Source of the DNA: Escherichia phage fEg-Eco06
Reading direction: 5' to 3' (one strand)
DNA length: 45,491 nt
Sequence record: PQ141284.1
Notes under the pieces: generated by a model
Databases searched by the model: none
What the model saw: only the letters and a program-made list of their open reading frames with translations
What the model was told of the DNA's origin: nothing
In this document: positions 1 through 45,491 of the stretch, one piece after another
How the letters are laid out: the number at the start of each line of letters is the position of its first letter
How positions within the stretch are numbered: the first letter of the stretch is position 1
Made by a program: the position numbers and the translations under genes

Positions 1-125
1 CCAAACGCAACAATAGAAGAGACTATTGCAGGAGATACAACAATACAAACACCAATAAAATTCACTTGCACACTGAGATAGAATAGGCTACTATTCATTT
101 ACGCAAACGAGAGGAGAGACTGAAG

Positions 126-257
126 ATGAAAGATTATAGCGAAGTAACTTTGGGTGAGTTGCAGGACGAGTACGAAGATATGCTCTACCCGTTCATCTGC
201 GACGGAGATTACAACGGCGTTTATAACGGAGTGAGCGAAGAATATGAACAATAAAAA
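126..257 (+). CDS. hypothetical small protein (43 aa)
   Basis: ATG at 126 preceded by GAGGAGAG RBS; stop overlaps start of next gene at 244; below ORF-track length cutoff. Confidence 0.3.
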
Positions 258-867
258 CGAAGTATTCGAGTACCTGATTGACCAGTTACGGCAGCAGGTA
301 AATAAGAAAGATGTCACCTCTTTCAATGTGGCTGTGCGGGTATCCGACCTTGATGAGGTCAAGCAGGTAATTCACAACCTACAGCAGCATATATCGGGTA
401 AGGATGACGAAATACGAGCGTTGAAGGACAGTTTACGGCAGCAGGAGGATAGCAACCCATACAAGCAACAGTGCGAAGACCTGGCGCATGAGGTGCAGTC
501 ACTTAAGAATCAGTTACGTGACGCGTCGGAGCTGGTGGCTGAGTTACAGAGCGAGTTACAACATCAGATTGACCTGGCGGCAGGCGTGTATAGATGGTCT
601 ACCGCGCATTTCGACGAGAAAGGTAAAGTCTTCAAGGTCGAGAGTGGGGTTAAGACAGAGCAATCCGGTTGCCGGAAGGAAGATACCCAGGGATGCGAGC
701 ATGATTGGGTGCTAGATGAAAAAGGGGACTACTTCATTTGCGCTAAATGCGGTAAGCAAGAATCGGAATTGAGCGATTGCCAACACGCTAATACCGTCGG
801 TTTGCGCAAAGGCTTTGCGCCGGGTTTTACTAAAAAGTGTCTTGATTGCGGGGCTAAACTGAAATGA
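244..867 (+). CDS. hypothetical protein, coiled-coil N-terminus and Cys-rich zinc-ribbon-like C-terminus
   Basis: 207 aa ORF; heptad-like Q/L/E-rich segment; C-terminal CxxC...CxxC pairs (CAKCG, CLDCG). Confidence 0.55.
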   Translation: MNNKNEVFEYLIDQLRQQVNKKDVTSFNVAVRVSDLDEVKQVIHNLQQHISGKDDEIRALKDSLRQQEDSNPYKQQCEDLAHEVQSLKNQLRDASELVAELQSELQHQIDLAAGVYRWSTAHFDEKGKVFKVESGVKTEQSGCRKEDTQGCEHDWVLDEKGDYFICAKCGKQESELSDCQHANTVGLRKGFAPGFTKKCLDCGAKLK

Positions 868-1067
868 CCGGCATCTTATTTATCTGGGTACTGTCCGCAG
901 GCCAGATGCAACTAGCGGCATCAGAAACGTTTTACTCGATGGAGGCGTGCCAGTCAGCGGCACGCGCCGCTGAGAACGCGCACTTTCTGTTTCAGGGTGA
1001 CAAGCCCAACGATTCAGAGGTACGCGCTATCTGCTCACCTAAGCGACTTGGAAAACAGGAGAAGTGA
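864..1067 (+). CDS. hypothetical small protein with hydrophobic N-terminus
   Basis: 67 aa ORF; ATGA overlap with upstream gene; N-terminal hydrophobic stretch ILFIWVLSAG. Confidence 0.4.
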   Translation: MTGILFIWVLSAGQMQLAASETFYSMEACQSAARAAENAHFLFQGDKPNDSEVRAICSPKRLGKQEK

Positions 1068-1351
1068 TTGTGGTACAGAGATATGAGTTTAGAGCTGTGT
1101 GTGTTAACTCGTGCCACCCGTATCATGAGCTGGTTAAGAGTGACGAAGGCGACTGGATAAGTTACGAAGATTACAAGGAACTGGACGACAGTTTCCAGGA
1201 CTACATAACCACTACGGATATGGAAATAGAGGGGCTTGTGTCAAGACTGGCAGAAGTTGAAGCCGAGTTACAGAAATACAAGGACCAGTTCCCGGATTAC
1301 GTCGAGTGCGCGAACTGTGGGTCAGTTACACATGTGGGAGGGGTGGAGTGA
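1064..1351 (+). CDS. hypothetical protein (SYEDY motif, CxxC)
   Basis: 95 aa ORF, GTG start overlapping upstream stop; shares WISYEDYKEL motif with next gene; CANCG near C-terminus. Confidence 0.45.
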   Translation: MIVVQRYEFRAVCVNSCHPYHELVKSDEGDWISYEDYKELDDSFQDYITTTDMEIEGLVSRLAEVEAELQKYKDQFPDYVECANCGSVTHVGGVE

Positions 1352-1353
1352 TT

Positions 1354-1584
1354 ATGGTTATTCGTAAAGGCTTTTATGAAGATGGTAATTTCGATAGTAA
1401 AGTAAATGGGGAGTACGTAAGCTACGAAGACTACGCGAAACTAGAAGCCAAACTTCTGGAAATAAAAGCAGCAGCCAGTTGTCTTGTGCGAGAAGCGAGT
1501 AAGGTGTATAGCGATTATAGTGACGTTATAGCGCCTGAGTTTGTAGACCAGCAAACCATATACGAACTAGGTATTCTGCTATGA
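1354..1584 (+). CDS. hypothetical protein, paralog-like of preceding gene
   Basis: ATG at 1354 after GGGAGGGGTGGAG RBS; YVSYEDYAKLEAKL motif parallels upstream protein; track ORF 1306-1584 trimmed to the ATG. Confidence 0.45.
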   Translation: MVIRKGFYEDGNFDSKVNGEYVSYEDYAKLEAKLLEIKAAASCLVREASKVYSDYSDVIAPEFVDQQTIYELGILL

Positions 1585-1874
1585 GCCTCGCAACTGACAT
1601 CCTGAAACGAAGCGGCCTTGCGCCGCTGTCGCCGAGAGCGAACACCCGGATATACAAGCGTCGGGGCAACGCACTGTTCCCCGAGATTCAGGCCAGACGC
1701 AAAGCAGTCCGCGCCTGCGGATTCCAGAACGGGAAGGCTGTGAATCTCGGTGAGTTTAAAACAAAGGAACGTGCGGCTATCGCTAATCGGTTATTTAATT
1801 ACTGGAAATCGCTGGGTTATGAAGATATTCCGACGAAACCACAGAGACGACAATACATCTGGCGTCATAAATAA
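1581..1874 (+). CDS. hypothetical basic protein
   Basis: 97 aa ORF with ATGA overlap to upstream gene; Arg/Lys-rich. Confidence 0.5.
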   Translation: MSLATDILKRSGLAPLSPRANTRIYKRRGNALFPEIQARRKAVRACGFQNGKAVNLGEFKTKERAAIANRLFNYWKSLGYEDIPTKPQRRQYIWRHK

Positions 1875-1904
1875 ACCGTTATTAAGATAATTCCTAACCG
1901 TGCT

Positions 1905-1944
1905 ATCCTCCAGTTACTGCATACTTAATACGCACCTGGAGGAT
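1905..1944 (+). promoter_or_regulatory. stem-loop sequestering the holin RBS
   Basis: 9-bp inverted repeat ATCCTCCAG (1905-1913) / CTGGAGGAT (1936-1944); GGAGGA RBS of the 1950 gene lies in the 3' arm. Confidence 0.35.
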
Positions 1945-1949
1945 TCATC

Positions 1950-2258
1950 TTGGATAAATTTACTGAAACAGTGACAGGCTGGCTTCTCGCTGCCGCGCTA
2001 GCCGGAGGGGTAATCGGACTACGACAACATAAGTCCGTTATTTCTGGCCCCATCGACGGCTTCTGCTTTATTGCAACTGGCTTCACTTGCGCCGTATTCG
2101 GTGCACCTCTCGCGGCTCAATGGTTCGGTATTACCGGAGAGCGCGAGATAGCTGGCCTCGGATTCATCATCGCAATTCTCTGGATGCCCATCTATTCCCG
2201 TCTCTCCGGTATCGTCGCCGGAGAATACATCGCACGTCGAGGAGGCACAGATGAATGA
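1950..2258 (+). CDS. holin-like membrane protein
   Basis: 102 aa, TTG start 6 nt after GGAGGA; about three hydrophobic helices; immediately upstream of endolysin. Confidence 0.55.
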   Translation: MDKFTETVTGWLLAAALAGGVIGLRQHKSVISGPIDGFCFIATGFTCAVFGAPLAAQWFGITGEREIAGLGFIIAILWMPIYSRLSGIVAGEYIARRGGTDE

Positions 2259-2523
2259 ATTATTCTGGTTCGGCGGTATGCTGGCAATCGGAGGCACATC
2301 GCTGTTTAATGTATATCACCCCAGCGTGGATGACGGATTATTTGGCCGTGTGCTTTATATTCTGACTGCTATTGTCTGCGCCGCCGGATGTATCCACCTG
2401 TTACAGGGCAGCATGTCGCCAACGCTGCCTGAGACATTAATCACATTAGTCGCGCTTCGCCAGATTCGCCAGGCGTGGCTGTCGTATGGAGGACATAAGC
2501 GTGTCTCGAAACATTTCAGATAA
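2251..2523 (+). CDS. small membrane protein (second holin or antiholin-like)
   Basis: 90 aa, two hydrophobic segments, overlaps holin stop and endolysin start. Confidence 0.45.
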   Translation: MNELFWFGGMLAIGGTSLFNVYHPSVDDGLFGRVLYILTAIVCAAGCIHLLQGSMSPTLPETLITLVALRQIRQAWLSYGGHKRVSKHFR

Positions 2524-2986
2524 TGGGTTGCATTTCACCGCTGCGTTTGAGGGGTTCCGAGGTACTGCGTATCGTGCTACGCCGAACGAGAAGTACCTGA
2601 CTATCGGCTACGGTCACTACGGGCCAGACGTAACACCAGGTAAGACCATCACCCCGGGGCAAGGACTCCTGTTACTGAATCGCGACATGGCTAAGGCCGT
2701 AGCTGCGGTTGACGCAGCAGCACACCATTCATTAACACAGGCTCAGTTCGATGCGGTGTGTGACCTGGTATATAACGCTGGCGCCGGCGTGATTGCGGCT
2801 GCTACTGGTACAGGTAAGGCACTGCGTTCTGGTGATATCGAGACGCTGCGGGCTAAGCTGGCGCTGTTCATCAACCAGAACGGCAGACCACTACTCGGCC
2901 TGCGTCGCCGTACAGCAGGTCGCCTGGCGCTGTTCGACGGTAAACCGTGGCAAGAGGCTGAGGCTATTGGGAGAGCCGTTAAATGA
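2486..2986 (+). CDS. endolysin, GH24-type lysozyme
   Basis: 166 aa; FEGFRGTAYR...TIGYGH lysozyme-like N-terminal motif; start ambiguous (ATG 2486 or GTG 2501). Confidence 0.8.
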   Translation: MEDISVSRNISDNGLHFTAAFEGFRGTAYRATPNEKYLTIGYGHYGPDVTPGKTITPGQGLLLLNRDMAKAVAAVDAAAHHSLTQAQFDAVCDLVYNAGAGVIAAATGTGKALRSGDIETLRAKLALFINQNGRPLLGLRRRTAGRLALFDGKPWQEAEAIGRAVK

Positions 2987-3113
2987 TGGACGAATACGAA
3001 GGCATTTAGTAAAATTACTTCCACGCTGCTTGTGCTTGCATACTAAGCCCTGGTAAACCTGAAGCAGCAGCCCAAGCGGTGGAGACTGCGTAGGGTTCAG
3101 GGGCTTATGACCG

Positions 3114-3145
3114 AAACCCGGACCGCGAATCCGGGTTTTATTTTA
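3114..3145 (+). terminator. intrinsic terminator
   Basis: AAACCCGGA / TCCGGGTTT 9-bp stem, 7-nt loop, followed by TATTTTA. Confidence 0.6.
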
Positions 3146-3217
3146 CCAATTGACACCTAAGACTAATCCGACGATACTTAAATCACCTCCTGCTCCATCC
3201 CTCTGCTCTCCAGTTTT

Positions 3218-3250
3218 ATCCCGGCCCTGACCCAGCCGGGATTTTTTTTT
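3218..3250 (+). terminator. intrinsic terminator
   Basis: ATCCCGGC / GCCGGGAT stem, 9-nt loop, followed by T9 run. Confidence 0.7.
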
Positions 3251-3272
3251 ATCTATTTTCGGTAATGACTAG

Positions 3273-3301
3273 TTGACTATTACCCTCGACCCTATTATAT
3301 T
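3273..3301 (+). promoter_or_regulatory. sigma70-like promoter
   Basis: TTGACT (3273-3278), 17-bp spacer ending CCCTAT, TATATT (3296-3301); 34 nt upstream of the 3335 gene. Confidence 0.55.
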
Positions 3302-3334
3302 TACTCCATCGACAACGAGAACGGAGTAGAGAAG

Positions 3335-3532
3335 ATGAGTAACGTACCGACAATCGCAATAACCGAGGAACTTGAAGCCAAATGTATCGCATCAGTTATA
3401 GGGAATGGTTCGGTGGAAAAACTACAGATGAGGGCCGCTGCGGGCTACATACGCAGGGCTAATAGTGCGATGAATGATTCCTTACGTAAACGTTACCTCA
3501 TGAAAGCGTTAGAAATTCTGGAGAATAAGTAA
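3335..3532 (+). CDS. hypothetical protein
   Basis: 65 aa ORF after promoter; GGAGTAGAGAAG RBS region. Confidence 0.5.
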   Translation: MSNVPTIAITEELEAKCIASVIGNGSVEKLQMRAAAGYIRRANSAMNDSLRKRYLMKALEILENK

Positions 3533-3681
3533 TGAAAATCACAGATATTGAGGCATTCAAAGACGCACAACTGATGGCACGTATCGCCGTTAGTAACCTT
3601 AGCAACAGCATCCCGGCAGACGCGTTCTGGTTCGCTGCGATGCAGACACTTAAAGCAGCATATGCAGGAGAGAAGAAATGA
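3532..3681 (+). CDS. hypothetical small protein (49 aa)
   Basis: ATG overlapping upstream TAA; GGAG 8 nt upstream; fills gap between tracked ORFs; below track cutoff. Confidence 0.4.
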   Translation: MKITDIEAFKDAQLMARIAVSNLSNSIPADAFWFAAMQTLKAAYAGEKK

Positions 3682-3875
3682 AAGTCAAAGCAGCTAAAAT
3701 TCTCTGGTTACCCGCCCTTGACTATGTGACAGAGGGTAAAGTGTATGACGTATACAACCCGAAAACTACTGGTTTTGGTTATATAGTTGCCGATGACGGC
3801 TGTGATATTTACATAGACTTTGGTAGCGATGAAGGTGATGGTTTCCACGGCGTTAAATGGGAGATTGTCGAATGA
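3678..3875 (+). CDS. hypothetical protein
   Basis: 65 aa ORF, ATGA-coupled to upstream. Confidence 0.5.
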   Translation: MKVKAAKILWLPALDYVTEGKVYDVYNPKTTGFGYIVADDGCDIYIDFGSDEGDGFHGVKWEIVE

Positions 3876-4030
3876 GCGAACAAACACCAATCAGCCAACC
3901 GTTACGAGTAGGCCGTAAAGTCAGTCACATCCCGTTCCCGACACGTGAAGAACTGATGAAACGTAACAGTTTCCCGGGGCCGGACAAGAACAAGTATCTC
4001 AATCGCATGTGGGGAGAGCGTAAAGAATGA
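3872..4030 (+). CDS. hypothetical small protein (52 aa)
   Basis: ATGA overlap at both ends with flanking genes; below track cutoff; antisense track ORF 3925-4218 judged spurious. Confidence 0.4.
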   Translation: MSEQTPISQPLRVGRKVSHIPFPTREELMKRNSFPGPDKNKYLNRMWGERKE

Positions 4031-4212
4031 CTGACCGCGAATATGAAAAGATGATGGTTGAGGCCGTTAACAGCGGCGTAGACATCGGACACGTGATGCG
4101 CGTCCTGAATACTAAAATCGCGGTAGCCGAGCAAATGGTCGAGTCGCTTTACGAGACGCGCCGTGAACTGATTAACCGCTTCAACCTGAACAAAGGTGAC
4201 ACCAATGCCTAA
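4027..4212 (+). CDS. hypothetical protein
   Basis: 61 aa ORF, coupled start. Confidence 0.5.
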   Translation: MTDREYEKMMVEAVNSGVDIGHVMRVLNTKIAVAEQMVESLYETRRELINRFNLNKGDTNA

Positions 4213-4492
4213 AATCACAATCGCATCTCTCGAGCGCCGTATTCTGGTGCTTGAGTCGGAGAAACAGACGTTAGGCGGGCAACTGTCGATTAACGGTGAG
4301 TTTCAGCTGGAGGCGTTCCGTATACTCCTCGGCGTTATGAAGCAGGAACCCAGCGCATACGCAGGAGTGTTCCTTGACGAGGAAGGTTCGCAGACACTAA
4401 GTTACTACGCTACCGAAGAAGAATTAGCGTTCGACGGCCCCGCGGTATCTATCCCGCTGTTCGATAACTGGATGGTGTACGACTATGACTAA
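4196..4492 (+). CDS. hypothetical protein
   Basis: 98 aa ORF overlapping neighbours. Confidence 0.5.
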   Translation: MTPMPKITIASLERRILVLESEKQTLGGQLSINGEFQLEAFRILLGVMKQEPSAYAGVFLDEEGSQTLSYYATEEELAFDGPAVSIPLFDNWMVYDYD

Positions 4493-4670
4493 AGCGCCTG
4501 AACCAGTAGTTATCGATGGCGTCCTGTGGAAGCCATACTCGGTTTACCACATCGACGCCGACGGGAAGAAGTTTAGCTTCTACATTTTTGCAATTAGCCG
4601 TGAGCACGCCGCTTGTGTGGTTGACGATATTCGAGAAACGGCGTGGCTTGGTGATGAGATAGCGGGGTGA
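4485..4670 (+). CDS. hypothetical protein
   Basis: 61 aa ORF. Confidence 0.5.
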   Translation: MTKAPEPVVIDGVLWKPYSVYHIDADGKKFSFYIFAISREHAACVVDDIRETAWLGDEIAG

Positions 4671-4757
4671 GAGTATGAGTCTCGAGGTGGTTATCGGTCT
4701 GGTGGGTCTTAGTTACTTCATTGGGCTGTTGGTTGGGTTTCTGTGGGGTAAATACTA

Positions 4758-4928
4758 ATGTTCAGTGACATTAACGCGGCAATCGAAGAAGCAATCTGGC
4801 GTCGCTACAACGGCGAGCAACAACGGCATTTCTGCCTGGTGCAACGCGGTAACATGATTGCCGTAGTGCAGGACCGCGATAACAAATATCCGAATGCGAT
4901 GTGGACAACGAGGAATTTTTTAGGATGA
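4758..4928 (+). CDS. hypothetical small protein (56 aa)
   Basis: ATG at 4758; stop overlaps ATG at 4925 in ATGA arrangement; below track cutoff. Confidence 0.35.
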   Translation: MFSDINAAIEEAIWRRYNGEQQRHFCLVQRGNMIAVVQDRDNKYPNAMWTTRNFLG

Positions 4929-5161
4929 TTACCAGCATTCCGAACCTGATTAAAGAATTCGGCACGATGGCCGAGACGTGCCGGCAAACCGGCATCAACG
5001 AAATGACGATTGCGAAGTACAGCAAAGACGTTGATTGCGAGCGCCACGTAATTTATAACAATCGTCTGATGACACATGTTAAGACAAGCCCGGTGTTATT
5101 CACGCGCCGAGGTATCACTAAAACTGAGCAACGCATTGCTAAAGGGGAGAGTGGGGAATGA
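4925..5161 (+). CDS. hypothetical protein, possible HTH
   Basis: track ORF 4901-5161 trimmed to ATG 4925 coupled to upstream stop; helix-turn-helix-like segment ETCRQTGINEMTIAKYS. Confidence 0.45.
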   Translation: MITSIPNLIKEFGTMAETCRQTGINEMTIAKYSKDVDCERHVIYNNRLMTHVKTSPVLFTRRGITKTEQRIAKGESGE

Positions 5162-5349
5162 TTGAGATTTTGAGGGCTACGAATGTTGCTGGTGACCTGG
5201 TGTTTTGGCTGGCCTTTCTCGGTGTGCTGATAAAACAACCGACTCTGTTTAACAGTCTCCCTCGTTACCTGTGGTGGCCTATGTTTTTAGGCATGGGTGT
5301 ATCAGGCGTGGCAGGCATCCTTTTGTGGTTTTTCAAATGGGACTACTAA
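5158..5349 (+). CDS. small membrane protein
   Basis: 63 aa, two hydrophobic helices, ATGA-coupled. Confidence 0.5.
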   Translation: MIEILRATNVAGDLVFWLAFLGVLIKQPTLFNSLPRYLWWPMFLGMGVSGVAGILLWFFKWDY

Positions 5350-5442
5350 TCATCCCTAACGCCTGGGCCATTCCCGTAGCCAACGACCATTACGGCGGCG
5401 ACGGTAAAAGAGCGCAACGACACGGCCTATACAACTGATACA

Positions 5443-5467
5443 AGCCCTCTACGGAGGGCTTTTCTGT
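5443..5467 (+). terminator. intrinsic terminator
   Basis: AGCCCTC / GAGGGCT stem with TACG loop followed by TTTCTGT. Confidence 0.55.
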
Positions 5468-5559
5468 ACATCCCGCCCAATCCCCTTATATAATCTATTT
5501 AGACGCGTAGGGCGCGTCTGGTGCGCTCTGATGGTCAGACGCATATGCAAGGGGATTCT

Positions 5560-6069
5560 ATGAAGCTGAAACTTAAGCAGCCATCACCAGAGGTGGTGCA
5601 AGCTGCACATGAAGAAGCTGTTAGCGCAAACCGTCGCCGTAAACGACCGCGCGGTAAACAGAGCCTTTATCAATCATCCCGTAATTCCGCTGCGCTGTGG
5701 GACCCGGACTATTGCGACGAATTGATTCGTTTCTTTGACCGCACGTCGTGGGAGCTTGTGCCAACGTCTAAGGGTGATGAACGCCCACTGATTCAGGATA
5801 AGCCGCCGTCACTGGCCCGCTTCGCCTTACACATCGGCGTAACTATCCCGATAATTAAGCTGTGGCTGCGCGAGATTCCCGCATTTGCAGAAGCCTGGGA
5901 GACAGCACAGGCGCTGGAAGAGGCATACTTCACTGAAACGGGGGCCGCGGGCATCTCTGCTACGTTTGCTGCCGCGAAACTGGGCCTGAATAAAACAGTT
6001 GTCGCCGAAGAAGTACGCGACGAGCCAATCAGCGAAGTAACAATTAAGGTGGTGCCCGGTGAACGTTAA
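5560..6069 (+). CDS. terS: terminase small subunit (putative)
   Basis: directly upstream of and overlapping the large terminase; HTH-like PSLARFALHIGVTIPIIKLW segment; ATG 5560 chosen inside track ORF 5521-6069. Confidence 0.55.
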   Translation: MKLKLKQPSPEVVQAAHEEAVSANRRRKRPRGKQSLYQSSRNSAALWDPDYCDELIRFFDRTSWELVPTSKGDERPLIQDKPPSLARFALHIGVTIPIIKLWLREIPAFAEAWETAQALEEAYFTETGAAGISATFAAAKLGLNKTVVAEEVRDEPISEVTIKVVPGER

Positions 6070-7330
6070 TATCACGGCAACGGAGCCGCAAGGCGCGTTT
6101 CTCGGTATGCATTGCAAGTTTCCGGCATTCGTAGCTGGCTTCGGTACGGGTAAATCCGAAGTTATGTGCAACTCTGCACTACTCGACAGCATGGAAGGTG
6201 GTAGCGATTCTATCATCGCCATGTATGAGCCGACCTATGACCTGGTGCGCCTCATCCTTGCACCGCGTATGGAAGAAAAGCTCACCGACTGGGGTATCCG
6301 GTACAAATACAACAAGTCTGACAACATAATCTATACGTCTTCCGGACAATTTGGGGATTTTGTTCTGCGTACACTTGATAATCCAGCAAGAATCGTTGGC
6401 TACGAATCGTTTCGTGCGAAAATCGACGAGTTGGACACCCTTAACATGGAGCACGCCGAGCACGCGTGGAACAAAGTCATCGCCCGTAACCGCCAGTTGC
6501 CGCGGACATATAAACCTATTACACCGAAACCTGCTAATACCGTTTCCGTGTTCACTACCCCGGAAGGATTCCGTTTCGTACATGACCGCTGGGTAGTCAA
6601 AAAGAATCCAGGCTACGAGATGATTCAGGCGTCCACCCTGTCTAACCCGTTCCTGCCAGAAGATTATGTGCAGTCGTTACGCGACACATACCCAGGTCAG
6701 TTGATTGACGCCTACATCGACGGCAAGTTCGTAAACCTCACGTCCGGAACGGTATACTATGCTTACGACCGCAGGAAAAACAGCAGTCGCGAAACAATCA
6801 ATCCCGGCGAGACTCTGTATATTGGGCAGGACTTTAACGTAGGTCACATGGCGAGCACGGTTTACGTGCAACGCGGTAAGGTCTGGCACGCTGTTGCCGA
6901 GTTGGTTGATATGTTCGATACGCCTGACGTAGTGCGGGCCATAACTGAGCGATGGAAAAGTAAGGGCCACTATATCGTTATGTACCCGGACGCCAGCGGC
7001 AAAAACCGTAAAAGCAACAACGCCAGTACCTCAGACATCGCTCAGTTACAGCAGGCCGGTTTCGAAGTACGCGCCAAATCAACAAACCCGCCGGTTAAAG
7101 ACCGCGTATCAGCAATGAACAAGGCGCTTGAATCTGGTATGGTCATGATTAATGAGCAGGCATGCCCGGTTACGGCGCGATGCCTTGAGCAACAGGCTTA
7201 CGACAAGAACGGCGAACCGGATAAATCGGGTGGTGTGGACCACCAGAACGACGGGACCACATATCCTATCGCGTATGAAATGCCGATTCGCAAACCAGTT
7301 ATTAATGTCCCGGTGACTTTCGCACTTTAA
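6059..7330 (+). CDS. terL: terminase large subunit
   Basis: 423 aa; Walker A-like AGFGTGKS near N-terminus; position upstream of portal; start ambiguous (GTG 6059 or ATG 6107). Confidence 0.75.
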   Translation: MNVNITATEPQGAFLGMHCKFPAFVAGFGTGKSEVMCNSALLDSMEGGSDSIIAMYEPTYDLVRLILAPRMEEKLTDWGIRYKYNKSDNIIYTSSGQFGDFVLRTLDNPARIVGYESFRAKIDELDTLNMEHAEHAWNKVIARNRQLPRTYKPITPKPANTVSVFTTPEGFRFVHDRWVVKKNPGYEMIQASTLSNPFLPEDYVQSLRDTYPGQLIDAYIDGKFVNLTSGTVYYAYDRRKNSSRETINPGETLYIGQDFNVGHMASTVYVQRGKVWHAVAELVDMFDTPDVVRAITERWKSKGHYIVMYPDASGKNRKSNNASTSDIAQLQQAGFEVRAKSTNPPVKDRVSAMNKALESGMVMINEQACPVTARCLEQQAYDKNGEPDKSGGVDHQNDGTTYPIAYEMPIRKPVINVPVTFAL

Positions 7331-7342
7331 GAGGATTATTCA

Positions 7343-8824
7343 ATGTTAACTATGAACGGTCATAATCAGGGTGTTAAGACAAAACACCGGGAATGGCTGC
7401 AGCACTTCAATAAATGGCAGAAGGTTCGCCATGCGCTGGAAGGCGACCTTATTCGCTATCTGCGCAACGTTGGGAAGAATGAGCCGGACCCGACCTACGC
7501 GGCACAGCGCCAGGAAGAATACGAGAACGGCGCTATCTGTTACAACTTCACCAAGAGAACGCTGGCGGGGATGGTCGGCAGTGTCATGCGCAAAGACCCT
7601 GAGCAAATTATCCCGCATGAACTGGAATACCTGTTGCACAACGCTGACGGTTCAGGCGTCTGGCTGTGGCAGCACGCGCAGGATACGTTAATGGAGATTA
7701 ACTCGATAGGACGTGGTGGGTTGCTGGTTGACGCCCCGGAGACTGCTGCCGCAACGGCAGCTGAACAGAACGCAGGGTTATTAAACCCGGTCATCGCATT
7801 CTACACCGCAGAGAACATCATCAACTGGCGACTGACCCGCGTCGGTTCTGTTAACCGTGTGACAATGGTCGTGTTGCGTGAAGTGTGGGAATACTCAGAA
7901 CCTGGAGCAGAGTTCGAAACTAAGTTCGGTGAACAGTACCGCGTCCTTGACCTGATTGATGGTCGCTACCGCCAGCGCATTTACCGTTTCGACGCCGAGG
8001 GCGGCGCTCAGGGCGAAGTAATCGAAATCTTCCCGGAACTCGGCGAACAGTTACGCGGCAAAATCCCGTTCACGTTCATTGGTGCAAGCAACAACGATGC
8101 AACCATTGACGATGCACCTTTGCTGCCGTTGGCTGAGCTTAATATTGGGCATTTCCGCAACAGTGCAGACAATGAGGAGTCCAGCTTCGTCGTAGGCCAG
8201 CCTACTCTGTTCATCGCCCCCGGTGAGAACATGAGCATGGAACAATGGAAAGAAGCCAACCCGCACGGAGTGCGTATGGGGTCACGTTCTGGCCATAACA
8301 TCGGTTACGGCGGCAATGCGTTTCTGGTCCAGGCCGGTGAGAACAACCTAGCCAAGCAGAACATGCTGGATAAAGAGAATCAGGCCATCCAGATTGGTGC
8401 GCAGCTTATCACCCCTACCCAGCAAATCACCGCTGAATCAGCCCGCCTGCAACGTGGTGCCGACACGTCCGTTATGGCGACAATTGCACGTAACGTAAGC
8501 ATGGCGTATACCGATGCGCTAAAGTGGGTTGCGGGTATGCTTGGGCTTAGTGACGGCACTGAAATTGAGTTCAAACTGAACATGGAGTTCTTCCTGCAAC
8601 CAATGACCGCCCAGGACCGCGCTCAGTGGATGGCGGATATTAACGCGGGCCTGTTACCGGCTACCGCTTACTATGCCGCGTTGCGTAAGGCGGGGGTAAC
8701 TGACTGGACAGACGAGGACATTCAGAACGCTATCGAGGATGCGCCGCTGCCGTTAGGTGCTGTTACTCAGGTGGCGGGGGAGATTCCGCAGTCGGCGCAG
8801 CAACAGGACACCACTCAGCCGTAA
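7343..8824 (+). CDS. portal protein (putative)
   Basis: 493 aa ORF between terminase and head morphogenesis gene; AAGAGGA RBS. Confidence 0.6.
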   Translation: MLTMNGHNQGVKTKHREWLQHFNKWQKVRHALEGDLIRYLRNVGKNEPDPTYAAQRQEEYENGAICYNFTKRTLAGMVGSVMRKDPEQIIPHELEYLLHNADGSGVWLWQHAQDTLMEINSIGRGGLLVDAPETAAATAAEQNAGLLNPVIAFYTAENIINWRLTRVGSVNRVTMVVLREVWEYSEPGAEFETKFGEQYRVLDLIDGRYRQRIYRFDAEGGAQGEVIEIFPELGEQLRGKIPFTFIGASNNDATIDDAPLLPLAELNIGHFRNSADNEESSFVVGQPTLFIAPGENMSMEQWKEANPHGVRMGSRSGHNIGYGGNAFLVQAGENNLAKQNMLDKENQAIQIGAQLITPTQQITAESARLQRGADTSVMATIARNVSMAYTDALKWVAGMLGLSDGTEIEFKLNMEFFLQPMTAQDRAQWMADINAGLLPATAYYAALRKAGVTDWTDEDIQNAIEDAPLPLGAVTQVAGEIPQSAQQQDTTQP

Positions 8825-8860
8825 GTTCACATATAGCCCCGAAAGGGGCTTTCTTATAGT

Positions 8861-16653: not shown

Positions 16654-17045
16654 GTTTCGCGCTTGATGTCTCTAAGTTCGTGGAAAAGGCGAAGAAGAAC
16701 CCTGAGAAGGTGATGCGTCAGGTGTCTATCAAGCTGTTTTCCGCTATTATAAAGGCGAGTCCGGTAGATACTGGTCGGTTTCGCATGAACTGGATGGCAT
16801 CTGGTGGTACTCCTGCTTCCGGGATTACGGATGCTACGGATAAATCAGGAAACACAGCAACCGGAAACGCTACAAGTTTCGTGCTGAAAGCCACCGACTG
16901 GCATGAGTTCACGCTGACAAATAACCTGCCGTATGCACAACGGCTGGAGTATGGCTGGTCGCAACAGGCCCCGCAAGGATTCGTCAGGACTAACGTGTCC
17001 CGCTTCCAGCAACTCATTAACGAAGAAGCTAGCAAGGTGAGATGA
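16650..17045 (+). CDS. tail completion / HK97 gp10-like protein (putative)
   Basis: 131 aa; LPYAQRLEYGWSQQAP segment; position. Confidence 0.45.
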   Translation: MSFALDVSKFVEKAKKNPEKVMRQVSIKLFSAIIKASPVDTGRFRMNWMASGGTPASGITDATDKSGNTATGNATSFVLKATDWHEFTLTNNLPYAQRLEYGWSQQAPQGFVRTNVSRFQQLINEEASKVR

Positions 17046-17458
17046 TGGGCTACTTTGAGGACTTAACAAAAGCGTTTGATGTGCCGCTGGTAGCCTTCGG
17101 AACCACCAACGGCATCAAGGTAGCGCTTGAAAACATCGACGCGCCGACGTCAACAGATACGCCGTATCTGGCAAGTTACATGTTGCTGGCGGATACCGAG
17201 CAGGCTGACTTATTCTTCACGGAACAACGCGCCGGTGTCTATCAGATAGACATTAACTACGCATCGGTGAAAGGTAGCGCGCCAATCAATAAAATGGCAG
17301 ACTTACTTAACACGGCGTTTAAATCAGGTAAGTCATTTTCACGTAACGACATCTGCGCCGAGGTTCAATCGGTTAGCCTGGGGCCGCTGATTGTAGAAAA
17401 CGGATGGGCCAAAAGACCATTGTCAATTAACTTTATTGCATTCACCAAGAGGCTGTGA
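17042..17458 (+). CDS. tail terminator-like protein (putative)
   Basis: 138 aa immediately upstream of major tail gene. Confidence 0.45.
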   Translation: MMGYFEDLTKAFDVPLVAFGTTNGIKVALENIDAPTSTDTPYLASYMLLADTEQADLFFTEQRAGVYQIDINYASVKGSAPINKMADLLNTAFKSGKSFSRNDICAEVQSVSLGPLIVENGWAKRPLSINFIAFTKRL

Positions 17459-17460
17459 AT

Positions 17461-18627
17461 ATGGCTACAACTCCTTTTAAGGGCGCGAATACCGCGCAAT
17501 TCTATGTGGCGGAAACTACCCCGGGCGTAACACCGGCTAACCCGGTATGGTCGCCACTGCGTAACACAGGCGGCGTTCCTGCCATTACCCGTGACACACT
17601 GACCTCCAACGAACTGGACGGCAGCCGCGAAACTACATCCATCCGCACCGGTAACAAGCAGGTTAGCGGTGAATATGCTATTGAGCTTAGCTCGAAAAGC
17701 CAGGATGACTGGCTAGCCGGGGCTTTAGGCTCTACGTGGCAGGCTGGCGTATCTCTGTCAGGGCTATCGATTACCGTCGCACCGGCTGGCAAGACGTTCA
17801 CACGTGCCACCGGCAGCTTTATCACTGACGGAGTTGGGGTAGGCGACCTGATTGCGTTTACCGATTTAACTGGCGATAATGCAAAACCATTTATTGTTAC
17901 TGCAGTAACGGCTACGGTTGTTACTGGTGCAGGCATCCAACACACCCTGACCACCGAGACAAAAACTAGTAAGGCTAAAACTGGCGACACGCTGGAAACC
18001 GGTAATACGTGTAAGACGTTCTCTATCCTTACCTGGTACAAAGGCCAGTGCGGCGGTACTGACGCGTACACGTTAACCAAAGGCGTGGAAGTTTCTGGTT
18101 TTACCATCGAACAGGCTGTTAACGCGATGGTAACTGGCAGCTTCCCATTCATCGGTCGCAGTCAGGAGATTCTCACCACGCCGCCGACCGGTTCCAACTT
18201 CTCATCTGTCACTTTTGGTGATGAGCCGTTTTCTTCGGTTGACGTTTCCGTGTTCGATGGTTCTACGCCGTTGCGATGCGACAGTCTGACTATCACCAAC
18301 GATAACAGCGCGTCCGCGCAGTTCGAACTTGGTAACACTAACGTAGCGTTTGTTGAGCGTAGCCGCGCGGCTAACACTTTCTCCATCTCCGGCAAGCTGT
18401 ACGACATGGCGATGATTCAGAAGTTTATCAACGAACAGCAGGTAGAGATTAACTCTATTCTGGCGGGGGTAAACGGGGCTATGTCTTTCAGTTTGAAACG
18501 CGCAGAGCTTACGGCGGTTACACCAGAGATTGGCGGACCTGAGTCAATCACTCAGTCCATTGAGGGGCAGGCCACCGGCAACCAGTACCAGTCGTCTATC
18601 GTAATTCAACGTATCACCTACGCATAA
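17461..18627 (+). CDS. major tail protein (putative)
   Basis: 388 aa from ATG 17461; last gene before tail chaperones; followed by strong terminator. Confidence 0.55.
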   Translation: MATTPFKGANTAQFYVAETTPGVTPANPVWSPLRNTGGVPAITRDTLTSNELDGSRETTSIRTGNKQVSGEYAIELSSKSQDDWLAGALGSTWQAGVSLSGLSITVAPAGKTFTRATGSFITDGVGVGDLIAFTDLTGDNAKPFIVTAVTATVVTGAGIQHTLTTETKTSKAKTGDTLETGNTCKTFSILTWYKGQCGGTDAYTLTKGVEVSGFTIEQAVNAMVTGSFPFIGRSQEILTTPPTGSNFSSVTFGDEPFSSVDVSVFDGSTPLRCDSLTITNDNSASAQFELGNTNVAFVERSRAANTFSISGKLYDMAMIQKFINEQQVEINSILAGVNGAMSFSLKRAELTAVTPEIGGPESITQSIEGQATGNQYQSSIVIQRITYA

Positions 18628-18632
18628 AACTA

Positions 18633-18656
18633 AGGCCCCTTTCGGGGCCTTTTTCT
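18633..18656. terminator. bidirectional intrinsic terminator
   Basis: AGGCCCC / GGGGCCT stem with TTTC loop and T5 run; between convergent + tail gene and - kinase gene. Confidence 0.7.
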
Positions 18657-19210
18657 TACAAACCTAATTTTAAAGCAATGTCTATAACGTTCGATTTAAC
18701 GTCACCCGGTATGATGTAGGTGTCGTAATCTTTTACACCACTAACATCATACAGATAGCCACGGCTATCGCCGATGAACGTATAGCCGTCACGATGGAGG
18801 CGAACGATTTGCACGTCATGCCCTGCGGCGACGATAGGGGCAACTTCACTGGCGAATCCACCGTCGGACACTACAAAAACTTCGTCGCCGTCAGGCAAGT
18901 TTTCAGCAAGATACTTACCGAAATAATCATCGCCGAATACCGGTTTAATGAATTGCTCAGAAATGGCAATCATTAACTGGCGGCGGGACAACCCATTAAG
19001 AAAACCCTCGGGTTTTTCTTTCCGCGCCCGGTCGTCGTAGCCGTCGAGAAATTCGTGGTAAGCATCCTGGCCTAACGCTGCCAAAGCAATATTGAACATC
19101 GGATTCTTGAAACGGGTAGTTCCTTTCGCAAAGCCCATCTCTACCAGCGCCCTAGCAAGTGTGTCTTTCCCACAACCAGCAGGGCCATTAAGAATAATTA
19201 CCTTAGCCAT
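18656..19210 (-). CDS. P-loop kinase (nucleotide or polynucleotide kinase-like)
   Basis: 184 aa; Walker A GPAGCGKDT at N-terminus. Confidence 0.65.
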   Translation of the reverse strand: MAKVIILNGPAGCGKDTLARALVEMGFAKGTTRFKNPMFNIALAALGQDAYHEFLDGYDDRARKEKPEGFLNGLSRRQLMIAISEQFIKPVFGDDYFGKYLAENLPDGDEVFVVSDGGFASEVAPIVAAGHDVQIVRLHRDGYTFIGDSRGYLYDVSGVKDYDTYIIPGDVKSNVIDIALKLGL

Positions 19211-19698
19211 TACTTATCACTCCCGTGTGATTTTAAGTGTGTAGAGTCCCCGTTACAGTCGTACTCAGTGACCGCGTGTGTCGTGATTCCTAAGCCACGG
19301 AAATGCTTAATCACCGCGGGAGAGTCGTCGAATGCGCACAAGATTCTTTCCAGTCCGAAAGCACGCAACACCTCTTCTTTAATTACGATGTCTTTTCTGT
19401 TGTCGTGTTTGCTGCGCATGATTAGCGTGTCAAACCTAACGTTATTCTCTCGTAACCATTCGCGAGTCTCCTCCTCAGCGTCATCACTTCGCCCGGTAAG
19501 GATAATTATAGTAAGTCCGGAATGCCACAGTACGCTACACAAATGGATATTGTCGTATATCGGAGCGTCATCTTTGCAGGCCATGTTAAATGGCTTCCAC
19601 GCCCACGTTTCTCCGTAGTTATCTTTTGGTAACAGGTGTAAGCGATGGGTACCGTCGGCCAATGTCCCGTCTAAATCGAAAATTACAATATCTTTCAT
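19210..19698 (-). CDS. HAD-family phosphatase, polynucleotide kinase 3'-phosphatase-like
   Basis: 162 aa; FDLDGTLA motif I; TGRSD and KDIVIKEE segments resemble the T4 Pnk phosphatase domain (from memory). Confidence 0.65.
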   Translation of the reverse strand: MKDIVIFDLDGTLADGTHRLHLLPKDNYGETWAWKPFNMACKDDAPIYDNIHLCSVLWHSGLTIIILTGRSDDAEEETREWLRENNVRFDTLIMRSKHDNRKDIVIKEEVLRAFGLERILCAFDDSPAVIKHFRGLGITTHAVTEYDCNGDSTHLKSHGSDK

Positions 19699-20825
19699 CC
19701 CAGCATCTCCGGTGAAATAGTTAAACGTGCGACCTCGCCATATTCGGCGCTATAAGTAATTACATTTGCACTGCGGCCCGACATCCATCCGCCGCGAGAG
19801 GCGTAGGCGTCTTTAGCCGCTAAGGTGCGGTGTTGCTCAACAATCATGTTACGGCTTTCTACAATCTTCTGGTGGTGCAGATGTCCTACGTGGGCGTAGC
19901 TGTAAACACTCTCGCCGAACGCTTTACGGAACTTGGCAATCATAACCGGTTCGATAGCGTCGAATCGTGCTTTATGCCCGTGATGGAAGAACAGCGTCGT
20001 TTTGCCGTGTTGCACCATCTTATAAACATCCGGCGACGTATCGACGAATACACGAGGCTCGTTGTCGTACAGTGTGCTGAACATCTCCGCCAGCCAAATC
20101 ATCCCGGATTCGTCGTGGTTCCCCTGAACTATAAGCAAGCGAACAGTTTTATGCTTAACCAGAGCCATATCAACAACACGGCGGACCATGCGAATCATGT
20201 AGCGGACAAGTTTCTGGTAACGCGTGTCGGCGTCAAGGACATGACCACTCGCCGGTGTAACGGCGTCAAGACTATCGAAGTGAGCTAAGTCGCCAAGAAG
20301 ATTAATAACCCCCGTACCTGCATCCGGTGCTTTCTGAAACGCAGCATCAAACCAACGAGAGAATAAGTCCTCCGCGATTTTCATATCCCAGTCGTCGCCG
20401 CTCTCGTCAGCCCAGGCTAACATACCGAGATGGAAATCAGACACGGTGTACAGGTTAAGCAGCTTGTCGTCACGTTTAGCCCGGGCGGCCTTAACTGGCG
20501 GAACGGGAGTAATCTCCGACTTCATGCCTTCGACTACGGCTTTCATCAACTCAACCTGACGTTCGGCATCGGTGTCTGTCTTAACCCACTGCAACTTAGT
20601 GTTACCGAACTCGTCCACCAGAGACGACGTGCCTTTAATCTTGTAGCCGTCTGGTACAAGGTGGCTTACGTCCCGCCCGTGGCCTACGCCTTTCTTAGCC
20701 AGCTTCGCTTTACGGATTCGGATAACGCGGTCTGAGATTCCGTATTTACGGGCGATATCGATATTCTTCATCCCGGCGTTCAATTCTTCCTGTAATTGCT
20801 CGTCGGTTATTTTCTTCTGGGCCAT
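19695..20825 (-). CDS. calcineurin-like metallophosphoesterase with N-terminal HTH-like region
   Basis: 376 aa; DFHLG, GDLAHFD, GNHD, HHGH, GHLHH metal-binding motifs; GAGGAAG RBS. Confidence 0.7.
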   Translation of the reverse strand: MAQKKITDEQLQEELNAGMKNIDIARKYGISDRVIRIRKAKLAKKGVGHGRDVSHLVPDGYKIKGTSSLVDEFGNTKLQWVKTDTDAERQVELMKAVVEGMKSEITPVPPVKAARAKRDDKLLNLYTVSDFHLGMLAWADESGDDWDMKIAEDLFSRWFDAAFQKAPDAGTGVINLLGDLAHFDSLDAVTPASGHVLDADTRYQKLVRYMIRMVRRVVDMALVKHKTVRLLIVQGNHDESGMIWLAEMFSTLYDNEPRVFVDTSPDVYKMVQHGKTTLFFHHGHKARFDAIEPVMIAKFRKAFGESVYSYAHVGHLHHQKIVESRNMIVEQHRTLAAKDAYASRGGWMSGRSANVITYSAEYGEVARLTISPEMLG

Positions 20826-20863
20826 GCTTACTTCCTCGTGTTTAGGATTTGTCTTATAGTAGC

Positions 20864-21082
20864 CTACTTCTCTTTCACGTTCGAGTTACAAGCCCAGATT
20901 AAAATGAATACCCACGGCAACAGAATCCACCCGAGAAATAAGTTAGCCATGAATATCGCCAGCTTTGCTTTATGGTTACGCATATGTGCCACCAAAAACG
21001 GGATAAAATAAACGGCTACAAAAATAATTAAGAAGAACATAGTGATACCGGTCATAACATAACTCCTGATTTGAGATAACAT
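20864..21082 (-). CDS. small two-TM membrane protein, superinfection-immunity-like (putative)
   Basis: track ORF; likely true start is the internal ATG (MTGITMFF, near 21055) preceded by AGGAG; two hydrophobic helices; first gene after the 21099-21127 promoter. Confidence 0.45.
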   Translation of the reverse strand: MLSQIRSYVMTGITMFFLIIFVAVYFIPFLVAHMRNHKAKLAIFMANLFLGWILLPWVFILIWACNSNVKEK

Positions 21083-21098
21083 CGTTGGTGTAAGTGAA

Positions 21099-21127
21099 TA
21101 GTACGCTATTATATTGGGGTGTGCAAG
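21099..21127 (-). promoter_or_regulatory. sigma70-like promoter (TTGCAC-N17-TACTAT family)
   Basis: minus strand TTGCAC (21127-21122), 17-bp spacer, TACTAT (21104-21099). Confidence 0.55.
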
Positions 21128-21233
21128 TAGTGTGCTAGAATAATTTTGCGCCTAGTGTCGCACACGAAAAGCGGGTGGTTCCCGTCTGGCGCATTTCCTT
21201 TAACCAGTAACCTCTTAACCAAAGGATTAAAGA

Positions 21234-21650
21234 ATGAAACTTTCTGATTTTTATTACGAAGCGGAAGCCGAAAAGGGCGCACGTATGCCGATACCGCTAA
21301 AAGACGGTACTGATTCCGGGGAATGGCTTAATGTTGTTTCTCCTGAGGCGGACGTTGCCGTTAAGGCTATGCGCGCGTTCACCCTTGCATACCGGGCAGT
21401 ATTAGGGAAATTAAAACCGCTTCGTGATAAGTGCGAAGAGATGAAAGATTTCTCTGAATACAACCTGAAGATGGAAGACGCGGCGACGGACCTTAACCGT
21501 CAGTTAGCGATTGAATTGGTTAACGGGTGGAGTCTTGACGACGAATTCAATAAAGAGAATCTGAACACACTCCTGACGCAATATAAACGACTCGCGGAAC
21601 TTGTTGTTGTGTTTCATAACGAACAACTGCACCAGCTACAGGAAAAGTAG
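21234..21650 (+). CDS. tail assembly chaperone (G-like)
   Basis: 138 aa directly upstream of tape measure gene; followed by -1 frame ORF. Confidence 0.55.
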   Translation: MKLSDFYYEAEAEKGARMPIPLKDGTDSGEWLNVVSPEADVAVKAMRAFTLAYRAVLGKLKPLRDKCEEMKDFSEYNLKMEDAATDLNRQLAIELVNGWSLDDEFNKENLNTLLTQYKRLAELVVVFHNEQLHQLQEK

Positions 21651-21655
21651 ACGCG

Positions 21656-22015
21656 TTGCTCCAGTTCGCCCGTTGGAACTTCATAACCCGCCACAAACGG
21701 CGGGAATTTGACAGTATCGCCGATGGGCATAAAGCCGCGCTAATTGCTATGGGGGTTATGCAAGACGCGCCGGATGCAACGCAGGCCGCTGGGCCGGAAT
21801 GCCCCCCTGAGCTACTAACCACATTTGAGAAGTACAGGGAAATTAAATTCACCCGCCGAGTGGACGACGACGGCATCAAGATGTACCCGCGCGAGCAATT
21901 ACGATGGTCAGATTTAGTGGCGTACAGCACCGTTTCAGGCCAGAATATAGGGATGTTCGAATCCGACATCATCATGAGCTTAGACGCTATTTTCGAGGGT
22001 AGAAACGATGGCTGA
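21656..22015 (+). CDS. tail assembly chaperone frameshift extension (T-like)
   Basis: -1 frame relative to 21234 gene, open from 21620; slippery-like GGAAAAG at 21641-21647 just before the upstream stop. Confidence 0.45.
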   Translation: MLQFARWNFITRHKRREFDSIADGHKAALIAMGVMQDAPDATQAAGPECPPELLTTFEKYREIKFTRRVDDDGIKMYPREQLRWSDLVAYSTVSGQNIGMFESDIIMSLDAIFEGRNDG

Positions 22016-24347
22016 TGTAGCTAGTTTAGTAGTAAAAGTAACAGAGCAAGGCGCGAAAGCCACATCAGACCGTCTTGACAACCTTTCAAAGTCCGCAAAA
22101 GTAGCGGGGGCCGCCGTAGCAGGCCTTGCTTCTATCGTAGCGGCTACCGCGTATAAAGCTGCCCAAGAACTGGTTGACTCACAGCGGCAACTGGACAAGA
22201 TGTCCGCCAGTTTGAAGACCTTAACAGGAAGTACCCAAGGTGCTAAACAGGCGCTAAGTATCCTGCAAGATTTTGCCCGCGATACCCCATACGGACTGGA
22301 GCAGGCGGTGGAAGGCTTCCGTAAGCTGGTGGCCCTTGGCCTTACCCCATCCGAGGAGGCGTTGCGGTCCTACGGCAATACCGCATCGGCTATGGGCAAG
22401 GACCTTAATCAGATGATTGAGGCGGTAGCCGACGCCAGTACGTTTGAGTTCGAACGCCTAAAAGAATTCGGCATCAAAGCCAAGCAGAACAAAAACGACG
22501 TAGAGTTTACATTCCAGGGGACAACAACCGTAGTTAAGAAAAGCGCTGCCGATATTGAGCAGTATTTACTTAATATTGGTAACGTAAATTTTGCCGGTGC
22601 CATGGCGGACCAGGCCAACACCCTTAATGGCGCTATCGCGAGCGCCAGTGACTCATGGTCGCAGCTAAAAATGACGCTTGCCACCAGTCTTGATGTTGGC
22701 GCACTTGCGGAACCTATCAGGTATATCGATGACTTGATCCAGGAATTAAATGCGTCTGTTGCTTCCGGTGAATTAGCCGCTGAAATGCAGATGTGGGGCG
22801 ACATAGCGTCGGAAGTAGGAAGCGCTATCGAGATGTCATTCGACGCTGCGTTTGGCTTTGTTGGTGATGCCATCAACGGGCTTAATGAACTGTGGGATTT
22901 CAGCAGCAAGAGTATTACCGATAGCGGAGAACAAACGGCCACCACCATCGCTGAATCCGCCGCCGATGCTCTTGACTTCATCGCGGAAGAGTTCACCGCG
23001 ATGGAGAGATTCTTTGAAGATATGGTTAAAGGTGCTCAGGACGCTGGCCGTCTTGTACGCGCCGCTTTTACCCCCGGGGAATCAGTAGACGTAGCTAAAA
23101 ATATCAACTTCCAGCTTGGCATGGCTTTGGGTACCCAGCGCGATGTCGCCGACGTTACGCGTAAAAGTTTCCGCGAACAGGTAGAAGCTCAACAGGATAT
23201 TGTAGCGTTAAAACGCGCGGCGTATGACATCGATAAGGAGTCCGCAAAAGCTGAGGGGTTAAACAAATTTAAGGTAACCGAAACCGGCGGCGGTTCTGAC
23301 GATGACGGGTCAGCCGCAAAAGCCGCTAAGAAAGCAGCGGACGCGTTCGAGCGCCAGAAAAAGGCGGCGGAAGACTTCTACTATCAGTCAATCCATCTTA
23401 ATGATGACGTATTTCAGAAAATAGAAGCTAACCAGGAAGAGCAACTGTCTAAGTTGCAGGATTTTTATAGCAATAAGCTTCTTAGCGACCAACAGTACGA
23501 AAACGCCAAGACGCAGATTATGCTCTCTGCCGAACAGGCCCGCCAGGAAGAACTGGACAAGAAAAGGAAAGAAGCCCAGGAGAAGCAGCAGAAAGGTGAT
23601 GATTTCATGGCTCAGATTATGGGCCAGAACGCCACCGAGCTTGAGCTTCTGGATATTCAGGAACAGCAGAAACTGGCGGTAGCCGATAAGTACCGGGAAC
23701 AAGGTCTGATTAGCGAGAAGCAGTATCAGGCCGCGCTTAACGCCATCAACGAGCAGTACGCAACCAAGCGTGCCGACGCAACGGCAACAGCTTTCGGTAA
23801 CATGGCCTCAAACATCGGGTCTGCGTTGGGCGAGGCTTCTGGCGCGTATAAGGCATTCGCTATCGTACAGGCTACTATAGCCACGTACACCGCAGCTATT
23901 GAGGCATACAAGTCAACGGCGGCTATCCCTGTAGTCGGTCCGTTCCTGGCCCCAGTAGCCGCTGCTGCTGCTGTTGGGGCCGGTATGGCGCAGGTTTCCG
24001 CTATCAGGTCCGCGCGTGAACAGGGCGGTCAGTTATCAGCAGGACAGGCATCTACCATCGCCGAACGCGGTAAACCTGAGGTAATTATGCCGGCGGGGGC
24101 GTCGCGAGTACGCACCGCGCAACAAATGAAAGAGATTATGGGCCAAAACGGGTCTTCTTCCGGCCCATCTAATGTTACTATCGTAAACAACACGAGTTCG
24201 CAAATCGGCAACGTATCTACTGAACAGGATGATGAAGGGCGTCTGCGCATCATCATCGAGGAGCAGGTAGCTGCCTCTTTGCAGAACAGTAATAGTAAGA
24301 TTAGCAAGGCCCGCAAGGCCACAAGAAACGCGCCGGGGTTTAAATAA
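22008..24347 (+). CDS. tail tape measure protein
   Basis: 779 aa, A/Q/E-rich largely helical, positioned after chaperone pair. Confidence 0.8.
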   Translation: MADVASLVVKVTEQGAKATSDRLDNLSKSAKVAGAAVAGLASIVAATAYKAAQELVDSQRQLDKMSASLKTLTGSTQGAKQALSILQDFARDTPYGLEQAVEGFRKLVALGLTPSEEALRSYGNTASAMGKDLNQMIEAVADASTFEFERLKEFGIKAKQNKNDVEFTFQGTTTVVKKSAADIEQYLLNIGNVNFAGAMADQANTLNGAIASASDSWSQLKMTLATSLDVGALAEPIRYIDDLIQELNASVASGELAAEMQMWGDIASEVGSAIEMSFDAAFGFVGDAINGLNELWDFSSKSITDSGEQTATTIAESAADALDFIAEEFTAMERFFEDMVKGAQDAGRLVRAAFTPGESVDVAKNINFQLGMALGTQRDVADVTRKSFREQVEAQQDIVALKRAAYDIDKESAKAEGLNKFKVTETGGGSDDDGSAAKAAKKAADAFERQKKAAEDFYYQSIHLNDDVFQKIEANQEEQLSKLQDFYSNKLLSDQQYENAKTQIMLSAEQARQEELDKKRKEAQEKQQKGDDFMAQIMGQNATELELLDIQEQQKLAVADKYREQGLISEKQYQAALNAINEQYATKRADATATAFGNMASNIGSALGEASGAYKAFAIVQATIATYTAAIEAYKSTAAIPVVGPFLAPVAAAAAVGAGMAQVSAIRSAREQGGQLSAGQASTIAERGKPEVIMPAGASRVRTAQQMKEIMGQNGSSSGPSNVTIVNNTSSQIGNVSTEQDDEGRLRIIIEEQVAASLQNSNSKISKARKATRNAPGFK

Positions 24348-25744
24348 TGAGCGACTTATACTTTCCACGTAGCCTTAAGCCGGTGGTATCAAAAGGCTAC
24401 TCAATGACCAGACGTAACAACGTCTGGAGTGTAGATTTAGCCGGTGGCGGGGTGCGTCAGGGCCGTGACACGTATTACGACGTGTTCCCTGTTAGCGTAA
24501 CCCTGATTACATCCGCAATGGGGCGACAGGCGTTTCTGTCGTTCCTCGAAAAAGTAGACGGCGGTGCGTCAAGTTTCTGGATGGCGCACGACTTCGGCAT
24601 GGGCATTGAGGATTACCAGGTAACAATTACATCCACCATCGCGGAGTCCACCGAAGACGGCATTAACTGGACGATTACCTTCACGGCAACCGCCGAGAAA
24701 TCGCCGTTCCAGGACCAAGAGAACCAGTGCCTGATTAACAATCTTCCAGATTTGTACGGTTGTTACGGGGATTGTCTGGGTAGTTTCCTGAAAATATACG
24801 CGAACTACGAAACTACGTTCCCGCGCATCTGGAGCAATGAATGGCCTGCCGGGTATCCACCGATTAACCTTCTGGCGTCGACTCTTGATAGCCGCATTGT
24901 TTACGATGGGCCACAGGTTTACTACATCAACAGAAATGGCAATCTTGTGCAGTCCGCCGCCAATGAATGGCCTCTTACGTTCATTGATGGTGTTGCGGTC
25001 GGGCGTGTGCCGCCAGAATCCACATCCAGCAATATCCTGATTAAATCGTCGAAATTATCTGACGCATCGTGGGTTAAAACTAGAGCAACAGTGTCGGACG
25101 CAGTTGACGGATTTCTAAACGGCGGTACGTTCTCACTAGTCCCGACCCAGACAAACGACAGCCATCTCGTATATCAATCGGTGTCTTCCGCTTTTGCGGA
25201 GGGTGATGTATACACTCTCAGTTACGTTGCTAAGGCATATGGTTATAATTATGCGAGACTTCGCGCCGCTGATGATGCTGGGTTTATCGCGGATTGTGTT
25301 GCTAACTTATCGACAGGGGTTATTTACGCGGGCGCCCCCGGCAGCGATATAGCAGAGCTTGGCGATGGTTGGTATCGATTTACAGAAACGGTAGCTATAC
25401 GCCAGGGCGGCGCATCTTCTCTGCTTTTAGCGTCATGGGTGTACAACAACTCCGCTGTTGGTTCATTTGTCGGTGACGGGGTTAGTGGGATATTAGTGTG
25501 CGCGATGCAAATAGAAAAATCACCTTTTGCCACGTCGCCAATAGTAACAGAATCGTCACCGGTAACCCGAACGACGGCATCAGCAAAAGTAACCATGAAT
25601 GGCGCGACAAGCATTGACATTACCTACTCCGACGGCTCCGTGATAAACGTTCAGGCTGTTGACGGTTACGCCTCCATACCACAAGCGGATTCGGCGTGGG
25701 GTAGTAAATACATCACTCGTATTGATTTTAATGTGGACGGTTAA
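24347..25744 (+). CDS. distal tail / minor tail protein (putative)
   Basis: 465 aa ATGA-coupled to tape measure. Confidence 0.5.
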   Translation: MSDLYFPRSLKPVVSKGYSMTRRNNVWSVDLAGGGVRQGRDTYYDVFPVSVTLITSAMGRQAFLSFLEKVDGGASSFWMAHDFGMGIEDYQVTITSTIAESTEDGINWTITFTATAEKSPFQDQENQCLINNLPDLYGCYGDCLGSFLKIYANYETTFPRIWSNEWPAGYPPINLLASTLDSRIVYDGPQVYYINRNGNLVQSAANEWPLTFIDGVAVGRVPPESTSSNILIKSSKLSDASWVKTRATVSDAVDGFLNGGTFSLVPTQTNDSHLVYQSVSSAFAEGDVYTLSYVAKAYGYNYARLRAADDAGFIADCVANLSTGVIYAGAPGSDIAELGDGWYRFTETVAIRQGGASSLLLASWVYNNSAVGSFVGDGVSGILVCAMQIEKSPFATSPIVTESSPVTRTTASAKVTMNGATSIDITYSDGSVINVQAVDGYASIPQADSAWGSKYITRIDFNVDG

Positions 25745-25747
25745 TTT

Positions 25748-26263
25748 ATGAGCCAGGAATCTGTAGAAGCCGCCTATCGCCGTAAGCTGGCCTCAAATCC
25801 CGACGGCGAGATGGACTACATCACGTTGCAAATCAGCCACCCGTTGCTGTCAAAGACGTACTATCTTGTGCGCGGGCTACAGGAACTTACGGCAACGCTG
25901 GAGACGGGAGAAACAATCACGTTCGAACCTACTCCTATGGAAGCGTCGGGTGCGGCTAACAACAGTGATATGGACCAGACGACGACATTTACTTTACCGG
26001 ATATTCTCAATCAACTTGACGATGAGATGGATAAAATCCCGATGAGCAATACCGAGTTGCCGAAGTTCGTCTTCCGCCGTTACGTCAGCACCGACCTGTC
26101 TTACCCGGCGGATGGCCCTGTCGTGTACGAGTTACAGGCCATCAACCAGGAGAAGGGCGAGTTCTCTGCGGATGTCGGTACACCTATGCTGAACCAACGA
26201 AGCACTGGTATACTGATGACACCTAAAGAGATACCGTTATTACGCGGCCTGTTGACTACATGA
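25748..26263 (+). CDS. minor tail protein (putative)
   Basis: 171 aa, position. Confidence 0.45.
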   Translation: MSQESVEAAYRRKLASNPDGEMDYITLQISHPLLSKTYYLVRGLQELTATLETGETITFEPTPMEASGAANNSDMDQTTTFTLPDILNQLDDEMDKIPMSNTELPKFVFRRYVSTDLSYPADGPVVYELQAINQEKGEFSADVGTPMLNQRSTGILMTPKEIPLLRGLLTT

Positions 26264-26625
26264 ATATTAACGACTACACGGGAATACCTTACGACTTTCG
26301 CAAACGTAATTGCTGGCATCACGTGCGCATTGTCCGCGCGGATGCCGGGTTAGAAACCCCAGCGTTCGACGTTGCAAGCCCAACGGCGATTAACGAAGCG
26401 TTCGACGAAGGACATCGCAACACGAAGGGACTTACAAAAATTGATAAGCCTGAAAACTTCTGTGCGGTGCTTATGGGGTATCGCCGCGGCGGTCGTATCG
26501 TGTGGCACGCAGGAGTTTACTTCGACGGGATGGTGAGCCATTGCGAGCTTGCTTCCCGTCAGGTACGGCTTGACAGGCTGGCGGATCTCAGAGACACGTA
26601 CACGGAGATTGAATTTTGGCGATAA
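26260..26625 (+). CDS. tail assembly protein, K-like Cys/His peptidase-type (putative)
   Basis: 121 aa; NCWHHV and later His suggest NlpC/P60-like fold as in lambda gpK-type proteins; position. Confidence 0.4.
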   Translation: MNINDYTGIPYDFRKRNCWHHVRIVRADAGLETPAFDVASPTAINEAFDEGHRNTKGLTKIDKPENFCAVLMGYRRGGRIVWHAGVYFDGMVSHCELASRQVRLDRLADLRDTYTEIEFWR

Positions 26626-29183
26626 TCCTGCACTACACGCGAAACGCTGATGGCGCTTTCAACCGTACAAAACACGTCGGGATGCCGATGGAGTTTGTCG
26701 TTAACCGTATCCCGGACGGCGTTCCGGTACGCGTCTATCTTGGCGAGATTGGTGATGATACTGATGTTACAGACGACTTCGACGCGCTCAAAGACGAGGA
26801 CGCCGTGTACCACATTATTGAGGGCGCTGGCGGCGGCATTGGCGACGCCATCGGGAGTGTATTCAGTTTCATCCTTAAGCCAATCGCCAAATTGTTCGGG
26901 CTAAACACAGCGGCTAACGCTAATTATTCCGCTACCAACAATCAGGCTACGTCGCCTAACAACAGTCTTACTGACCGCTCGAACAAGCCACGTCCTTATG
27001 AACGTTCTTATGACATCTGCGGGACAGTGCAGACTATACCCAATGACCTGATGCAGACGTATAAGGTGTTTAACGCCACGGGGGCGCTTATTGAATATGC
27101 GTACTATGACGCCGGTCGAGGGTATCTGCATATTGAGGAAGACGGTGTAACTGAGGCAGATACCCGAATCAGCGAGATAACTGGCTCGTCGGTGACGGTG
27201 TATTCTCCTTACACTTCGCCGAATAACACCAGCACACCACAATTGCATATCGGCGACCCTATAGACCAGAAATTGTACGTTACATTTAAAAACGCCGATG
27301 TCGATGGCGCTGTTCTTCCCGCCCCTAATGATATCGCTATAGACGTGCAGGACTACACTGTCCAGCGGCAGGGAACAACCGGCGTTGTAGTAGGCGATGA
27401 CGCTGGTTTCGATGAGTTTTTGGCGGTCGGGGACCTGGCATACTTCGATAACGTATATGCGGATACAACCCCAGGGTCTTTGGGTAATGAGGTTAACCTG
27501 GACGGGAGGTACACGGTTCTTTCTGTTAGTGAAACGACCCTTATTGTGGACGTCAGTACAAATCAATCAATATGGAACCAGCTAGGGTCATCGGTGTGGT
27601 TTATAGGTGAAGAGGGTAACCATCTCATAGGTCCGGCGGACACTTACGCGGCTTCCCTCTCTGAATGGGCGTACATCACCCGCGGTACGGTCAACCGTGT
27701 TGTAGCCAATGTCGCCGCCAGCAACGGCATGTATAAATATAACGGCGATTATAACCGTGCCTCCGTTACGGTGGAACTGCAATACCAGATGGTGGACGAA
27801 TTGAAACAGCCCGTTGGTGGCATATTCACCGTGCAAGGCACTGTTACGGGGAGAAACACCGATTACACTGGTATTACCCTATACGGAAGCTTGCCTACCG
27901 CTTCCAGATTCCGCGCCCGTATGCGCCGTGTTTCCGATACTGATAAAGATTTTGAGGGTACTGTTAGCGACGAGGTTACTTTCACTAATCTGTACGGGCA
28001 GTCACTGGATACAACCCCGCACTACGGCAACCGCACTACTGTACACTGCGCTCGTAAACAAACCCCACGTGCCGCCGAGGTGTCAGAACCGGAACTGCGC
28101 ATGATTGCTACCGAGATGTGCTACAAATACTTAGGTAACGGCGTATTCGATACGGTAATGACACCGAACACTCAGGCCGTGCAGTCGCTAATCAGGCTGG
28201 CGCGTGACCCTGTGGTGGGTAATCTGGAACTGACAACGGCAAATATGGACAAGTTACTTGCCGTGCAGGAAGAAATTGAGTCGTATTTTGGCAGTGAATT
28301 AGCCGGGCAGTTCTGCTACACATTCGACGACTACGACACAACCATGCAAGACATCGTTCAGACCATCGCGGAAGCCGTGTTTTGTACGGCATACCGTAAA
28401 GGTGCTGATATTATGCTGCGATTCGACCGTCCTGTTGCGGGGCCTGAGATGGTTTTCACCCACCGCAGCAAAACGACCGGTACGGAGAAATGGACGCGCA
28501 CGTTCAACGATTCGACAACCTACGATAGCCTGTCGTTCTCGTACATTGACCCGGATACAAACGTACAGGAGACGATTTATATCCCGGAAGAACTCGGCGC
28601 GAACACCGAGGAGTACGAATCGAAGGGTGTACGTAACTATCAGCAAGCGTACTGGCTGGCGTGGCGTCGCTACCAGCGCAACACGTTAAGTAAAGTTGTC
28701 GTAGAGTTCGAAGCTACCGAAGAAGGCGCTCTCGCTACTCCCGGCGGCGTAATCAGCGTGGTTAAAGGTTCACGTATCGCGCCTCAGGATGGTTATGTTG
28801 TTGCCGTTAATGGGCTTACGCTGACACTGTCGCAACCTGTTACGTTTACCCCCGGCGATGACCACTCCATCATCCTCAAGAAGCGCGATGGCTCCGTGCA
28901 GAGTATTTCTGTTATCAAAGGAAGCCACGACCGCGAGGTGATTATGCTCTCCGCGCCGGAGGAGGCAATCTACACGGGGAATAGCGCACTAAAAACTGAG
29001 TTTTCATTCGGCAACGAAGCAAGGCATAATGCTCAGAAGATAGTTGTTTCTTCAATCGACCCCGGCGACGACCGCACGGTCAAGATTACTGGTTACAACT
29101 ATGACGACGGATTCTATAAATACGACGGCGTCGCGCCATACGGCAGCAGCTTCTCCGACGGATTCAGCAATGGTTTTAATTAA
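26616..29183 (+). CDS. tail tip / central fibre protein (J-like)
   Basis: 855 aa; start uncertain (TTG 26616 or ATG 26682). Confidence 0.55.
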   Translation: MAIILHYTRNADGAFNRTKHVGMPMEFVVNRIPDGVPVRVYLGEIGDDTDVTDDFDALKDEDAVYHIIEGAGGGIGDAIGSVFSFILKPIAKLFGLNTAANANYSATNNQATSPNNSLTDRSNKPRPYERSYDICGTVQTIPNDLMQTYKVFNATGALIEYAYYDAGRGYLHIEEDGVTEADTRISEITGSSVTVYSPYTSPNNTSTPQLHIGDPIDQKLYVTFKNADVDGAVLPAPNDIAIDVQDYTVQRQGTTGVVVGDDAGFDEFLAVGDLAYFDNVYADTTPGSLGNEVNLDGRYTVLSVSETTLIVDVSTNQSIWNQLGSSVWFIGEEGNHLIGPADTYAASLSEWAYITRGTVNRVVANVAASNGMYKYNGDYNRASVTVELQYQMVDELKQPVGGIFTVQGTVTGRNTDYTGITLYGSLPTASRFRARMRRVSDTDKDFEGTVSDEVTFTNLYGQSLDTTPHYGNRTTVHCARKQTPRAAEVSEPELRMIATEMCYKYLGNGVFDTVMTPNTQAVQSLIRLARDPVVGNLELTTANMDKLLAVQEEIESYFGSELAGQFCYTFDDYDTTMQDIVQTIAEAVFCTAYRKGADIMLRFDRPVAGPEMVFTHRSKTTGTEKWTRTFNDSTTYDSLSFSYIDPDTNVQETIYIPEELGANTEEYESKGVRNYQQAYWLAWRRYQRNTLSKVVVEFEATEEGALATPGGVISVVKGSRIAPQDGYVVAVNGLTLTLSQPVTFTPGDDHSIILKKRDGSVQSISVIKGSHDREVIMLSAPEEAIYTGNSALKTEFSFGNEARHNAQKIVVSSIDPGDDRTVKITGYNYDDGFYKYDGVAPYGSSFSDGFSNGFN

Positions 29184-29195
29184 AGAGGACTCTAT

Positions 29196-31181
29196 ATGTC
29201 AAGCGGATGCGGTGACGTTTTAAGCCTGGCGGATTTACAGACCGCCAAGAAACATCAGATTTTCGAGGCCGAGGTTATCACTGGCAAATCCGGCGGTGTA
29301 GCTACGGGTGCAGACATTGATTACGCAACAAATCAGGTTACCGGGCAGACGCAGAAGACGCTTCCTGCCGTGTTGCGCGACGCGGGTTTTTCTCCGGTGT
29401 CATGGGATTTCTCCACAGGCGGCACGTTAACCGTTAACGACCGGGACAAGGTGGTGTATGACCCTGTTAGCGAAACATGGTACTCGTACGCAGGTACGTT
29501 ACCAGTTGTTGTCCCTGCATCGTTTAATCCAGTCGGTAACGCTAACTGGAAGCCGCAGACAGACCCAAATTTGCGTAATGATTTGGCGTCAAGTACCGCC
29601 GGTTTGGGGGCTTCACTGGTGTCTTTTTCCAACGGTAACACCGTTGAAACATTATCTGACGCGGACGGTGCCAAGAACATAGGCAGCGGCGAAAGGAGTT
29701 TGCTTGCACGTAACAATGATATTAAGCATTCAGGAGACTTCTCTACCCTGCAAGCTGCAGTAGATGCATCGTTACCGAAAAATGACTTACTTATTTCCCC
29801 TGGTGAATATACTGAAAAAGTTACTATTGGTAGCGCACAGTTAAAAGGCGTTGGTGGGGCTGTAGTACTAAAAACACCAGCAGACTTTACAAACACTGTT
29901 CAGGTTAATTTGTCGACGCCTCATTGGCAATTCCGCCATAGTGGCGGTTTTGCTATAGATGGTTCTGGTACAACCGGGGCCGTAGGTATTAGTTTTGACC
30001 CGTCAGACCAATATTCCGGACGTCATAATTTTAGTGATTTATACATACACAACATCAACAAGGCAATTCAGAAGCCTTCCGGGAACATCGGTAATACATG
30101 GAGAAATATTGGGGTATCTACGTGTGATTGGGGGTATTACGCGATTAGTGGCTCAGAGATGCATTGCGGGGCCGATACCCTCTACAATATCCACTTCGAC
30201 GGCATCTCCACCTATGCCGTCTACCTAAACGGCACTGTCGATAACGGCGGGATAGGCGGATGGTGGCTTAAAGACTCCATTATTGAGGCTTCCGGAGGCG
30301 GCGGGATATATTTAAAAAGCAAATCAGGTGACTGCCCTACATCTCCATGCGGGGTATCCAATGTATGGACGGAAGCGATTGCAACATCATCGGCTGTTCA
30401 GGTAGACGGCGTGGCGCAAAAACCGCGAGTTCTCAAGTTGGTAGACACCGCGATATTCTTTGCTGAGTATTCTTATCTCAACAACATCGAGCTATCCAAC
30501 TCCAACTTAGTAACTTATGGTTGCCGTTTTGACAACGCTGATGGTAATCAGGATATTGTAGTGGATGCACAAAGCACCATTGTAGCCCACGATGTGTATT
30601 TAAACGGCAGTTCTGGAAAGGACGTTATTGTAGAGTCTGTCGCGTCGCAATCCGCAACGGTAGCCACTACAAACTTGTCTCTGCGAGGAAATTTAACAAG
30701 GGGACGAGTGTTTAATACGCCGACGGGGAATAAGTTAAAAGCTATCACATTTGACTCAGGTAGCCATAATTTTTCTGGTAGCGGTACCGTTAACGGTTCG
30801 ACTGTATCTGACGGACTTCACGCCGCTACATGTACCGAATTTTCATTCCCTGGGTCCGGTTTATATGAAATGGTAGCGTCAAGAACGACACTTACATCCG
30901 GTAGATGGTACGTGTGGGGCGTCAACTCTCGCCTCCAATCAGGAACAGCAGATGTGAGTATAACGTCAGGTATTACTATGGGTAGCGTTTATACTAAGTC
31001 TGGTGAGTGGATTAGCACATTTGGGGTGGGTAAAGCTTCCGCTAACGGTACTGTAAGTCTGTACGTCTCTACTGCGGGAGGTTCAGGTGCTGTTATCAGA
31101 TTTAGCGACTTCTTCATCGCTGAGTTTACGACGCAGGCTCAGGCTTTAGCTTTCGCTAACTCCAGAATGTCGTTGGCTTAA
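29196..31181 (+). CDS. tail fibre / tailspike with beta-helix-like repeats
   Basis: 661 aa; AGAGGA RBS; Gly/Asn/Ser/Thr-rich repetitive segments typical of receptor-binding or depolymerase domains. Confidence 0.55.
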   Translation: MSSGCGDVLSLADLQTAKKHQIFEAEVITGKSGGVATGADIDYATNQVTGQTQKTLPAVLRDAGFSPVSWDFSTGGTLTVNDRDKVVYDPVSETWYSYAGTLPVVVPASFNPVGNANWKPQTDPNLRNDLASSTAGLGASLVSFSNGNTVETLSDADGAKNIGSGERSLLARNNDIKHSGDFSTLQAAVDASLPKNDLLISPGEYTEKVTIGSAQLKGVGGAVVLKTPADFTNTVQVNLSTPHWQFRHSGGFAIDGSGTTGAVGISFDPSDQYSGRHNFSDLYIHNINKAIQKPSGNIGNTWRNIGVSTCDWGYYAISGSEMHCGADTLYNIHFDGISTYAVYLNGTVDNGGIGGWWLKDSIIEASGGGGIYLKSKSGDCPTSPCGVSNVWTEAIATSSAVQVDGVAQKPRVLKLVDTAIFFAEYSYLNNIELSNSNLVTYGCRFDNADGNQDIVVDAQSTIVAHDVYLNGSSGKDVIVESVASQSATVATTNLSLRGNLTRGRVFNTPTGNKLKAITFDSGSHNFSGSGTVNGSTVSDGLHAATCTEFSFPGSGLYEMVASRTTLTSGRWYVWGVNSRLQSGTADVSITSGITMGSVYTKSGEWISTFGVGKASANGTVSLYVSTAGGSGAVIRFSDFFIAEFTTQAQALAFANSRMSLA

Positions 31182-31186
31182 AACTA

Positions 31187-31211
31187 AGGCCCCAAACGGG
31201 GCCTTTTCTCT
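31187..31211. terminator. bidirectional intrinsic terminator
   Basis: AGGCCCC / GGGGCCT stem with AAAC loop then TTTCTCT; between convergent operons. Confidence 0.65.
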
Positions 31212-31347
31212 ACTCTTCTGATAACTTCTCCAGTACAAACGCCAGTTGCGCATTAGCGGCGTCTCTTTGCTGGCGTAATCGTAGAACCTCTTCTTCAAGT
31301 TCCTTGATACGTTTTTGCAACGCCGGAATCGGGGCTGTGATGTTCAT
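31210..31347 (-). CDS. hypothetical small coiled-coil protein (45 aa)
   Basis: ATG overlaps stop of TOPRIM gene (ATGA); below track cutoff. Confidence 0.3.
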   Translation of the reverse strand: MNITAPIPALQKRIKELEEEVLRLRQQRDAANAQLAFVLEKLSEE

Positions 31348-31859
31348 TTGACAAATTTCCTCGCAAGATACGTTATTTCTTCTTCACAAAGTTCATCAAG
31401 GTCGTTAGATACAAATCCTCTGGTGAATGTTTTGCTGAACTTTAAGCCAGCTTTATCGTTGTCGCCAGCGCACACCCATTCATACGGCAAAAGTGACATT
31501 TGCTGCCGTAGGTCAGTTGGTATATTCGACCCAAGTGCGCTTACGGCATTGAACCCGCAATTCATCAAAGCAACAGCTTTAAATATGCTTTCGGTAACAA
31601 ATACTGTCCCACTTTCAGGAAGGTACTCCAACCCCCATAAGCAAGGTCTTGTTGTTCGGGTAAAATACCGCGCATCCTTTGGGTTCTTGCAGTTCTTTTC
31701 AGCATGTGGCTTGTAATGCTGGTACCCGCGTAGCTTACCGTCAAAGCCCCACAGGTAAAACGTAGCTACTCCAGGGCCTAAGACTACACGTAAACTGTCC
31801 GCGTCAAAACCTCGTGACAGCAGATGCGCCTTAAGTAGTAACTCCTCGCCATCCATCAT
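31344..31859 (-). CDS. TOPRIM-domain protein (primase-like)
   Basis: 171 aa; conserved Glu (VFVTESIF) and DxD (CAGDNDKAG) TOPRIM signature. Confidence 0.5.
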   Translation of the reverse strand: MMDGEELLLKAHLLSRGFDADSLRVVLGPGVATFYLWGFDGKLRGYQHYKPHAEKNCKNPKDARYFTRTTRPCLWGLEYLPESGTVFVTESIFKAVALMNCGFNAVSALGSNIPTDLRQQMSLLPYEWVCAGDNDKAGLKFSKTFTRGFVSNDLDELCEEEITYLARKFVK

Positions 31860-33280
31860 TTCTTACCTCGTCTCTTCATGTAATTAAGCAACTCTTCCTG
31901 TACCGATTTCTTCTCGTCAGTACGTGTGGTAACAACCTCGTCCAGCGTGTCTTTAGCGACGATGTGATAGAGGAACACCGGTCGCTCGTGCCCCGCTTGT
32001 TTCTGGCGGACCGGGCCTATACGCTCAACAACCTGCAAATAGTGCTCAAGGTTCCAGCCTTGCGAGATGAACGCCAGATGATGACCCCCGTCCTGTAAAT
32101 TCAAACCATGCCCGGCTGACGCAGGATGCACGCATAAAATCTCGATTTCCCCACGGTTCCACGCTTCCATCTGCTTATTACCCTTCGCACCTTTGGCAAA
32201 TGCCTGGGCCTGCGGGAATCGCTTAAGGATGCGCTCCAGTTCGTGCTTGAACTGATAGGCCACCAGTAACGGCGCGCCCTGTAACTCTTCCACAATGGAC
32301 TCCAGTGCGTCCAGTTTCGTGTCGTGCACTTTCTCCCAGTCTTTGGTTGCTTCGCCGTCAGGGCCAGATACATACACGGCACCGGAGGCAATCTGCAGAC
32401 ACTTCGACGTCTTCGCCGCTGCGTTAGCCGCTTCAACTTCTCCGCTCTCCAGTTCCGCGAATAACTTCTCCTCCATATCTATGTACGCCTGGCGCGCTTT
32501 CTTCGGCAGGTCGATTTCCACCGGTACGATAACAGGCGCTTCACAACCGAACCACTCGGCGGCGTCAATCGTCAGACTGATGTCCTTCATCTTCTGGTGA
32601 ATCTCGTTATCTGCACCAGGGCGGGCGTGATATTCACGTGCCATCGCAGATTTTCCTTTCTGTACCGAATTAAACCAGCGGTCGGTGAATGCTGTATACG
32701 ACGAACCTAGGCGCTCGCCAGCGTCGATAAACCAGTTCTGGCCCCACAAATCCTTGAGGCCGTTTGGTGACGGTGTACCAGTCAGGTTAATAAAACGCTT
32801 AACCCTTCCGAAAGCCACTTTACTAAGCGCCTTTGCACGCTTGCTACCACCTGAACGGCTGCGGAATGATTTAAGCTTCGTGCTTTCATCTGCAACGATA
32901 ACCGTAAAAGGCCAGTCGTCTTTGCCGTAGTAGTCAATCAGCCACTCGATAACCTCATAGTTCGTGCAAACCACGTTAGCATCTGACTCCAGCGCCGCGA
33001 TGCGGCGCTTCTCTGAACCAGTCGCATCTACAACACGCAGACATGGGAATTGCCATTTCTCTTGCTCTGCAGGCCACGTACCGGATGCAACACGCAACGG
33101 GGCGAGGATTAACACGCGGTCATCTTCTGTAAGCTGCCCGTTGCGAAACAGGCGATTAAGCACCCACATAGTTGAGGAGGTTTTGCCCCCTCCCATGCCG
33201 CACCAGATATTACAGCGCGGGTGTTGCAGCATGAACGAGGTCATGAGCTTCTGATATTCGCGCCTTTTAAACTTACTCAT
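31856..33280 (-). CDS. SNF2/DEAD-like superfamily 2 helicase
   Basis: 474 aa; Walker A GMGGGKTS; DExx box VIVADESTKL. Confidence 0.7.
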   Translation of the reverse strand: MSKFKRREYQKLMTSFMLQHPRCNIWCGMGGGKTSSTMWVLNRLFRNGQLTEDDRVLILAPLRVASGTWPAEQEKWQFPCLRVVDATGSEKRRIAALESDANVVCTNYEVIEWLIDYYGKDDWPFTVIVADESTKLKSFRSRSGGSKRAKALSKVAFGRVKRFINLTGTPSPNGLKDLWGQNWFIDAGERLGSSYTAFTDRWFNSVQKGKSAMAREYHARPGADNEIHQKMKDISLTIDAAEWFGCEAPVIVPVEIDLPKKARQAYIDMEEKLFAELESGEVEAANAAAKTSKCLQIASGAVYVSGPDGEATKDWEKVHDTKLDALESIVEELQGAPLLVAYQFKHELERILKRFPQAQAFAKGAKGNKQMEAWNRGEIEILCVHPASAGHGLNLQDGGHHLAFISQGWNLEHYLQVVERIGPVRQKQAGHERPVFLYHIVAKDTLDEVVTTRTDEKKSVQEELLNYMKRRGKK

Positions 33281-34202
33281 TTACTGCCCCCATGAATGCC
33301 TTTATAAATTCAGCGGCTACTTGCGGGACGATGGCATTGCCATAACCGCGCAATCGTCCCACTCTGGCGGGTATCCCATTAGCCAGCGGGAATGTGCCGG
33401 GTTCAACTGGCCTGAATTTTCCATCCCGGCATCCGAGCCAGTCTGCCTCTGACCAGAAGCCGTGATGCGGATTGGTCGCGATATTTTCAGTCCCTGCTCC
33501 GTTGAGTAGTCCAGCCTGTCGAAAGTCCGGTCCTTTCCGTCCTTGCGAATCACTGTCTCTCCGCTCCCTCTGTAATCGTTCGCGGTCGGCGTCGCCCATG
33601 CCGTCATCGCGGCGGCCCACCCCAGTTTGTTCGGTTTCGTCCTGCCGTCTGTGCTGCGCATGTTCACGTCGTTTGTTATCAGTGATACTGCTGGCGTGGG
33701 CCAATCTATGCGCGCCGAAGAAAAGTCGGTCGCGTTTGTGCGGTGCGCCGACGCTACAAGCCGGGAGTACGGCAAACCCGACGGCGTAGTTTTCTCCTTC
33801 CAGGTGAGTTTGTAAATCGCACATCCACGATTTTGCAATTGCTGGCGCAACCTGCTCCCCAAAGAGGACTGGAGGGCAGCACTCGCTGATGAGGTCGAGG
33901 AACACAGGTGCGAGGTGTCTCGGGTCGAACTGTCCGAGTTGCTTTCCCGCTGCGCTAAACGGTTGGCAAGGCGGGCTTCCCGTCCAGAGAGGCGCATCTT
34001 CCGGAACTCCCGCAAGTCTGAGCGCGAGAGGCCAGCCGCCGATACCAGCGAAAAAATGACACTGGGTGAATCCGTCGAGGTCTTCTGGCTTAACTTCAGT
34101 AATGCTTCTTTCATCTACAACTCCAAAAGGTATGTGACCCTGTTTTATTAATTCACGCAGCCACGCGGCTGCGCCTTTATCCCATTCGTTGTAATAGTTC
34201 AT
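33273..34202 (-). CDS. DNA (cytosine-5)-methyltransferase
   Basis: 309 aa; FFAGIGGW (motif I), SPPCQPFSAAGK (PCQ catalytic motif IV), LFGEQV (ENV-like), GNAIVP (motif X). Confidence 0.75.
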   Translation of the reverse strand: MNYYNEWDKGAAAWLRELIKQGHIPFGVVDERSITEVKPEDLDGFTQCHFFAGIGGWPLALRLAGVPEDAPLWTGSPPCQPFSAAGKQLGQFDPRHLAPVFLDLISECCPPVLFGEQVAPAIAKSWMCDLQTHLEGENYAVGFAVLPACSVGAPHKRDRLFFGAHRLAHASSITDNKRREHAQHRRQDETEQTGVGRRDDGMGDADRERLQRERRDSDSQGRKGPDFRQAGLLNGAGTENIATNPHHGFWSEADWLGCRDGKFRPVEPGTFPLANGIPARVGRLRGYGNAIVPQVAAEFIKAFMGAVNE

Positions 34203-34390
34203 TTTGCCACCAGAACTAACTCTTTACGCCCGAACGCCGTAACGTTACCGGTTACATCTTCGATAACCAGTTTACCGTTCGACTCGACGTACACCGTATC
34301 AACGGCAACAGGCCGACGGGTCTTAACGTTGAAAATCATGTCGCCAGGTACGATGTCGCGTGCTGGTTTGCGGTCATATTCGTGTTTCAT
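34199..34390 (-). CDS. hypothetical protein
   Basis: 63 aa, first gene after promoter at 34424-34452. Confidence 0.5.
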   Translation of the reverse strand: MKHEYDRKPARDIVPGDMIFNVKTRRPVAVDTVYVESNGKLVIEDVTGNVTAFGRKELVLVAK

Positions 34391-34420
34391 TTCTCAATTC
34401 CTTATATTGTTGGTGTAGGA

Positions 34421-34708
34421 CTAACTATAATAGTTCGCTATTAGGGCGTCAACCTGTTTAAACGAACCAACGACAAAAACATTAGCACCACGCTTACGCA
34501 TCCGCTCGTGCTCCCGTAACTGGTGTGGATCCGGCTTCGTGCTTTCGTCTTTCTTTATCTCGACGAACCAGATGACGCCGCCGGGGAGAATTACCAGCAG
34601 GTCAGGGGCGCCGGAACGTCCTTCGTAGGAAAGTTTACGAACGAGGCCACCAATGGCCTCGAATCGGTCTTTTGCGTATTTCTGTATTTTGCCCTCAGGC
34701 GTACTCAT
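34421..34708 (-). CDS. VRR-NUC domain nuclease
   Basis: ATG 34708 within track ORF 34421-34744; PDLLVILPGG...FVEIKKDE...QLREHERM segment. Confidence 0.6.
   Translation of the reverse strand: MSTPEGKIQKYAKDRFEAIGGLVRKLSYEGRSGAPDLLVILPGGVIWFVEIKKDESTKPDPHQLREHERMRKRGANVFVVGSFKQVDALIANYYS
34424..34452 (-). promoter_or_regulatory. sigma70-like promoter (TTGACN-N17-TATAGT family)
   Basis: minus strand TTGACG (34452-34447), 17-bp spacer, TATAGT (34429-34424); overlaps 3' end of VRR-NUC gene. Confidence 0.5.
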
Positions 34709-34793
34709 CCACACACCCCTCACGTTTCGTATGCGCAATACCACAGCGCGGACAGATCCGGCGGTCTTCTTCGTAGAACCAGTAAATTTTCAT
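34695..34793 (-). CDS. hypothetical zinc-ribbon-like peptide (32 aa)
   Basis: ATGA-coupled; CPRCG motif; below track cutoff. Confidence 0.25.
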   Translation of the reverse strand: MKIYWFYEEDRRICPRCGIAHTKREGCVDEYA

Positions 34794-34921
34794 TCCAGCA
34801 CCCACAGATAAATTGTTACTAACATACCTAATACGGCAACCATCATGCCGTATTGACCCTCGTGACAGTAGACACCGGCGGCGAATCCCGCCAGTACCGC
34901 AATAATCAGTTTACTTGGCAT
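34790..34921 (-). CDS. hypothetical membrane peptide (43 aa)
   Basis: ATG overlapping the 3' end of the polymerase gene; single hydrophobic helix; below track cutoff. Confidence 0.25.
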   Translation of the reverse strand: MPSKLIIAVLAGFAAGVYCHEGQYGMMVAVLGMLVTIYLWVLE

Positions 34922-37094
34922 ATCGCTTCATCTCCGCACCTTCAGCTACAAGAGGGAACCCCTCCGCCCATTCCGGCAATTCGCACATCAACCGCTCAAG
35001 CTCTGCTACATTGTATTCCGGTGAATCTGGTGTCTCGCAGATAATCTCATCGTGTACGTGAAGTACAATCGGGTAGCCGTTTGCTTCTACGTTCAGCAGG
35101 GCATTAGCCAGCAAATCACGGCACAATGCCTGAGTGCAGTTTTCCACCAGTTTACCCGAGTAGGTGTACTGGAATCCCCACTGCCTGGTTAACTGATTTT
35201 CACCCTGATACTTGATGCGCACGTTAGTAGAAACTTTTCCGTCTTCGTCTGTCTCTTTTGACACGCTCAACCCGACGCCCGGGTATGACATAACGCGACC
35301 TGACGGCAACGTCATGCGCAACCACCAACCAGCGACTTTGTTGCCGTTGTTGTCTGTTTCTACGTTGCGAGAAAACTTAACCCCGCGAGGGCCAGCGGTG
35401 AACTCTTTCCCCGGATTACGGATTGCTGCCATAGCTGCGTCTTCAATATCACGCCAGAAAGCTACTGTTTCCGGGTGGGACTCCCGCCACATACGCTTAA
35501 TTGCGTCGCATGTACGCCAGACTTTCTTATCAAGAATATATGATGGTCGGTCATCCTTTTCACCCGGACGCGGTGGTCGCTTGGCTTCCTGAATACGCGC
35601 CCACTCGTACCCGCGCGCGGTAGCGGCCCAGATGTGGTCAGGGAAAGTCCCATCCATTGTTTTTGCCATATCTACAAGGTCAAGGCCGAGGTTCTTGGCG
35701 AACTGAACGAAAGCCCCGACACCCCCAGCGTACCCAAGCCCCAACTCACATGCTTTACCAATCTGGCGCAGGTCTTTACGTTCCTTCTTAATGTAATCTG
35801 GTTCCATGCCGAACATCTTGCCCGCCGTTACACAGTAAATATCCAGCCCGGCGCGGAACGTATCTAGCGCGGTTTCTTCGCCTGCCAGCCACGCAAGCCC
35901 GCGACCCTCAACGTTAGAGTAATCGGCGACGACAAACTTATGCCCAGCTTCCGGTATAATGCAGCTACGAACGGTAGATGCCGTCAGCTTGGCTACGTCA
36001 AATCGGCGGTGCGCCCGGCCCTTAAGTAACGCTGAAATGCCTTTATCCAGTTCATCATCGTGATAGTACCCACGCGCCAGGTTCTGTGGCTGGAAGCCTT
36101 TACCCGCGAACCGTAACGTACGCTTTGCCCCACCGTACTGGATACACCCGCGGCGTCGGTCGTCCGACGAGCGGCCTAACAGCAGCGGGTTATATTTCGT
36201 GGACGCTGTTGACGCGGCCCCGAGGCGCATTTCGATAATCGTGCGGGCGTCGTCAGGTAAATCATCATCGGCCAGCAGGTCATTCAGCGTCGACTTCTGT
36301 GCGTTGTGTATGCGGTGTGCGGGGGCCAGTTCACGTAGAATAGGCAGAAAGTCCTTACCGGTAAGCGAGCTGCCGTATTTACGTTGAGCTTCTTCCTGTA
36401 ACTGTGCCTTGTGCTTCTCTACGGCTTCAATCGCGGCTTCCGCCAGTGCGACGTCAACCTTAAATCCGCGGTCGTTGATTAACTGGTCAAGTTCCAGTAC
36501 ACGGTCTTCGAACTCGGAGTTACCCCAACGCGGCAGCTTATGGAAGACTTCACGCATCGCAGTGATGTCGCTCACGGCGTACCTGATGAACATCGCCCAC
36601 TCGTCAGGGTGAGTTTCTGCGGTGTAGCGGCGGATTTTGTAGTTCTTCGGCGTCGGTTTAGAGAAACGCTTAATCAGAGCCTTGCCGCGTTTATCTTTCG
36701 CGTTGTCTGCAGACACGCCCAGCACTTCGCACAGCGCATCAAGAGAACCCGGCAGCGCGTGACGGAACGCCCAAATCATAGTATCAATGGTGTTACTTAC
36801 CGGAATATCAAAGCCCCAGCAGTGTTGTTTCATGATTAGGCGATCGAAAAGTCCACCGTTGTGCCACACCATCTTGATGTGGCTGTTTGGCTTCACCAGA
36901 CGGCGTAACGCGCGGTGCAAATCCCCCGGCATGTCGCTGCCGTCGGTGCAGTCCCATACCTGTACAGGCTCGTCATCAAAAGCATAGGTGCAGATAAGCA
37001 CTTCTGTAGTTGGGTGTTCGGCGTAAGCGTATGAACCGACTTTCTTTAAATCGGCTTCGGAGAATGTTTCAAAGTCCAAGAACAGGTAACTCAT
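34911..37094 (-). CDS. DNA polymerase, family A, with N-terminal 3'-5' exonuclease
   Basis: 727 aa; LFLDFETFS exo motif; C-terminal polymerase motifs including KACELGLGYAGG; AAGGG RBS. Confidence 0.8.
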   Translation of the reverse strand: MSYLFLDFETFSEADLKKVGSYAYAEHPTTEVLICTYAFDDEPVQVWDCTDGSDMPGDLHRALRRLVKPNSHIKMVWHNGGLFDRLIMKQHCWGFDIPVSNTIDTMIWAFRHALPGSLDALCEVLGVSADNAKDKRGKALIKRFSKPTPKNYKIRRYTAETHPDEWAMFIRYAVSDITAMREVFHKLPRWGNSEFEDRVLELDQLINDRGFKVDVALAEAAIEAVEKHKAQLQEEAQRKYGSSLTGKDFLPILRELAPAHRIHNAQKSTLNDLLADDDLPDDARTIIEMRLGAASTASTKYNPLLLGRSSDDRRRGCIQYGGAKRTLRFAGKGFQPQNLARGYYHDDELDKGISALLKGRAHRRFDVAKLTASTVRSCIIPEAGHKFVVADYSNVEGRGLAWLAGEETALDTFRAGLDIYCVTAGKMFGMEPDYIKKERKDLRQIGKACELGLGYAGGVGAFVQFAKNLGLDLVDMAKTMDGTFPDHIWAATARGYEWARIQEAKRPPRPGEKDDRPSYILDKKVWRTCDAIKRMWRESHPETVAFWRDIEDAAMAAIRNPGKEFTAGPRGVKFSRNVETDNNGNKVAGWWLRMTLPSGRVMSYPGVGLSVSKETDEDGKVSTNVRIKYQGENQLTRQWGFQYTYSGKLVENCTQALCRDLLANALLNVEANGYPIVLHVHDEIICETPDSPEYNVAELERLMCELPEWAEGFPLVAEGAEMKRYAK

Positions 37095-37113
37095 TATTTT
37101 CGACCCTTAGTAA

Positions 37114-37133
37114 AAGGCCCAATGAAGGGCCTT
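37114..37133 (-). terminator. hairpin (attenuator-like) between SSB-like gene and polymerase
   Basis: AAGGCCC / GGGCCTT stem with 6-nt loop; weak U tract. Confidence 0.4.
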
Positions 37134-37152
37134 AGTTAAACAGATTCAGATA

Positions 37153-37782
37153 TTAACCACGGCGACGACGTTCGCGGCGCGGTGCTTCATCTTCTTCGTC
37201 GTCTTCCAGGTCATTGACGCTCGCAGCGACTTTAGAACCGCCGAACGCTTTGCCTTCGCCAACGTATTTAATCGCCAGCAGGTTAACGCCGAGGACTTTG
37301 TATTTCTGGCTGAACCAGATTTCAGCGCTTACGTTAGCTAAGCATCCGCTGTAAACCTGTTCACCTTCAATCTGTTCGCCGTCTACATTGAAGTCCTGCT
37401 CTACCTGAGTCTCGCCTTTTTTAGAGGTTACAATCAGCGGTTGTTTCTGTGCCTTCGCTTTGAAGTAGAAGCCTTCCGGGAAGTCTTCAAACGGATTGTC
37501 GCGCTCAGCAATGTCTTTAATCGCGCATTTATCCATGTGCTTACCTTCGCCGTAGTTGGACTTCATCCACTTCTCGGCAGTGGCAGCACCTAATGCTTCT
37601 TCAACTACAGCATAAACAGTGTCGTAGAGTGCGTCGATTTGAGCATGGTCAGACGGCAGGATGATTGTCGCGCTGTACTGGCCTTTAGTGATTGAGCCAT
37701 CGTCGTTTTCACGGTCTTTTTCGCGTTCGAATACGTTAACCCATGCAGTGTTTACTTTACGCAGATTCAGTTTAATACCCAT
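37153..37782 (-). CDS. single-stranded DNA-binding protein-like, acidic C-terminal tail
   Basis: 209 aa; C-terminal NDLEDDEEDE acidic tail; position in recombination module; own promoter. Confidence 0.5.
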   Translation of the reverse strand: MGIKLNLRKVNTAWVNVFEREKDRENDDGSITKGQYSATIILPSDHAQIDALYDTVYAVVEEALGAATAEKWMKSNYGEGKHMDKCAIKDIAERDNPFEDFPEGFYFKAKAQKQPLIVTSKKGETQVEQDFNVDGEQIEGEQVYSGCLANVSAEIWFSQKYKVLGVNLLAIKYVGEGKAFGGSKVAASVNDLEDDEEDEAPRRERRRRG

Positions 37783-37841
37783 CGTGATTTCTCGCTTTTA
37801 AGTTTCAGTTTACTCCGGGATCTGCCCGGCCAGTGATTAGA

Positions 37842-37870
37842 ACTATAATAGCTAACTATTCATGTGTCAA
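37842..37870 (-). promoter_or_regulatory. sigma70-like promoter (TTGACA-N17-TATAGT)
   Basis: minus strand TTGACA (37870-37865), 17-bp spacer containing GAATAGT, TATAGT (37847-37842). Confidence 0.6.
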
Positions 37871-38059
37871 ATAAAATTTTGCAATAGGGATTATGTTCTC
37901 GAAATTAAGCATATTGGCCGGTTCGAACTCATCCTCTACAGGGTAGTATCGCATCATGGTACCGTTCAAGAACGTGAACGATTCCGAGTGTAGATACCCA
38001 TCCCAGTGCCATACCATCAAAAAATCTTTATCAGTCGGCATTTCATTTACTTGAATCAT
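37856..38059 (-). CDS. hypothetical protein
   Basis: ATG 38059 ATGA-coupled to exonuclease stop, GAGGAGGA RBS; track ORF 37856-38089 trimmed. Confidence 0.45.
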   Translation of the reverse strand: MIQVNEMPTDKDFLMVWHWDGYLHSESFTFLNGTMMRYYPVEDEFEPANMLNFENIIPIAKFYLTHE

Positions 38060-39345
38060 TCTAAATCCTCCTCTGTAACTTGATTCCACTCAGGACGTTT
38101 GTCATCCGCCGTTGCGACGCATGGCGCACCGGGCTTACGGGTAATGAAGTCTTTCAGTTCTTCTTCCGGTACAATTTTAACCGCTTCGGTCGGTGTCATA
38201 AGAACTACCTTTTGCAGCATAGTACCGTACTTCTCGAATACTGCATCGGTATCTTTCCACGCACGATTACCCGGGCGTCCTTCAACCAGTTTATACCCCG
38301 GCACTTTCTTACCGGAATGTAACGCAGCAGCCATAGCTTTCTCAACCTTGTCGATGTGCTGGCGCAACAACGGCAACTTCTCATACTCAGCTACGAGTTG
38401 CTCTGGCGTAAGCTCAAGTGCAAAGTCGTCCTCCAGTTCTTCCGCCAGCCCCGCGTTAACGGTTTTTGTACGCGCTGCGCATTGTTCAGAGAACCGACAC
38501 CACTGACAACCATCTACCGACGGCTTGAAGTCCGACGCTTTCAGGTTCTTTTTACCCCGGAAATAGGCATCAAGAGCCAACAGCGCCCGTTTCTGTGCAA
38601 ACTTAGCGAACAGTTCCAGACCTTCAACCGAGATGTCCCACTCCGATGCACCGCCAGCGTACGGCTGGAAGATGACCAGTCGAACGGTTGTTATGCTATA
38701 ACGTCTCTTGAGTCGGCGATAAACGCCGAGAGCATAAAGCATAAGCTGCTTGTTTTCTTTCGCTTCGACACGATGCCGCCCGGTTTTCAGGTCGCAGATG
38801 ATAAGCATGTGTTCGTCGGTGTTAGCCAGTTCCTGTATGGCAACAAGGTCAGCAGTTCCGAACGTCTCCACAGTTTTAAAAACCCCGGCGTTGCCATCCC
38901 CCGGCTCCCCAGCAACACGAAACATATAGCCAGGATGCAATACCTCAGTAAGATTGACCCGCATTTCCAGCTTAGCGTAAGCCGCTACGTCGATAATCGC
39001 TTTGCAGTAGTCGGTGTACTTGCGCACCTGCTCAATCATGTCCGCCGTAATCAGTACAGCACCTTTCATCGGGCGGATTAGTGCCTTAATCTGGCCTTTG
39101 CCCTCATCCAGCACATAAGCGCCAACTTCACGCTCTAACGGCAACGCAGTTCCGCGAATATAGGCGTTGAGATGGACCTCAGCTATAGTGTGGCACGCAG
39201 TCCCTGTAACGGCGGCTTTACCGGACGTGTTAGGGATATCTTTTTCGCAGGCCAGGGATGCGGCACAACTCAGCCACTTTTTAGCGCCCGATGGCGACAG
39301 TAAGGCGTGAACATCATTATTGCCGCCGCGTTCCTTTAAAATCAT
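38056..39345 (-). CDS. Cas4/RecB-like PD-(D/E)XK exonuclease
   Basis: ICDLKTGRH nuclease core; one N-terminal Cys (WLSCAAS) and C-terminal CQWCRFSEQC cluster typical of Cas4-like Fe-S nucleases; ATG 39345 chosen. Confidence 0.65.
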   Translation of the reverse strand: MILKERGGNNDVHALLSPSGAKKWLSCAASLACEKDIPNTSGKAAVTGTACHTIAEVHLNAYIRGTALPLEREVGAYVLDEGKGQIKALIRPMKGAVLITADMIEQVRKYTDYCKAIIDVAAYAKLEMRVNLTEVLHPGYMFRVAGEPGDGNAGVFKTVETFGTADLVAIQELANTDEHMLIICDLKTGRHRVEAKENKQLMLYALGVYRRLKRRYSITTVRLVIFQPYAGGASEWDISVEGLELFAKFAQKRALLALDAYFRGKKNLKASDFKPSVDGCQWCRFSEQCAARTKTVNAGLAEELEDDFALELTPEQLVAEYEKLPLLRQHIDKVEKAMAAALHSGKKVPGYKLVEGRPGNRAWKDTDAVFEKYGTMLQKVVLMTPTEAVKIVPEEELKDFITRKPGAPCVATADDKRPEWNQVTEEDLE

Positions 39346-39614
39346 ACCCTGCTCTCCCACTGGTCAATTAAATGTCGTGTCTTATGGTCGCAGTGCATAG
39401 CCCACCCATACATCGACTCGAAGACATAAAAATCAGGTTTGGCGAATGTCGTGCGCTTAATCTGCGACACGTGACGGCATATATCTTTAGGTCGTGGTAC
39501 TTTGCCTAAGTACGCCATCTCTTCCATCAGGTGCGAACCGGACGGCGCACGCAACAGCCATAGCGCCTCTGTGTTATCCCGCCTGTCAACGGCGCGGTAG
39601 AGTTGGTAAATCAT
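39342..39614 (-). CDS. hypothetical protein
   Basis: 90 aa ATGA-coupled. Confidence 0.5.
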   Translation of the reverse strand: MIYQLYRAVDRRDNTEALWLLRAPSGSHLMEEMAYLGKVPRPKDICRHVSQIKRTTFAKPDFYVFESMYGWAMHCDHKTRHLIDQWESRV

Positions 39615-39946
39615 TGCGCCTTCTCCTGCATTTTCAGAAAGACAATCATCGCGGCGCGTAGAGGGTTTTTACCGATTACGCATTCGTCTCCAACGTAAAT
39701 CATACTGGTGGCGTCTCCGGTAATACCGTCAATAACCGCATTATCCGGTAAAGCAATCCATTCTGAATTGGTAGCTACAATCGAGATGTTGTTACCGGTG
39801 ATAACAGGCCATGCGTCTTCCACGCGGTTGCAATAATCAACATCACCAGAAGCTAATTCCATCTGATGCCCTCGCGAAACATTGCCGTATAGTGCGCGAC
39901 TAACCCGTGCGTTAATTTCTATGTCTGTTAGATTTTCATATTTCAT
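39611..39946 (-). CDS. hypothetical protein
   Basis: 111 aa ATGA-coupled. Confidence 0.5.
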   Translation of the reverse strand: MKYENLTDIEINARVSRALYGNVSRGHQMELASGDVDYCNRVEDAWPVITGNNISIVATNSEWIALPDNAVIDGITGDATSMIYVGDECVIGKNPLRAAMIVFLKMQEKAQ

Positions 39947-39989
39947 AATTCCGACCCTCAGTTAAAGCGGCCCGAAGGCCGCGAGATAG

Positions 39990-40493
39990 TTATTCTTCTT
40001 CGAAATACTTGTTCTTGATTGCCGTCAGGCGTTCAAGGTACTCGGGCAGGTCTTCATCTTTAATCGCGGCAATCTTCATTTTCTTACCGGTGAACTCCTC
40101 CAGCAGTTCATCGGAATCGTCGCACGCAGCATCGCTAGGACCTTCGTTAATTGCATCGTCGATAGCCTGAATCTGGTCACGAAGAGACTGGTAATCGACC
40201 TCTTCTTTCTCTTCTTCTGGTTCTGGAGTCGGCTCCTCTACTTTAGCTTTACGCGGCTTGCGTTTCGGCTTCTCTTCTTCTTCTGCTGGTTTAGCGTCAA
40301 CGATGTCTTCACCTTCAACAGGGATTTCTTTTGTTGCTTCTTTTTCGCACTCAGCTACCGCTTCTTTGGTATACACTACCGTCTCTACTTCTAACGGCGC
40401 TGCAACTTGTGCTGACTGTTTCGCACTGTTCGCAGCAATCAGTTCATGTGCAACTACGAAACGTTCCAGTAATTTTAAGAATTGTTCTAACAT
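39990..40493 (-). CDS. hypothetical highly acidic protein
   Basis: 167 aa, E/K/P-rich low-complexity centre. Confidence 0.5.
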   Translation of the reverse strand: MLEQFLKLLERFVVAHELIAANSAKQSAQVAAPLEVETVVYTKEAVAECEKEATKEIPVEGEDIVDAKPAEEEEKPKRKPRKAKVEEPTPEPEEEKEEVDYQSLRDQIQAIDDAINEGPSDAACDDSDELLEEFTGKKMKIAAIKDEDLPEYLERLTAIKNKYFEEE

Positions 40494-40515
40494 TTGTTTC
40501 TCCTGTTTATTTAGG

Positions 40516-40731
40516 TTACTCGCCGTCGCCTTCTGTAAGGCTATCGTCTATTAATTCAAATTTACCGTTTGAGTGTTGTATAGCTTCTTGCCCGCAATGG
40601 GCACAGACAATAAGTTTATCGAACCCATCAAACTCATCCCCCACCACGCAAGAAAGTACAAATTTATGTTTTGTACATACTTCTTGAGGTTCACCGAAAA
40701 TTGCGTGAAAACATCTCGCCACTACATTCAT
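40516..40731 (-). CDS. hypothetical zinc-ribbon protein
   Basis: 71 aa; CxxC...CxxC (CAHCG); first gene after promoter 40764-40792. Confidence 0.5.
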   Translation of the reverse strand: MNVVARCFHAIFGEPQEVCTKHKFVLSCVVGDEFDGFDKLIVCAHCGQEAIQHSNGKFELIDDSLTEGDGE

Positions 40732-40763
40732 CTTCTGTCTCTCCTCTCGTTTGGTATGGGTTA

Positions 40764-40792
40764 ACTATAATAGCGAACTATTCACATGTCAA
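40764..40792 (-). promoter_or_regulatory. sigma70-like promoter (TTGACA-N17-TATAGT)
   Basis: minus strand TTGACA (40792-40787), spacer containing TGTGAATAGT, TATAGT (40769-40764); second ACTATTCACAT box at 40821-40831. Confidence 0.6.
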
Positions 40793-40856
40793 TGGGCTTT
40801 TCTAAAATAATTAATATGGTACTATTCACATATTAACTGACTAAGGAGTAATTGAC

Positions 40857-41072
40857 ATGCAACCATCTGAACTAGGCATCCGTATGGAACAACGCCGTAA
40901 AGAACTCGGCATCTCCCAGCGCCGTCTGGCTGTCCTGACTGGCGTTTCTCAGGGCGCGATTAACCAACTGGCACTTGGAGTAACTCAGGACGTCCGCCCG
41001 GCGACGCTGTTTAAACTGGCGGAAGTGCTTGAAGTAGACGCCAAGTGGTTGGCGTTAGGTGAAGGGGCTTAA
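40857..41072 (+). CDS. XRE-family HTH transcriptional regulator (Cro/CI-like)
   Basis: 71 aa; LGISQRRLAVLTGVSQGAINQLALG helix-turn-helix; AAGGAG RBS; divergent from early operon. Confidence 0.75.
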   Translation: MQPSELGIRMEQRRKELGISQRRLAVLTGVSQGAINQLALGVTQDVRPATLFKLAEVLEVDAKWLALGEGA

Positions 41073-41090
41073 GCCCCTTTTCTTTTTATT
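41063..41090 (+). terminator. intrinsic terminator
   Basis: AAGGGGC / GCCCCTT stem with TTAA loop followed by TTCTTTTTATT. Confidence 0.65.
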
Positions 41091-41283
41091 GCACCTTTAT
41101 CGGGTATCTTTTGCGAAACTTACCTAACCCGCAGTACACGCTGTAAGCCTCTGTGTAACTGAACACAACATGATACCCGCGCCCATAAGGAACTACGTTA
41201 AGAACTTCTACTACTTCGCCTCTGTGGTTGGTGTATTTATTACCTTTCAGTTCGTCGCTTACTTCTTTAAATTTACCGCTCAT
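41086..41283 (-). CDS. hypothetical protein
   Basis: 65 aa ATGA-coupled to primase/helicase stop with embedded GAGGAGGA RBS. Confidence 0.45.
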   Translation of the reverse strand: MSGKFKEVSDELKGNKYTNHRGEVVEVLNVVPYGRGYHVVFSYTEAYSVYCGLGKFRKRYPIKVQ

Positions 41284-43547
41284 TCCAAATCCTCCTCTGT
41301 CACTGTCAACATTTCATTCGGTTCGTATATTGTCTTTGGAATCTTGTTATCAGTTATTCTGGTGTTCAGCCTGTAACGACCTGGGATTATCTGATTGTTT
41401 TCGTCAGTACCCGGAACAAGATACCCGGCCTCAACCATTTTCTTAATCTTCCCGCGTTCTATGGCTTCTTTGGAGTTAAACGCCTTTGCGTTGGGGTCTG
41501 ACTGTGCGAGCTTATTCGCCGCGGCGACTGTGATGCCTTCGTTGCCGTTGTAGGTTCCTTCCGCCAGTTCAAACGCCGCGAGTATCGTGGCCTCCGAACT
41601 GTTGACGGCGTTCTCTACGGTTTTACGTACATTTTCTTTACCTTCTTTCGTCAACCCTTCTTCCCGCTCTTTCTCCTCGTCAGTTTTGAACGGCTCGAAA
41701 CCCCACGGCATCAACACAAGCGCCTTGTGTGGTTCAGGCAGGTCCAGGTTTACGATTGTGCCGTATTCCTCTGTGCTACCCAGGAACTCAACCGCTCGGT
41801 ATTCTTTAGGCGGCGGCGCTTCACGGAACTGTACCGACTCCAGCACCATGCCAACCGTCTTCTGCTGAGGCCCGTGCTTGAATTTCGAGTGATATACGTT
41901 TATCTGACGGTCGGTTGCACGTTCGATTGTCAGTTCCACGTCAACACCCGCATACAGCGCCCCACTGCCGCGTGCTTTCTTTCCACCCTTCGGCGTATGG
42001 TGGACAACGCCTACTGCGGCTTTAGTTGCATCGCGTACTTCTTTCAGAATGGCGATAACTTTACCCATGCCGATTGCTGTTGATGAACTGTTCTCGTCGA
42101 ACTTATCAATCGTCAGTGCCAGGGTCTGGTTAAGGGTGTCGAACGCAACCATGCCAATTGGCTCGTCGCCAGCAGTTTCGCGCATTAACTTAATCAGGCT
42201 TTTAAGTTTGCCGACTTCGCCCATATCGATGACATGTACATAATCTTTACCTTCCTCGCCGTATTTAGCCGCGAGCGCATCAATACGTGTACGTGTGGCT
42301 GCCCCACCCTCGCCGTCGATATAGAAATGGTGACAACGCTGGGTGTCAGCCCCTGCAAACCGGTATCCGGCGGCGCTCAGGTACATCATCCCCAGCGTAT
42401 AGAATGATTTGTACGTGCCCGATTCTCCGACGATACCCCAGATACAATCCGACGGCATGTACCCCTCAACGACGAAATCAGCCTTTACCGGCTCCGGTAA
42501 CTCGTCCTCCTCTGAGTCCTCGTCGTCTTCCAGGTCGTCGAGGCTGCATGAGACAGATTCACGCGCCCCCCAACCGATGGCCTCTGCGACTTCACTGAAC
42601 GGCAGCCCGGTCGCATCGCACGCGTACTTCCACACCTCTTTCGGTGACAGGCCTTCTGTCGCCGTAATGTCTGTGTCGTGAATCATGGTTACGTTAGGCG
42701 CTTCGTATCCCTCGCGCGGGAAGCACAGCAGGAAGTCGTCCGGACGCGGCGTTGGGTCACTGTAGTTTTCAGCGTGTTCCGGTGTAGCTGGCATCTTAAG
42801 GCCGCGTGGTGTCATAACTCCGCCGTACTCGAACGCCAGCGCTTCGAACGCATCAGTAAACGCGGAGCGCAGTTCTTCCGGTATCTGGTAATCCGATGCG
42901 CTGCTCACCTCGTAATCCGGTATGCCTTCCAGTAACTCGTCCGGGTCAATCAGGTCGTTGCGACGCGACCAGATAACGGTAGAGCCGACCGGCGGCAGGT
43001 ACATCGGCTGGGACAGAGTGAACCCGCTGCGGTCAGCGCCCATGCCTTCGAAGAAGTGCTCCAGCAAGCCATGACGAACACGGATGATGTCGCCGCCTTC
43101 AACCGGGCGGCCCAGCGGCATGACGACGCGAAAGCGCGGTGACTCATCAGTATGTGATGCCGTGGTATACAGGCACATAACCTGACGGCTGCGCTTAACC
43201 AGGCGCACCGCTTCCTGGTACTCTTCCGGTGTTGCACTGTCGAAGTCCAGATACGCCAGCGACGATTTGCTCACAGACGCGTCACAGCGATAGAAGAAGC
43301 CTTTACGCGCTTGTTTAAAGCCACCGGTTTCCGGGTCTTTTACGGTGCTGTGCGCAGAGTCGCACGCGGCAGTAATATAGCCTGGCGCTGTCTTCGGGTT
43401 GATCCCGTCACGAACAGCATCGAGCGGCTGGATTAACTCTTTCAGGTCATCCAGTGTTGCCGTGTGTGTGGTTCTGACGTTTATATCCTTTTTCTCTGCC
43501 CGCGCGTTGCGACGTGACCACGAGTAGGATAAAATTACATCGGACAT
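41280..43547 (-). CDS. DNA primase/helicase (RecA-fold ATPase with N-terminal primase-like domain)
   Basis: 755 aa; Walker A GESGTYKS, Walker B-like MVAFDTL; large N-terminal domain; ends in EEDLE. Confidence 0.6.
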   Translation of the reverse strand: MSDVILSYSWSRRNARAEKKDINVRTTHTATLDDLKELIQPLDAVRDGINPKTAPGYITAACDSAHSTVKDPETGGFKQARKGFFYRCDASVSKSSLAYLDFDSATPEEYQEAVRLVKRSRQVMCLYTTASHTDESPRFRVVMPLGRPVEGGDIIRVRHGLLEHFFEGMGADRSGFTLSQPMYLPPVGSTVIWSRRNDLIDPDELLEGIPDYEVSSASDYQIPEELRSAFTDAFEALAFEYGGVMTPRGLKMPATPEHAENYSDPTPRPDDFLLCFPREGYEAPNVTMIHDTDITATEGLSPKEVWKYACDATGLPFSEVAEAIGWGARESVSCSLDDLEDDEDSEEDELPEPVKADFVVEGYMPSDCIWGIVGESGTYKSFYTLGMMYLSAAGYRFAGADTQRCHHFYIDGEGGAATRTRIDALAAKYGEEGKDYVHVIDMGEVGKLKSLIKLMRETAGDEPIGMVAFDTLNQTLALTIDKFDENSSSTAIGMGKVIAILKEVRDATKAAVGVVHHTPKGGKKARGSGALYAGVDVELTIERATDRQINVYHSKFKHGPQQKTVGMVLESVQFREAPPPKEYRAVEFLGSTEEYGTIVNLDLPEPHKALVLMPWGFEPFKTDEEKEREEGLTKEGKENVRKTVENAVNSSEATILAAFELAEGTYNGNEGITVAAANKLAQSDPNAKAFNSKEAIERGKIKKMVEAGYLVPGTDENNQIIPGRYRLNTRITDNKIPKTIYEPNEMLTVTEEDLE

Positions 43548-43605
43548 GTTGTATTTCCTTCAGCAAGTAATTTGGCCTCGGCGTTCACCGCGTCGGGGCT
43601 TTCTT

Positions 43606-43839
43606 TTATTCCAGGTCTTCTAAAGTAGCTGTCATTCCGCGAACTTCAGCATCAGCGCTATATTTCCCACCAACGTTTTTCACGACACCGGATTTAACCA
43701 GCACCTTCAACGACCCTTCAATAATGGCTGAACTATAGTACTTAAAATAACTACGGCGCAAGTCGATAACACTGCATGACCCTTTTTTACGTGTTAACGA
43801 AACGACCGCCGTAAATACGCGTGACTGGAACTCTGTCAT
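43606..43839 (-). CDS. hypothetical protein
   Basis: 77 aa; ends in LEDLE. Confidence 0.45.
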   Translation of the reverse strand: MTEFQSRVFTAVVSLTRKKGSCSVIDLRRSYFKYYSSAIIEGSLKVLVKSGVVKNVGGKYSADAEVRGMTATLEDLE

Positions 43840-44006
43840 TTCACATTCTCCTTAATCCACGCTTCCACTTTCTCTGGGTCAAACGTACCGGGCTGACGAC
43901 GGCCCATAATGCGAATACAGCAATCAGGGAACTTCCCACTCTTTAGCCAGTTATTCAGCGTTCGACGAGTAACCCCAATACGCTCAGCTACTTCATTCTG
44001 TGTCAT
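43836..44006 (-). CDS. HTH DNA-binding protein (AlpA/excisionase-like)
   Basis: ATG 44006 with GAGGG RBS (track ORF starts at TTG 44039); NEVAERIGVTRRTLNNWLKSGKFP helix-turn-helix. Confidence 0.55.
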   Translation of the reverse strand: MTQNEVAERIGVTRRTLNNWLKSGKFPDCCIRIMGRRQPGTFDPEKVEAWIKENVK

Positions 44007-44442
44007 TCTCAAACCCTCATTATCAGTTAACGAAACCAAGTATACATTGCGAATAATGGGAAATCAAACATAATCGCACCTATTGACATTATGAAAATCT
44101 TCGTTTAAGGTGCTTCTATATCTTAGTTACTTTGATTCCTGTTCACCTTGTAATACCCGCTTGAAACGCAGCGGCGCCAAAGCGCCAGCGAAGTGTTAAG
44201 CGGCAGATTACTGAACATAAGAATTACCGTAACTTTCCTTCCGTAGTATCTCTGGTTGCCCTGGGCAAGTTCTATTCTCATCGGCAGCATATCTCTTAAG
44301 TATATGATAATTAAAAGTTTCTATAGTTGCCGTGAGCAATGTTGAGAGTACTTCACTCCGCTGGGGTGGGCTAACGCCCACCCACTGCGTTGCGTACTCT
44401 TTTAAGAAACGAAAGAATCACAGCGGCAACGTAACTATTCTC

Positions 44443-44471
44443 TTGCACACCCCAACATAATAGGGTACTAT
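44443..44471 (+). promoter_or_regulatory. sigma70-like promoter (TTGCAC-N17-TACTAT family)
   Basis: TTGCAC (44443-44448), 17-bp spacer, TACTAT (44466-44471); 25 nt upstream of gene at 44497. Confidence 0.55.
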
Positions 44472-44496
44472 TCACTTATCGAAACGAGACAGAGGA

Positions 44497-44697
44497 GTGA
44501 GGGTTATGTTTAAGAAGGGTCAGTTGGTTAAAACTAAACGCGGAGGGCAATATGTATTAGTGTTGCAGGACGAGAGCGAGTATGACGAGGATAATCTGGT
44601 TGACGTATGGGGTCTGGTAAGAAAGAAAACTGGGTTCGCCTCACGCGATAATTTAGAACTCATCGGCAACAATTTTAAATTCAAAGGGGCGAAGTGA
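44497..44697 (+). CDS. hypothetical protein
   Basis: 66 aa, GAGGAGTGAGGG RBS region. Confidence 0.5.
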   Translation: MRVMFKKGQLVKTKRGGQYVLVLQDESEYDEDNLVDVWGLVRKKTGFASRDNLELIGNNFKFKGAK

Positions 44698-44912
44698 TGA
44701 TTAAGGTGGAGATTAAATCGAAAGAGACAAAACAAACTGTAGCCAGTAAAGAATTCAACAGTGAATCCGAAATAGGTCCCTGGTTAAAACAGTACGTACA
44801 TTTGCAGACGGTTTATATCATTCTGACGAAGGCAAGTGGCGTTACCGTTTTACTAGAACCGGCATCGAATAATGATGCTTGTGCCGACGACTCTGAGGGA
44901 GGTTGCCGTTAA
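44694..44912 (+). CDS. hypothetical protein
   Basis: 72 aa, ATGA-coupled. Confidence 0.5.
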   Translation: MMIKVEIKSKETKQTVASKEFNSESEIGPWLKQYVHLQTVYIILTKASGVTVLLEPASNNDACADDSEGGCR

Positions 44913-45067
44913 TGAAAATTCGAATAACTGACCGCAGGCTTATAGATTTCGGTATCTCGGTAGGTGATGTTTTTCTGGCGTTCAGCAGCAACCATTATGG
45001 TTTTATGATTGAGTACAAAGGGTCATTATTGTTCGTGTATCGGGATGAATGCGAGGTTCTGGTATGA
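44912..45067 (+). CDS. hypothetical small protein (51 aa)
   Basis: ATG overlapping upstream TAA; below track cutoff. Confidence 0.3.
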   Translation: MKIRITDRRLIDFGISVGDVFLAFSSNHYGFMIEYKGSLLFVYRDECEVLV

Positions 45068-45219
45068 GAGAAGCATTCGAACGGGGCCATCGTCGAGGGT
45101 CTGCCGGTTAATAAGGGTTCGAAGAAAGAGTACCTGAACGTTAAGACGCGTCTCGCGTGGTGGGCGTGGAAAGCTGGTGCGAATGTAATGGCTGGCGCAT
45201 TTGAGAAGAGAGGCGATTT

Positions 45220-45408
45220 ATGAGCAAGTGGATTAAGTGTAGTGAGCGGATGCCGGAGCCTTATGAATACGTTCTTGTAACTGATTGTTTTGTTGGCTGT
45301 GAGGTTATGCGTGTTAATTCAGATGGCTACTGGGGGCCTGCAAAGAGTTTATATCACGGTGATATAACGCACTGGATGCCTCTACCAGAGCCGCCGTCGC
45401 TGGTGTAA
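45220..45408 (+). CDS. hypothetical protein (DUF551-like)
   Basis: 62 aa; C-terminal HWMPLPEPP motif common in small phage proteins. Confidence 0.45.
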   Translation: MSKWIKCSERMPEPYEYVLVTDCFVGCEVMRVNSDGYWGPAKSLYHGDITHWMPLPEPPSLV

Positions 45409-45491
45409 CAGGTCAATAGGTTACTATTTGTCTTTGTGACTTACGCTGCTGTGTAGCAGCGTATCATTTTTCTCATTTTTGTTCTATTTCA

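Follow-up and report, generated by a model that had tools for sequence, protein, structure and literature searches.

What joins the promoters scattered along the genome of Escherichia phage fEg-Eco06, and which protein might recognize them? The window, by which we mean the whole stretch of 45,491 nucleotides that was analysed (PQ141284.1), is a complete, circularly permuted Kagunavirus genome (Guernseyvirinae; a virulent siphophage of E. coli). A sequence-only reading had described two promoter architectures, here Family A and Family B, which share the heptamer ACTATTC/GAATAGT.

A palindrome common to two promoter families

Both families were found. Family A (TTGCAC-N17-TACTAT) has four exact matches in the window against 0.01 expected, at 66-94 (+), 11553-11581 (-), 21098-21126 (-) and 44443-44471 (+). 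The sequence-only reading had listed three of them: all are real, while the copy at 66-94 was missed and the one at 21098-21126 was placed one nucleotide off, at 21099-21127. The spacer endings that it gave, ATAATAGGG or ATAATAGCG, were borne out. Family B (TTGAC-N18-TATADT) has four matches against 0.06 expected, exactly where they had been claimed. Three Family B promoters are the best minus-strand matches to the sigma70 consensus (10-11 of 12 positions), whereas Family A matches at just 7 of 12 and stays under the threshold of a consensus scan. All promoters described here are candidates, with transcription start sites predicted from sequence.

The shared heptamer is over-represented in the window (11 copies versus 4.56 expected) and present in six of the eight promoters, missing from those at 3273 and 34424. 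Further copies lie in the -10 of a cro-like gene (40821), in a tail-to-tail pair at 11635-11648 and at 44434; the claim of at least eight regions is therefore true only if these extra regions are counted. The actual unit is a 14-bp palindrome (inverted repeat), AATAG-N4-CTATT, of which the heptamer is one arm. Perfect copies start at 82, 11552, 21097, 34429, 37847, 40769, 44459 and 45415: eight in the window, with 0.03 expected. Allowing up to one mismatch yields 13 versus 0.95. When all 5+5 dyads were searched without bias, AATAG-N4-CTATT came top in the window and in the Golestan and Jersey genomes, and a scan of the arms at other inverted spacings from 0 to 11 returned none except a single N6 copy at 12-27. 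All eight perfect copies are non-coding or promoter-overlapping, and seven lie within sigma70-type promoters. The two architectures reduce to one unit of about 20 bp (TATAATAGnnnnCTATTCA), used in opposite orientations and two registers.

The sites are listed below, with 'operator' denoting a predicted binding site and with the genes that each candidate promoter would drive.

12-27: variant palindrome AATAG-N6-CTATT, arms CAATAG/CTATTG, 54 bp upstream of the promoter at 66
66-94 (+): Family A promoter, perfect operator AATAGGCTACTATT at 82-95 over the -10; small genes from 126 on, through holin and endolysin
3268-3281: one-mismatch palindrome ACTAGTTGACTATT over the -35 of the promoter at 3273, third register
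3273-3301 (+): Family B-like promoter TTGACT-N17-TATATT, lacking a spacer palindrome
11553-11581 (-): Family A promoter, perfect operator at 11552-11565; 67-aa gene at 11322-11525
11635-11648: tail-to-tail half-sites ACTATTCGAATAGT over the -35 of the promoter at 11648-11676
11643-11656: one-mismatch palindrome AATAGTTGACTTTT over the same -35
11648-11676 (+): candidate promoter TTGACT-N17-TAAGCT, heading the Rz/scaffold/capsid module
21098-21126 (-): Family A promoter, perfect operator at 21097-21110; superinfection-immunity, exonuclease and kinase genes (21082 down to 18656)
34424-34452 (-): Family B promoter TTGACG-N17-TATAGT, perfect operator at 34429-34442 in the spacer; methyltransferase/helicase operon
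37842-37870 (-): Family B promoter TTGACA-N17-TATAGT, perfect operator at 37847-37860; DUF2815 gene, then the DNA polymerase gene beyond a terminator at 37115
40764-40792 (-): Family B promoter TTGACA-N17-TATAGT, perfect operator at 40769-40782; divergent from the Cro-like gene
40813-40826 (+): one-mismatch operator AATATGGTACTATT over the extended -10 (TGGTACTAT, 40817-40825) of the Cro-like gene
40857-41072 (+): 71-aa Cro-like helix-turn-helix gene (Pfam HTH_3), monocistronic, ending at a terminator at 41061-41080
43836-44006 (-): 56-aa AlpA-like gene (Pfam HTH_17), a competing candidate for the binder
44434-44440: extra half-site ACTATTC upstream of the -35 of the promoter at 44443
44443-44471 (+): Family A promoter, perfect operator at 44459-44472
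45415-45428: orphan perfect palindrome AATAGGTTACTATT with no usable -35, not in a promoter

In the Family B register the palindrome sits in the spacer, at about -25 to -12, in front of three leftward replication operons. In the Family A register it covers the -10, at about -19 to -6, and the operons carry small, lysis and superinfection-immunity genes. A one-mismatch copy covers the -10 of the cro promoter, and a third register has one-mismatch copies covering the -35 of two promoters that head structural-gene modules. Across Kagunavirus and Jerseyvirus the palindrome starts 4-5 or 10-11 nt past the TTGnnn -35 hexamer. The orphan copy, kept in Kagunavirus genomes, follows the last gene of the 44443 operon and precedes a terminator at 45442-45463.

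The motif itself has been seen before. A PHIRE search of the Kagunavirus fBC-Eco01 gave the consensus tgAATAGTa-ccTATTat-T in seven copies, which were labelled promoters of a phage RNA polymerase (PMC9825357). That reading has next to no chance of being right and does not fit the gene content: the phage does not encode such a polymerase, none is annotated in close relatives, and the long ORFs of the window all match other functions (terminase, portal, tape measure, tail, tailspike, DNA polymerase, helicase and helicase-primase). Moreover, the motif is embedded in recognizable sigma70 -35/-10 pairs with 17-bp spacing. For phage Golestan, seven PHIRE 'promoters' were reported, with no sequence in the main text (PMC7203180); our scan of that genome found eight palindromes. 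In both papers the motif is taken for a promoter; its palindromic form, its registers and a protein that binds it are not mentioned (PMC9825357, PMC7203180).

Conservation and covariation of the arms

We compared the motif across about 50 Kagunavirus and Jerseyvirus genomes, including about 48 IMG/VR loci, and AATAG-N4-CTATT is the top dyad. The usual longer form in Kagunavirus is TATAATAG-N4-CTATTCA. The centre is free to vary, with 22 different N4 tetramers in Family B. In an alignment of orthologous DUF2815-gene promoters, the arms are conserved about as well as the -35, while N4 and the four bases preceding the palindrome differ between the genera. The base following CTATT is A in all 38 Jerseyvirus half-sites and usually C in one arm in Kagunavirus.

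Sister clades with diverged Cro homologues carry altered arms in unchanged geometry. Clades L069 and L074 have TTAG-N4-CTAA four times and clade L060 has ATAC-N4-GTAT three times, both arms having changed together in each case. These sites lie in promoters, one or two of each directly upstream of cro. In the STM-ZS-like and L061-type clades, which also have Cro homologues, no clear repeated palindrome was found.

Could the repeats have arisen with no regulator at all, as copies of one ancestral promoter cassette or as an intrinsic feature such as a symmetric -10-like sequence? Every site supplies bases of a -10 hexamer (TACTAT or TATAGT), and a near-identical leader/ribosome-binding cassette, AAACGAGAGGAGAGAC(T/A)GAAGATG, recurs at 105-128 and 40729-40752. 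We nevertheless regard this explanation as distinctly unlikely. The arms are perfect though centre and flanks vary, as does the spacing from the -35; the unit occurs in either orientation relative to transcription; and the orphan copy has no promoter. Duplication or polymerase contacts alone would not yield the joint change of both arms in other clades, and the inspected promoter sequences hold no good -35 for divergent transcription from a symmetric -10, which also counts against it. The dyad form, over-representation, placement, arm conservation and covariation, together with the copies that flank the XRE (Cro-like) gene, support what the sequence-only reading had proposed, a phage-specific site for a regulator, superimposed on sigma70 promoters of the host; this appears the better account.

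A Cro-like protein as candidate binder

A dyad is the usual site shape for a dimeric helix-turn-helix protein. The 71-aa product of the gene at 40857-41072 matches Pfam HTH_3 (E 2.4e-12), and its top match among solved structures is 434 Cro, also 71 aa (E 5.7e-6, residues 6-68). Its AlphaFold model (pLDDT 85.7) has five helices and superimposes on 434 Cro with a TM-score of 0.72-0.77 at 37-40% identity; further structural matches are P22 C2, SinR, HipB and the controller proteins of restriction-modification systems. All of these, 434 Cro included, are dimeric palindrome binders, and the 434 operator is 14 bp long. Operators flank the gene: the divergent promoter carries a perfect one, and a one-mismatch copy covers the gene's own -10, presumably as its autoregulatory site. 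We therefore consider it probable that AATAG-N4-CTATT is the operator of this protein, which would repress sigma70 promoters; both the identity of the binder and repression upon binding are inferred. The base after CTATT differs between Kagunavirus and Jerseyvirus, and their Cro proteins are 46-48% identical, whereas the recognition helix of the AlpA-like protein, TRRTLNNW, is the same in the window and Jerseyvirus; this too speaks for Cro. Against it stand the recognition helices of the two Cro proteins (SQGAINQ and SQSLITH), which differ at four of seven positions despite the common 10-bp core, the clades that have Cro homologues but no clear repeated palindrome, and the one perfect site outside promoters.

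The sequence-only reading had named an XRE or AlpA-like regulator as a possible reader of the site; the XRE/Cro-like option is favoured, the AlpA-like one less so. The 56-aa HTH_17 protein might bind the palindrome as a repressor or use it as an antiterminator loading site. Its gene was detected only in Kagunavirus and Jerseyvirus loci, the groups with multi-copy AATAG-N4-CTATT; the protein is about 87% identical between them. In Pseudomonas aeruginosa, AlpA acts at an element between -35 and -10, and polymerase then passes downstream terminators (PMC7969949). Intrinsic terminators are numerous in this genome, and one lies inside the 37842 operon. Three had been said to share an AGGCCCC/GGGGCCT stem, as was found; a related fourth has the arm AAACTAAGGCCC in common with them.

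11297-11315: terminator with the AGGCCCC/GGGGCCT stem, at a convergent gene junction
18633-18650: bidirectional terminator AGGCCCC-TTTC-GGGGCCT
31187-31204: bidirectional terminator AGGCCCC-AAAC-GGGGCCT, sharing its AAAACTAAGG flank with the terminator at 18633
37115-37134 (-): related terminator AGGCCC-TTCATT-GGGCCT, between the DUF2815 and DNA polymerase genes

Yet of the seven operons that carry an operator, a single one has a terminator inside it, and the promoter of the AlpA operon lacks a good palindrome site. A single molecule of AlpA from P. aeruginosa occupies an asymmetric 6-bp element, and that protein has contact residues up to position 142 and a ring-forming N-terminal segment (PMC9371919); here, the protein is a helix-turn-helix alone and the site a symmetric dyad. 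Clades L060, L069 and L074 keep the promoter-palindrome design with no AlpA-like gene detected within 10 kb of cro, and in two Kagunavirus loci (L008, L029) the AlpA helix has changed to STMTLNRW while the motif is unchanged. Binding by the AlpA-like protein thus seems unlikely.

A host protein could also occupy the palindrome, for instance the MarR-family SlyA, which has a similarly built 12-bp palindrome, TTAGCAAGCTAA, as its consensus. The L069/L074 variant TTAGC-N2-GCTAA agrees with the outer ten bases of the SlyA consensus as published, two compared window sites match that consensus at 7-8 of 12 positions over their inner 12 bp, and the same core occurs in phages of E. coli and of Salmonella. 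However, the outermost bases are A...T rather than T...A in all of the roughly 200 perfect sites collected, the arm sequence shifts between clades in step with phage lineage, and the palindromes are concentrated near the regulator gene that the phage itself encodes. It would also be a liability to the phage to carry a host repressor site on each early promoter. We judge this possibility quite improbable.

In the Cro-based reading, a Cro-like dimer would bind operators laid over host sigma70 promoters and block RNA polymerase, lowering or capping the output of most phage promoters and its own synthesis; perfect and imperfect sites could give graded sensitivity. In RNA-seq of a Kagunavirus, a helix-turn-helix gene, which from gene order we infer to be cro, is among the four earliest-peaking genes, and the latest peaks are reported to belong to superinfection immunity, methylases and DNA polymerase (PMC12645636). 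These late genes stand behind perfect operators, and their timing fits delay by a repressor as well as early shut-off. A counterpoint is that a virulent phage has no obvious benefit from repressing its own replication and lysis operons.

Comparison with known systems

Gene control of the kind proposed here is ordinary among phages. An element within the promoter spacer is also known from AlpA and the lambdoid Q antiterminators, and, as there, a small AlpA-annotated gene is present and terminators are common. The differences are that fEg-Eco06 has a symmetric element and a much too short protein, and that clades with no detected AlpA-like gene retain the design. The restriction-modification C proteins (C.BclI, C.AhdI, C.Esp1396I) are small XRE-type dimers, structural matches to the Cro-like model, that bind promoter-overlapping palindromes (C-boxes) and time expression after entry into a new cell. 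A C protein serves one or two promoters, those of its own operon, and at low concentration can be an activator, whereas the role proposed here is repression.

Genome-dispersed operators are known for the repressors of P1 (C1), mycobacteriophage L5 (gp71, 'stoperators') and phiC31 (conserved inverted repeats). As proposed here, one small protein serves many short sites at promoters and between genes, some outside promoters. In those phages, which are temperate, lysogeny is maintained by the protein, whereas this phage is virulent; the sites of P1 and L5 are asymmetric, whereas the site here is a symmetric dyad.

The closest likeness of mechanism would be to Cro on the early promoters of lambda and 434, though in a strictly virulent phage with sites genome-wide and no CI partner. 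Phage 434 likewise has a 71-aa Cro of the same Pfam family, 14-bp dyad operators (ACAA-N6-TTGT) whose outer bases are conserved while the centre is free, and operators overlapping early promoters, including the regulator's own. Here, the half-site is AATAG, the operator is a prediction, and no CI repressor, integrase or lysogeny module is found in the phage. Finally, 434 has two tripartite operator regions, while fEg-Eco06 has eleven sites genome-wide, in three positions relative to the promoter.

The palindrome and its promoters

The heptamer ACTATTC, which a sequence-only reading had picked out beside several promoters, does recur in the window (11 copies against 4.6 expected), and it is one arm plus flank of a 14-bp palindrome, AATAG-N4-CTATT. 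Eight perfect copies of this palindrome are present where 0.03 are expected, and 13 copies with at most one mismatch where 0.95 are expected. The window holds 27 AATAG and 38 CTATT in total; inverted facing pairs occur only at spacing 4, except for one N6 copy (12-27). When all 5+5 inverted repeats with 0-10 bases between the arms are counted without bias, AATAG-N4-CTATT ranks first in the window and in its close relative Golestan (8 copies each). It is also the first-ranked dyad in the Jerseyvirus jersey, with four copies extended to TAATAG-N4-CTATTA, and it leads in essentially all IMG/VR contigs collected via the Cro-like protein (37 Kagunavirus, 11 Jerseyvirus).

Both promoter families proposed in the sequence-only reading were recovered. 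Family B (TTGAC-N18-TATADT) starts at 3273 (+), 34424 (-), 37842 (-) and 40764 (-), four copies against 0.06 expected; its three minus-strand members are the top sigma70 consensus matches on that strand (10-11 of 12). Family A (TTGCAC-N17-TACTAT) also has four copies, against 0.01 expected: those at 11553 (-) and 44443 (+), one that had been placed at 21099 (-) and actually starts at 21098, and one at 66-94 that had been missed. The Family A hexamers are weak relative to the sigma70 consensus (TTGCAC 3/6, TACTAT 4/6) and retain the key bases TTG and TA...T. All promoters are predicted, having been assigned by consensus match alone.

Every perfect palindrome is either non-coding or overlaps a promoter at the extreme end of a gene, and seven of the eight lie within Family A or B promoters. 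Seven perfect and three one-mismatch sites overlap sigma70-type hexamer pairs, that is, consensus-predicted promoters. In Family B, the palindrome begins 4 (at times 5) nt past the -35 hexamer; with a 17-nt spacer it covers about -25 to -12, and its last T starts the -10 TATAGT. In Family A, it begins 10 nt past the -35 (at times 11 in Jerseyvirus) and covers about -19 to -6, the -10 TACTAT being built from its centre and right arm. The two promoter 'architectures' are one ~20-bp unit, TATAATAGnnnnCTATTCA, in opposite orientations, as seen when the plus strand at 40766-40785 is compared with the promoter strand at 11553 or 21098. Four further sites are listed below:

Further palindromic sites
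40813-40826: one mismatch; on the Cro-like gene's extended -10 (TGGTACTAT)
3268-3281 and 11643-11656: one mismatch each; the -35 TTGACT is the palindrome centre plus right arm
45415: perfect orphan copy without a usable -35, just 5' of the terminator ending the 44443 operon

Another one-mismatch palindrome, TATAGTATGCTATT at 8855-8868, directly follows the portal-gene terminator and overlaps the next start codon (8861); it may be a chance occurrence or an additional weak site. Divergent transcription from the symmetric -10 was considered and dropped, as the opposite strand offers no acceptable -35 (sequences read by eye).

The motif itself had been seen earlier, in Golestan (PMC7203180) and in fBC-Eco01 (PMC9825357). 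The fBC-Eco01 paper labelled the identical motif a phage RNA polymerase promoter (PMC9825357), so that the only paper found to give the motif sequence assigns it to a polymerase absent from the phage. This label fails because no such polymerase is encoded: close relatives have no annotated gene for one, and each long ORF in the window has another assignment.

Genome layout, terminators and leaders

Over long stretches, the window shares 95-98% identity with Escherichia phages SCS92, BEU35 and Golestan and with BASEL isolates Bas70-76. The group is Kagunavirus, subfamily Guernseyvirinae, which are virulent siphophages, and Golestan has the same gene order throughout. The window represents a complete genome in circularly permuted form: counted across its end, palindromes 45415 and 82 lie 158 bp apart, as do the orthologous Golestan sites 38971 and 39129.

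Modules and terminators of the window
Plus strand: small genes, lysis genes, a second small-gene block, terminase, head genes and tail genes
Minus strand: three blocks of replication genes and accessory genes, for example superinfection immunity
11297, 18633, 31187 and 37115: terminators sharing the arm AAACTAAGGCCC; 37115 is the fourth, with a related stem

The three AGGCCCC-stem terminators of the earlier reading (11297, 18633 and 31187) are all real. Three of the four terminators lie where plus- and minus-strand modules converge. Those at 18633 and 31187 read in both directions and are near copies of each other, flanks included; the shared arm and the near copies suggest duplication or a preferred terminator design.

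Several leaders carry features of their own. The leader that separates the divergent 21098 promoter from the first tail gene (21234) contains, at 21145-21209 (+), a match to the Rfam int-alpA RNA (RF02996) that scores 36.6 bits, over the gathering threshold of 35.8, and has a U-rich tract at its end. It is present in Golestan too, and was not found at gathering score in STM-ZS or in Jerseyvirus, which has an AlpA-like gene. A functional link between this RNA and the AlpA-like protein is possible; co-occurrence does not support it. Rfam searches of the promoter regions and long leaders returned nothing else.

At 11648-11900 (+), a ~200-nt non-coding leader and a strong terminator (11857-11876) come after a candidate promoter, TTGACT-N17-TAAGCT, and just before the Rz, scaffold and capsid genes. 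The layout is reminiscent of a lambda-type late promoter with its terminated leader. Against shuffled sequence, the ~200-nt leader shows a modest folding advantage (z = -2.0), and it has no meaningful Rfam match. Just 5' of the 3273 promoter, in 3095-3258 (+), two terminators, the second at 3231-3258, enclose a good promoter at 3150-3178 (TTGACA-N17-GATACT); this would yield a free-standing transcript of ~70 nt, possibly a small RNA. The leader of the DUF2815 gene opens with a hairpin at 37812-37835 (-), CACTGGCCGGGCAG..CCCGGAGT, which is kept from Kagunavirus to distant clades with paired changes (CCGGCTCGG..CCGAG, CCGGCCCGG..CCGGG); this pattern suggests a functional 5' RNA structure.

Between the operon of the AlpA-like gene and the 44443 promoter, ~435 bp (44007-44442) hold no convincing gene and no Rfam match, and include a GC-rich hairpin at 44364-44383. 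Jerseyvirus has a gap of ~970 bp at the equivalent position. The region may serve as a replication origin or encode a non-coding RNA. Finally, two unrelated first genes are preceded by almost the same leader and ribosome-binding cassette, AAACGAGAGGAGAGAC(T/A)GAAGATG, at 105-128 (+) and 40729-40752 (-), and related AACGAG leaders stand behind most other operator-bearing promoters.

Conservation and candidate binding proteins

As far as sequence comparison can show, the palindrome is under selection. Among distinct sites from ~50 genomes, the Family B centre takes 22 different tetramers, and the first two bases of the Family A centre vary. In an alignment of orthologous DUF2815-gene promoters, anchored on the gene rather than the motif, the arms and the -35 are conserved to about the same degree, whereas the N4 and the four bases 5' of the palindrome differ between Kagunavirus and Jerseyvirus. 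The orphan copy at 45415 is kept in Kagunavirus. Site 3268 reads ACTAG-TTGA-CTATT in Kagunavirus and AATAG-TTGA-CTAGT in Jerseyvirus; each genus has one identical deviation, in opposite arms, and the conservation of this site is informative.

In more distant clades, both arms have been altered together with the geometry kept. Clades L069 and L074 carry TTAG-N4-CTAA in four copies each, and clade L060 carries ATAC-N4-GTAT in three; these variant sites lie in sigma70-like promoters, one or two of them directly 5' of the Cro homologue. Serratia phage Smarc3 and L053-type phages retain ATAG-type sites, some with one mismatch. Plain duplication of a promoter cassette could be proposed as the source of the repeats, and it does not explain the data: it leaves unaccounted for the perfect arms beside drifting centres, the occurrence in both orientations, the orphan copy and the paired arm changes. 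The argument for selection is limited by the STM-ZS-like and L061-type clades, which have no clear repeated palindrome. Recurring perfect 5+5 dyads are absent from the STM-ZS-like, L053-type and L061-type clades, whose orthologous promoters have one-mismatch, two-mismatch or non-palindromic versions, and the covariation argument therefore draws on three half-site types only. The palindrome is a real and conserved feature and very probably functional. Operators of XRE/434-Cro-type systems are expected to be short inverted repeats whose arms are conserved and whose centre varies, and the palindrome has this form.

A candidate binder is encoded beside two of the sites:

Candidate regulator gene
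40857-41072 (+): Cro-like gene (71 aa), monocistronic, between a divergent operator-bearing promoter and a terminator

The protein matches Pfam HTH_3 (E 2.4e-12, 47.1 bits against a cut-off of 23), and of the solved structures 434 Cro, likewise 71 aa long, matches it best (E 5.7e-6). Its AlphaFold model (pLDDT 85.7) has five helices and superimposes on 434 Cro (2cro/3cro) with a TM score of 0.72-0.77 at 37-40% identity. Other structural matches are HipB, SinR, restriction-modification controller proteins and P22 C2. Helix-turn-helix proteins of this kind are dimeric palindrome binders; the 434 operators share the 14-bp length and have a free centre. A perfect operator (40769-40782) lies on the divergent promoter and the one-mismatch site (40813-40826) on cro's own extended -10, an arrangement repeated next to cro in clades L060, L069, L074, L076 and L084.

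A second phage-encoded helix-turn-helix protein, the 56-aa AlpA-like product of 43836-44006 (-), which matches Pfam HTH_17 only, might instead read the palindrome in an antitermination mechanism of the AlpA/Q type. Its gene is confined to the two genera with the multi-copy motif, between which the protein is ~87% identical, whereas Cro is only 46-48% identical and differs in its recognition helix; moreover, the Family B palindrome occupies the spacer between -35 and -10. However, clades L060, L069 and L074 share the design, and no AlpA-like gene was detected in them within 10 kb of cro, even by profile search. Kagunavirus variants with an altered AlpA helix retain the motif. The base after CTATT is always A in Jerseyvirus and often C in Kagunavirus, a difference that tracks Cro; between the window and Jerseyvirus the recognition helix of AlpA does not differ.

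The AlpA of P. aeruginosa binds as one molecule to an asymmetric element, GGGACG, contacts DNA through residues 128-142 and needs an N-terminal segment (PMC7969949, PMC9371919). The site here is a dyad, and the window protein is too short for the N-terminal ring-forming segment. By eye, no clear -10-like pause element (TAnnnT) was found within ~20 nt downstream, and only the 37842 operon among the operator-bearing operons contains an internal terminator. AlpA-type antitermination was rejected: the position of the element is similar, but protein size, stoichiometry and symmetry do not fit, and the design is present where the AlpA-like gene is undetected. Taken together, these observations lead us to favour, with moderate confidence, the Cro-like over the AlpA-like protein as the probable binder.

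A host factor of the SlyA/MarR type (consensus TTAGCAAGCTAA) is another, less probable, candidate binder. The L069/L074 variant TTAGC-N2-GCTAA, found in L069 at 6831, 9896, 14523 and 16413, equals the outer ten bases of the published consensus, which may be coincidence or use of the host factor. The inner 12 bp of two window sites match the consensus at 7-8 of 12 positions by our own count, yet the window motif always differs from it at the outer positions, and the arms vary with phage lineage.

Proposed action and known systems

With the Cro-like protein as binder, transcription of cro from its own promoter would begin soon after infection. In RNA-seq of a Kagunavirus, a helix-turn-helix gene is listed among the four earliest-peaking genes (PMC12645636), and we read this gene, from gene order, as cro. 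Cro dimers would first fill the perfect operators and obstruct polymerase at the spacer or -10 of three replication operons, the superinfection-immunity operon, the small gene 11322-11525 and two rightward operons of small genes, one including the lysis genes. As its concentration rose, Cro would also fill the imperfect sites on its own promoter and on the 3273 and 11648 promoters, which lead into the structural modules. The net effect could be early shut-off, an expression ceiling or a delay. Superinfection-immunity, methylase and DNA polymerase genes are reported to peak last in the RNA-seq data (PMC12645636), whose timing for K1B4 (three coarse classes over 120 minutes, few genes named) does not separate shut-off from delay.

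A bolder version, which we regard as conceivable but rather doubtful, is that essentially the whole transcription programme of a strictly virulent siphophage is governed by one 71-aa Cro-like protein without a CI partner. Nearly every sigma70 promoter would then come under one of eleven operators (three registers, two affinity grades), perfect sites serving the replication and accessory operons and imperfect sites the cro and structural-module promoters, and rising Cro would set the order and level of all gene classes. If this holds, a wide clade of Guernseyvirinae-like phages would share the design with retuned half-sites (ATAG, TTAG, ATAC), forming a natural set of orthogonal repressor-operator pairs.

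In the literature searched, the palindromic nature of the motif, its registers, its clade distribution and its link to the Cro-like gene are undescribed. The searches returned no published regulatory map for Kagunavirus or Jerseyvirus, and nothing relevant on Jerseyvirinae/Guernseyvirinae promoters, Cro function there or Cro-like shut-off in virulent phages. Both genera are common therapy and biocontrol candidates, and the BASEL collection paper describes Kagunavirus as a small, understudied group attractive for synthetic biology (PMC11990801). With promoters and operators mapped and a candidate repressor named, the temporal programme becomes directly testable, and genome engineers have a list of sites to avoid or exploit; the clade-specific half-site variants are potential compact orthogonal repressor-operator pairs. 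Because the Cro logic is familiar, a specialist will find the system tidy rather than surprising: its general interest is modest, and its practical value lies with those who handle or engineer these phages.

As in XRE/434-Cro-type systems, the window's 71-aa protein has an HTH_3 domain and a five-helix fold; specific binding and repression are predicted. The lambdoid CI/Cro switch differs in having a CI partner, usually an integrase, and lysogeny. The annotations of close relatives include no CI, no integrase and no second XRE gene, and no lysogeny genes are reported for Golestan (PMC7203180) or fBC-Eco01 (PMC9825357). Since the phage has neither CI nor integrase, this is not a lambdoid immunity switch. 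The scatter of sites resembles that of the P1 C1, L5 gp71 and phiC31 repressors, whose sites are spread genome-wide. The palindrome system belongs to a well-known kind of regulation, and its proposed action would be like that of 434 or lambda Cro at early promoters.

What the first reader, a model, noticed from the sequence alone, without database searches (positions are those of the whole stretch)
21620..21660. Probable programmed -1 frameshift joining the two tail assembly chaperone ORFs
ORF 21656-22015 is in the -1 frame relative to 21234-21650 and is open from 21620. GGAAAAG (21641-21647) sits immediately before the upstream TAG stop, where slipping of the Lys tRNA from AAG to AAA would give a fusion product, as in G/GT-type chaperones upstream of tape measure genes. 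The heptamer is not a perfect X XXY YYZ site.
Basis: partly seen in the sequence, partly recalled or inferred. Interest (0 to 1): 0.45.

Follow-up and report, generated by a model that had tools for sequence, protein, structure and literature searches.

The report
Tail chaperone -1 frameshift site
This is the usual phage trick of making a second, longer tail-assembly chaperone by letting a few ribosomes slip back one base just before a stop codon; relatives already carry the same annotation, but here the slip site is followed by a conserved long-range RNA helix that probably promotes the slip.

Summary
The window is a Kagunavirus (Guernseyvirinae) phage, 99.9% identical to Escherichia phage Golestan over 21100-22100. 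ORF1 is 21234-21650 (Phage_TAC_4). ORF2 is 21656-22015 (Phage_TAC_18), lies in the -1 frame, and that frame is open from 21620. G_GAA_AAG (21641-47) abuts TAG, directly upstream of the tape measure gene.

Evidence from 77 distinct related junctions:
- A_AAG is invariant, whereas other Lys columns are roughly half AAA.
- The G before GAA is kept behind seven different preceding codons.
- The TTG "start" of ORF2 is CTG in 58 of 77. Some relatives have no ATG/GTG/TTG before codon 108 of 121.

GenBank and RefSeq already annotate a joined CDS at this exact site in K1ind2/3 and fFiEco03. The frameshift is therefore well supported and essentially known, though nobody has shown the fusion protein experimentally.

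The new point is a helix starting five bases after the heptamer. In the window it is 21653-62 pairing with 21772-82, closing a predicted branched structure. It is conserved with compensatory changes, yet its 3' arm sits at about +74, +130 or +204 in different clades. I read it as the frameshift stimulator. No report of it turned up in my literature searches or in Rfam.

The parts
21234..21650 (+). ORF1, the G-like tail assembly chaperone (138 aa, 15.9 kDa), the product of normal decoding
   Evidence: ORF. PF08748 Phage_TAC_4, 32.5 bits; phrog_15027 positions 1-138, E 2.4e-50. SD AAGGA about 7 nt before the ATG; mass.
21641..21647 (+). Shift site G_GAA_AAG. The invariant core is A_AAG (21644-21647).
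   Evidence: AAG is present in 77/77 junctions and the preceding A in 77/77. Heptamer counts: GGAAAAG 62, CGCAAAG 5, AGCAAAG 5, AAAAAAG 2, GTCAAAG 1, GGCAAAG 1, GGGAAAG 1. When the middle codon is GAA, the preceding codon ends in G in 62/62, across 7 codons.
21648..21650 (+). Frame-0 stop codon TAG of ORF1, directly 3' of the shift site. Together with 21651-52 it forms the 5-nt spacer.
   Evidence: In 76 of 77 junctions the stop follows AAG directly (TAG 59, TAA 17). One further relative has TGA.
21647..22015 (+). The -1 frame extension (T-like part, 122 codons plus TGA). It is read after the slip, starting with GTA (Val).
   Evidence: PF23812 Phage_TAC_18, 67.2 bits; phrog_15027 positions 143-259. 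V1, A3 and L4 are invariant, upstream of or at the nominal TTG; the fusion is 260 aa.
21656..21658 (+). TTG, the nominal start of ORF2. It is more likely an internal Leu codon, and it lies inside the helix 5' arm.
   Evidence: TTG in only 19 of 77 distinct junctions, CTG in the rest; the SD-like AGGA is weak (-4.3 kcal/mol) and 12 nt away.
21653..21662 (+). 5' arm of long-range helix P1 (GCGUUGCUCC), beginning 5 nt after the heptamer
   Evidence: Codons GCG and YTG here are invariant at synonymous positions. Pair probability is 0.80-1.0 in contexts of 150 to 701 nt.
21772..21782 (+). 3' arm of helix P1 (GGAUGCAACGC, with one bulged U)
   Evidence: 90.3% of cells paired against 18-47% for slid controls, and four pairs with changes on both sides. 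RNAalifold predicts the helix independently.
21668..21728 (+). Inner stem-loop domain inside P1: 21668-76/21720-28, 21678-83/21709-15 and 21687-92/21699-704. It is clade-specific.
   Evidence: It is not conserved family-wide (49% of cells paired).
21737..21770 (+). Second, weaker inner hairpin. With the domain above and P1 it gives a predicted three-way junction.
   Evidence: This rests on the MFE prediction only.
22008..24347 (+). Tape measure protein gene (779 aa). Its ATG overlaps the end of the -1 ORF by 8 nt.
   Evidence: (phrog_1538, E 1.9e-205).

Best explanation
Most ribosomes translating the chaperone gene 21234-21650 stop at TAG and release the 138-aa G-like chaperone. A minority slip one base backwards on G_GAA_AAG (21641-47).

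Proposed slip mechanism:
- tRNA-Lys re-pairs from AAG to AAA. This step is cognate and is the best tetranucleotide slip known in E. coli.
- tRNA-Glu re-pairs from GAA to GGA. This is near-cognate, with a G-U at the middle position.
- The ribosome then reads GTA GAC GCG TTG... to 22015.
- The product is a 260-aa, 29.8-kDa G-T fusion (…LQEK-VDALLQFARW…).
- The TTG at 21656 is an internal leucine codon, not a start.

The slip is probably promoted by an RNA helix whose 5' arm begins 5 nt after the heptamer. In the window this is 21653-62 pairing with 21772-82, closing a roughly 130-nt branched structure. The base of the helix would then sit at the ribosome's mRNA entrance while GAA and AAG occupy the P and A sites.

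By analogy with lambda gpG/gpGT, both proteins would bind the tape measure protein, and the T part would recruit the tail tube protein.

What is shown here: the frames, the motif, its conservation, the absence of a conserved start, the homology of both halves, and the helix with its covariation.

What is inferred: that slipping occurs at all, its efficiency, tandem rather than single-tRNA slippage, the stimulatory role of the helix, and the function of the two proteins.
For: - Frames and motif.
- TAC homology of both halves and the fused PHROG profile.
- Motif conservation: A_AAG is invariant in 77 distinct junctions across five different preceding codons. G at heptamer position 1 is kept behind seven codons for six amino acids.
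- Canonical heptamers at the same place in relatives: G_GGA_AAG in L093, and A_AAA_AAG in L071, L072 and Shewanella phage 3/49.
- Shift position: the -1 frame is open for as few as 5 codons upstream in some relatives. If the shift is at a homologous position, it must fall in the last codons of ORF1.
- No conserved start: TTG in 19 of 77, CTG in the rest, with the first ATG/GTG/TTG as late as codon 108 of 121.
- Prior annotation: deposited joined proteins of K1ind2/3 and fFiEco03/fPoEco01 equal my slip-at-AAG fusion exactly. Shewanella 3/49 also carries a join.
- Helix, hexamer scan: of 480 hexamer positions scanned, the one at +6 is by far the best at having a perfect complement at a fixed downstream offset, in 22 of 25 representatives.
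- Helix, pairing counts: 14-bp helix, 93% of cells paired against 21-50% for slid controls. 10-bp helix, 90% against 18-47%.
- Helix, compensatory changes: three pairs in one group and four in the other.
- Helix, independent predictions: RNAalifold finds it. It is in the window's MFE, with pair probability at least 0.8 even in a 701-nt context. The core has probability at least 0.8 in 24 of 25 representatives in local context.
- Helix in a distant relative: Shewanella 3/49 has a helix of unrelated sequence at the same place.
- Literature: A_AAG is the best tetramer but needs a stimulator, about 0.15% without and up to 5.6% with the IS3 pseudoknot (PMC4066793). NNA_AAG sites, G_GA first halves and branched stimulators are known (PMC5009743).
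Against: - No protein or reporter data were found for any member of this phage group.
- The Shashou genome paper states there is no canonical slippery sequence (PMC6776780). RefSeq Golestan annotates two separate chaperone genes.
- In this window a TTG with a weak SD-like AGGA does exist. Separate initiation or reinitiation therefore cannot be excluded here.
- The P-site re-pairing GAA to GGA is imperfect. In the GCA and TCA clades it is essentially impossible, so tandem slippage cannot be the general mechanism.
- The helix encloses 110-190 nt, which is unusual for a bacterial stimulator. It was found from these same sequences, which inflates the slid controls. The sequences are related, so covariation counts overstate the number of independent events.
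- The helix could serve another purpose, such as masking the YUG codon, mRNA stability or RNA processing.
Confidence: 0.85

Rival explanations
1. There is no frameshift. ORF2 is a separate gene, translated from TTG 21656 either by direct initiation at the AGGA 12 nt upstream or by reinitiation of ribosomes that have just terminated at TAG 21648-50. The T-like protein would then act on its own.
For: A TTG is present, with an SD-like AGGA of -4.3 kcal/mol. The YTG codon is invariant at synonymous positions. Several records annotate a separate CDS, including at CTG. The Shashou paper found no canonical slippery sequence.
Against: - The codon is CTG in 58 of 77 distinct junctions, and some relatives have no ATG/GTG/TTG before codon 94-108.
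- The clades with CGCAAAG, AGCAAAG or GTCAAAG have no SD-like sequence, yet they keep A_AAG.
- The invariance of YTG and GCG is explained by the helix 5' arm.
- The TTG is buried in that helix.
- SD spacing and strength are poorer than for ORF1 and the tape measure gene.
- This model does not explain the conserved AAG, the preceding A or the G at position 1.
Confidence: 0.08
2. A frameshift occurs, but by single-tRNA slippage. Peptidyl-tRNA-Lys in the P site slips from AAG to AAA while the slowly decoded stop codon sits in the A site (a 'shifty stop'). There would be no contribution from tRNA-Glu re-pairing.
For: Only A_AAG plus a directly adjacent stop is common to all clades, in 76 of 77 junctions. 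In the GCA and TCA clades the upstream tRNA cannot re-pair. TAG accounts for 59 of 77 stops here, against roughly 5 of 45 long ORFs in the window. Z_ZZN and NNA_AAG shifts are established (PMC5009743).
Against: - Where the upstream codon is GAA, the base before it is G in 62 of 62 junctions behind seven different codons. Only two-tRNA slippage explains that.
- Relatives carry full heptamers at the same site, G_GGA_AAG and A_AAA_AAG.
- The 5-nt spacer places the helix correctly for AAG in the A site, not the P site.
- In L073 the stop lies one codon further on.
- The two modes may coexist across clades.
Confidence: 0.25
3. The fusion arises by transcriptional slippage, with RNA polymerase changing the length of the A run in GGAAAAG, rather than by ribosomal slippage.
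For: There is a short A run at the junction. L071, L072 and Shewanella 3/49 have A6-A7 runs.
Against: The run is only four A in the window and three in the GCAAAG and TCAAAG clades. From my own knowledge, not tested here, efficient bacterial polymerase slippage needs about 7-9 identical bases. The strict G after the A run and the downstream RNA helix fit ribosomal slippage instead.
Confidence: 0.01
4. The long-range helix is real but is not a frameshift stimulator. It might instead mask the internal YUG and AGGA from spurious initiation, stabilise the tail-operon mRNA, or form a processing site.
For: The enclosed loop of 60-190 nt is far larger than in classical bacterial stimulators. The 3' arm has moved between clades. 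The TTG lies inside the 5' arm.
Against: The 5' arm always begins 3-5 nt after the shift site, even in Shewanella 3/49 where the arm sequence is unrelated. A_AAG alone is barely shifty without a stimulator (PMC4066793). No other conserved candidate was found, neither an upstream SD nor a local hairpin.
Confidence: 0.3

Closest known systems
Phage lambda gpG/gpGT and the conserved tail-assembly-chaperone frameshift of tailed phages (Levin 1993; Xu, Hendrix & Duda 2004, 2013, 2014, as summarised in PMC5009743)
   Same: Two overlapping ORFs lie just upstream of the tape measure gene. The second is in the -1 frame. The slip is on a ...A_AAG motif near the end of the first ORF, and one relative (L093) has lambda's exact G_GGA_AAG. 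The expected outcome is a minor fusion product alongside a major short product.
   Different: The protein families differ from lambda G/T: Phage_TAC_4 plus Phage_TAC_18. The heptamer is G_GAA_AAG. The stop codon abuts the motif. A conserved downstream long-range helix is present here. From memory, not tested here, the lambda site is described as working largely without one. Four reverse-strand genes separate the tube gene from the chaperone genes.
Joined chaperone CDS already annotated in relatives: K1ind2/K1ind3 ORF22A/22B (ADA82468.1, YP_009597354.1), fFiEco03/fPoEco01 (QNO11663.1), Shewanella phage 3/49 (YP_009103923.1)
   Same: Homologous genes, the same shift position (…EK|V…) and the same frame. 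My reconstruction equals the deposited sequences exactly.
   Different: Those entries are annotations without experiment and without any described stimulator. Golestan-type genomes, including the RefSeq record 99.9% identical to this window over 21100-22100, carry two separate CDS.
Tetra- and hexanucleotide -1 shift sites with A_AAG: IS3 (C_CA A_AAG plus pseudoknot), IS1222 (G_CGA_AAG), B. subtilis cdd (A_CGA_AAG)
   Same: The invariant element is A_AAG, decoded by the single E. coli tRNA-Lys. The upstream codon need not re-pair perfectly. A 3' structure a few bases downstream is needed for useful levels (PMC4066793, PMC5009743).
   Different: This is a phage structural-gene context. The predicted stimulator is a long-range helix closing a branched domain, not a compact pseudoknot. 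No upstream SD-like element is conserved.
IS911 three-way-junction stimulator, and the distal (>200 nt) effect on T7 gene 10 frameshifting
   Same: A branched or long-range 3' RNA element is associated with a bacterial -1 frameshift (PMC5009743).
   Different: There is no sequence relationship and no Rfam match. The helix here directly abuts the shift site. Its 3' partner differs between clades (+74, +130, +204).

Membership tests
G/GT-type tail assembly chaperone frameshift | A pair of ORFs immediately upstream of the tape measure gene and downstream of the tail tube gene | tested here: met
   ORF1 and ORF2 are at 21234-22015 and the tape measure gene at 22008-24347. The tube gene is at 17455-18627 (PF18906).. 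Caveat: four reverse-strand genes (18656-21082) lie between the tube gene and the chaperone genes.
G/GT-type tail assembly chaperone frameshift | The second ORF overlaps the 3' end of the first in another frame and has no conserved start of its own | tested here: met
   It is in the -1 frame and open from 21620. TTG is present in only 19 of 77 distinct junctions and is CTG elsewhere. The first canonical start can be as late as codon 108 of 121. In the window itself a TTG exists.
G/GT-type tail assembly chaperone frameshift | A slippery sequence in the overlap, conserved at the nucleotide level | tested here: met
   A_AAG is present in 77 of 77 junctions. Position-1 G is present in 62 of 62 when the upstream codon is GAA.
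G/GT-type tail assembly chaperone frameshift | Both parts are homologous to known chaperone families | tested here: met
   PF08748 at 32.5 bits (cut-off 21.1). PF23812 at 67.2 bits (cut-off 27). phrog_15027 covers both halves.
G/GT-type tail assembly chaperone frameshift | The fusion protein is made at a low fixed ratio, and both products are needed for tail assembly | not testable with these tools
   No proteomic or genetic data were found for Guernseyvirinae.
Canonical X_XXY_YYZ heptamer | The first three bases are identical and bases four to six are identical | tested here: not met
   The window has G_GAA_AAG, so XXX is GGA. The criterion is met in relatives: G_GGA_AAG in L093, and A_AAA_AAG in L071, L072 and Shewanella 3/49. 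G_GA first halves are described as intermediates in PMC5009743.
Z_ZZN / NNA_AAG minimal -1 shift sites | A tetranucleotide A_AAG that allows cognate re-pairing of tRNA-Lys in the -1 frame | tested here: met
   Positions 21644-47, invariant across relatives. The motif hierarchy comes from PMC4066793.
Z_ZZN / NNA_AAG minimal -1 shift sites | A 3' stimulatory structure a few nucleotides after the motif | tested here: inconclusive
   A helix with a 5-nt spacer is predicted, conserved and covarying. Its effect on frameshifting has not been measured.
IS911-type three-way-junction stimulator | A branched structure of defined architecture, related in sequence or structure to IS911 | tested here: not met
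   A three-way junction is predicted in the window's MFE only. The inner stems are not conserved. No Rfam family matches. This is a resemblance in principle, not membership.

The most novel reading that the evidence does not exclude
Guernseyvirinae-type tail chaperone genes use a distinctive frameshift cassette. It consists of a minimal A_AAG slip site abutting the stop codon, with the upstream codon free to vary. It is driven by a long-range helix that starts 3-5 nt downstream. The 5' arm of that helix is fixed, while its 3' partner has been relocated at least three times during evolution (about +74, +130 and +204), giving enclosed loops of 60-190 nt. That would be an evolutionarily mobile, long-range -1 frameshift stimulator in a bacterial virus. 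It would also give a natural series for asking how loop size and branching affect stimulation.
Probability: 0.55. Interest if true: 0.55.

Novelty: new member of a known kind. Interest (0 to 1): 0.4.

Why it matters
For annotation: Golestan-type Kagunavirus genomes, and most Jerseyvirus records, should carry a joined 260-aa chaperone CDS rather than a separate "hypothetical protein" starting at TTG or CTG. The published statement that these phages lack a slippery sequence should be revised.

For recoding biology: the family offers a well-sampled natural experiment with hundreds of genomes. It contains five shift-site variants and a stimulatory helix whose distal arm has changed position. This bears on two questions. 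How much P-site re-pairing do bacterial ribosomes need? Can a helix closing a large branched loop work as a stimulator? These phages are widely used therapeutic and biocontrol candidates, so correct structural-gene models have practical value.

Tried and rejected
- A local hairpin or pseudoknot within about 100 nt of the site. RNAalifold on a 114-column alignment of 28 diverse sequences found nothing (-0.75 kcal/mol).
- The strong local stem in the window (21668-76/21720-28, z -2.8). It starts 21 nt from the heptamer and is paired in only 49% of cells across the family, so I reject it as the general stimulator. It is retained as an inner domain.
- An upstream SD-like stimulator as in dnaX. No conserved purine-rich element lies 10-14 nt upstream.
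- Other shift sites in the overlap window. None has a Z_ZZN motif.
- Rfam. The only hit is a chance sR32 match at 14.7 bits against a gathering score of 40.
- Literature searches for a described frameshift or stimulator in Kagunavirus, Jerseyvirus or Guernseyvirinae. They gave only the Shashou note.
- "Stop is never TGA". This was dropped after Klebsiella phage VLCpiS11a showed AAG TGA.
- A sigma-70 promoter scan of 20800-22200 found nothing.
Full report
**Identity of the window.**
The 1-kb stretch around the finding is 99.7-99.9% identical to Escherichia phage VB_EcoS-Golestan and its close kin (Kagunavirus, Guernseyvirinae). It is 80-90% identical to several hundred Escherichia and Salmonella (Jerseyvirus) phages.

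**Check of the observation.**
ORF1 runs 21234-21650 and ends CAG GAA AAG TAG. ORF2, as listed, runs from TTG 21656 to TGA 22015 in the -1 frame. The -1 frame has TAA at 21617-19, so it is open from 21620. GGAAAAG is at 21641-47. Within the 31-nt overlap window this is the only position with a Z_ZZN motif.

**What the ORFs are.**
- ORF1 matches Pfam Phage_TAC_4, and ORF2 matches Phage_TAC_18.
- Both also match a single 259-residue PHROG, phrog_15027 "tail assembly chaperone". ORF1 falls on profile positions 1-138 and ORF2 on 143-259.
- That arrangement is what a profile built from fused proteins would give.
- The next gene (22008-24347) is the tape measure protein. Its ATG overlaps the end of ORF2 by 8 nt.
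- The tail tube gene is at 17455-18627. Four reverse-strand genes lie between it and the chaperones.

**Prior annotation.**
- GenBank K1ind3 (ORF22A/22B) and fFiEco03 carry a two-piece joined CDS over the homologous genes. So does RefSeq Shewanella phage 3/49.
- I built fusions by letting the ribosome re-read the G of AAG (…QEK|VDAL…). For K1ind3 and fFiEco03 the result is identical to the deposited proteins ADA82468.1/YP_009597354.1 and QNO11663.1/YP_010748927.1.
- The window's own 260-aa fusion is not in the 15-billion-protein collection.
- RefSeq Golestan, Ent1, Bas71, Eta and others annotate two separate CDS, some starting at CTG.
- The Shashou genome paper says there is "no canonical slippery sequence" (PMC6776780).
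- The frameshift is therefore annotated in some relatives, denied in others, and untested experimentally as far as my searches show.

**Comparative test of the shift site.**
I collected 86 related loci, which gave 77 distinct junctions. Their -1-frame part is down to 43% identical to the window's.
- The last sense codon is AAG in 77/77.
- The base before it is A in 77/77, although the codon carrying it is GAA, GGA, GCA, TCA or AAA.
- Heptamer counts are GGAAAAG 62, CGCAAAG 5, AGCAAAG 5, AAAAAAG 2, GTCAAAG 1, GGCAAAG 1 and GGGAAAG 1.
- In 25 representatives, other conserved Lys columns are mixed, for example AAA 11/AAG 7 and 7/7. The window overall uses AAA 369 and AAG 312.
- Where the upstream codon is GAA, the preceding codon ends in G in 62/62. 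Those codons are AAG, ATG, CAG, CTG, GCG, TCG and TTG, coding six amino acids. This is the signature of selection on heptamer position 1.
- Where the upstream codon is GCA, that position varies (C, G or A).
- Two relatives' clades have textbook heptamers at the same spot: lambda's G_GGA_AAG, and dnaX's A_AAA_AAG.
- The frame-0 stop follows AAG directly in 76/77 (TAG 59, TAA 17). Klebsiella phage VLCpiS11a has TGA.

**Test of an independent start.**
- The TTG at codon 4 of the -1 reading is present in only 19 of 77 distinct junctions, those of the Golestan and Jersey clades. It is CTG in the rest.
- Elsewhere the first ATG/GTG/TTG in the -1 frame lies at codon 10 to 108 of about 121.
- The residues V1, A3 and L4, upstream of or at the nominal start, are invariant.
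- In the window the only SD-like element is AGGA, which is part of the heptamer. It has -4.3 kcal/mol and lies 12 nt from the TTG. ORF1 and the tape measure gene have stronger, better-spaced sites.
- In some relatives the -1 frame is open for only 5 codons upstream of the site. A shift at a homologous position must then fall in the last few codons of ORF1.

**Downstream structure.**
- A 114-column alignment gave no consensus structure. The window's strong local stem at 21668-21728 is not conserved.
- The codon table nevertheless showed that codons +3 (GCG, 25/25) and +4 (YTG, 25/25) are frozen at synonymous positions. Other Ala and Leu columns use all codons.
- I searched for complements of this hexamer. 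It has a perfect Watson-Crick partner at +204 in 14 representatives and at +130 in 8. The change GCGCTG to GCGTTG in the window's clade is matched by CAGCGC to CAACGC.
- As a control I scanned all 480 hexamer positions from -150 to +330. This position is by far the best, and neighbouring positions extend the duplex.
- RNAduplex shows helices of 10-16 bp. Examples are:
  - Eta: GCGCUGUAUGAAUU/AAUUCAUACAGCGC.
  - L048: UGCGCUGUACGAAU/AUUCGUACAGCGCA.
  - L071: GCGCUGCAUAAAU/AUUUAUGCAGCG.
  - Ent1: GCGUUGUUUC/GAAACAACGC.
  - The window: GCGUUGC-UCC/GGA-U-GCAACGC.
- Pair counts on two alignments support this.
  - The +204 group has 34 sequences and a 14-bp helix. 93.1% of cells are paired against 21-50% when the 3' arm is slid. 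Three pairs have changes on both sides. No shuffle out of 500 reached the covariation score.
  - The +130 group has 39 sequences and a 10-bp helix. 90.3% of cells are paired against 18-47%. Four pairs have changes on both sides, including CG/UA in 14 sequences.
- RNAalifold predicts the helix on its own.
- In the window the helix 21653-62/21772-82 is in the MFE structure of 21641-21790 (-55.9 kcal/mol, z -2.3). It keeps pair probability 0.80-0.87 in a 701-nt context.
- The helix core has probability at least 0.8 in 24 of 25 representatives locally, and in 19 of 25 in a 530-nt context.
- Shewanella phage 3/49 has a T part only 33% identical. It has A_AAA_AAG TAG followed after 3 nt by an unrelated 10-bp helix, AUGCCCUGCU/AGCAGGGCAU, with its 3' arm at about +74.
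- The conserved feature is therefore a helix beginning 3-5 nt after the shift site. Its distal arm sits in three different places.
- No Rfam family matches.

**Mechanism.**
- Established knowledge: A_AAG is the most shift-prone tetranucleotide in E. coli. It is barely active alone (about 0.15%) and reaches several percent with a 3' structure (PMC4066793).
- NNA_AAG sites (IS1222, B. subtilis cdd), G_GA first halves, the IS911 three-way junction and a distal effect in T7 gene 10 are all documented (PMC5009743).
- The 5-nt spacer puts the base of the helix about 12 nt from the first P-site base when GAA and AAG are in the P and A sites. That is the classical geometry.
- I therefore favour tandem slippage on G_GAA_AAG, stimulated by the helix, producing a minor 260-aa G-T fusion next to the major 138-aa product.
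- The GCA and TCA clades, and the abutting stop, leave room for a single-tRNA "shifty stop" component.
- The role of the two proteins in tail assembly is inferred from lambda gpG/gpGT.

**Caveats.**
- Nothing here measures frameshifting.
- The sequences are phylogenetically related, so counts are not independent events.
- The helix was discovered on the same data used to score it.
- The window does have a TTG. A low level of separate initiation or reinitiation cannot be excluded.
- The helix may have other or additional roles.

**Verdict.**
The frameshift is a new member of a very well-known kind and is already annotated at the identical site in congeners. That keeps the interest moderate. The conserved, covarying long-range helix with relocated 3' arms is the part that no paper or Rfam family in my searches described, and it is worth a bench test.

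Noticed in passing
window 21653-21658; L-series loci at v+6..v+11: Codons +3 (GCG) and +4 (YTG) after the shift are invariant at synonymous positions in 25 of 25 diverse representatives. Other Ala and Leu columns use all codons. This led to the long-range helix.
   Followed up: yes
L098 (Shewanella phage 3/49) 795-890; A3 and A4 alignments: The 3' arm of the post-shift helix lies at about +74, +130 or +204 in different clades, while the 5' arm stays next to the shift site. The distal partner seems to have been replaced during evolution.
   Followed up: partly
window 21648-21650 and homologous positions: The stop after the shift site is TAG in 59 and TAA in 17 of 77 junctions. TGA was seen only in Klebsiella phage VLCpiS11a, which lies outside that set. 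Long ORFs of the window use TAA 21, TGA 19 and TAG 5. TGA would also keep Val in the -1 frame, so the bias is not explained by coding.
   Followed up: partly
window 18656-21082, minus strand: Four reverse-strand genes sit between the tail tube gene and the chaperone genes. In relatives they are annotated as a kinase-like protein, polynucleotide kinase, metallophosphoesterase/DNA repair exonuclease and superinfection immunity protein. They interrupt the usual tube-chaperone-tape measure order.
   Followed up: no
window 22008-22015: The tape measure ATG overlaps the end of the -1 ORF (ATGGCTGA). Only ribosomes that have frameshifted terminate at this overlap. Ribosomes finishing ORF1 stop about 360 nt upstream. 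The tape measure gene has its own GAGGG Shine-Dalgarno sequence.
   Followed up: no
L093 995-1001; L071/L072 995-1001; L016 786-792: There are natural shift-site variants at the same position. One K1-type phage has G_GGA_AAG, two metagenomic relatives have A_AAA_AAG, and Serratia phage Eta has G_UCA_AAG.
   Followed up: partly
window 21547-21975, minus strand: A 142-codon antisense ORF overlaps the junction and the T part. It was not tested further and is probably spurious.
   Followed up: no
MG969408.1 Salmonella phage GE_vB_HIL 20748-21099: The T-part match is split into two tblastn pieces at 77.7% identity. This may be a sequencing indel or a real disruption in that record.
   Followed up: no
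window 21083-21233: This is the 150-nt divergent intergenic region upstream of ORF1. The simple sigma-70 scan found no promoter, although an extended -10-like TGCTAGAAT is visible at about 21134-21142.
   Followed up: no

Follow-up and report, generated by a model that had tools for sequence, protein, structure and literature searches.

A gene for a C5-cytosine methyltransferase in Escherichia phage fEg-Eco06 (ORF A) holds a second gene of 265 codons (ORF B) wholly inside it, on the same strand but in the +1 frame. Both are coding frames, selection acts on each over particular segments, and start signals are present for B. The reading we favor, to which we give a probability of roughly two in three, is that A and B are the two polypeptides of one C5-cytosine methyltransferase encoded by the same DNA, with A as the catalytic and B as the recognition chain. 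We infer that the two chains bind each other, that B sets the specificity, and that the product is 5-methylcytosine. Positions refer to the window, i.e., the whole stretch of 45,491 nt that was analyzed (PQ141284.1), and the features are collected in Table 1.

Table 1. Features of the A/B locus and its two reading frames. The frame-specific substitution ratios (omega_A, omega_B) are rough as absolute values.
Feature	Position	Strand	Description
ORF A	33273..34202	-	309 aa, ATG start; C5-cytosine methyltransferase catalytic (large-domain) subunit
A residues 1-165	33708..34202	-	Conserved N-terminal part with motifs I, IV, VI and VIII; omega_A 0.18-0.35; M.HhaI alignment
Motif I FAGIGG	34035-34052	-	In A
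Motif IV PPCQPFS	33954-33974	-	In A
ENV-like GEQV	33849-33860	-	In A
Motif VIII PHKRDR	33726-33743	-	In A
A residues 166-245	33468..33707	-	Charged low-complexity linker, 80 aa, between motif VIII and the C-terminal block
A residues 246-309	33276..33467	-	Conserved block GFW..ADW..CRDGK.RPVEPG..PL and motif X; invariant columns; omega_A 0.15-0.44
Motif X GNAIVP	33324-33341	-	In frame A, C-terminal block
ORF B	33317..34114	-	265 aa, wholly inside A in the +1 frame; proposed recognition (small-domain) subunit
Probable B ribosome-binding site GGAGTTGTAGATG	34112..34124	-	GGAG 34121-34124, 6-nt spacer, ATG 34112-34114
Second candidate B start, Met40	33995-33997	-	ATG, with GGAG 9 nt upstream
B residues 1-70	33905..34114	-	Ser/Thr/Arg-rich N-terminal extension; omega_B 0.94 and 0.90; pLDDT below 50
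B residues 76-123	33746..33889	-	Conserved helix and beta-hairpin, SS.SA.LQSSL..RL ... LYKLTWK..TPSG....L.AS; pLDDT 85-89
B residues 124-215	33470..33745	-	Variable region of W-x-T-P modules (DWPTP, AWATP); omega_B 0.56-0.64
B residues 216-265	33320..33469	-	Conserved C-terminal block ending P.EWD.C; invariant columns
Motif-IX-like segment of B	33368-33406	-	Within the C-terminal block; likeness by eye only

The methyltransferase gene and the frame nested in it

ORF A lies in the replication module of a lytic Kagunavirus. It overlaps its neighbours at both ends: its start ATG shares an ATGA with the stop codon of the gene upstream, and its stop and the start of the helicase gene overlap likewise. 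The open reading frame given in a preliminary description was confirmed, and motifs I, IV (PCQ) and X and the ENV-like motif were found where it had placed them. Its assignment of the protein to the C5-cytosine methyltransferases is also borne out, as PF00145 matches A (residues 68-186 only, E 2.7e-16), phrog_363 matches with E 3e-88, the A family profile aligns to M.HhaI residues 72-172 (motifs IV-VIII, E 7e-15), and Foldseek matches include M.HhaI, M.HaeIII and DNMT1. A carries features of the superfamily, i.e., the PCQ catalytic Cys of motif IV, the ENV-like motif (VI) and the R.R of motif VIII. FAGIGG and GNAIVP are invariant across the family, but the Pfam and PDB profiles stop short of both, and they were therefore assigned to motifs I and X by inspection against E. 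coli Dcm. Segments resembling motifs II and III seem to precede motif I in the N-terminus of A, in a profile alignment below threshold. The AlphaFold model of A alone has low confidence (pLDDT 49), and we draw no fold from it beyond the core of A.

The preliminary description took the charged low-complexity segment of A for a replacement of the recognition domain in a compact enzyme. The segment is indeed present, with 44% R/D/E/Q compared to 19% in the remaining protein, and is predicted to be disordered (pLDDT below 50). The role proposed for it is not supported, as the segment is neutral and the +1 frame of its DNA encodes the conserved ORF B, which had been missed. B is 798 nt long, covers 86% of A, and spans the entire charged segment. 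It matches phrog_1008 (E 6e-59), and neither Pfam nor NCBIfam has a model for it.

The N-terminal extension of B is unconstrained in sequence and predicted to be disordered; it is open in most relatives and interrupted by stop codons in 6 of 130 loci. In three of these six (L108, L111 and L115), B begins instead at about A codon 93-94, at an ATG preceded by an SD-like AAGGG. The DNA for the helix and beta-hairpin of B is dual-coding and also encodes motifs VI-VIII of A, and the DNA for the C-terminal block of B likewise encodes the conserved C-terminal block of A. The W-x-T-P modules between these two parts number from 0 to 6 per relative; the B protein of fEg-Eco06 has two and that of K1G one, a difference of one 35-aa module. 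This variable region is probably the target-recognition part.

The 13-letter motif-IX-like segment of B resembles motif IX of Dcm (RRLTPRECARLMGF; LTPRECARLMGF) by eye, and profile comparisons are not significant. Searches of PDB sequences with the B sequence and two B-family profiles gave no supported match, hhalign of the B profile against E. coli Dcm gave a probability of 0.2, Foldseek with the B model returned nothing significant, and Pfam searches with isolated terminal fragments were negative. Across these sequence, profile and Foldseek searches, no statistically supported likeness of B to a known recognition domain, motif IX or solved structure was found. The AlphaFold model of B alone (pLDDT 60) is too poor to infer a fold.

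The Shine-Dalgarno motif of B is made from A codons G27-V28-V29-D30-E31. Among 129 loci, the first B-frame ATG is preceded by an SD core in 57%, compared to 10% for control ATGs (p 4e-34), and 43% are without a clear SD core before this ATG. The VDERSI motif of A was identified in 121 loci, and in 107 of them the first B-frame ATG lies -8 to +34 nt from it. Where this ATG is at +22, 73% of the loci use the rare Arg codon AGG that forms AGGAG, compared to 8% for Arg codons elsewhere.

Conservation and selection in the two frames

Both ORFs, with B in the +1 frame of A, are present in all 167 related loci, across which A identity ranges from 42 to 100%. The loci were gathered with either A or B as query, and the arrangement was the same either way. 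The layout is found in epsilon15, BcepC6B, K1G, Bordetella phage PHB09, Xanthomonas phage PhiXhv-18 and an rV5-like phage, and B forms 10,011 clusters at 50% identity, spread over phages and prophages of many proteobacteria plus a cyanophage. No one-chain relatives, with B in frame after the PF00145 core, were found among the longest B-like cluster representatives or the distant phage matches checked. Because B is nested in A, the co-occurrence of the two is automatic and does not count independently towards a shared function.

The +1 frame is open over a mean of 292 of 327 A codons compared to 123 in codon shuffles. Openness of the +2 frame equals the chance expectation from such shuffles, and open stretches on the opposite strand are no more than chance. 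The linker of A has no A-frame stops in 130 of 130 loci, with 2.5 expected per locus, in a set that is biased because the loci were chosen for a contiguous A match. A-frame openness was therefore retested on loci found by the other protein only, and the A frame ran without a stop across the B core in all 44 loci recovered with B alone (5.6 expected). Conversely, from the ENV motif to CRDG the +1 frame had no stop in any of the 67 loci recovered with A alone (2.9 expected). That length variants are all multiples of three was dropped as evidence, as this is trivially true of intact ORFs.

Frame-specific substitution ratios were obtained from 20 close relatives and from 47 independent pairs from other clades, and the two sets agree. 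The absolute omega values given here are rough, since the sequences are related and their distances were left uncorrected. In A, purifying selection is confined to the two ends, and the linker is neutral, with omega_A of 1.02 and 1.00 (0.94-1.07) in the two sets. The linker must be translated through and kept stop-free, but its amino acid sequence is unconstrained. B is constrained from about residue 75 (A codon ~100) to its stop, with its first ~70 residues neutral, and over the charged segment of A it is under purifying selection (omega_B 0.56-0.64). Two stretches of ~50 codons each show constraint on A and B alike: A codons ~105-165 (omega_A 0.32-0.35, omega_B 0.53-0.54) and the shared C-terminal DNA (omega_B 0.42-0.65, omega_A 0.34-0.38). 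The internal controls lie near 1, with omega_B of 0.89 past the stop of B and omega_A of 1.00 in the linker.

A proposed two-chain enzyme and its alternatives

A has no conserved sequence at the position of the recognition domain; its own chain holds a neutral, disordered linker between motifs VIII and X, where a recognition domain and motif IX would stand. The middle of B is modular and variable in length, like recognition domains. Because this segment of A is neutral, and B in the +1 frame is selected, variable and motif-IX-like, it is probably this other frame that encodes the recognition function. In the two-chain enzyme that we propose, translation of A would begin at its own ATG, coupled to the gene upstream, and A would supply the AdoMet-binding and catalytic domain with motifs I-VIII (residues 1-165) and motif X (residues 246-309). 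The 80-residue linker would connect these two pieces, its sequence being irrelevant and only stop codons barred. B would initiate at the internal ribosome-binding site ~90 nt into A, in the +1 frame, and following a dispensable disordered N-terminus it would present the helix-hairpin, the variable W-x-T-P modules and the motif-IX-like block, which together might be the equivalent of the small domain that reads the target in one-chain enzymes. A and B may then associate non-covalently on DNA, methylate the phage DNA and shield it from host restriction. The preliminary description had seen no restriction partner nearby, and the annotation of the whole genome of phage Golestan, the nearest relative and 96.5% identical over the A/B locus, lists none. 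Its statement that the specificity cannot be predicted from sequence also still holds; the place to look, however, is ORF B.

B could alternatively be translated separately and be unrelated to methylation, e.g., a regulator or an anti-defence protein overprinted on a tolerant linker, which would leave A alone as a methyltransferase of low or no sequence specificity. This would agree with B being without detectable likeness to known recognition domains or folds, and with the low-confidence prediction for most of B, which is common for overprinted proteins. In addition, the conserved 40-residue block of A before motif X could be a minimal DNA-binding element. However, the C-terminus of B matches the spacing and key residues of motif IX (L.P.....LMG[YF]P, by eye) and A is without a good motif IX, while a small domain is present in every characterised C5-methyltransferase. 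The modular, length-variable middle of B is the expected look of a specificity element, and the sole experimentally studied enzyme with such a gene layout requires both chains (PMC2836561). We consider an unrelated function of B unlikely.

The order A, B, A would restore the canonical succession of motifs I-VIII, recognition domain, IX and X if a single chain were made by ribosomal frameshifting or transcriptional slippage, with a +1 shift from A to B after motif VIII and a -1 shift returning to A ahead of motif X; intragenic SD-like sequences can stimulate frameshifting. At each junction, however, purifying selection acts simultaneously on both frames over ~50 codons, and therefore no single path through the two frames uses all constrained sequence. 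Canonical -1 heptamers are no commoner than in control frames (10 of 130 loci, compared to 10 and 12), and no conserved slippery heptamer or homopolymer was found in these 130 loci. The SD lies 6-8 nt from the ATG, which is initiation spacing, and ~300 nt upstream of the needed shift site, and the linker of A is kept stop-free, which a double shift does not need. Such recoding is very improbable. A double frameshift or sequencing error was rejected, as both frames are constrained at both junctions, slippery sites are absent, and the layout is found in every relative. The majority of database records annotate A alone, as would be expected if only A were a gene, i.e., a compact methyltransferase with a charged segment for a recognition domain, and B a chance open frame. 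This is already contradicted by the tests of openness and selection, as openness of the +1 frame extends to every relative and far exceeds expectation, and purifying selection on B falls exactly where A is neutral; B also has start signals. We give this reading almost no credence.

Annotations present thousands of phage and prophage "DNA cytosine methyltransferase" genes as encoding a single protein. Which of the two ORFs is lost, A or B, varies with the gene caller, and NCBI's pipeline labels an intact copy as two pseudogene fragments. Cloning of native DNA brings B along unnoticed. A codon-optimised synthetic A would destroy B and would probably give a dead enzyme, so both frames are required for assigning specificity and for engineering. 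For targeted methylation, methyltransferases that are split in nature offer a point of departure, as with M.EcoHK31I (PMC2836561). The 798-nt same-strand nested pair, with ~100 doubly constrained codons and reciprocal neutral spacers, is also a clean and abundant model of overlapping genes, and bears on how such genes persist and diversify.

Comparison with known systems

A shares the PCQ cysteine, the ENV-like motif, R.R and GN(A/S)(I/V) with M.HhaI, M.HaeIII and E. coli Dcm, but in these enzymes a single frame runs from motif VIII through the recognition domain and motif IX to motif X. M.AquI of Agmenellum quadruplicatum resembles the proposed pair in being a natural heterodimer with the catalytic motifs and part of the recognition apparatus on separate chains (PMC3404938). 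It is split inside the variable region, with motifs I-VIII on the large subunit and the remaining variable region plus motifs IX and X on the small one (PMC3404938). In fEg-Eco06, in contrast, motif X stays on the catalytic chain A, and the second gene is nested. The lambda Rz/Rz1 spanin genes are similar in that the second gene is fully embedded in the +1 frame of the first and the products share one function. However, Rz1 is a short gene of about 60 codons that serves an unrelated function, whereas B covers 86% of A, and A and B each read through the essential segment of the other as a spacer.

M.EcoHK31I is a type II m5C methyltransferase of E. coli with the site YGGCCR (Lee, Kam & Shaw 1995, via PMC2836561 and PMC3404938), and is compared here by its published description. 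Its beta gene lies wholly inside alpha in another frame, activity needs both, and in vitro the enzyme is active without the first ~40 residues of beta (PMC2836561; PMC3404938). In enzymes of this type, motifs I-VIII and X are on the large chain and motif IX is on the small one. The A/B pair likewise has a second chain nested in the first gene in another frame, and the dispensable N-terminus of beta has its likeness in the unconstrained first ~70 residues of B and in the short B forms of L108, L111 and L115. M.EcoHK31I differs in that it belongs to a restriction-modification system, whereas A/B of fEg-Eco06 is an orphan in a lytic phage. Furthermore, alpha is described with a (predicted) recognition domain, whereas A is neutral there and only B is constrained. 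The principle of two nested chains is thus already known, as it is documented for M.EcoHK31I. No description of the nested A/B arrangement in phages was found in the literature; "Mte8-like" is an annotation label only. Collectively, the two-chain architecture is known in principle, and its scale is large, with ~10,000 B clusters and frequent mis-annotation. We tentatively raise the possibility, which we hold to be doubtful at present, that these loci are a large and essentially unrecognised family of obligately interleaved gene pairs. The essential segment of each gene would be the sequence-indifferent spacer of the other, and the specificity subunit B would evolve as W-x-T-P modules, which must be open in two frames, are added or lost. 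M.EcoHK31I might then be a restriction-linked member of this family, with its recognition domain really on beta.

A charged methyltransferase and the frame nested within it

The preliminary description had placed a cytosine-5 methyltransferase with a charged low-complexity middle on this DNA, and that gene, called A here, is present. Residues 68-186 match Pfam PF00145 (E 2.7e-16), the family profile aligns to motifs IV-VIII of M.HhaI (E 7e-15), and full-length A matches PHROG 363, labelled "DNA methyltransferase" (E 3e-88). Foldseek with the low-confidence model of A still returned C5-methyltransferases. Motifs I, IV, VI-like, VIII and X were all located, with motif X assigned by inspection from an alignment of YGNAIVPQVA with FGNSVVVPVF of Dcm. 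The charged segment, here termed the linker (residues 166-245), consists of 44% Arg, Asp, Glu and Gln compared to 19% elsewhere.

A second open reading frame, B, lies on the same strand entirely within A. It matches PHROG 1008 (E 6e-59), a family distinct from that of A which also carries the label "DNA methyltransferase", and reads in order LYKLTWKEKTTPSG, DWPTP, AWATPTANDYRG and a C-terminal stretch. Read in the other frame, this sequence gives the charged low-complexity segment of A. Both frames are annotated in the records of phages K1G, K1H and K1ind, as "C-specific methylase" and "Mte8-like protein", while most remaining records annotate only A. No Pfam or NCBIfam model for B was found, and an exhaustive HMMER search collected B-like proteins in 10,011 clusters at 50% identity. 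Among the cluster representatives, P0138 and P0137 extend beyond the B-like part, one of them into a Dam N6-adenine methyltransferase domain (PF05869) and the other into a DUF2800/PD-(D/E)XK nuclease domain; both may represent read-through fusion to the adjacent gene.

The source phage is a Kagunavirus (Guernseyvirinae); the closest record is that of phage Golestan, with 96.5% identity across the A/B locus. No restriction endonuclease is annotated in the Golestan genome, in agreement with the earlier view that no cognate one is seen near A. Both ends of A overlap neighboring genes, which suggests translational coupling along the replication operon. The N-terminus of A holds a segment resembling methyltransferase motifs II/III (YYNEWDKGAA..., then G.VDERSI..V.P.DL) that precedes motif I (FAGIGG, residues 51-56). 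Below threshold, HMMER matched this N-terminus to residues 36-47 and 3-32 of M.HhaI in swapped order. Relative to M.HhaI, the first three beta-alpha units may be permuted; the AlphaFold model of this region is not good enough to decide.

Coordinates of features at the A/B locus and at two related loci
Feature	Record	Position	Description
ORF A	PQ141284.1	33273-34202	minus strand, 309 aa
ORF B	PQ141284.1	33317-34114	minus strand, 265 aa, +1 frame of A
Probable start signal of B	PQ141284.1	34112-34124	GGAG-6 nt-ATG
Motif II/III-like segment	PQ141284.1	34070-34196	A residues 3-45
Near-invariant stretch	PQ141284.1	33368-33440	~70 nt; RPVEPGTFPL of A and overlapping B segment
Upstream overlap	PQ141284.1	34199-34202	ATGA; ATG of A and stop of 63-aa gene
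Downstream overlap	PQ141284.1	33273-33280	8 nt; last codons and stop of A, start of SNF2-type helicase gene
Prophage copy (E. coli ECCTRSRTH03)	L173	2345-3547	intact A (400 aa), intact nested B (334 aa)
First ~34 residues of A, Pseudomonas phage PMG1	L005	1127-1222	frame differs from remainder
Remainder of A, phage PMG1	L005	1209-2015	

Conservation and selection in two frames

A tblastn search with B matched 243 phage records, with hosts including Escherichia, Klebsiella, Salmonella, Rhodobacter, Burkholderia, Xanthomonas, Pseudomonas and Vibrio. In epsilon15, BcepC6B, PhiXhv-18, Bordetella phage PHB09 and an rV5-like phage the match falls within frame +1 of the methylase CDS given in the record, and in PMG1 and a cyanophage the annotated gene is B itself. 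In each of 167 phylogenetically related loci (166 collected loci and the window), B occupies the +1 frame of A. On average, 292 of 327 A codons are open in the +1 frame across a non-redundant set of 139 loci, compared to 123 when A codons are shuffled; the +2 frame is open as by chance (65 against 73 codons). Openness of the antisense frames is unremarkable. Because part of the loci had been chosen for an intact A, the test was rerun on loci found with one protein only. Those found with A had no +1-frame stops between the ENV motif and CRDG (67 of 67; 2.9 expected per locus), and those found with B had no A-frame stops across the B core (44 of 44; 5.6 expected, with a chance of zero of ~0.005 per locus).

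Each substitution was classed by its effect in either frame (OLGenie-style), with omega_A = pNN/pSN and omega_B = pNN/pNS. The counts covered 20 close relatives and, with bootstrap intervals, 47 independent pairs drawn from other clades.

Frame-specific omega (close relatives / independent pairs), from uncorrected distances among phylogenetically related loci
Segment	omega_A	omega_B
A codons 1-~100	0.22 / 0.18	0.94 / 0.90
A codons ~105-165	0.35 / 0.32	0.53 / 0.54
Linker, A codons 166-245	1.02 / 1.00 [0.94-1.07]	0.56 / 0.64
A codons 246-294	0.38 / 0.34	0.65 / 0.42
After the stop of B (14 codons, few sites)	0.18 / 0.44	0.57 / 0.89

The omega_B past the stop of B in the larger, independent set (0.89) provides a built-in null for that frame. 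These ratios show that A is constrained at both ends, which are joined by a linker required only to stay open, and that constraint on B begins near residue 75 and extends to its stop, the preceding stretch being mostly kept open and otherwise free. Both frames are under constraint in two segments of ~50 codons each. The idea of a compact enzyme without a recognition domain is therefore not borne out, as the B frame is constrained across the linker where omega_A is about 1. Judged from sequence, A instead probably supplies the catalytic half of a heterodimer, with the other half encoded in its +1 frame.

One stretch in the C-terminal part of the locus is near-invariant as protein in both frames, in the window and in all relatives, even between phages with only 40-50% overall identity, and may serve as a family-wide DNA probe. 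The NCBI pipeline labels the E. coli prophage copy as a pair of partial methyltransferase pseudogenes, one "missing C-terminus" and the other "missing N-terminus", which looks like an annotation artefact from the unalignable linker and is a practical database consequence of the nested layout. An MT-A70 methyltransferase gene lies directly upstream of this copy. In phage PMG1, A is broken near its start while B is intact, reflecting either a sequencing error or a lineage losing A.

Start signals of B

In 107 of the 121 loci with the invariant VDERSI motif of A, the first ATG of the open stretch of B lies -8 to +34 nt from the V codon. A Shine-Dalgarno (SD) core 4-12 nt 5' of this ATG was found in 57% of 129 loci; elsewhere in these genes, 10% of ATG trinucleotides have one (odds ratio 11, p 4e-34). 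Two layouts recur, that of the window and AGGAG-8 nt-ATG, in which the SD is formed by Arg-Ser codons of A. In 73% of AGGAG-8 nt-ATG loci this Arg is encoded by the rare AGG, which serves for 8% of Arg elsewhere; such a preference constrains synonymous sites of A and can be understood only as a signal for B. Across the loci, neither canonical -1 heptamers nor runs of one nucleotide showed conservation.

The N-terminal extension of B is dispensable, since it is interrupted by stops in 6 of 130 loci, and in three of these (L108, L111 and L115) B begins at an ATG at A codon ~93-94 with an SD-like AAGGG 5' of it. Two loci from IMG/VR metagenome 3300045988 (L094 and L103) carry a T7 instead of a T6 run in the HFF codons of motif I (CATTTTTTT). 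The shifted frame lets the ORF from the ATG of B enter motif I of A, with the first ~49 residues of A lost. T7 is probably a homopolymer sequencing error, but the T6 run is present in 26 of 130 loci.

Role of B and known two-polypeptide enzymes

AlphaFold predicts residues 1-70 of B as disordered, followed by a confident helix (76-93) and beta-hairpin (101-123); the remainder, like the linker of A, is of low confidence. The middle of B holds 0-6 W-x-T-P modules across relatives, and fEg-Eco06 (two) and K1G (one) differ by exactly one 35-aa module. A 13-residue C-terminal segment lines up by eye with motif IX of Dcm, LTPRECARLMGF, and B profiles gave nothing significant against solved structures or Dcm. 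From the position of B, the lack of constrained sequence in A there, and precedent, we infer that B is the recognition subunit.

The principle of a nested two-polypeptide methyltransferase is already known from one enzyme; we found no description in the literature of its generality in phages, the reciprocal-spacer layout or the dual-constrained segments. M.EcoHK31I, whose beta gene lies inside the alpha gene in another reading frame, requires both polypeptides for activity, and the first ~42 residues of its beta polypeptide are unnecessary in vitro, with internal Met codons usable as starts (PMC2836561; PMC3404938). As described in print, this enzyme is a close fit to the layout of the A/B locus. 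However, the phage enzyme is an orphan, unlike M.EcoHK31I, and only the B frame is constrained between its motifs VIII and X, whereas M.EcoHK31I alpha is said to hold the (predicted) recognition domain. M.AquI is split differently from A/B, and lambda Rz/Rz1 is an analogue in architecture only.

Follow-up and report, generated by a model that had tools for sequence, protein, structure and literature searches.

A C-terminal Asp-Leu tail shared by replication-module proteins of Escherichia phage fEg-Eco06 and its relatives, and its possible role as a docking tag

Results

The window analysed here, i.e., the whole 45,491-nucleotide sequence of Escherichia phage fEg-Eco06 (PQ141284.1), contains the replication module of a Kagunavirus-type phage, all genes of which lie on the minus strand (Table 1). 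Both the helicase-primase (HP) and the DUF2800/Cas4-like exonuclease (EXO) end in VTEEDLE (...MLTVTEEDLE and ...WNQVTEEDLE, respectively), and a 77-aa protein (p77) ends in ...GMTATLEDLE, which confirms the original prediction of EDLE tails on three replication-module proteins. The six frames of the window contain 518 ORFs of 40 aa or more, of which only these three have a [DE]LE end or DLE in the last 8 residues; under the window's own amino-acid composition, any one C-terminus would read EDLE with a probability of about 1e-5. EDLE itself, however, is not the common motif that it was taken for, the conserved core being [TS]-x-x-D-L. The pattern [ST].[DEN]DL has seven matches over the six frames of the window, all seven inside replication proteins.

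Table 1. Features of the fEg-Eco06 replication module and of the tails encoded in it
Feature	Position	Strand	Support or remark
Pol, family A DNA polymerase, 727 aa, candidate receptor	34911..37094	-	candidacy by T7 analogy
SSB, gp2.5-type SSB / annealing protein (DUF2815, Enc34 ORF6 family), 209 aa	37153..37782	-	PF10991; phrog_112
SSB basic C-terminus APRRERRRRG	37156..37185	-	PRRxRRRR-type end kept in all lineages
SSB subterminal motif copy and acidic run ASVNDLEDDEEDE	37186..37224	-	D191 and L192 invariant in SSB alignment
67-aa accessory ORF, ATGA-coupled to EXO	37856..38059	-	phrog_6314 E=1e-24
EXO, DUF2800 / PD-(D/E)XK (Cas4-like) exonuclease, 429 aa from ATG	38056..39345	-	PF10926 E=7e-66; phrog_69
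EXO C-terminal tail VTEEDLE (stop codon 38056-38058)	38059..38079	-	motif in 77/80 homologues
Shine-Dalgarno (SD) site GAGGAGGA for the 67-aa ORF, from EXO tail codons	38066..38073	-	6-nt spacer, then ATGA
65-aa accessory ORF, translationally coupled to HP by ATGA overlap	41086..41283	-	phrog_36357 E=5e-49
HP, replicative helicase-primase, 755 aa, T7 gp4-like (AAA_25/RepA-type ATPase)	41280..43547	-	phrog_3228 E=2e-286; Pfam PF13481
HP C-terminal tail VTEEDLE (stop codon 41280-41282)	41283..41303	-	motif in 75/75 HP homologues
SD site GAGGAGGA for the 65-aa ORF, from Glu-Glu-Asp codons of HP tail	41290..41297	-	6-nt spacer, then ATG overlapping TGA stop
HP linker motif copy CSLDDLEDDEDSEEDE, primase-helicase interdomain	42501..42548	-	C-[TS]-x-x-D-L-[ED] aligned in four lineages
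p77, small winged-helix protein, disordered C-terminal tail	43606..43839	-	phrog_5169; AF2 and Foldseek
p77 tail ATLEDLE	43609..43629	-	A-[TS]-[LP]-E-D-L-E in 26/26 homologues

The last seven codons of HP and EXO differ at two positions, both synonymous (GTT/GTG and TTA/TTG). The 21-nt sequence ACAGAGGAGGATTTRGAATGA occurs exactly twice (38056-38076 and 41280-41300), where no copies are expected, and 100 dinucleotide-preserving shuffles contained no match to it, even with three mismatches permitted. As had also been predicted, these near-identical ends embed the ribosome-binding site (RBS) and ATGA start of the next gene. If a coupling junction is taken to require an SD match of at least 5 nt, a spacing of 5-10 nt to a start codon overlapping the stop of the preceding gene, and a real downstream ORF, both ends qualify, having GAGGAGGA, 6 nt and ATGA, and downstream ORFs that match PHROG families. 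In the frame set by the ATGA overlap the motif reads Glu-Glu-Asp, and its spelling with the codons GAG-GAG-GAT gives both ends their strong SD. The p77 tail differs from both in its codons (TTA GAA GAC CTG GAA TAA) and overlaps no gene.

The tails lie outside folded domains. For EXO, the Pfam DUF2800 match stops at residue 418 of 429, which leaves the tail beyond the domain; the gene has an alternative GTG start at 39360. p77 has no match in Pfam, and its AF2 model (mean pLDDT 85) is confident across approximately residues 1-60 (above 90), with Foldseek matches to winged-helix domains (T4 MotA N-terminal domain, LexA, IclR and MarR), and adjoined by a disordered tail at residues 67-77 (below 50). 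In many Kagunaviruses the p77 slot holds unrelated proteins without the tail; p77 is thus dispensable in evolution, which counts against a docking role. A 91-aa protein of phage K1G (ORF41) has only the last 12 nt (encoding DLE and the stop) and the intergenic region in common with p77, a likeness so confined that it looks like a recombination junction and not like independent selection.

The acidic NDLEDDEEDE tail attributed to the SSB-like protein is present as a run, within residues 187-199, but is not terminal, the basic APRRERRRRG following it. The SSB gene (37153-37782) lies outside the interval 37856-43839 to which the original prediction referred. The D-L motif is found in both HP and SSB in all lineages, the SSB copy, x-[NDE]-[DE]-D-L-[EDG]-D-D, being located after the OB fold, subterminally and before the basic tail; with the HP linker and an EXO internal loop, it makes a set of internal copies present in every lineage examined. 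Pol has no copy of the tail, only a conserved internal STLNDLLADDDLPDD, which is probably a structural element; the HP linker and Pol copies may both be structural elements instead of docking sites. The AF2 model of SSB was unusable (pLDDT 37), and Pol is too distant from solved structures for basic patches to be mapped.

Tails were compared in four lineages (Kagunavirus, Jerseyvirus, Dhillonvirus and Klebsiella VLCpiS11a-like phages), represented by 81 loci and amounting to 178 tails with the consensus [VA]-[TS]-[ED]-x-D-L-x(0-4)-COOH. Asp (GAT/GAC) and Leu (TTA/TTG/CTG/CTT) are invariant in them, and Thr or Ser, from three codon families (ACN, AGY and TCN), is always found at position -3, the flanking sequence being variable and the C-termini around the Asp-Leu very divergent. 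They end in D-L-E or D-L-x, with Leu as the sole hydrophobic residue. The HP tail comes after a hypervariable C-terminal region, the last 200 aa of HP being only 35-60% identical within Guernseyvirinae, and is retained all the same; 117 of 120 protein clusters have the DLE end. Of the three EXO homologues without the motif, one has Ser in place of Leu, one is extended by read-through and one is truncated.

Where no coupled gene follows, D-L is retained in HP (43/43), EXO (28/30) and p77 (26/26, none of the p77 homologues having a coupled gene after the tail), and many of these tails have lost the SD. An SD of at least 5 nt is found in none of the 30 uncoupled EXO genes as against 29 of the 50 coupled ones, and the same tail residues are encoded as GAAGAAGA in the uncoupled genes. 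Individual phages illustrate this. Bas73, ZCEC5 and fTaEco01 are missing the 65-aa ORF, and their HP ends in VTEEDLE with a TAG stop and a terminator directly after; the HP tail of Jersey (ACA GAA CGG GAT TTA GAG TAA, i.e., TERDLE) has its SD destroyed and no downstream gene; and the EXO tail of K1G, fTaEco01 and Snoke (AGT GAA GAA GAT TTR GAA TAA, i.e., SEEDLE) is followed by a promoter. The slot behind the EXO tail is occupied in relatives by at least eight unrelated ORF families.

In two of the lineages, whose proteins are 44-56% (EXO) and about 31% (HP) identical to those of the window, tail codons are unrelated to those of fEg-Eco06 and the tails are still recognizable: ATDDDLKD (HP) and ATDEDLSNE (EXO) end the Dhillonvirus proteins, ASDEDLNS and A[ST]DEDLS their counterparts in the Klebsiella group. 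HP and EXO agree at position -2, which is Glu in Guernseyvirinae and Asp in the latter two. On both strands of 80 loci, which contain 15,475 ORFs of 35 aa or longer, the tail pattern matches only EXO, HP, p77 and a 62-aa protein, which is located upstream of Pol, coupled to it, in one lineage only. Beyond these loci, D-L lies within the last five residues of each of the 18 closest DUF2800 cluster representatives (34-58% identity), mostly preceded by acidic or polar residues, and more distant DUF2800 exonucleases have very SSB-like ends (DFDDI, DDLF). In five more distant duf2800-gp2.5-polA modules, EXO and its cognate SSB have another tail class in common (DFxxL...DL[LIF] at the end, or a terminal aromatic residue); the aromatic residue is seen only in one distant module (..ETW, ..EDW and ..IDF). 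EXO tails follow the tails of the cognate SSB in a permutation test (p=0.0007 over 11 lineages, p=0.005 over 9), which mostly splits the two broad tail classes, the cognate SSB often not being the top-ranked match.

Discussion

The results of this work demonstrate that the motif is kept by selection on the protein, independently of the downstream gene, in four phage lineages. The alignment with relatives that had been proposed finds the tail conserved at protein level despite synonymous codon turnover, and natural variants contradict the alternative that it is present only where a downstream RBS needs it. Few invariant residues, in a disordered and fast-evolving context, are kept in spite of the changing codons, as is typical of short linear motifs. 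The 21-nt identity between HP and EXO forms a second layer, consisting of the choice of GAGGAGGA codons where an accessory ORF sits directly behind the tail.

That the SD and ATGA overlap of the next gene merely happen to read E-E-D-L-E upstream would agree with the real small ORFs started from both VTEEDLE tails, and with the correlation between GAG-GAG codon choice and coupling in EXO. The tail is kept, however, in genes whose TAG or TAA stop precedes a terminator or promoter, where synonymous or neighbouring changes erase the SD, in the never-coupled p77 and in lineages with unrelated codons; contradicted by these comparative data, such a by-product is extremely unlikely, and coupling as the sole reason for the tail is ruled out by the uncoupled genes counted above. 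Very improbable, too, is that the tails are linkers left by recombination or gene conversion at module boundaries of mosaic phages, with an incidental peptide. The slots behind HP and EXO are indeed mosaic hot spots for many unrelated ORFs, the K1G ORF41 junction is of that kind, and 19 of the 21 nt are identical between HP and EXO in Kagunavirus; yet the peptide persists between lineages whose nucleotides diverge completely, the Ser codon is AGC in one gene but TCC in the other, Leu ranges over four codons, and Dhillonvirus HP and EXO tails have little DNA in common, which largely contradicts this origin already.

Since the tail is preserved as protein and not as RBS, it would most likely be a common docking tag of the T7 kind, bringing DNA-handling proteins to one site on the replisome, an interpretation by analogy to which we give a probability of roughly 0.6. 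The tag would be the motif [VA]-[TS]-[ED]-x-D-L plus 0-4 residues on the disordered ends of HP, EXO and p77, with further copies at the start of the disordered SSB tail and in the HP linker. Its leading candidate receptor would be the family A DNA polymerase, with the groove in which the gp2.5-type SSB binds DNA in second place; the helicase, the nuclease, SSB and a DNA-binding adaptor would then replace one another, or compete, at the fork. In T7, the acidic C-tails of gp4 bind basic patches of gp5, and their deletion cuts processivity (PMC12593628), whilst the tail of gp2.5 interacts with polymerase and helicase and is in competition with ssDNA for the OB fold (PMC10359462); in the crystal of the Enc34 DUF2815 SSB, the acidic tail is inserted into the groove of a neighbour (PMC5686142). 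The originally suggested analogy with T7 appears to fit, a gp4-like HP, a gp2.5-type SSB and a family A polymerase, the same type of replisome, being found together, with the motif also on SSB and with EXO tails following the tail class of the cognate SSB in other lineages. In both systems, more than one replisome protein ends in a short, acidic and disordered peptide in which one hydrophobic residue is key. The critical anchor of T7 acidic tails is a terminal aromatic residue (Phe), which the motif here lacks, a point against the docking tag. Its core is [TS]-x-x-D-L in place of an acidic run with Phe at the end; the tag is also found on a Cas4-like exonuclease and small accessory proteins, and the SSB copy lies subterminally, before a stretch in which acidic and basic blocks alternate and which ends in poly-Arg.

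Two other functions would be compatible with selection on the peptide. Each tail could fold in cis onto the DNA-binding surface of its own protein as a DNA mimic, for autoinhibition or tuning of specificity, with no common receptor. All tail carriers are DNA-binding proteins, the competition of the T7 gp2.5 tail for its own OB fold is of this sort (PMC10359462), and deletion of the Enc34 SSB tail alters ssDNA/dsDNA discrimination (PMC5686142). The same [TS]-x-x-D-L core with an invariant Asp-Leu would not be expected of four unrelated folds, however, nor do the shared lineage-specific Glu/Asp switch and the EXO tails that follow cognate SSB tails favour a mimic, which we consider rather unlikely. 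Recognition by a host factor, be it a recruited replication or repair protein or a protease for which the motif is a C-terminal degron, seems to us quite unlikely. It is true that the DL-type lineages with an assignable host infect Enterobacteriaceae, and that the tails of distant modules look like the C-terminus of bacterial SSB (DFDDI...), a likeness that would be in keeping with recruitment of SSB-binding host proteins. On the other hand, TEEDLE is not known to resemble the E. coli SSB C-terminus, the clamp-binding motif or known ClpX/Lon tags, and a strictly C-terminal degron is difficult to reconcile with the internal copies in SSB, the HP linker and EXO loops.

The docking tag has partial likenesses in other systems. 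The bacterial SSB tip (…DDDIPF), through which replisome and repair contacts are made, is also a peptide that is acidic, hydrophobic at its tip and borne on a disordered linker, but there one bearer has many receptors, whereas here the peptide is found on several proteins, from which a single receptor would follow. Clamp-binding motifs and PIP boxes are likewise single short linear motifs, with lineage-specific variants, through which many clients alternate on a hub; no sliding clamp is encoded here, though, and the motif sequence is unrelated. The ends of HP and EXO serve the 65-aa and 67-aa ORFs in the manner of ordinary ATGA-overlap coupling, with the difference that the SD is laid over a selected peptide (dual coding) and that the junction is an insertion slot for many unrelated small ORFs. 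The duf2800-gp2.5-polA module present in the window is a known conserved gene module, described for its gene context (PMC8093625), and the papers retrieved make no mention of shared tails.

It is tempting to take the docking tag further and regard this ‘T-x-x-D-L box’ as a client motif serving a hub in several siphovirus lineages, whose replisomes are of T7 type and have no clamp, an extension that, taken as a whole, is tentative and somewhat doubtful. HP, EXO, SSB and, as small DNA-binding adaptors, p77 and the 62-aa protein would alternate on one polymerase or SSB site; p77 would be a winged-helix adaptor recruiting the replisome to a DNA site; the coding sequence of the motif would at the same time offer accessory genes a prepared RBS ‘landing pad’ behind which to insert; and DUF2800 exonucleases in general would have tails imitating that of the cognate SSB. 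If this is true, the motif would work, functionally, like a clamp-binding motif.

Results

The window resembles Kagunavirus-type siphoviruses (Guernseyvirinae, K1G-like); it matches 476 phage records, with Escherichia phages BEU33 and BEU35 at the top (95% identity). Its replication genes follow the duf2800-gp2.5-polA order, a conserved module already known (PMC8093625).

Replication-module features of the window
Feature	Position	Strand	Remark
DNA polymerase, family A (Pol)	34911-37094	minus
SSB, gp2.5-type, DUF2815	37153-37782	minus
67-aa ORF	37856-38059	minus	PHROG family match
DUF2800/PD-(D/E)XK exonuclease (EXO)	38056-39345	minus
Several small genes	between EXO and 65-aa ORF	minus
65-aa ORF	41086-41283	minus	PHROG family match
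Helicase-primase (HP)	41280-43547	minus
77-aa protein (p77)	43606-43839	minus
HTH_17 protein	43836-44039	minus

Shared tails and their 3′ ends

The original prediction that three replication proteins share a C-terminal tail is borne out, HP and EXO terminating in VTEEDLE and p77 in ATLEDLE, and so is the near identity of the HP and EXO 3′ ends, as ACAGAGGAGGATTTRGAATGA occurs exactly twice, at 38056-38076 and 41280-41300. Both copies also embed, as had been proposed, a ribosome-binding site and the start of a downstream gene: the Shine-Dalgarno (SD) stretch GAGGAGGA, a 6-nt spacer and an ATG overlapping the TGA stop; the ORFs starting at the two ATGA overlaps match PHROG families. The acidic tail ascribed to the SSB, however, is not terminal, NDLEDDEEDE being followed by APRRERRRRG.

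A chance origin of the tails is rejected by shuffling, by ORF scans and by composition. No match to ACAGAGGAGGATTTRGAATGA appeared in 100 shuffles, even when tolerating 3 mismatches; such a C-terminal end is seen in only these 3 of the 518 six-frame ORFs, and a given C-terminus would read EDLE with a probability of about 1e-5. Scanning 15,475 ORFs (both strands of 80 loci) for the tail pattern gave hits only in EXO, HP, p77 and a 62-aa protein (MYKHNRNRPHETRIP...ATDEDLE; L056-L062, about 8885-9080) that is ATGA-coupled to the Pol gene in the Klebsiella VLCpiS11a-like lineage.

Protein motif or by-product of the ribosome-binding site

The tail could be conserved only where the SD site of a coupled gene requires it; in relatives, however, it stays intact both without a coupled gene and with the SD site erased. 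The HP gene of Bas73, ZCEC5 and fTaEco01 ends in ...GAGGAGGATTTGGAA/G TAG, with VTEEDLE intact, a terminator directly after it and no downstream ORF behind it. In Jersey, the HP end (ACA GAA CGG GAT TTA GAG TAA, TERDLE) has lost the SD site and kept D-L-E through synonymous changes. Similarly, the EXO gene of K1G, fTaEco01 and Snoke ends in AGT GAA GAA GAT TTR GAA TAA (SEEDLE), where two synonymous Glu changes erase the SD site and a TTGACA-N17-TATAGT-type promoter follows directly. For p77 a coupled gene is never present, and its homologues end in A-[TS]-[LP]-E-D-L-E.

Searching IMG/VR with the exonuclease as probe added 74 further loci, from which all tails were extracted; searches with HP, p77 and the SSB gave mostly close relatives, which suit tail statistics and not depth. 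D-L is kept in uncoupled tails of HP (43/43), EXO (28/30) and p77 (26/26), whereas an SD match of at least 5 nt is found in 0 of 30 uncoupled EXO ends as against 29 of 50 coupled ones. Asp (GAT/GAC) and Leu (TTA/TTG/CTG/CTT) never vary among the 178 tails. Only Thr or Ser stands at position -3, drawn from three codon families; position -4 can be Val, Ala, Thr or Ile, and Glu or Asp fills position -2 except in p77, which has Leu or Pro there. Position -1 and whatever comes after Leu are variable. DLE ends 117 of 120 HP protein clusters. The tail is a short linear motif at the protein level, carried across lineages by several replication proteins, and the GAGGAGGA codon choice is overlaid on it where a coupled ORF exists.

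Depth, specificity and co-variation

In Dhillonvirus and Klebsiella VLCpiS11a-like loci, where identity to the window's proteins is 44-56% for EXO and about 31% for HP, the HP/EXO tails read ATDDDLKD/ATDEDLSNE and ASDEDLNS/A[ST]DEDLS, respectively, with unrelated codons. The last 200 residues of HP are only 35-60% identical even within Guernseyvirinae, and the tail nonetheless stays. In an exhaustive HMMER search, the nearest 18 DUF2800 representatives (34-58% identity) all have D-L among their five terminal residues; those farther away end in other acidic/hydrophobic tails (DDF, DDLL, EDLI, DDLF).

The tails also change together. In HP and EXO alike, position -2 passes from Glu in Guernseyvirinae to Asp in Dhillonvirus and the Klebsiella group, and in five distant metagenomic duf2800-gp2.5-polA modules EXO and its cognate SSB carry another common tail class, such as ..DFNNLDIEDLI with ..DFDDLSTEEADDLA (L088), ..DFEATLDDLL with ..EFDDLGMDETEDLPL (L087), and ..GETW with ..DDIDF (L089, whose PrimPol-D5 helicase ends in ..LEDW). 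When EXO tails were tested by permutation against the tails of their cognate SSBs, p was 0.0007 with 11 lineages and 0.005 with the 9 non-redundant ones; the test mainly separates two tail classes.

Internal copies of the motif

The pattern [ST].[DEN]DL occurs 7 times over the six frames of the window, always in replication proteins. In every lineage the SSB carries x-[NDE]-[DE]-D-L-[EDG]-D-D directly behind the OB fold, after which acidic and basic blocks alternate up to a poly-Arg tip, and the HP linker carries C-[TS]-x-x-D-L-[ED]; in Dhillonvirus and the Klebsiella group, EXO contains a further copy, the internal TATD[ED]DLGD. The zwitterionic SSB tail, with its PRRxRRRR end, is 28 aa long in the window (37156-37224, minus) and reaches 59-92 aa in relatives from Dhillonvirus, Klebsiella phages and metagenomes (L056, L064, L072, L082), whereas T7 gp2.5 and Enc34 ORF6 have purely acidic tails.

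Other look-alikes were set aside. A third GAGGAGGA lies in the HP linker (42505-42512, minus), over codons for SEED, but reading the sequence behind it found no start codon, giving no evidence for an internal start like that of T7 gp4B. Pol residues 268-282 (36249-36293, minus; STLNDLLADDDLPDD, with STLNDLL) resemble the tail, but since they are conserved in all lineages along with their flanks they probably form a structural helix, or a linker between the exonuclease and polymerase domains. TATLDDLKE at the HP N-terminus, which the window shares with its close relative ZCEC5 alone, is likewise a probable structural helix.

p77 and the exchangeable slots

The AF2 model of p77 is a winged-helix domain (mean pLDDT 85, above 90 at about residues 1-60) with disordered tail residues 67-77, and its Foldseek matches are generic winged-helix DNA-binding domains (T4 MotA N-terminal domain, LexA, IclR, MarR). 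p77 is an accessory client and not a core one, because the slot upstream of HP (also in L002, L011 and L030) is mosaic and holds unrelated tail-less proteins in many Kagunaviruses. The alternatives there are a 91-aa K1G-type protein, which ends in ISRDLE and has nothing in common with p77 but the final 12 nt and the intergenic region, or tail-less proteins of 96, 70 and 77 aa. The 58-nt gap between p77 and HP (43548-43605) contains a hairpin with an 11-bp stem (43574-43600); a related one occupies the same place in 6/6 relatives compared, with a terminator score on the plus (antisense) strand only.

The slots directly behind the EXO and HP stops are insertion hot spots (L001-L080), with at least eight unrelated small-ORF families behind EXO and at least five behind HP, always in ATGA overlap. 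A test for exchange of small ORFs between the two slots through the shared 21-mer found no cross-slot homologues and no common family. In insert-free genomes a promoter (behind EXO) or a terminator (behind HP) lies immediately past the stop.

A highly acidic 167-aa protein (phrog_3127; 39990-40493, minus), ending in ...KYFEEE, may be a further tail-bearing client. A similarly placed protein in L082 (1730-2290) ends in ...KYFDFD, and the counterpart in L085 (4300-4773) ends in ...ADPLGDL, resembling the SSB of that locus (...DDPLGGL).

Two near-identical promoter-like sites, TTGACA-N17-TATAGT with 11/12 matches and shared flanks, lie at 37842-37870 and 40764-40792 (minus), one upstream of the SSB gene and the other facing a divergent cro-like HTH gene (40857-41072, plus); a repeated promoter/operator is one possible reading. 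The Pol ORF has 1032 aa in L045 and 1062 aa in L068, as against about 727-773 aa in other loci, which suggests an inserted element, e.g., an intein or homing endonuclease.

Discussion

The peptide constraint sets V-T-E-E-D-L-E, the need for an SD site GAG-GAG-GA, and the ATGA overlap GAA-TGA. Most of the identical codons of the HP and EXO ends, whose two nucleotide differences are synonymous third positions of Val and Leu codons, follow from these constraints together. Gene conversion is not needed to explain this identity, because the DNA diverges in genes and lineages without coupling. This makes for a clean example of dual coding, in which a selected peptide doubles as a ribosome-binding site exploited by mobile small ORFs.

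The T7 replisome is the best-understood minimal replication machine, with shared acidic tails as its glue; these tails and bacterial SSB-tip hubs are both textbook knowledge. By analogy, we infer that the motif is a docking tag for a single shared site. Its T/S-x-x-D fits a helix N-capping box, so that the tag may adopt a single helical turn with Leu on display. In T7, gp4 binds basic patches on gp5 through its acidic tails, and their deletion lowers processivity (PMC12593628). The tail of gp2.5 makes contact with both polymerase and helicase, besides competing with ssDNA for the protein's own OB fold (PMC10359462). In the crystal of the Enc34 DUF2815 SSB, the acidic tail enters the groove of a neighbour (PMC5686142).

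Pol would be the leading candidate receptor, as the sole core protein of the module without the motif in tail or linker, and the SSB groove the next; conceivable alternatives are the HP helicase domain and a host factor. A phmmer search of Pol against PDB for T7-like basic patches or a thioredoxin-binding insertion gave weak local matches only (E about 1e-7), to Pol I palm/fingers. The full-length AF2 model of the SSB (15-sequence alignment), meant to show whether the D-L segment (GSKVAASVNDLEDDEEDE) docks in the OB groove, was unusable (mean pLDDT 37).

Compared with T7, the tail logic seems alike, whereas the peptide differs and the clients are more numerous, including a recombination exonuclease and small adaptors. 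In open-access texts we found no literature on this motif, on its place on DUF2800 exonucleases or accessory proteins, or on the dual use of the ribosome-binding-site slot.

A 6-residue tag with two invariant positions is a cheap and concrete handle on an unstudied replisome. The same tail logic seems to be at work in Kagunavirus, Jerseyvirus and Dhillonvirus, large groups of coliphages and Salmonella phages that have therapeutic uses. In the widespread duf2800-gp2.5-polA module, it may explain how replication is coupled to exonuclease and SSB/annealase activities.

Follow-up and report, generated by a model that had tools for sequence, protein, structure and literature searches.

A 14-bp inverted repeat, AATAG-N4-CTATT, recurs throughout Escherichia phage fEg-Eco06 (PQ141284.1; "the window" below is the whole 45,491-nt stretch that was analyzed) and lies in the core of predicted sigma-70 promoters, where a small phage regulator most likely binds it, for example the 71-aa XRE-family protein encoded next to two of the copies. 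The motif is enriched, occupies promoter-like positions, and is selectively conserved, and the family and fold of the neighboring protein are clear. As the operator is built into at least nine promoters, it points to genome-wide timing of transcription and not to a lysogeny switch. Taken as a whole, the system can tentatively be read, at slightly less than an even chance, as Cro-type control of timing in a strictly lytic phage, exerted through a genome-wide operator. We found no earlier description of this palindromic operator of Kagunavirus and Jerseyvirus in the searchable literature, which covered Jerseyvirinae, MB78, SETP3 promoters, and Guernseyvirinae repressors; for timing, only the K1B4 RNA sequencing study discussed below was relevant.

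Genome context and annotation of relatives

The 1-kb region around the XRE locus is 92 to 94% identical to Escherichia phages BEU33, Golestan, phiEc3, and K-02, all of the genus Kagunavirus (Guernseyvirinae), and since related Kagunavirus genomes are 43 to 45 kb, the 45.5-kb window probably holds the whole genome. Members of Kagunavirus are described as small virulent siphoviruses (PMC11990801). An initial sequence-only reading of the window had seen neither an integrase nor a large CI-like repressor, and none is annotated in the relatives examined (Golestan region and SETP3 genome). It had also described the XRE gene as the only plus-strand gene of its block, which is how the annotations of K1B4 and Golestan show it, between replication genes. 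Relatives' genomes routinely label this gene "repressor," "Cro," or "DicA." Next to it, between the XRE and helicase-primase genes, a 65-aa gene (41086-41283, minus strand) marks a mosaic spot, at which many relatives carry an unrelated gene labelled "13.88 kDa late protein" or no gene.

The XRE locus and its two divergent promoters

The features of the locus are as follows; all promoters described here are consensus predictions.

40764..40792, minus strand: leftward promoter, TTGACA (40792..40787)-N17-TATAGT (40769..40764), consensus match 11/12
40769..40782: O1, perfect inverted repeat AATAGCGAACTATT, in the spacer of the minus-strand promoter at about -25 to -12
40781..40808, plus strand: candidate XRE-gene promoter, TTCACA-N16-TAAAAT, consensus match 10/12 only
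40813..40826: O2, imperfect copy AATATGGTACTATT, left arm AATAT, one mismatch
40843-40848, plus strand: Shine-Dalgarno sequence AAGGAG of the XRE gene
40857..41072, plus strand: gene for the 71-aa, 434-Cro-like XRE/HTH_3 protein (open reading frame, Pfam, PDB match, and model)
41061..41090, plus strand: intrinsic terminator, stem GAAGGGGCTTAAGCCCCTT (41061-41080) followed by a T run

The leftward promoter has the 71-aa, 167-aa, NinX-like, and exonuclease genes downstream of it on the minus strand, and its -35 element abuts that of the candidate XRE-gene promoter, so that the two stand back to back. An alternative promoter for the XRE gene is an extended -10 element, TGgTACTAT (40817-40825), which resembles the class A promoters described below; the SETP3 HTH gene, whose sequence we read directly, has a clear TTGCAC-N17-TACTAT promoter at the matching place. 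The terminator makes the XRE gene monocistronic, and a terminator is annotated at the equivalent position in SETP3.

The sequence-only reading had proposed an operator arrangement controlling divergent transcription, with two direct copies of ACTATTCACAT as its unit. Both exact copies exist, the second at 40821-40831 and the first at 40777-40787, one base away from the 40778-40788 originally given, and the first does fall within the spacer of the TTGACA-N17-TATAGT promoter. In comparative data the repeats are operator-like, and they coincide with the core of two back-to-back promoters; the 11-mer, however, is not the unit, as the CACAT tail of box 1 varies, with indels, among relatives. The direct repeat actually extends over 25 nt, with 80% identity and a 44-nt spacing (40768-40792 and 40812-40836), and allowing up to one mismatch, ACTATTCACAT has four matches in the window against 0.68 expected, a count reached in none of 100 shuffles. 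The near-matches at 21092 and 44467 share a longer promoter-like motif, TTGCACACCCCAAyATAATAGsGTACTATTCACTTA, and the common core after alignment of all four box matches is the 14-bp inverted repeat AATAG-N4-CTATT. The boxes are the right halves of two copies of this repeat, O1 and O2: box 1 contains only the right arm of O1 and variable flank, the left arm lying outside it, and box 2 covers the right arm of O2. The 25-nt length, the arm outside the box, and the genome-wide recurrence described below had all been missed. O1 overlaps the -35-like TTCACA of the plus-strand promoter by two bases, and its orthologous Jerseyvirus site is AATCGTACTCTATT. O2 covers the predicted start of the TTCACA-N16-TAAAAT promoter or the -10 element of the alternative extended -10 promoter.

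Other candidate units were tried and dropped. Dyad symmetry within the 11-mer ACTATTCACAT itself was one of them. Two larger perfect inverted repeats occur in the region, TTAATATG/CATATTAA around O2 (40811-40818 and 40829-40836, 10-nt gap) and CATGTCAAT/ATTGACATG reaching the HTH start codon (40785-40793 and 40851-40859, 57-nt gap); they were not adopted as the unit because their outer bases vary among relatives and neither was found in Jerseyvirus.

Copies across the genome and two promoter registers

The window has 13 copies of AATAG-N4-CTATT, 8 of them perfect and 5 with one mismatch, where 0.95 would be expected; none of 100 shuffles reached 13. It ranks top in an unbiased count of all 5-Nx-5 palindromes; in SETP3 (Jerseyvirus) the same palindrome again comes first, tied with its own one-base-longer extension, TAATAG-N4-CTATTA. 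Every perfect copy is intergenic or at the 3' end of a gene; seven of these copies, and O2 as well, lie inside sigma-70-like promoters in two fixed registers. Class B promoters have the form TTGACA-N4-palindrome-TATAGT (N17 spacer), with the site between -35 and -10 at about -25 to -12; their members (34429, 37847, and O1) all stand ahead of minus-strand replication/recombination operons. Class A promoters (82, 11552, 21097, and 44459) have the form TTGCAC-N17-TACTAT, with the site at about -20 to -7 and its right arm inside the -10 element. Relative to the -10 element, the two registers differ by 5 bp. Besides O1 and O2, the following copies were located.

82..95: perfect, class A, on the -10 of a plus-strand TTGCAC-N17-TACTAT
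3268..3281: one-mismatch copy ACTAGTTGACTATT, overlapping the -35 of TTGACT-N17-TATATT (3273-3301)
11552..11565: perfect, class A, on the -10 of a minus-strand TTGCAC-N17-TACTAT, ahead of the open reading frame 11322..11525
21097..21110: perfect, class A, over the -10 of TTGCAC 21126..21121/TACTAT 21103..21098 (minus strand)
34429..34442: perfect, class B, in TTGACG-N17-TATAGT 34452..34424 (minus strand)
37847..37860: perfect, class B, in TTGACA-N17-TATAGT 37870..37842 (minus strand), upstream of the DUF2815 and DNA polymerase genes
44459..44472: perfect, class A, over the -10 of TTGCAC 44443-44448/TACTAT 44466-44471 (plus strand)
45415..45428: perfect, with no recognizable -35, just upstream of the terminator hairpin 45442-45463

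The 44459 promoter precedes the rightward early operon, which starts at 44497; the 21097 promoter precedes an operon of superinfection-immunity, phosphoesterase, and PNK-phosphatase genes; and the promoter at 3273-3301 leads into the small-gene, terminase, and structural (late) block.

This distribution, over no fewer than nine promoter regions, does not fit the local genetic switch first proposed, here taken to be a lambda-like bistable lysis/lysogeny switch worked by local, duplicated ACTATTCACAT operators. The locus does have a Cro-like protein and repeated sites at divergent promoters, but the site is genome-wide rather than local, the CACAT part of box 1 is unconserved, and Kagunavirus phages are described as virulent (PMC11990801); for a virulent phage with neither CI nor integrase annotated in the relatives named above, a lysis/lysogeny switch is very improbable.

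Conservation and distribution of the palindrome

O1 and O2 are present in all 38 Kagunavirus loci compared, with invariant arms (AATAT and CTATT at O2), whereas the central tetranucleotide exists in six versions at O1 and in three at O2; the 44459 site is found in 34 of the 38 loci, with five centers. Between the window and SETP3, seven orthologous promoters have arms that are 96% identical, against 46% for the center and 51% for the flanks. The orthologous sites in Jerseyvirus (sequence L039) are the following.

27430: orthologue of 34429
32244: orthologue of 37847
37864: orthologue of 44459
38978: orthologue of 82
15245: orthologue of 21097, inside an annotated promoter

The Jerseyvirus orthologue of the 3268 site also has one mismatch, but on the other arm. 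A composite pattern of class B promoter and palindrome matched 68 stretches in 2.9 million viral contigs, nearly all of them on Kagunavirus or Jerseyvirus contigs, with four contigs outside this check. The palindrome was absent from the other XRE-bearing clades looked at (Klebsiella, Serratia, Cornellvirus, TO17, further IMG/VR groups, and bacterial genomes), and upstream of some distant XRE homologues, 5-N4-5 palindromes were no more frequent than expected by chance. One record of apparently bacterial origin, the 19-kb contig NZ_JACVEL010000022.1 (Taishania pollutisoli assembly, Flavobacteriia), carries a Jerseyvirus-type XRE gene and palindrome sites; its XRE protein is identical to that of SETP3 over the 70 residues compared, and the contig has the look of contaminating phage DNA in the assembly rather than of a prophage.

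Over-representation, dyad symmetry, promoter overlap, and conserved arms around a free center mark the palindrome as an operator rather than a chance repeat. The arms are kept while center and flanks drift, and the site occurs in two registers, so a dimeric DNA-binding protein is the best explanation; placed over the -10 element or in the spacer, such a protein would be expected to occlude RNA polymerase.

We also considered that no dedicated phage protein reads the site, which would then be an intrinsic promoter feature (an AT-rich spacer with overlapping -10-like hexamers on both strands), the site of a host factor, or a recombination or module-boundary sequence. Each arm does overlap or abut a -10-like hexamer (TACTAT, TATAGT, or TATAAT), and in Cornellvirus the promoters have another AT-rich palindrome, TATTA-N6-TAATA, with the right arm forming the -10 element TAATAT. 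Sigma-70 does not read the spacer, however, yet the spacer AATAG is invariant while neighboring bases drift; two registers 5 bp apart are unlike a fixed polymerase element; and the perfect copy at 45415 has no recognizable -35 or promoter. To our knowledge, no E. coli or Salmonella regulator has an AATAG-N4-CTATT consensus, and Cornellvirus infects Salmonella yet lacks the site. We regard this explanation, in any of its forms, as quite unlikely.

The Cornellvirus palindrome is 16 bp long and was seen in VSiP (L042) at 7674, 14869, and 37446; a single symmetric base change separates its five outermost bases on either side from those of the Jerseyvirus TAATAG-N4-CTATTA. As covariation evidence for the XRE protein this was suggestive but was set aside, since the recognition helices are not reliably decodable.

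The XRE protein as candidate regulator

The 71-aa product of 40857..41072, taken for a Cro/CI-type HTH protein from the letters alone, proved to be one: it matches Pfam HTH_3 (PF01381) over residues 11 to 65 with an E value of 2.4e-12 (47.1 bits against a cutoff of 23), and its best PDB sequence match is 434 Cro, also of 71 aa (E value of 5.7e-6, 63 aligned residues). A single-sequence AlphaFold2 model (pLDDT 85.7) has the five-helix lambda-repressor-like fold, with helices at residues 5-17, 21-28, 32-39, 48-58, and 62-66. Foldseek matched the model to HipB, SinR, C-proteins, 434 Cro, and P22 c2 at TM scores of about 0.7 to 0.78; for 434 Cro the score was 0.72 to 0.77 (query- and target-normalized) and the identity, 37 to 40%, was among the highest of the matches. 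Residue Q32, which aligns with Gln28 of 434, is invariant in 434 Cro and in all seven Guernseyvirinae orthologues compared.

Operators of phage 434 are 14-bp inverted repeats, ACAA-N6-TTGT, with a noncontacted center and half-site centers 9 to 10 bp apart. Because these operators are also 14 bp long, we favor the adjacent 434-Cro-like protein as the predicted binder of the palindrome, a possibility to which we would give a little under an even chance. The XRE gene's own promoter carries the weakest copy, O2, which fits what is expected of an autoregulated repressor. Against this assignment, the protein is only 48% identical between Kagunavirus and Jerseyvirus despite identical operator arms, and its recognition helix reads SQGAINQ in one and SQSLITH in the other; orthologues occur in Cornellvirus, TO17, a Klebsiella phage, and a Serratia phage, all without the palindrome; and the sites are most degenerate at the XRE locus itself, especially in Jerseyvirus. 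The genes are also arranged differently: in Cornellvirus, TO17, Klebsiella VLCpiS11a, and Serratia Otaku (L040 to L043) the XRE gene is the first gene of the helicase-primase operon, which lies on its strand, while in Kagunavirus and Jerseyvirus that operon is inverted (41086-44039 in the window) and headed by an HTH_17 gene, and the XRE gene stands alone with its own terminator.

Several other identities of the XRE protein were rejected. A type II antitoxin of the HipB/HigA kind was dropped because the gene is monocistronic, its neighbors lie on the other strand, and no toxin family was found in them; an Aca repressor, because there is no upstream codirectional gene and the 5' neighbor is divergent; and membership of the DicA subfamily (NCBIfam PRK09706), because the protein's 38.9 bits fall short of the cutoff of 101. 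Controller-protein and defense-system readings were likewise rejected, the former on gene context.

The HTH_17 protein as candidate regulator

The gene that heads the helicase-primase operon encodes a second candidate.

43839..44006, minus strand: HTH_17 (excisionase/MerR-like) protein, 56 aa, first gene of the helicase-primase operon

If this protein and not the XRE protein reads the palindrome, it would be made first, from a palindrome-free promoter, and would repress or remodel all palindrome-bearing promoters, the XRE gene's among them; XRE would in that case be one of the regulated products and would recognize a site of another kind. HTH_17 is 81 to 86% identical between Kagunavirus and Jerseyvirus, in keeping with the identical operator arms (against 48% for XRE), it is found only in Kagunavirus/Jerseyvirus-type records (442 records), and it was not detected in any of the four palindrome-free sequences (two complete genomes and two partial loci). 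No palindrome was found in its own promoter, which is that of the helicase-primase operon (TTGATT-N17-TATACT, 44067..44039). In RNA sequencing of K1B4, a coarse time course several infection cycles long, the HTH_17 orthologue (_008) is among only four early genes, and the XRE orthologue (_004) belongs to the middle class and peaks later (PMC12645636). Kagunavirus and Jerseyvirus are sister genera, however, so the co-occurrence of HTH_17 and palindrome amounts to one evolutionary event, which counts against HTH_17. Excisionase-type proteins of this size have no dimerization element and typically bind direct repeats as monomers, and are thus not usual binders of 14-bp head-to-head palindromes. 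A PDB sequence search gave HTH_17 no significant solved homologue (best E value of 0.45). On balance we consider HTH_17 the less likely of the two readers, but a serious rival.

It is also conceivable, if improbable, that both HTH proteins read the same sites, the early HTH_17 and the later XRE protein competing for them or acting in succession. Were this so, the Kagunavirus/Jerseyvirus clade would route its entire early-to-middle program through a single operator present in nearly all sigma-70 promoters in two helical registers, and the two-reader circuit, timing the replication, host-takeover, and late genes, would be a compact and previously undescribed arrangement for a strictly lytic phage.

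Proposed mechanism

Which protein binds, that its binding represses, and how this is timed are all inferred. Host polymerase would start at strong phage promoters, and in most early and middle sigma-70 promoters of Kagunavirus and Jerseyvirus the core would contain an operator to which a small phage-encoded HTH protein could bind as a dimer, excluding RNA polymerase. With the XRE protein in this role, the protein would accumulate from its own promoter, bind the perfect O1, and silence the strong leftward replication/recombination operon (71-aa, 167-aa, NinX-like, and exonuclease genes), while in parallel turning down the polymerase, helicase, early-right, and superinfection-immunity operons through equivalent sites. 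At higher concentration it would fill the weaker, imperfect O2 and so cap its own synthesis. Late transcription would go on, its promoter having only a degenerate site. As TTGCAC/TACTAT promoters are weak by consensus, activation instead of repression may also be conceivable.

Comparison with known regulatory systems

The XRE protein is predicted, by analogy, to work like 434 Cro on its operators. Both are 71-aa single-domain, five-helix HTH proteins in which the glutamine that starts the recognition helix is conserved, and as in 434 OR, the sites here are 14 bp long, have inverted arms of 4 to 5 bp and a variable center (noncontacted in 434), and overlap divergent promoters. The half-site, however, is AATAG here and ACAA(G) in 434; the locus has two sites 44 bp apart, whereas 434 has three adjacent ones, in a tripartite OR between PR and PRM; and there is no CI partner, PRM-type activation, or lysogeny, with the site lying over at least nine promoters of a virulent genome. 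Lacking CI, a tripartite OR, and an integrase, the locus is not a 434-type immunity region.

In temperate actinophages, the CIRs of phiC31 and the stoperators of mycobacteriophages L5 and Bxb1 are genome-wide sites read by one phage repressor. They resemble the present palindrome in being short, highly conserved, and repeated across a phage genome, but they serve lysogenic silencing in temperate phages, whereas the phage here is lytic; stoperators, moreover, are asymmetric and block elongation, whereas the palindrome is symmetric and occupies two registers within the promoter core. The controller (C) proteins of restriction-modification systems, of which C.BclI, C.AhdI, and C.Esp1396I were among the fold matches, are small XRE proteins with a similar fold; as dimers they bind paired palindromic boxes over their own promoter, with concentration-dependent autoregulation. 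Their C-box consensus, GACT...AGTC, is unrelated to the palindrome, though, and here no restriction or methylase gene is adjacent and the sites are genome-wide. DicA shares the N-terminal XRE HTH domain but has 135 aa, with an extra C-terminal domain; the DicA label given to relatives is a nearest-name transfer only.

These distinctions matter in practice. Therapy and food biocontrol are common reasons for isolating Kagunavirus and Jerseyvirus phages, which also serve as a small synthetic-biology chassis (PMC11990801), and the labels "repressor," "Cro," and "DicA" can be misread as temperate behavior. An XRE gene beside a recurrent early- and middle-promoter site in a lytic genome accounts for such annotations without lysogeny. 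The result is a testable regulatory code in which two promoter classes share one 14-bp operator with two candidate readers, and it makes a set of candidate regulated promoters available for engineering Kagunavirus and Jerseyvirus phages.

Other elements of the intergenic regions

About 35 nt from the 21097 site, where the superinfection-immunity operon and a tail-chaperone gene diverge, the intergenic positions 21145-21209 (plus strand) match the Rfam int-alpA RNA (RF02996) at 36.6 bits against a gathering score of 35.8 bits. Between the HTH_17 gene and the early-right operon, a noncoding stretch of approximately 450 nt (44100-44460, plus strand) that includes the hairpin GGGGTGGGCTAACGCCCACCC has a minimum free energy of -113.8 kcal/mol (z score of -4.95 against shuffles); transcribable from TTGACA-N17-TAAGGT at 44083, it may be a leader or a small RNA. 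Finally, near-identical hairpins, AAGGCCCC...GGGGCCTT, occur at operon ends (14308, 18632, 31186, and 37114) and also in SETP3 and VSiP, and this family probably represents shared intrinsic terminators.
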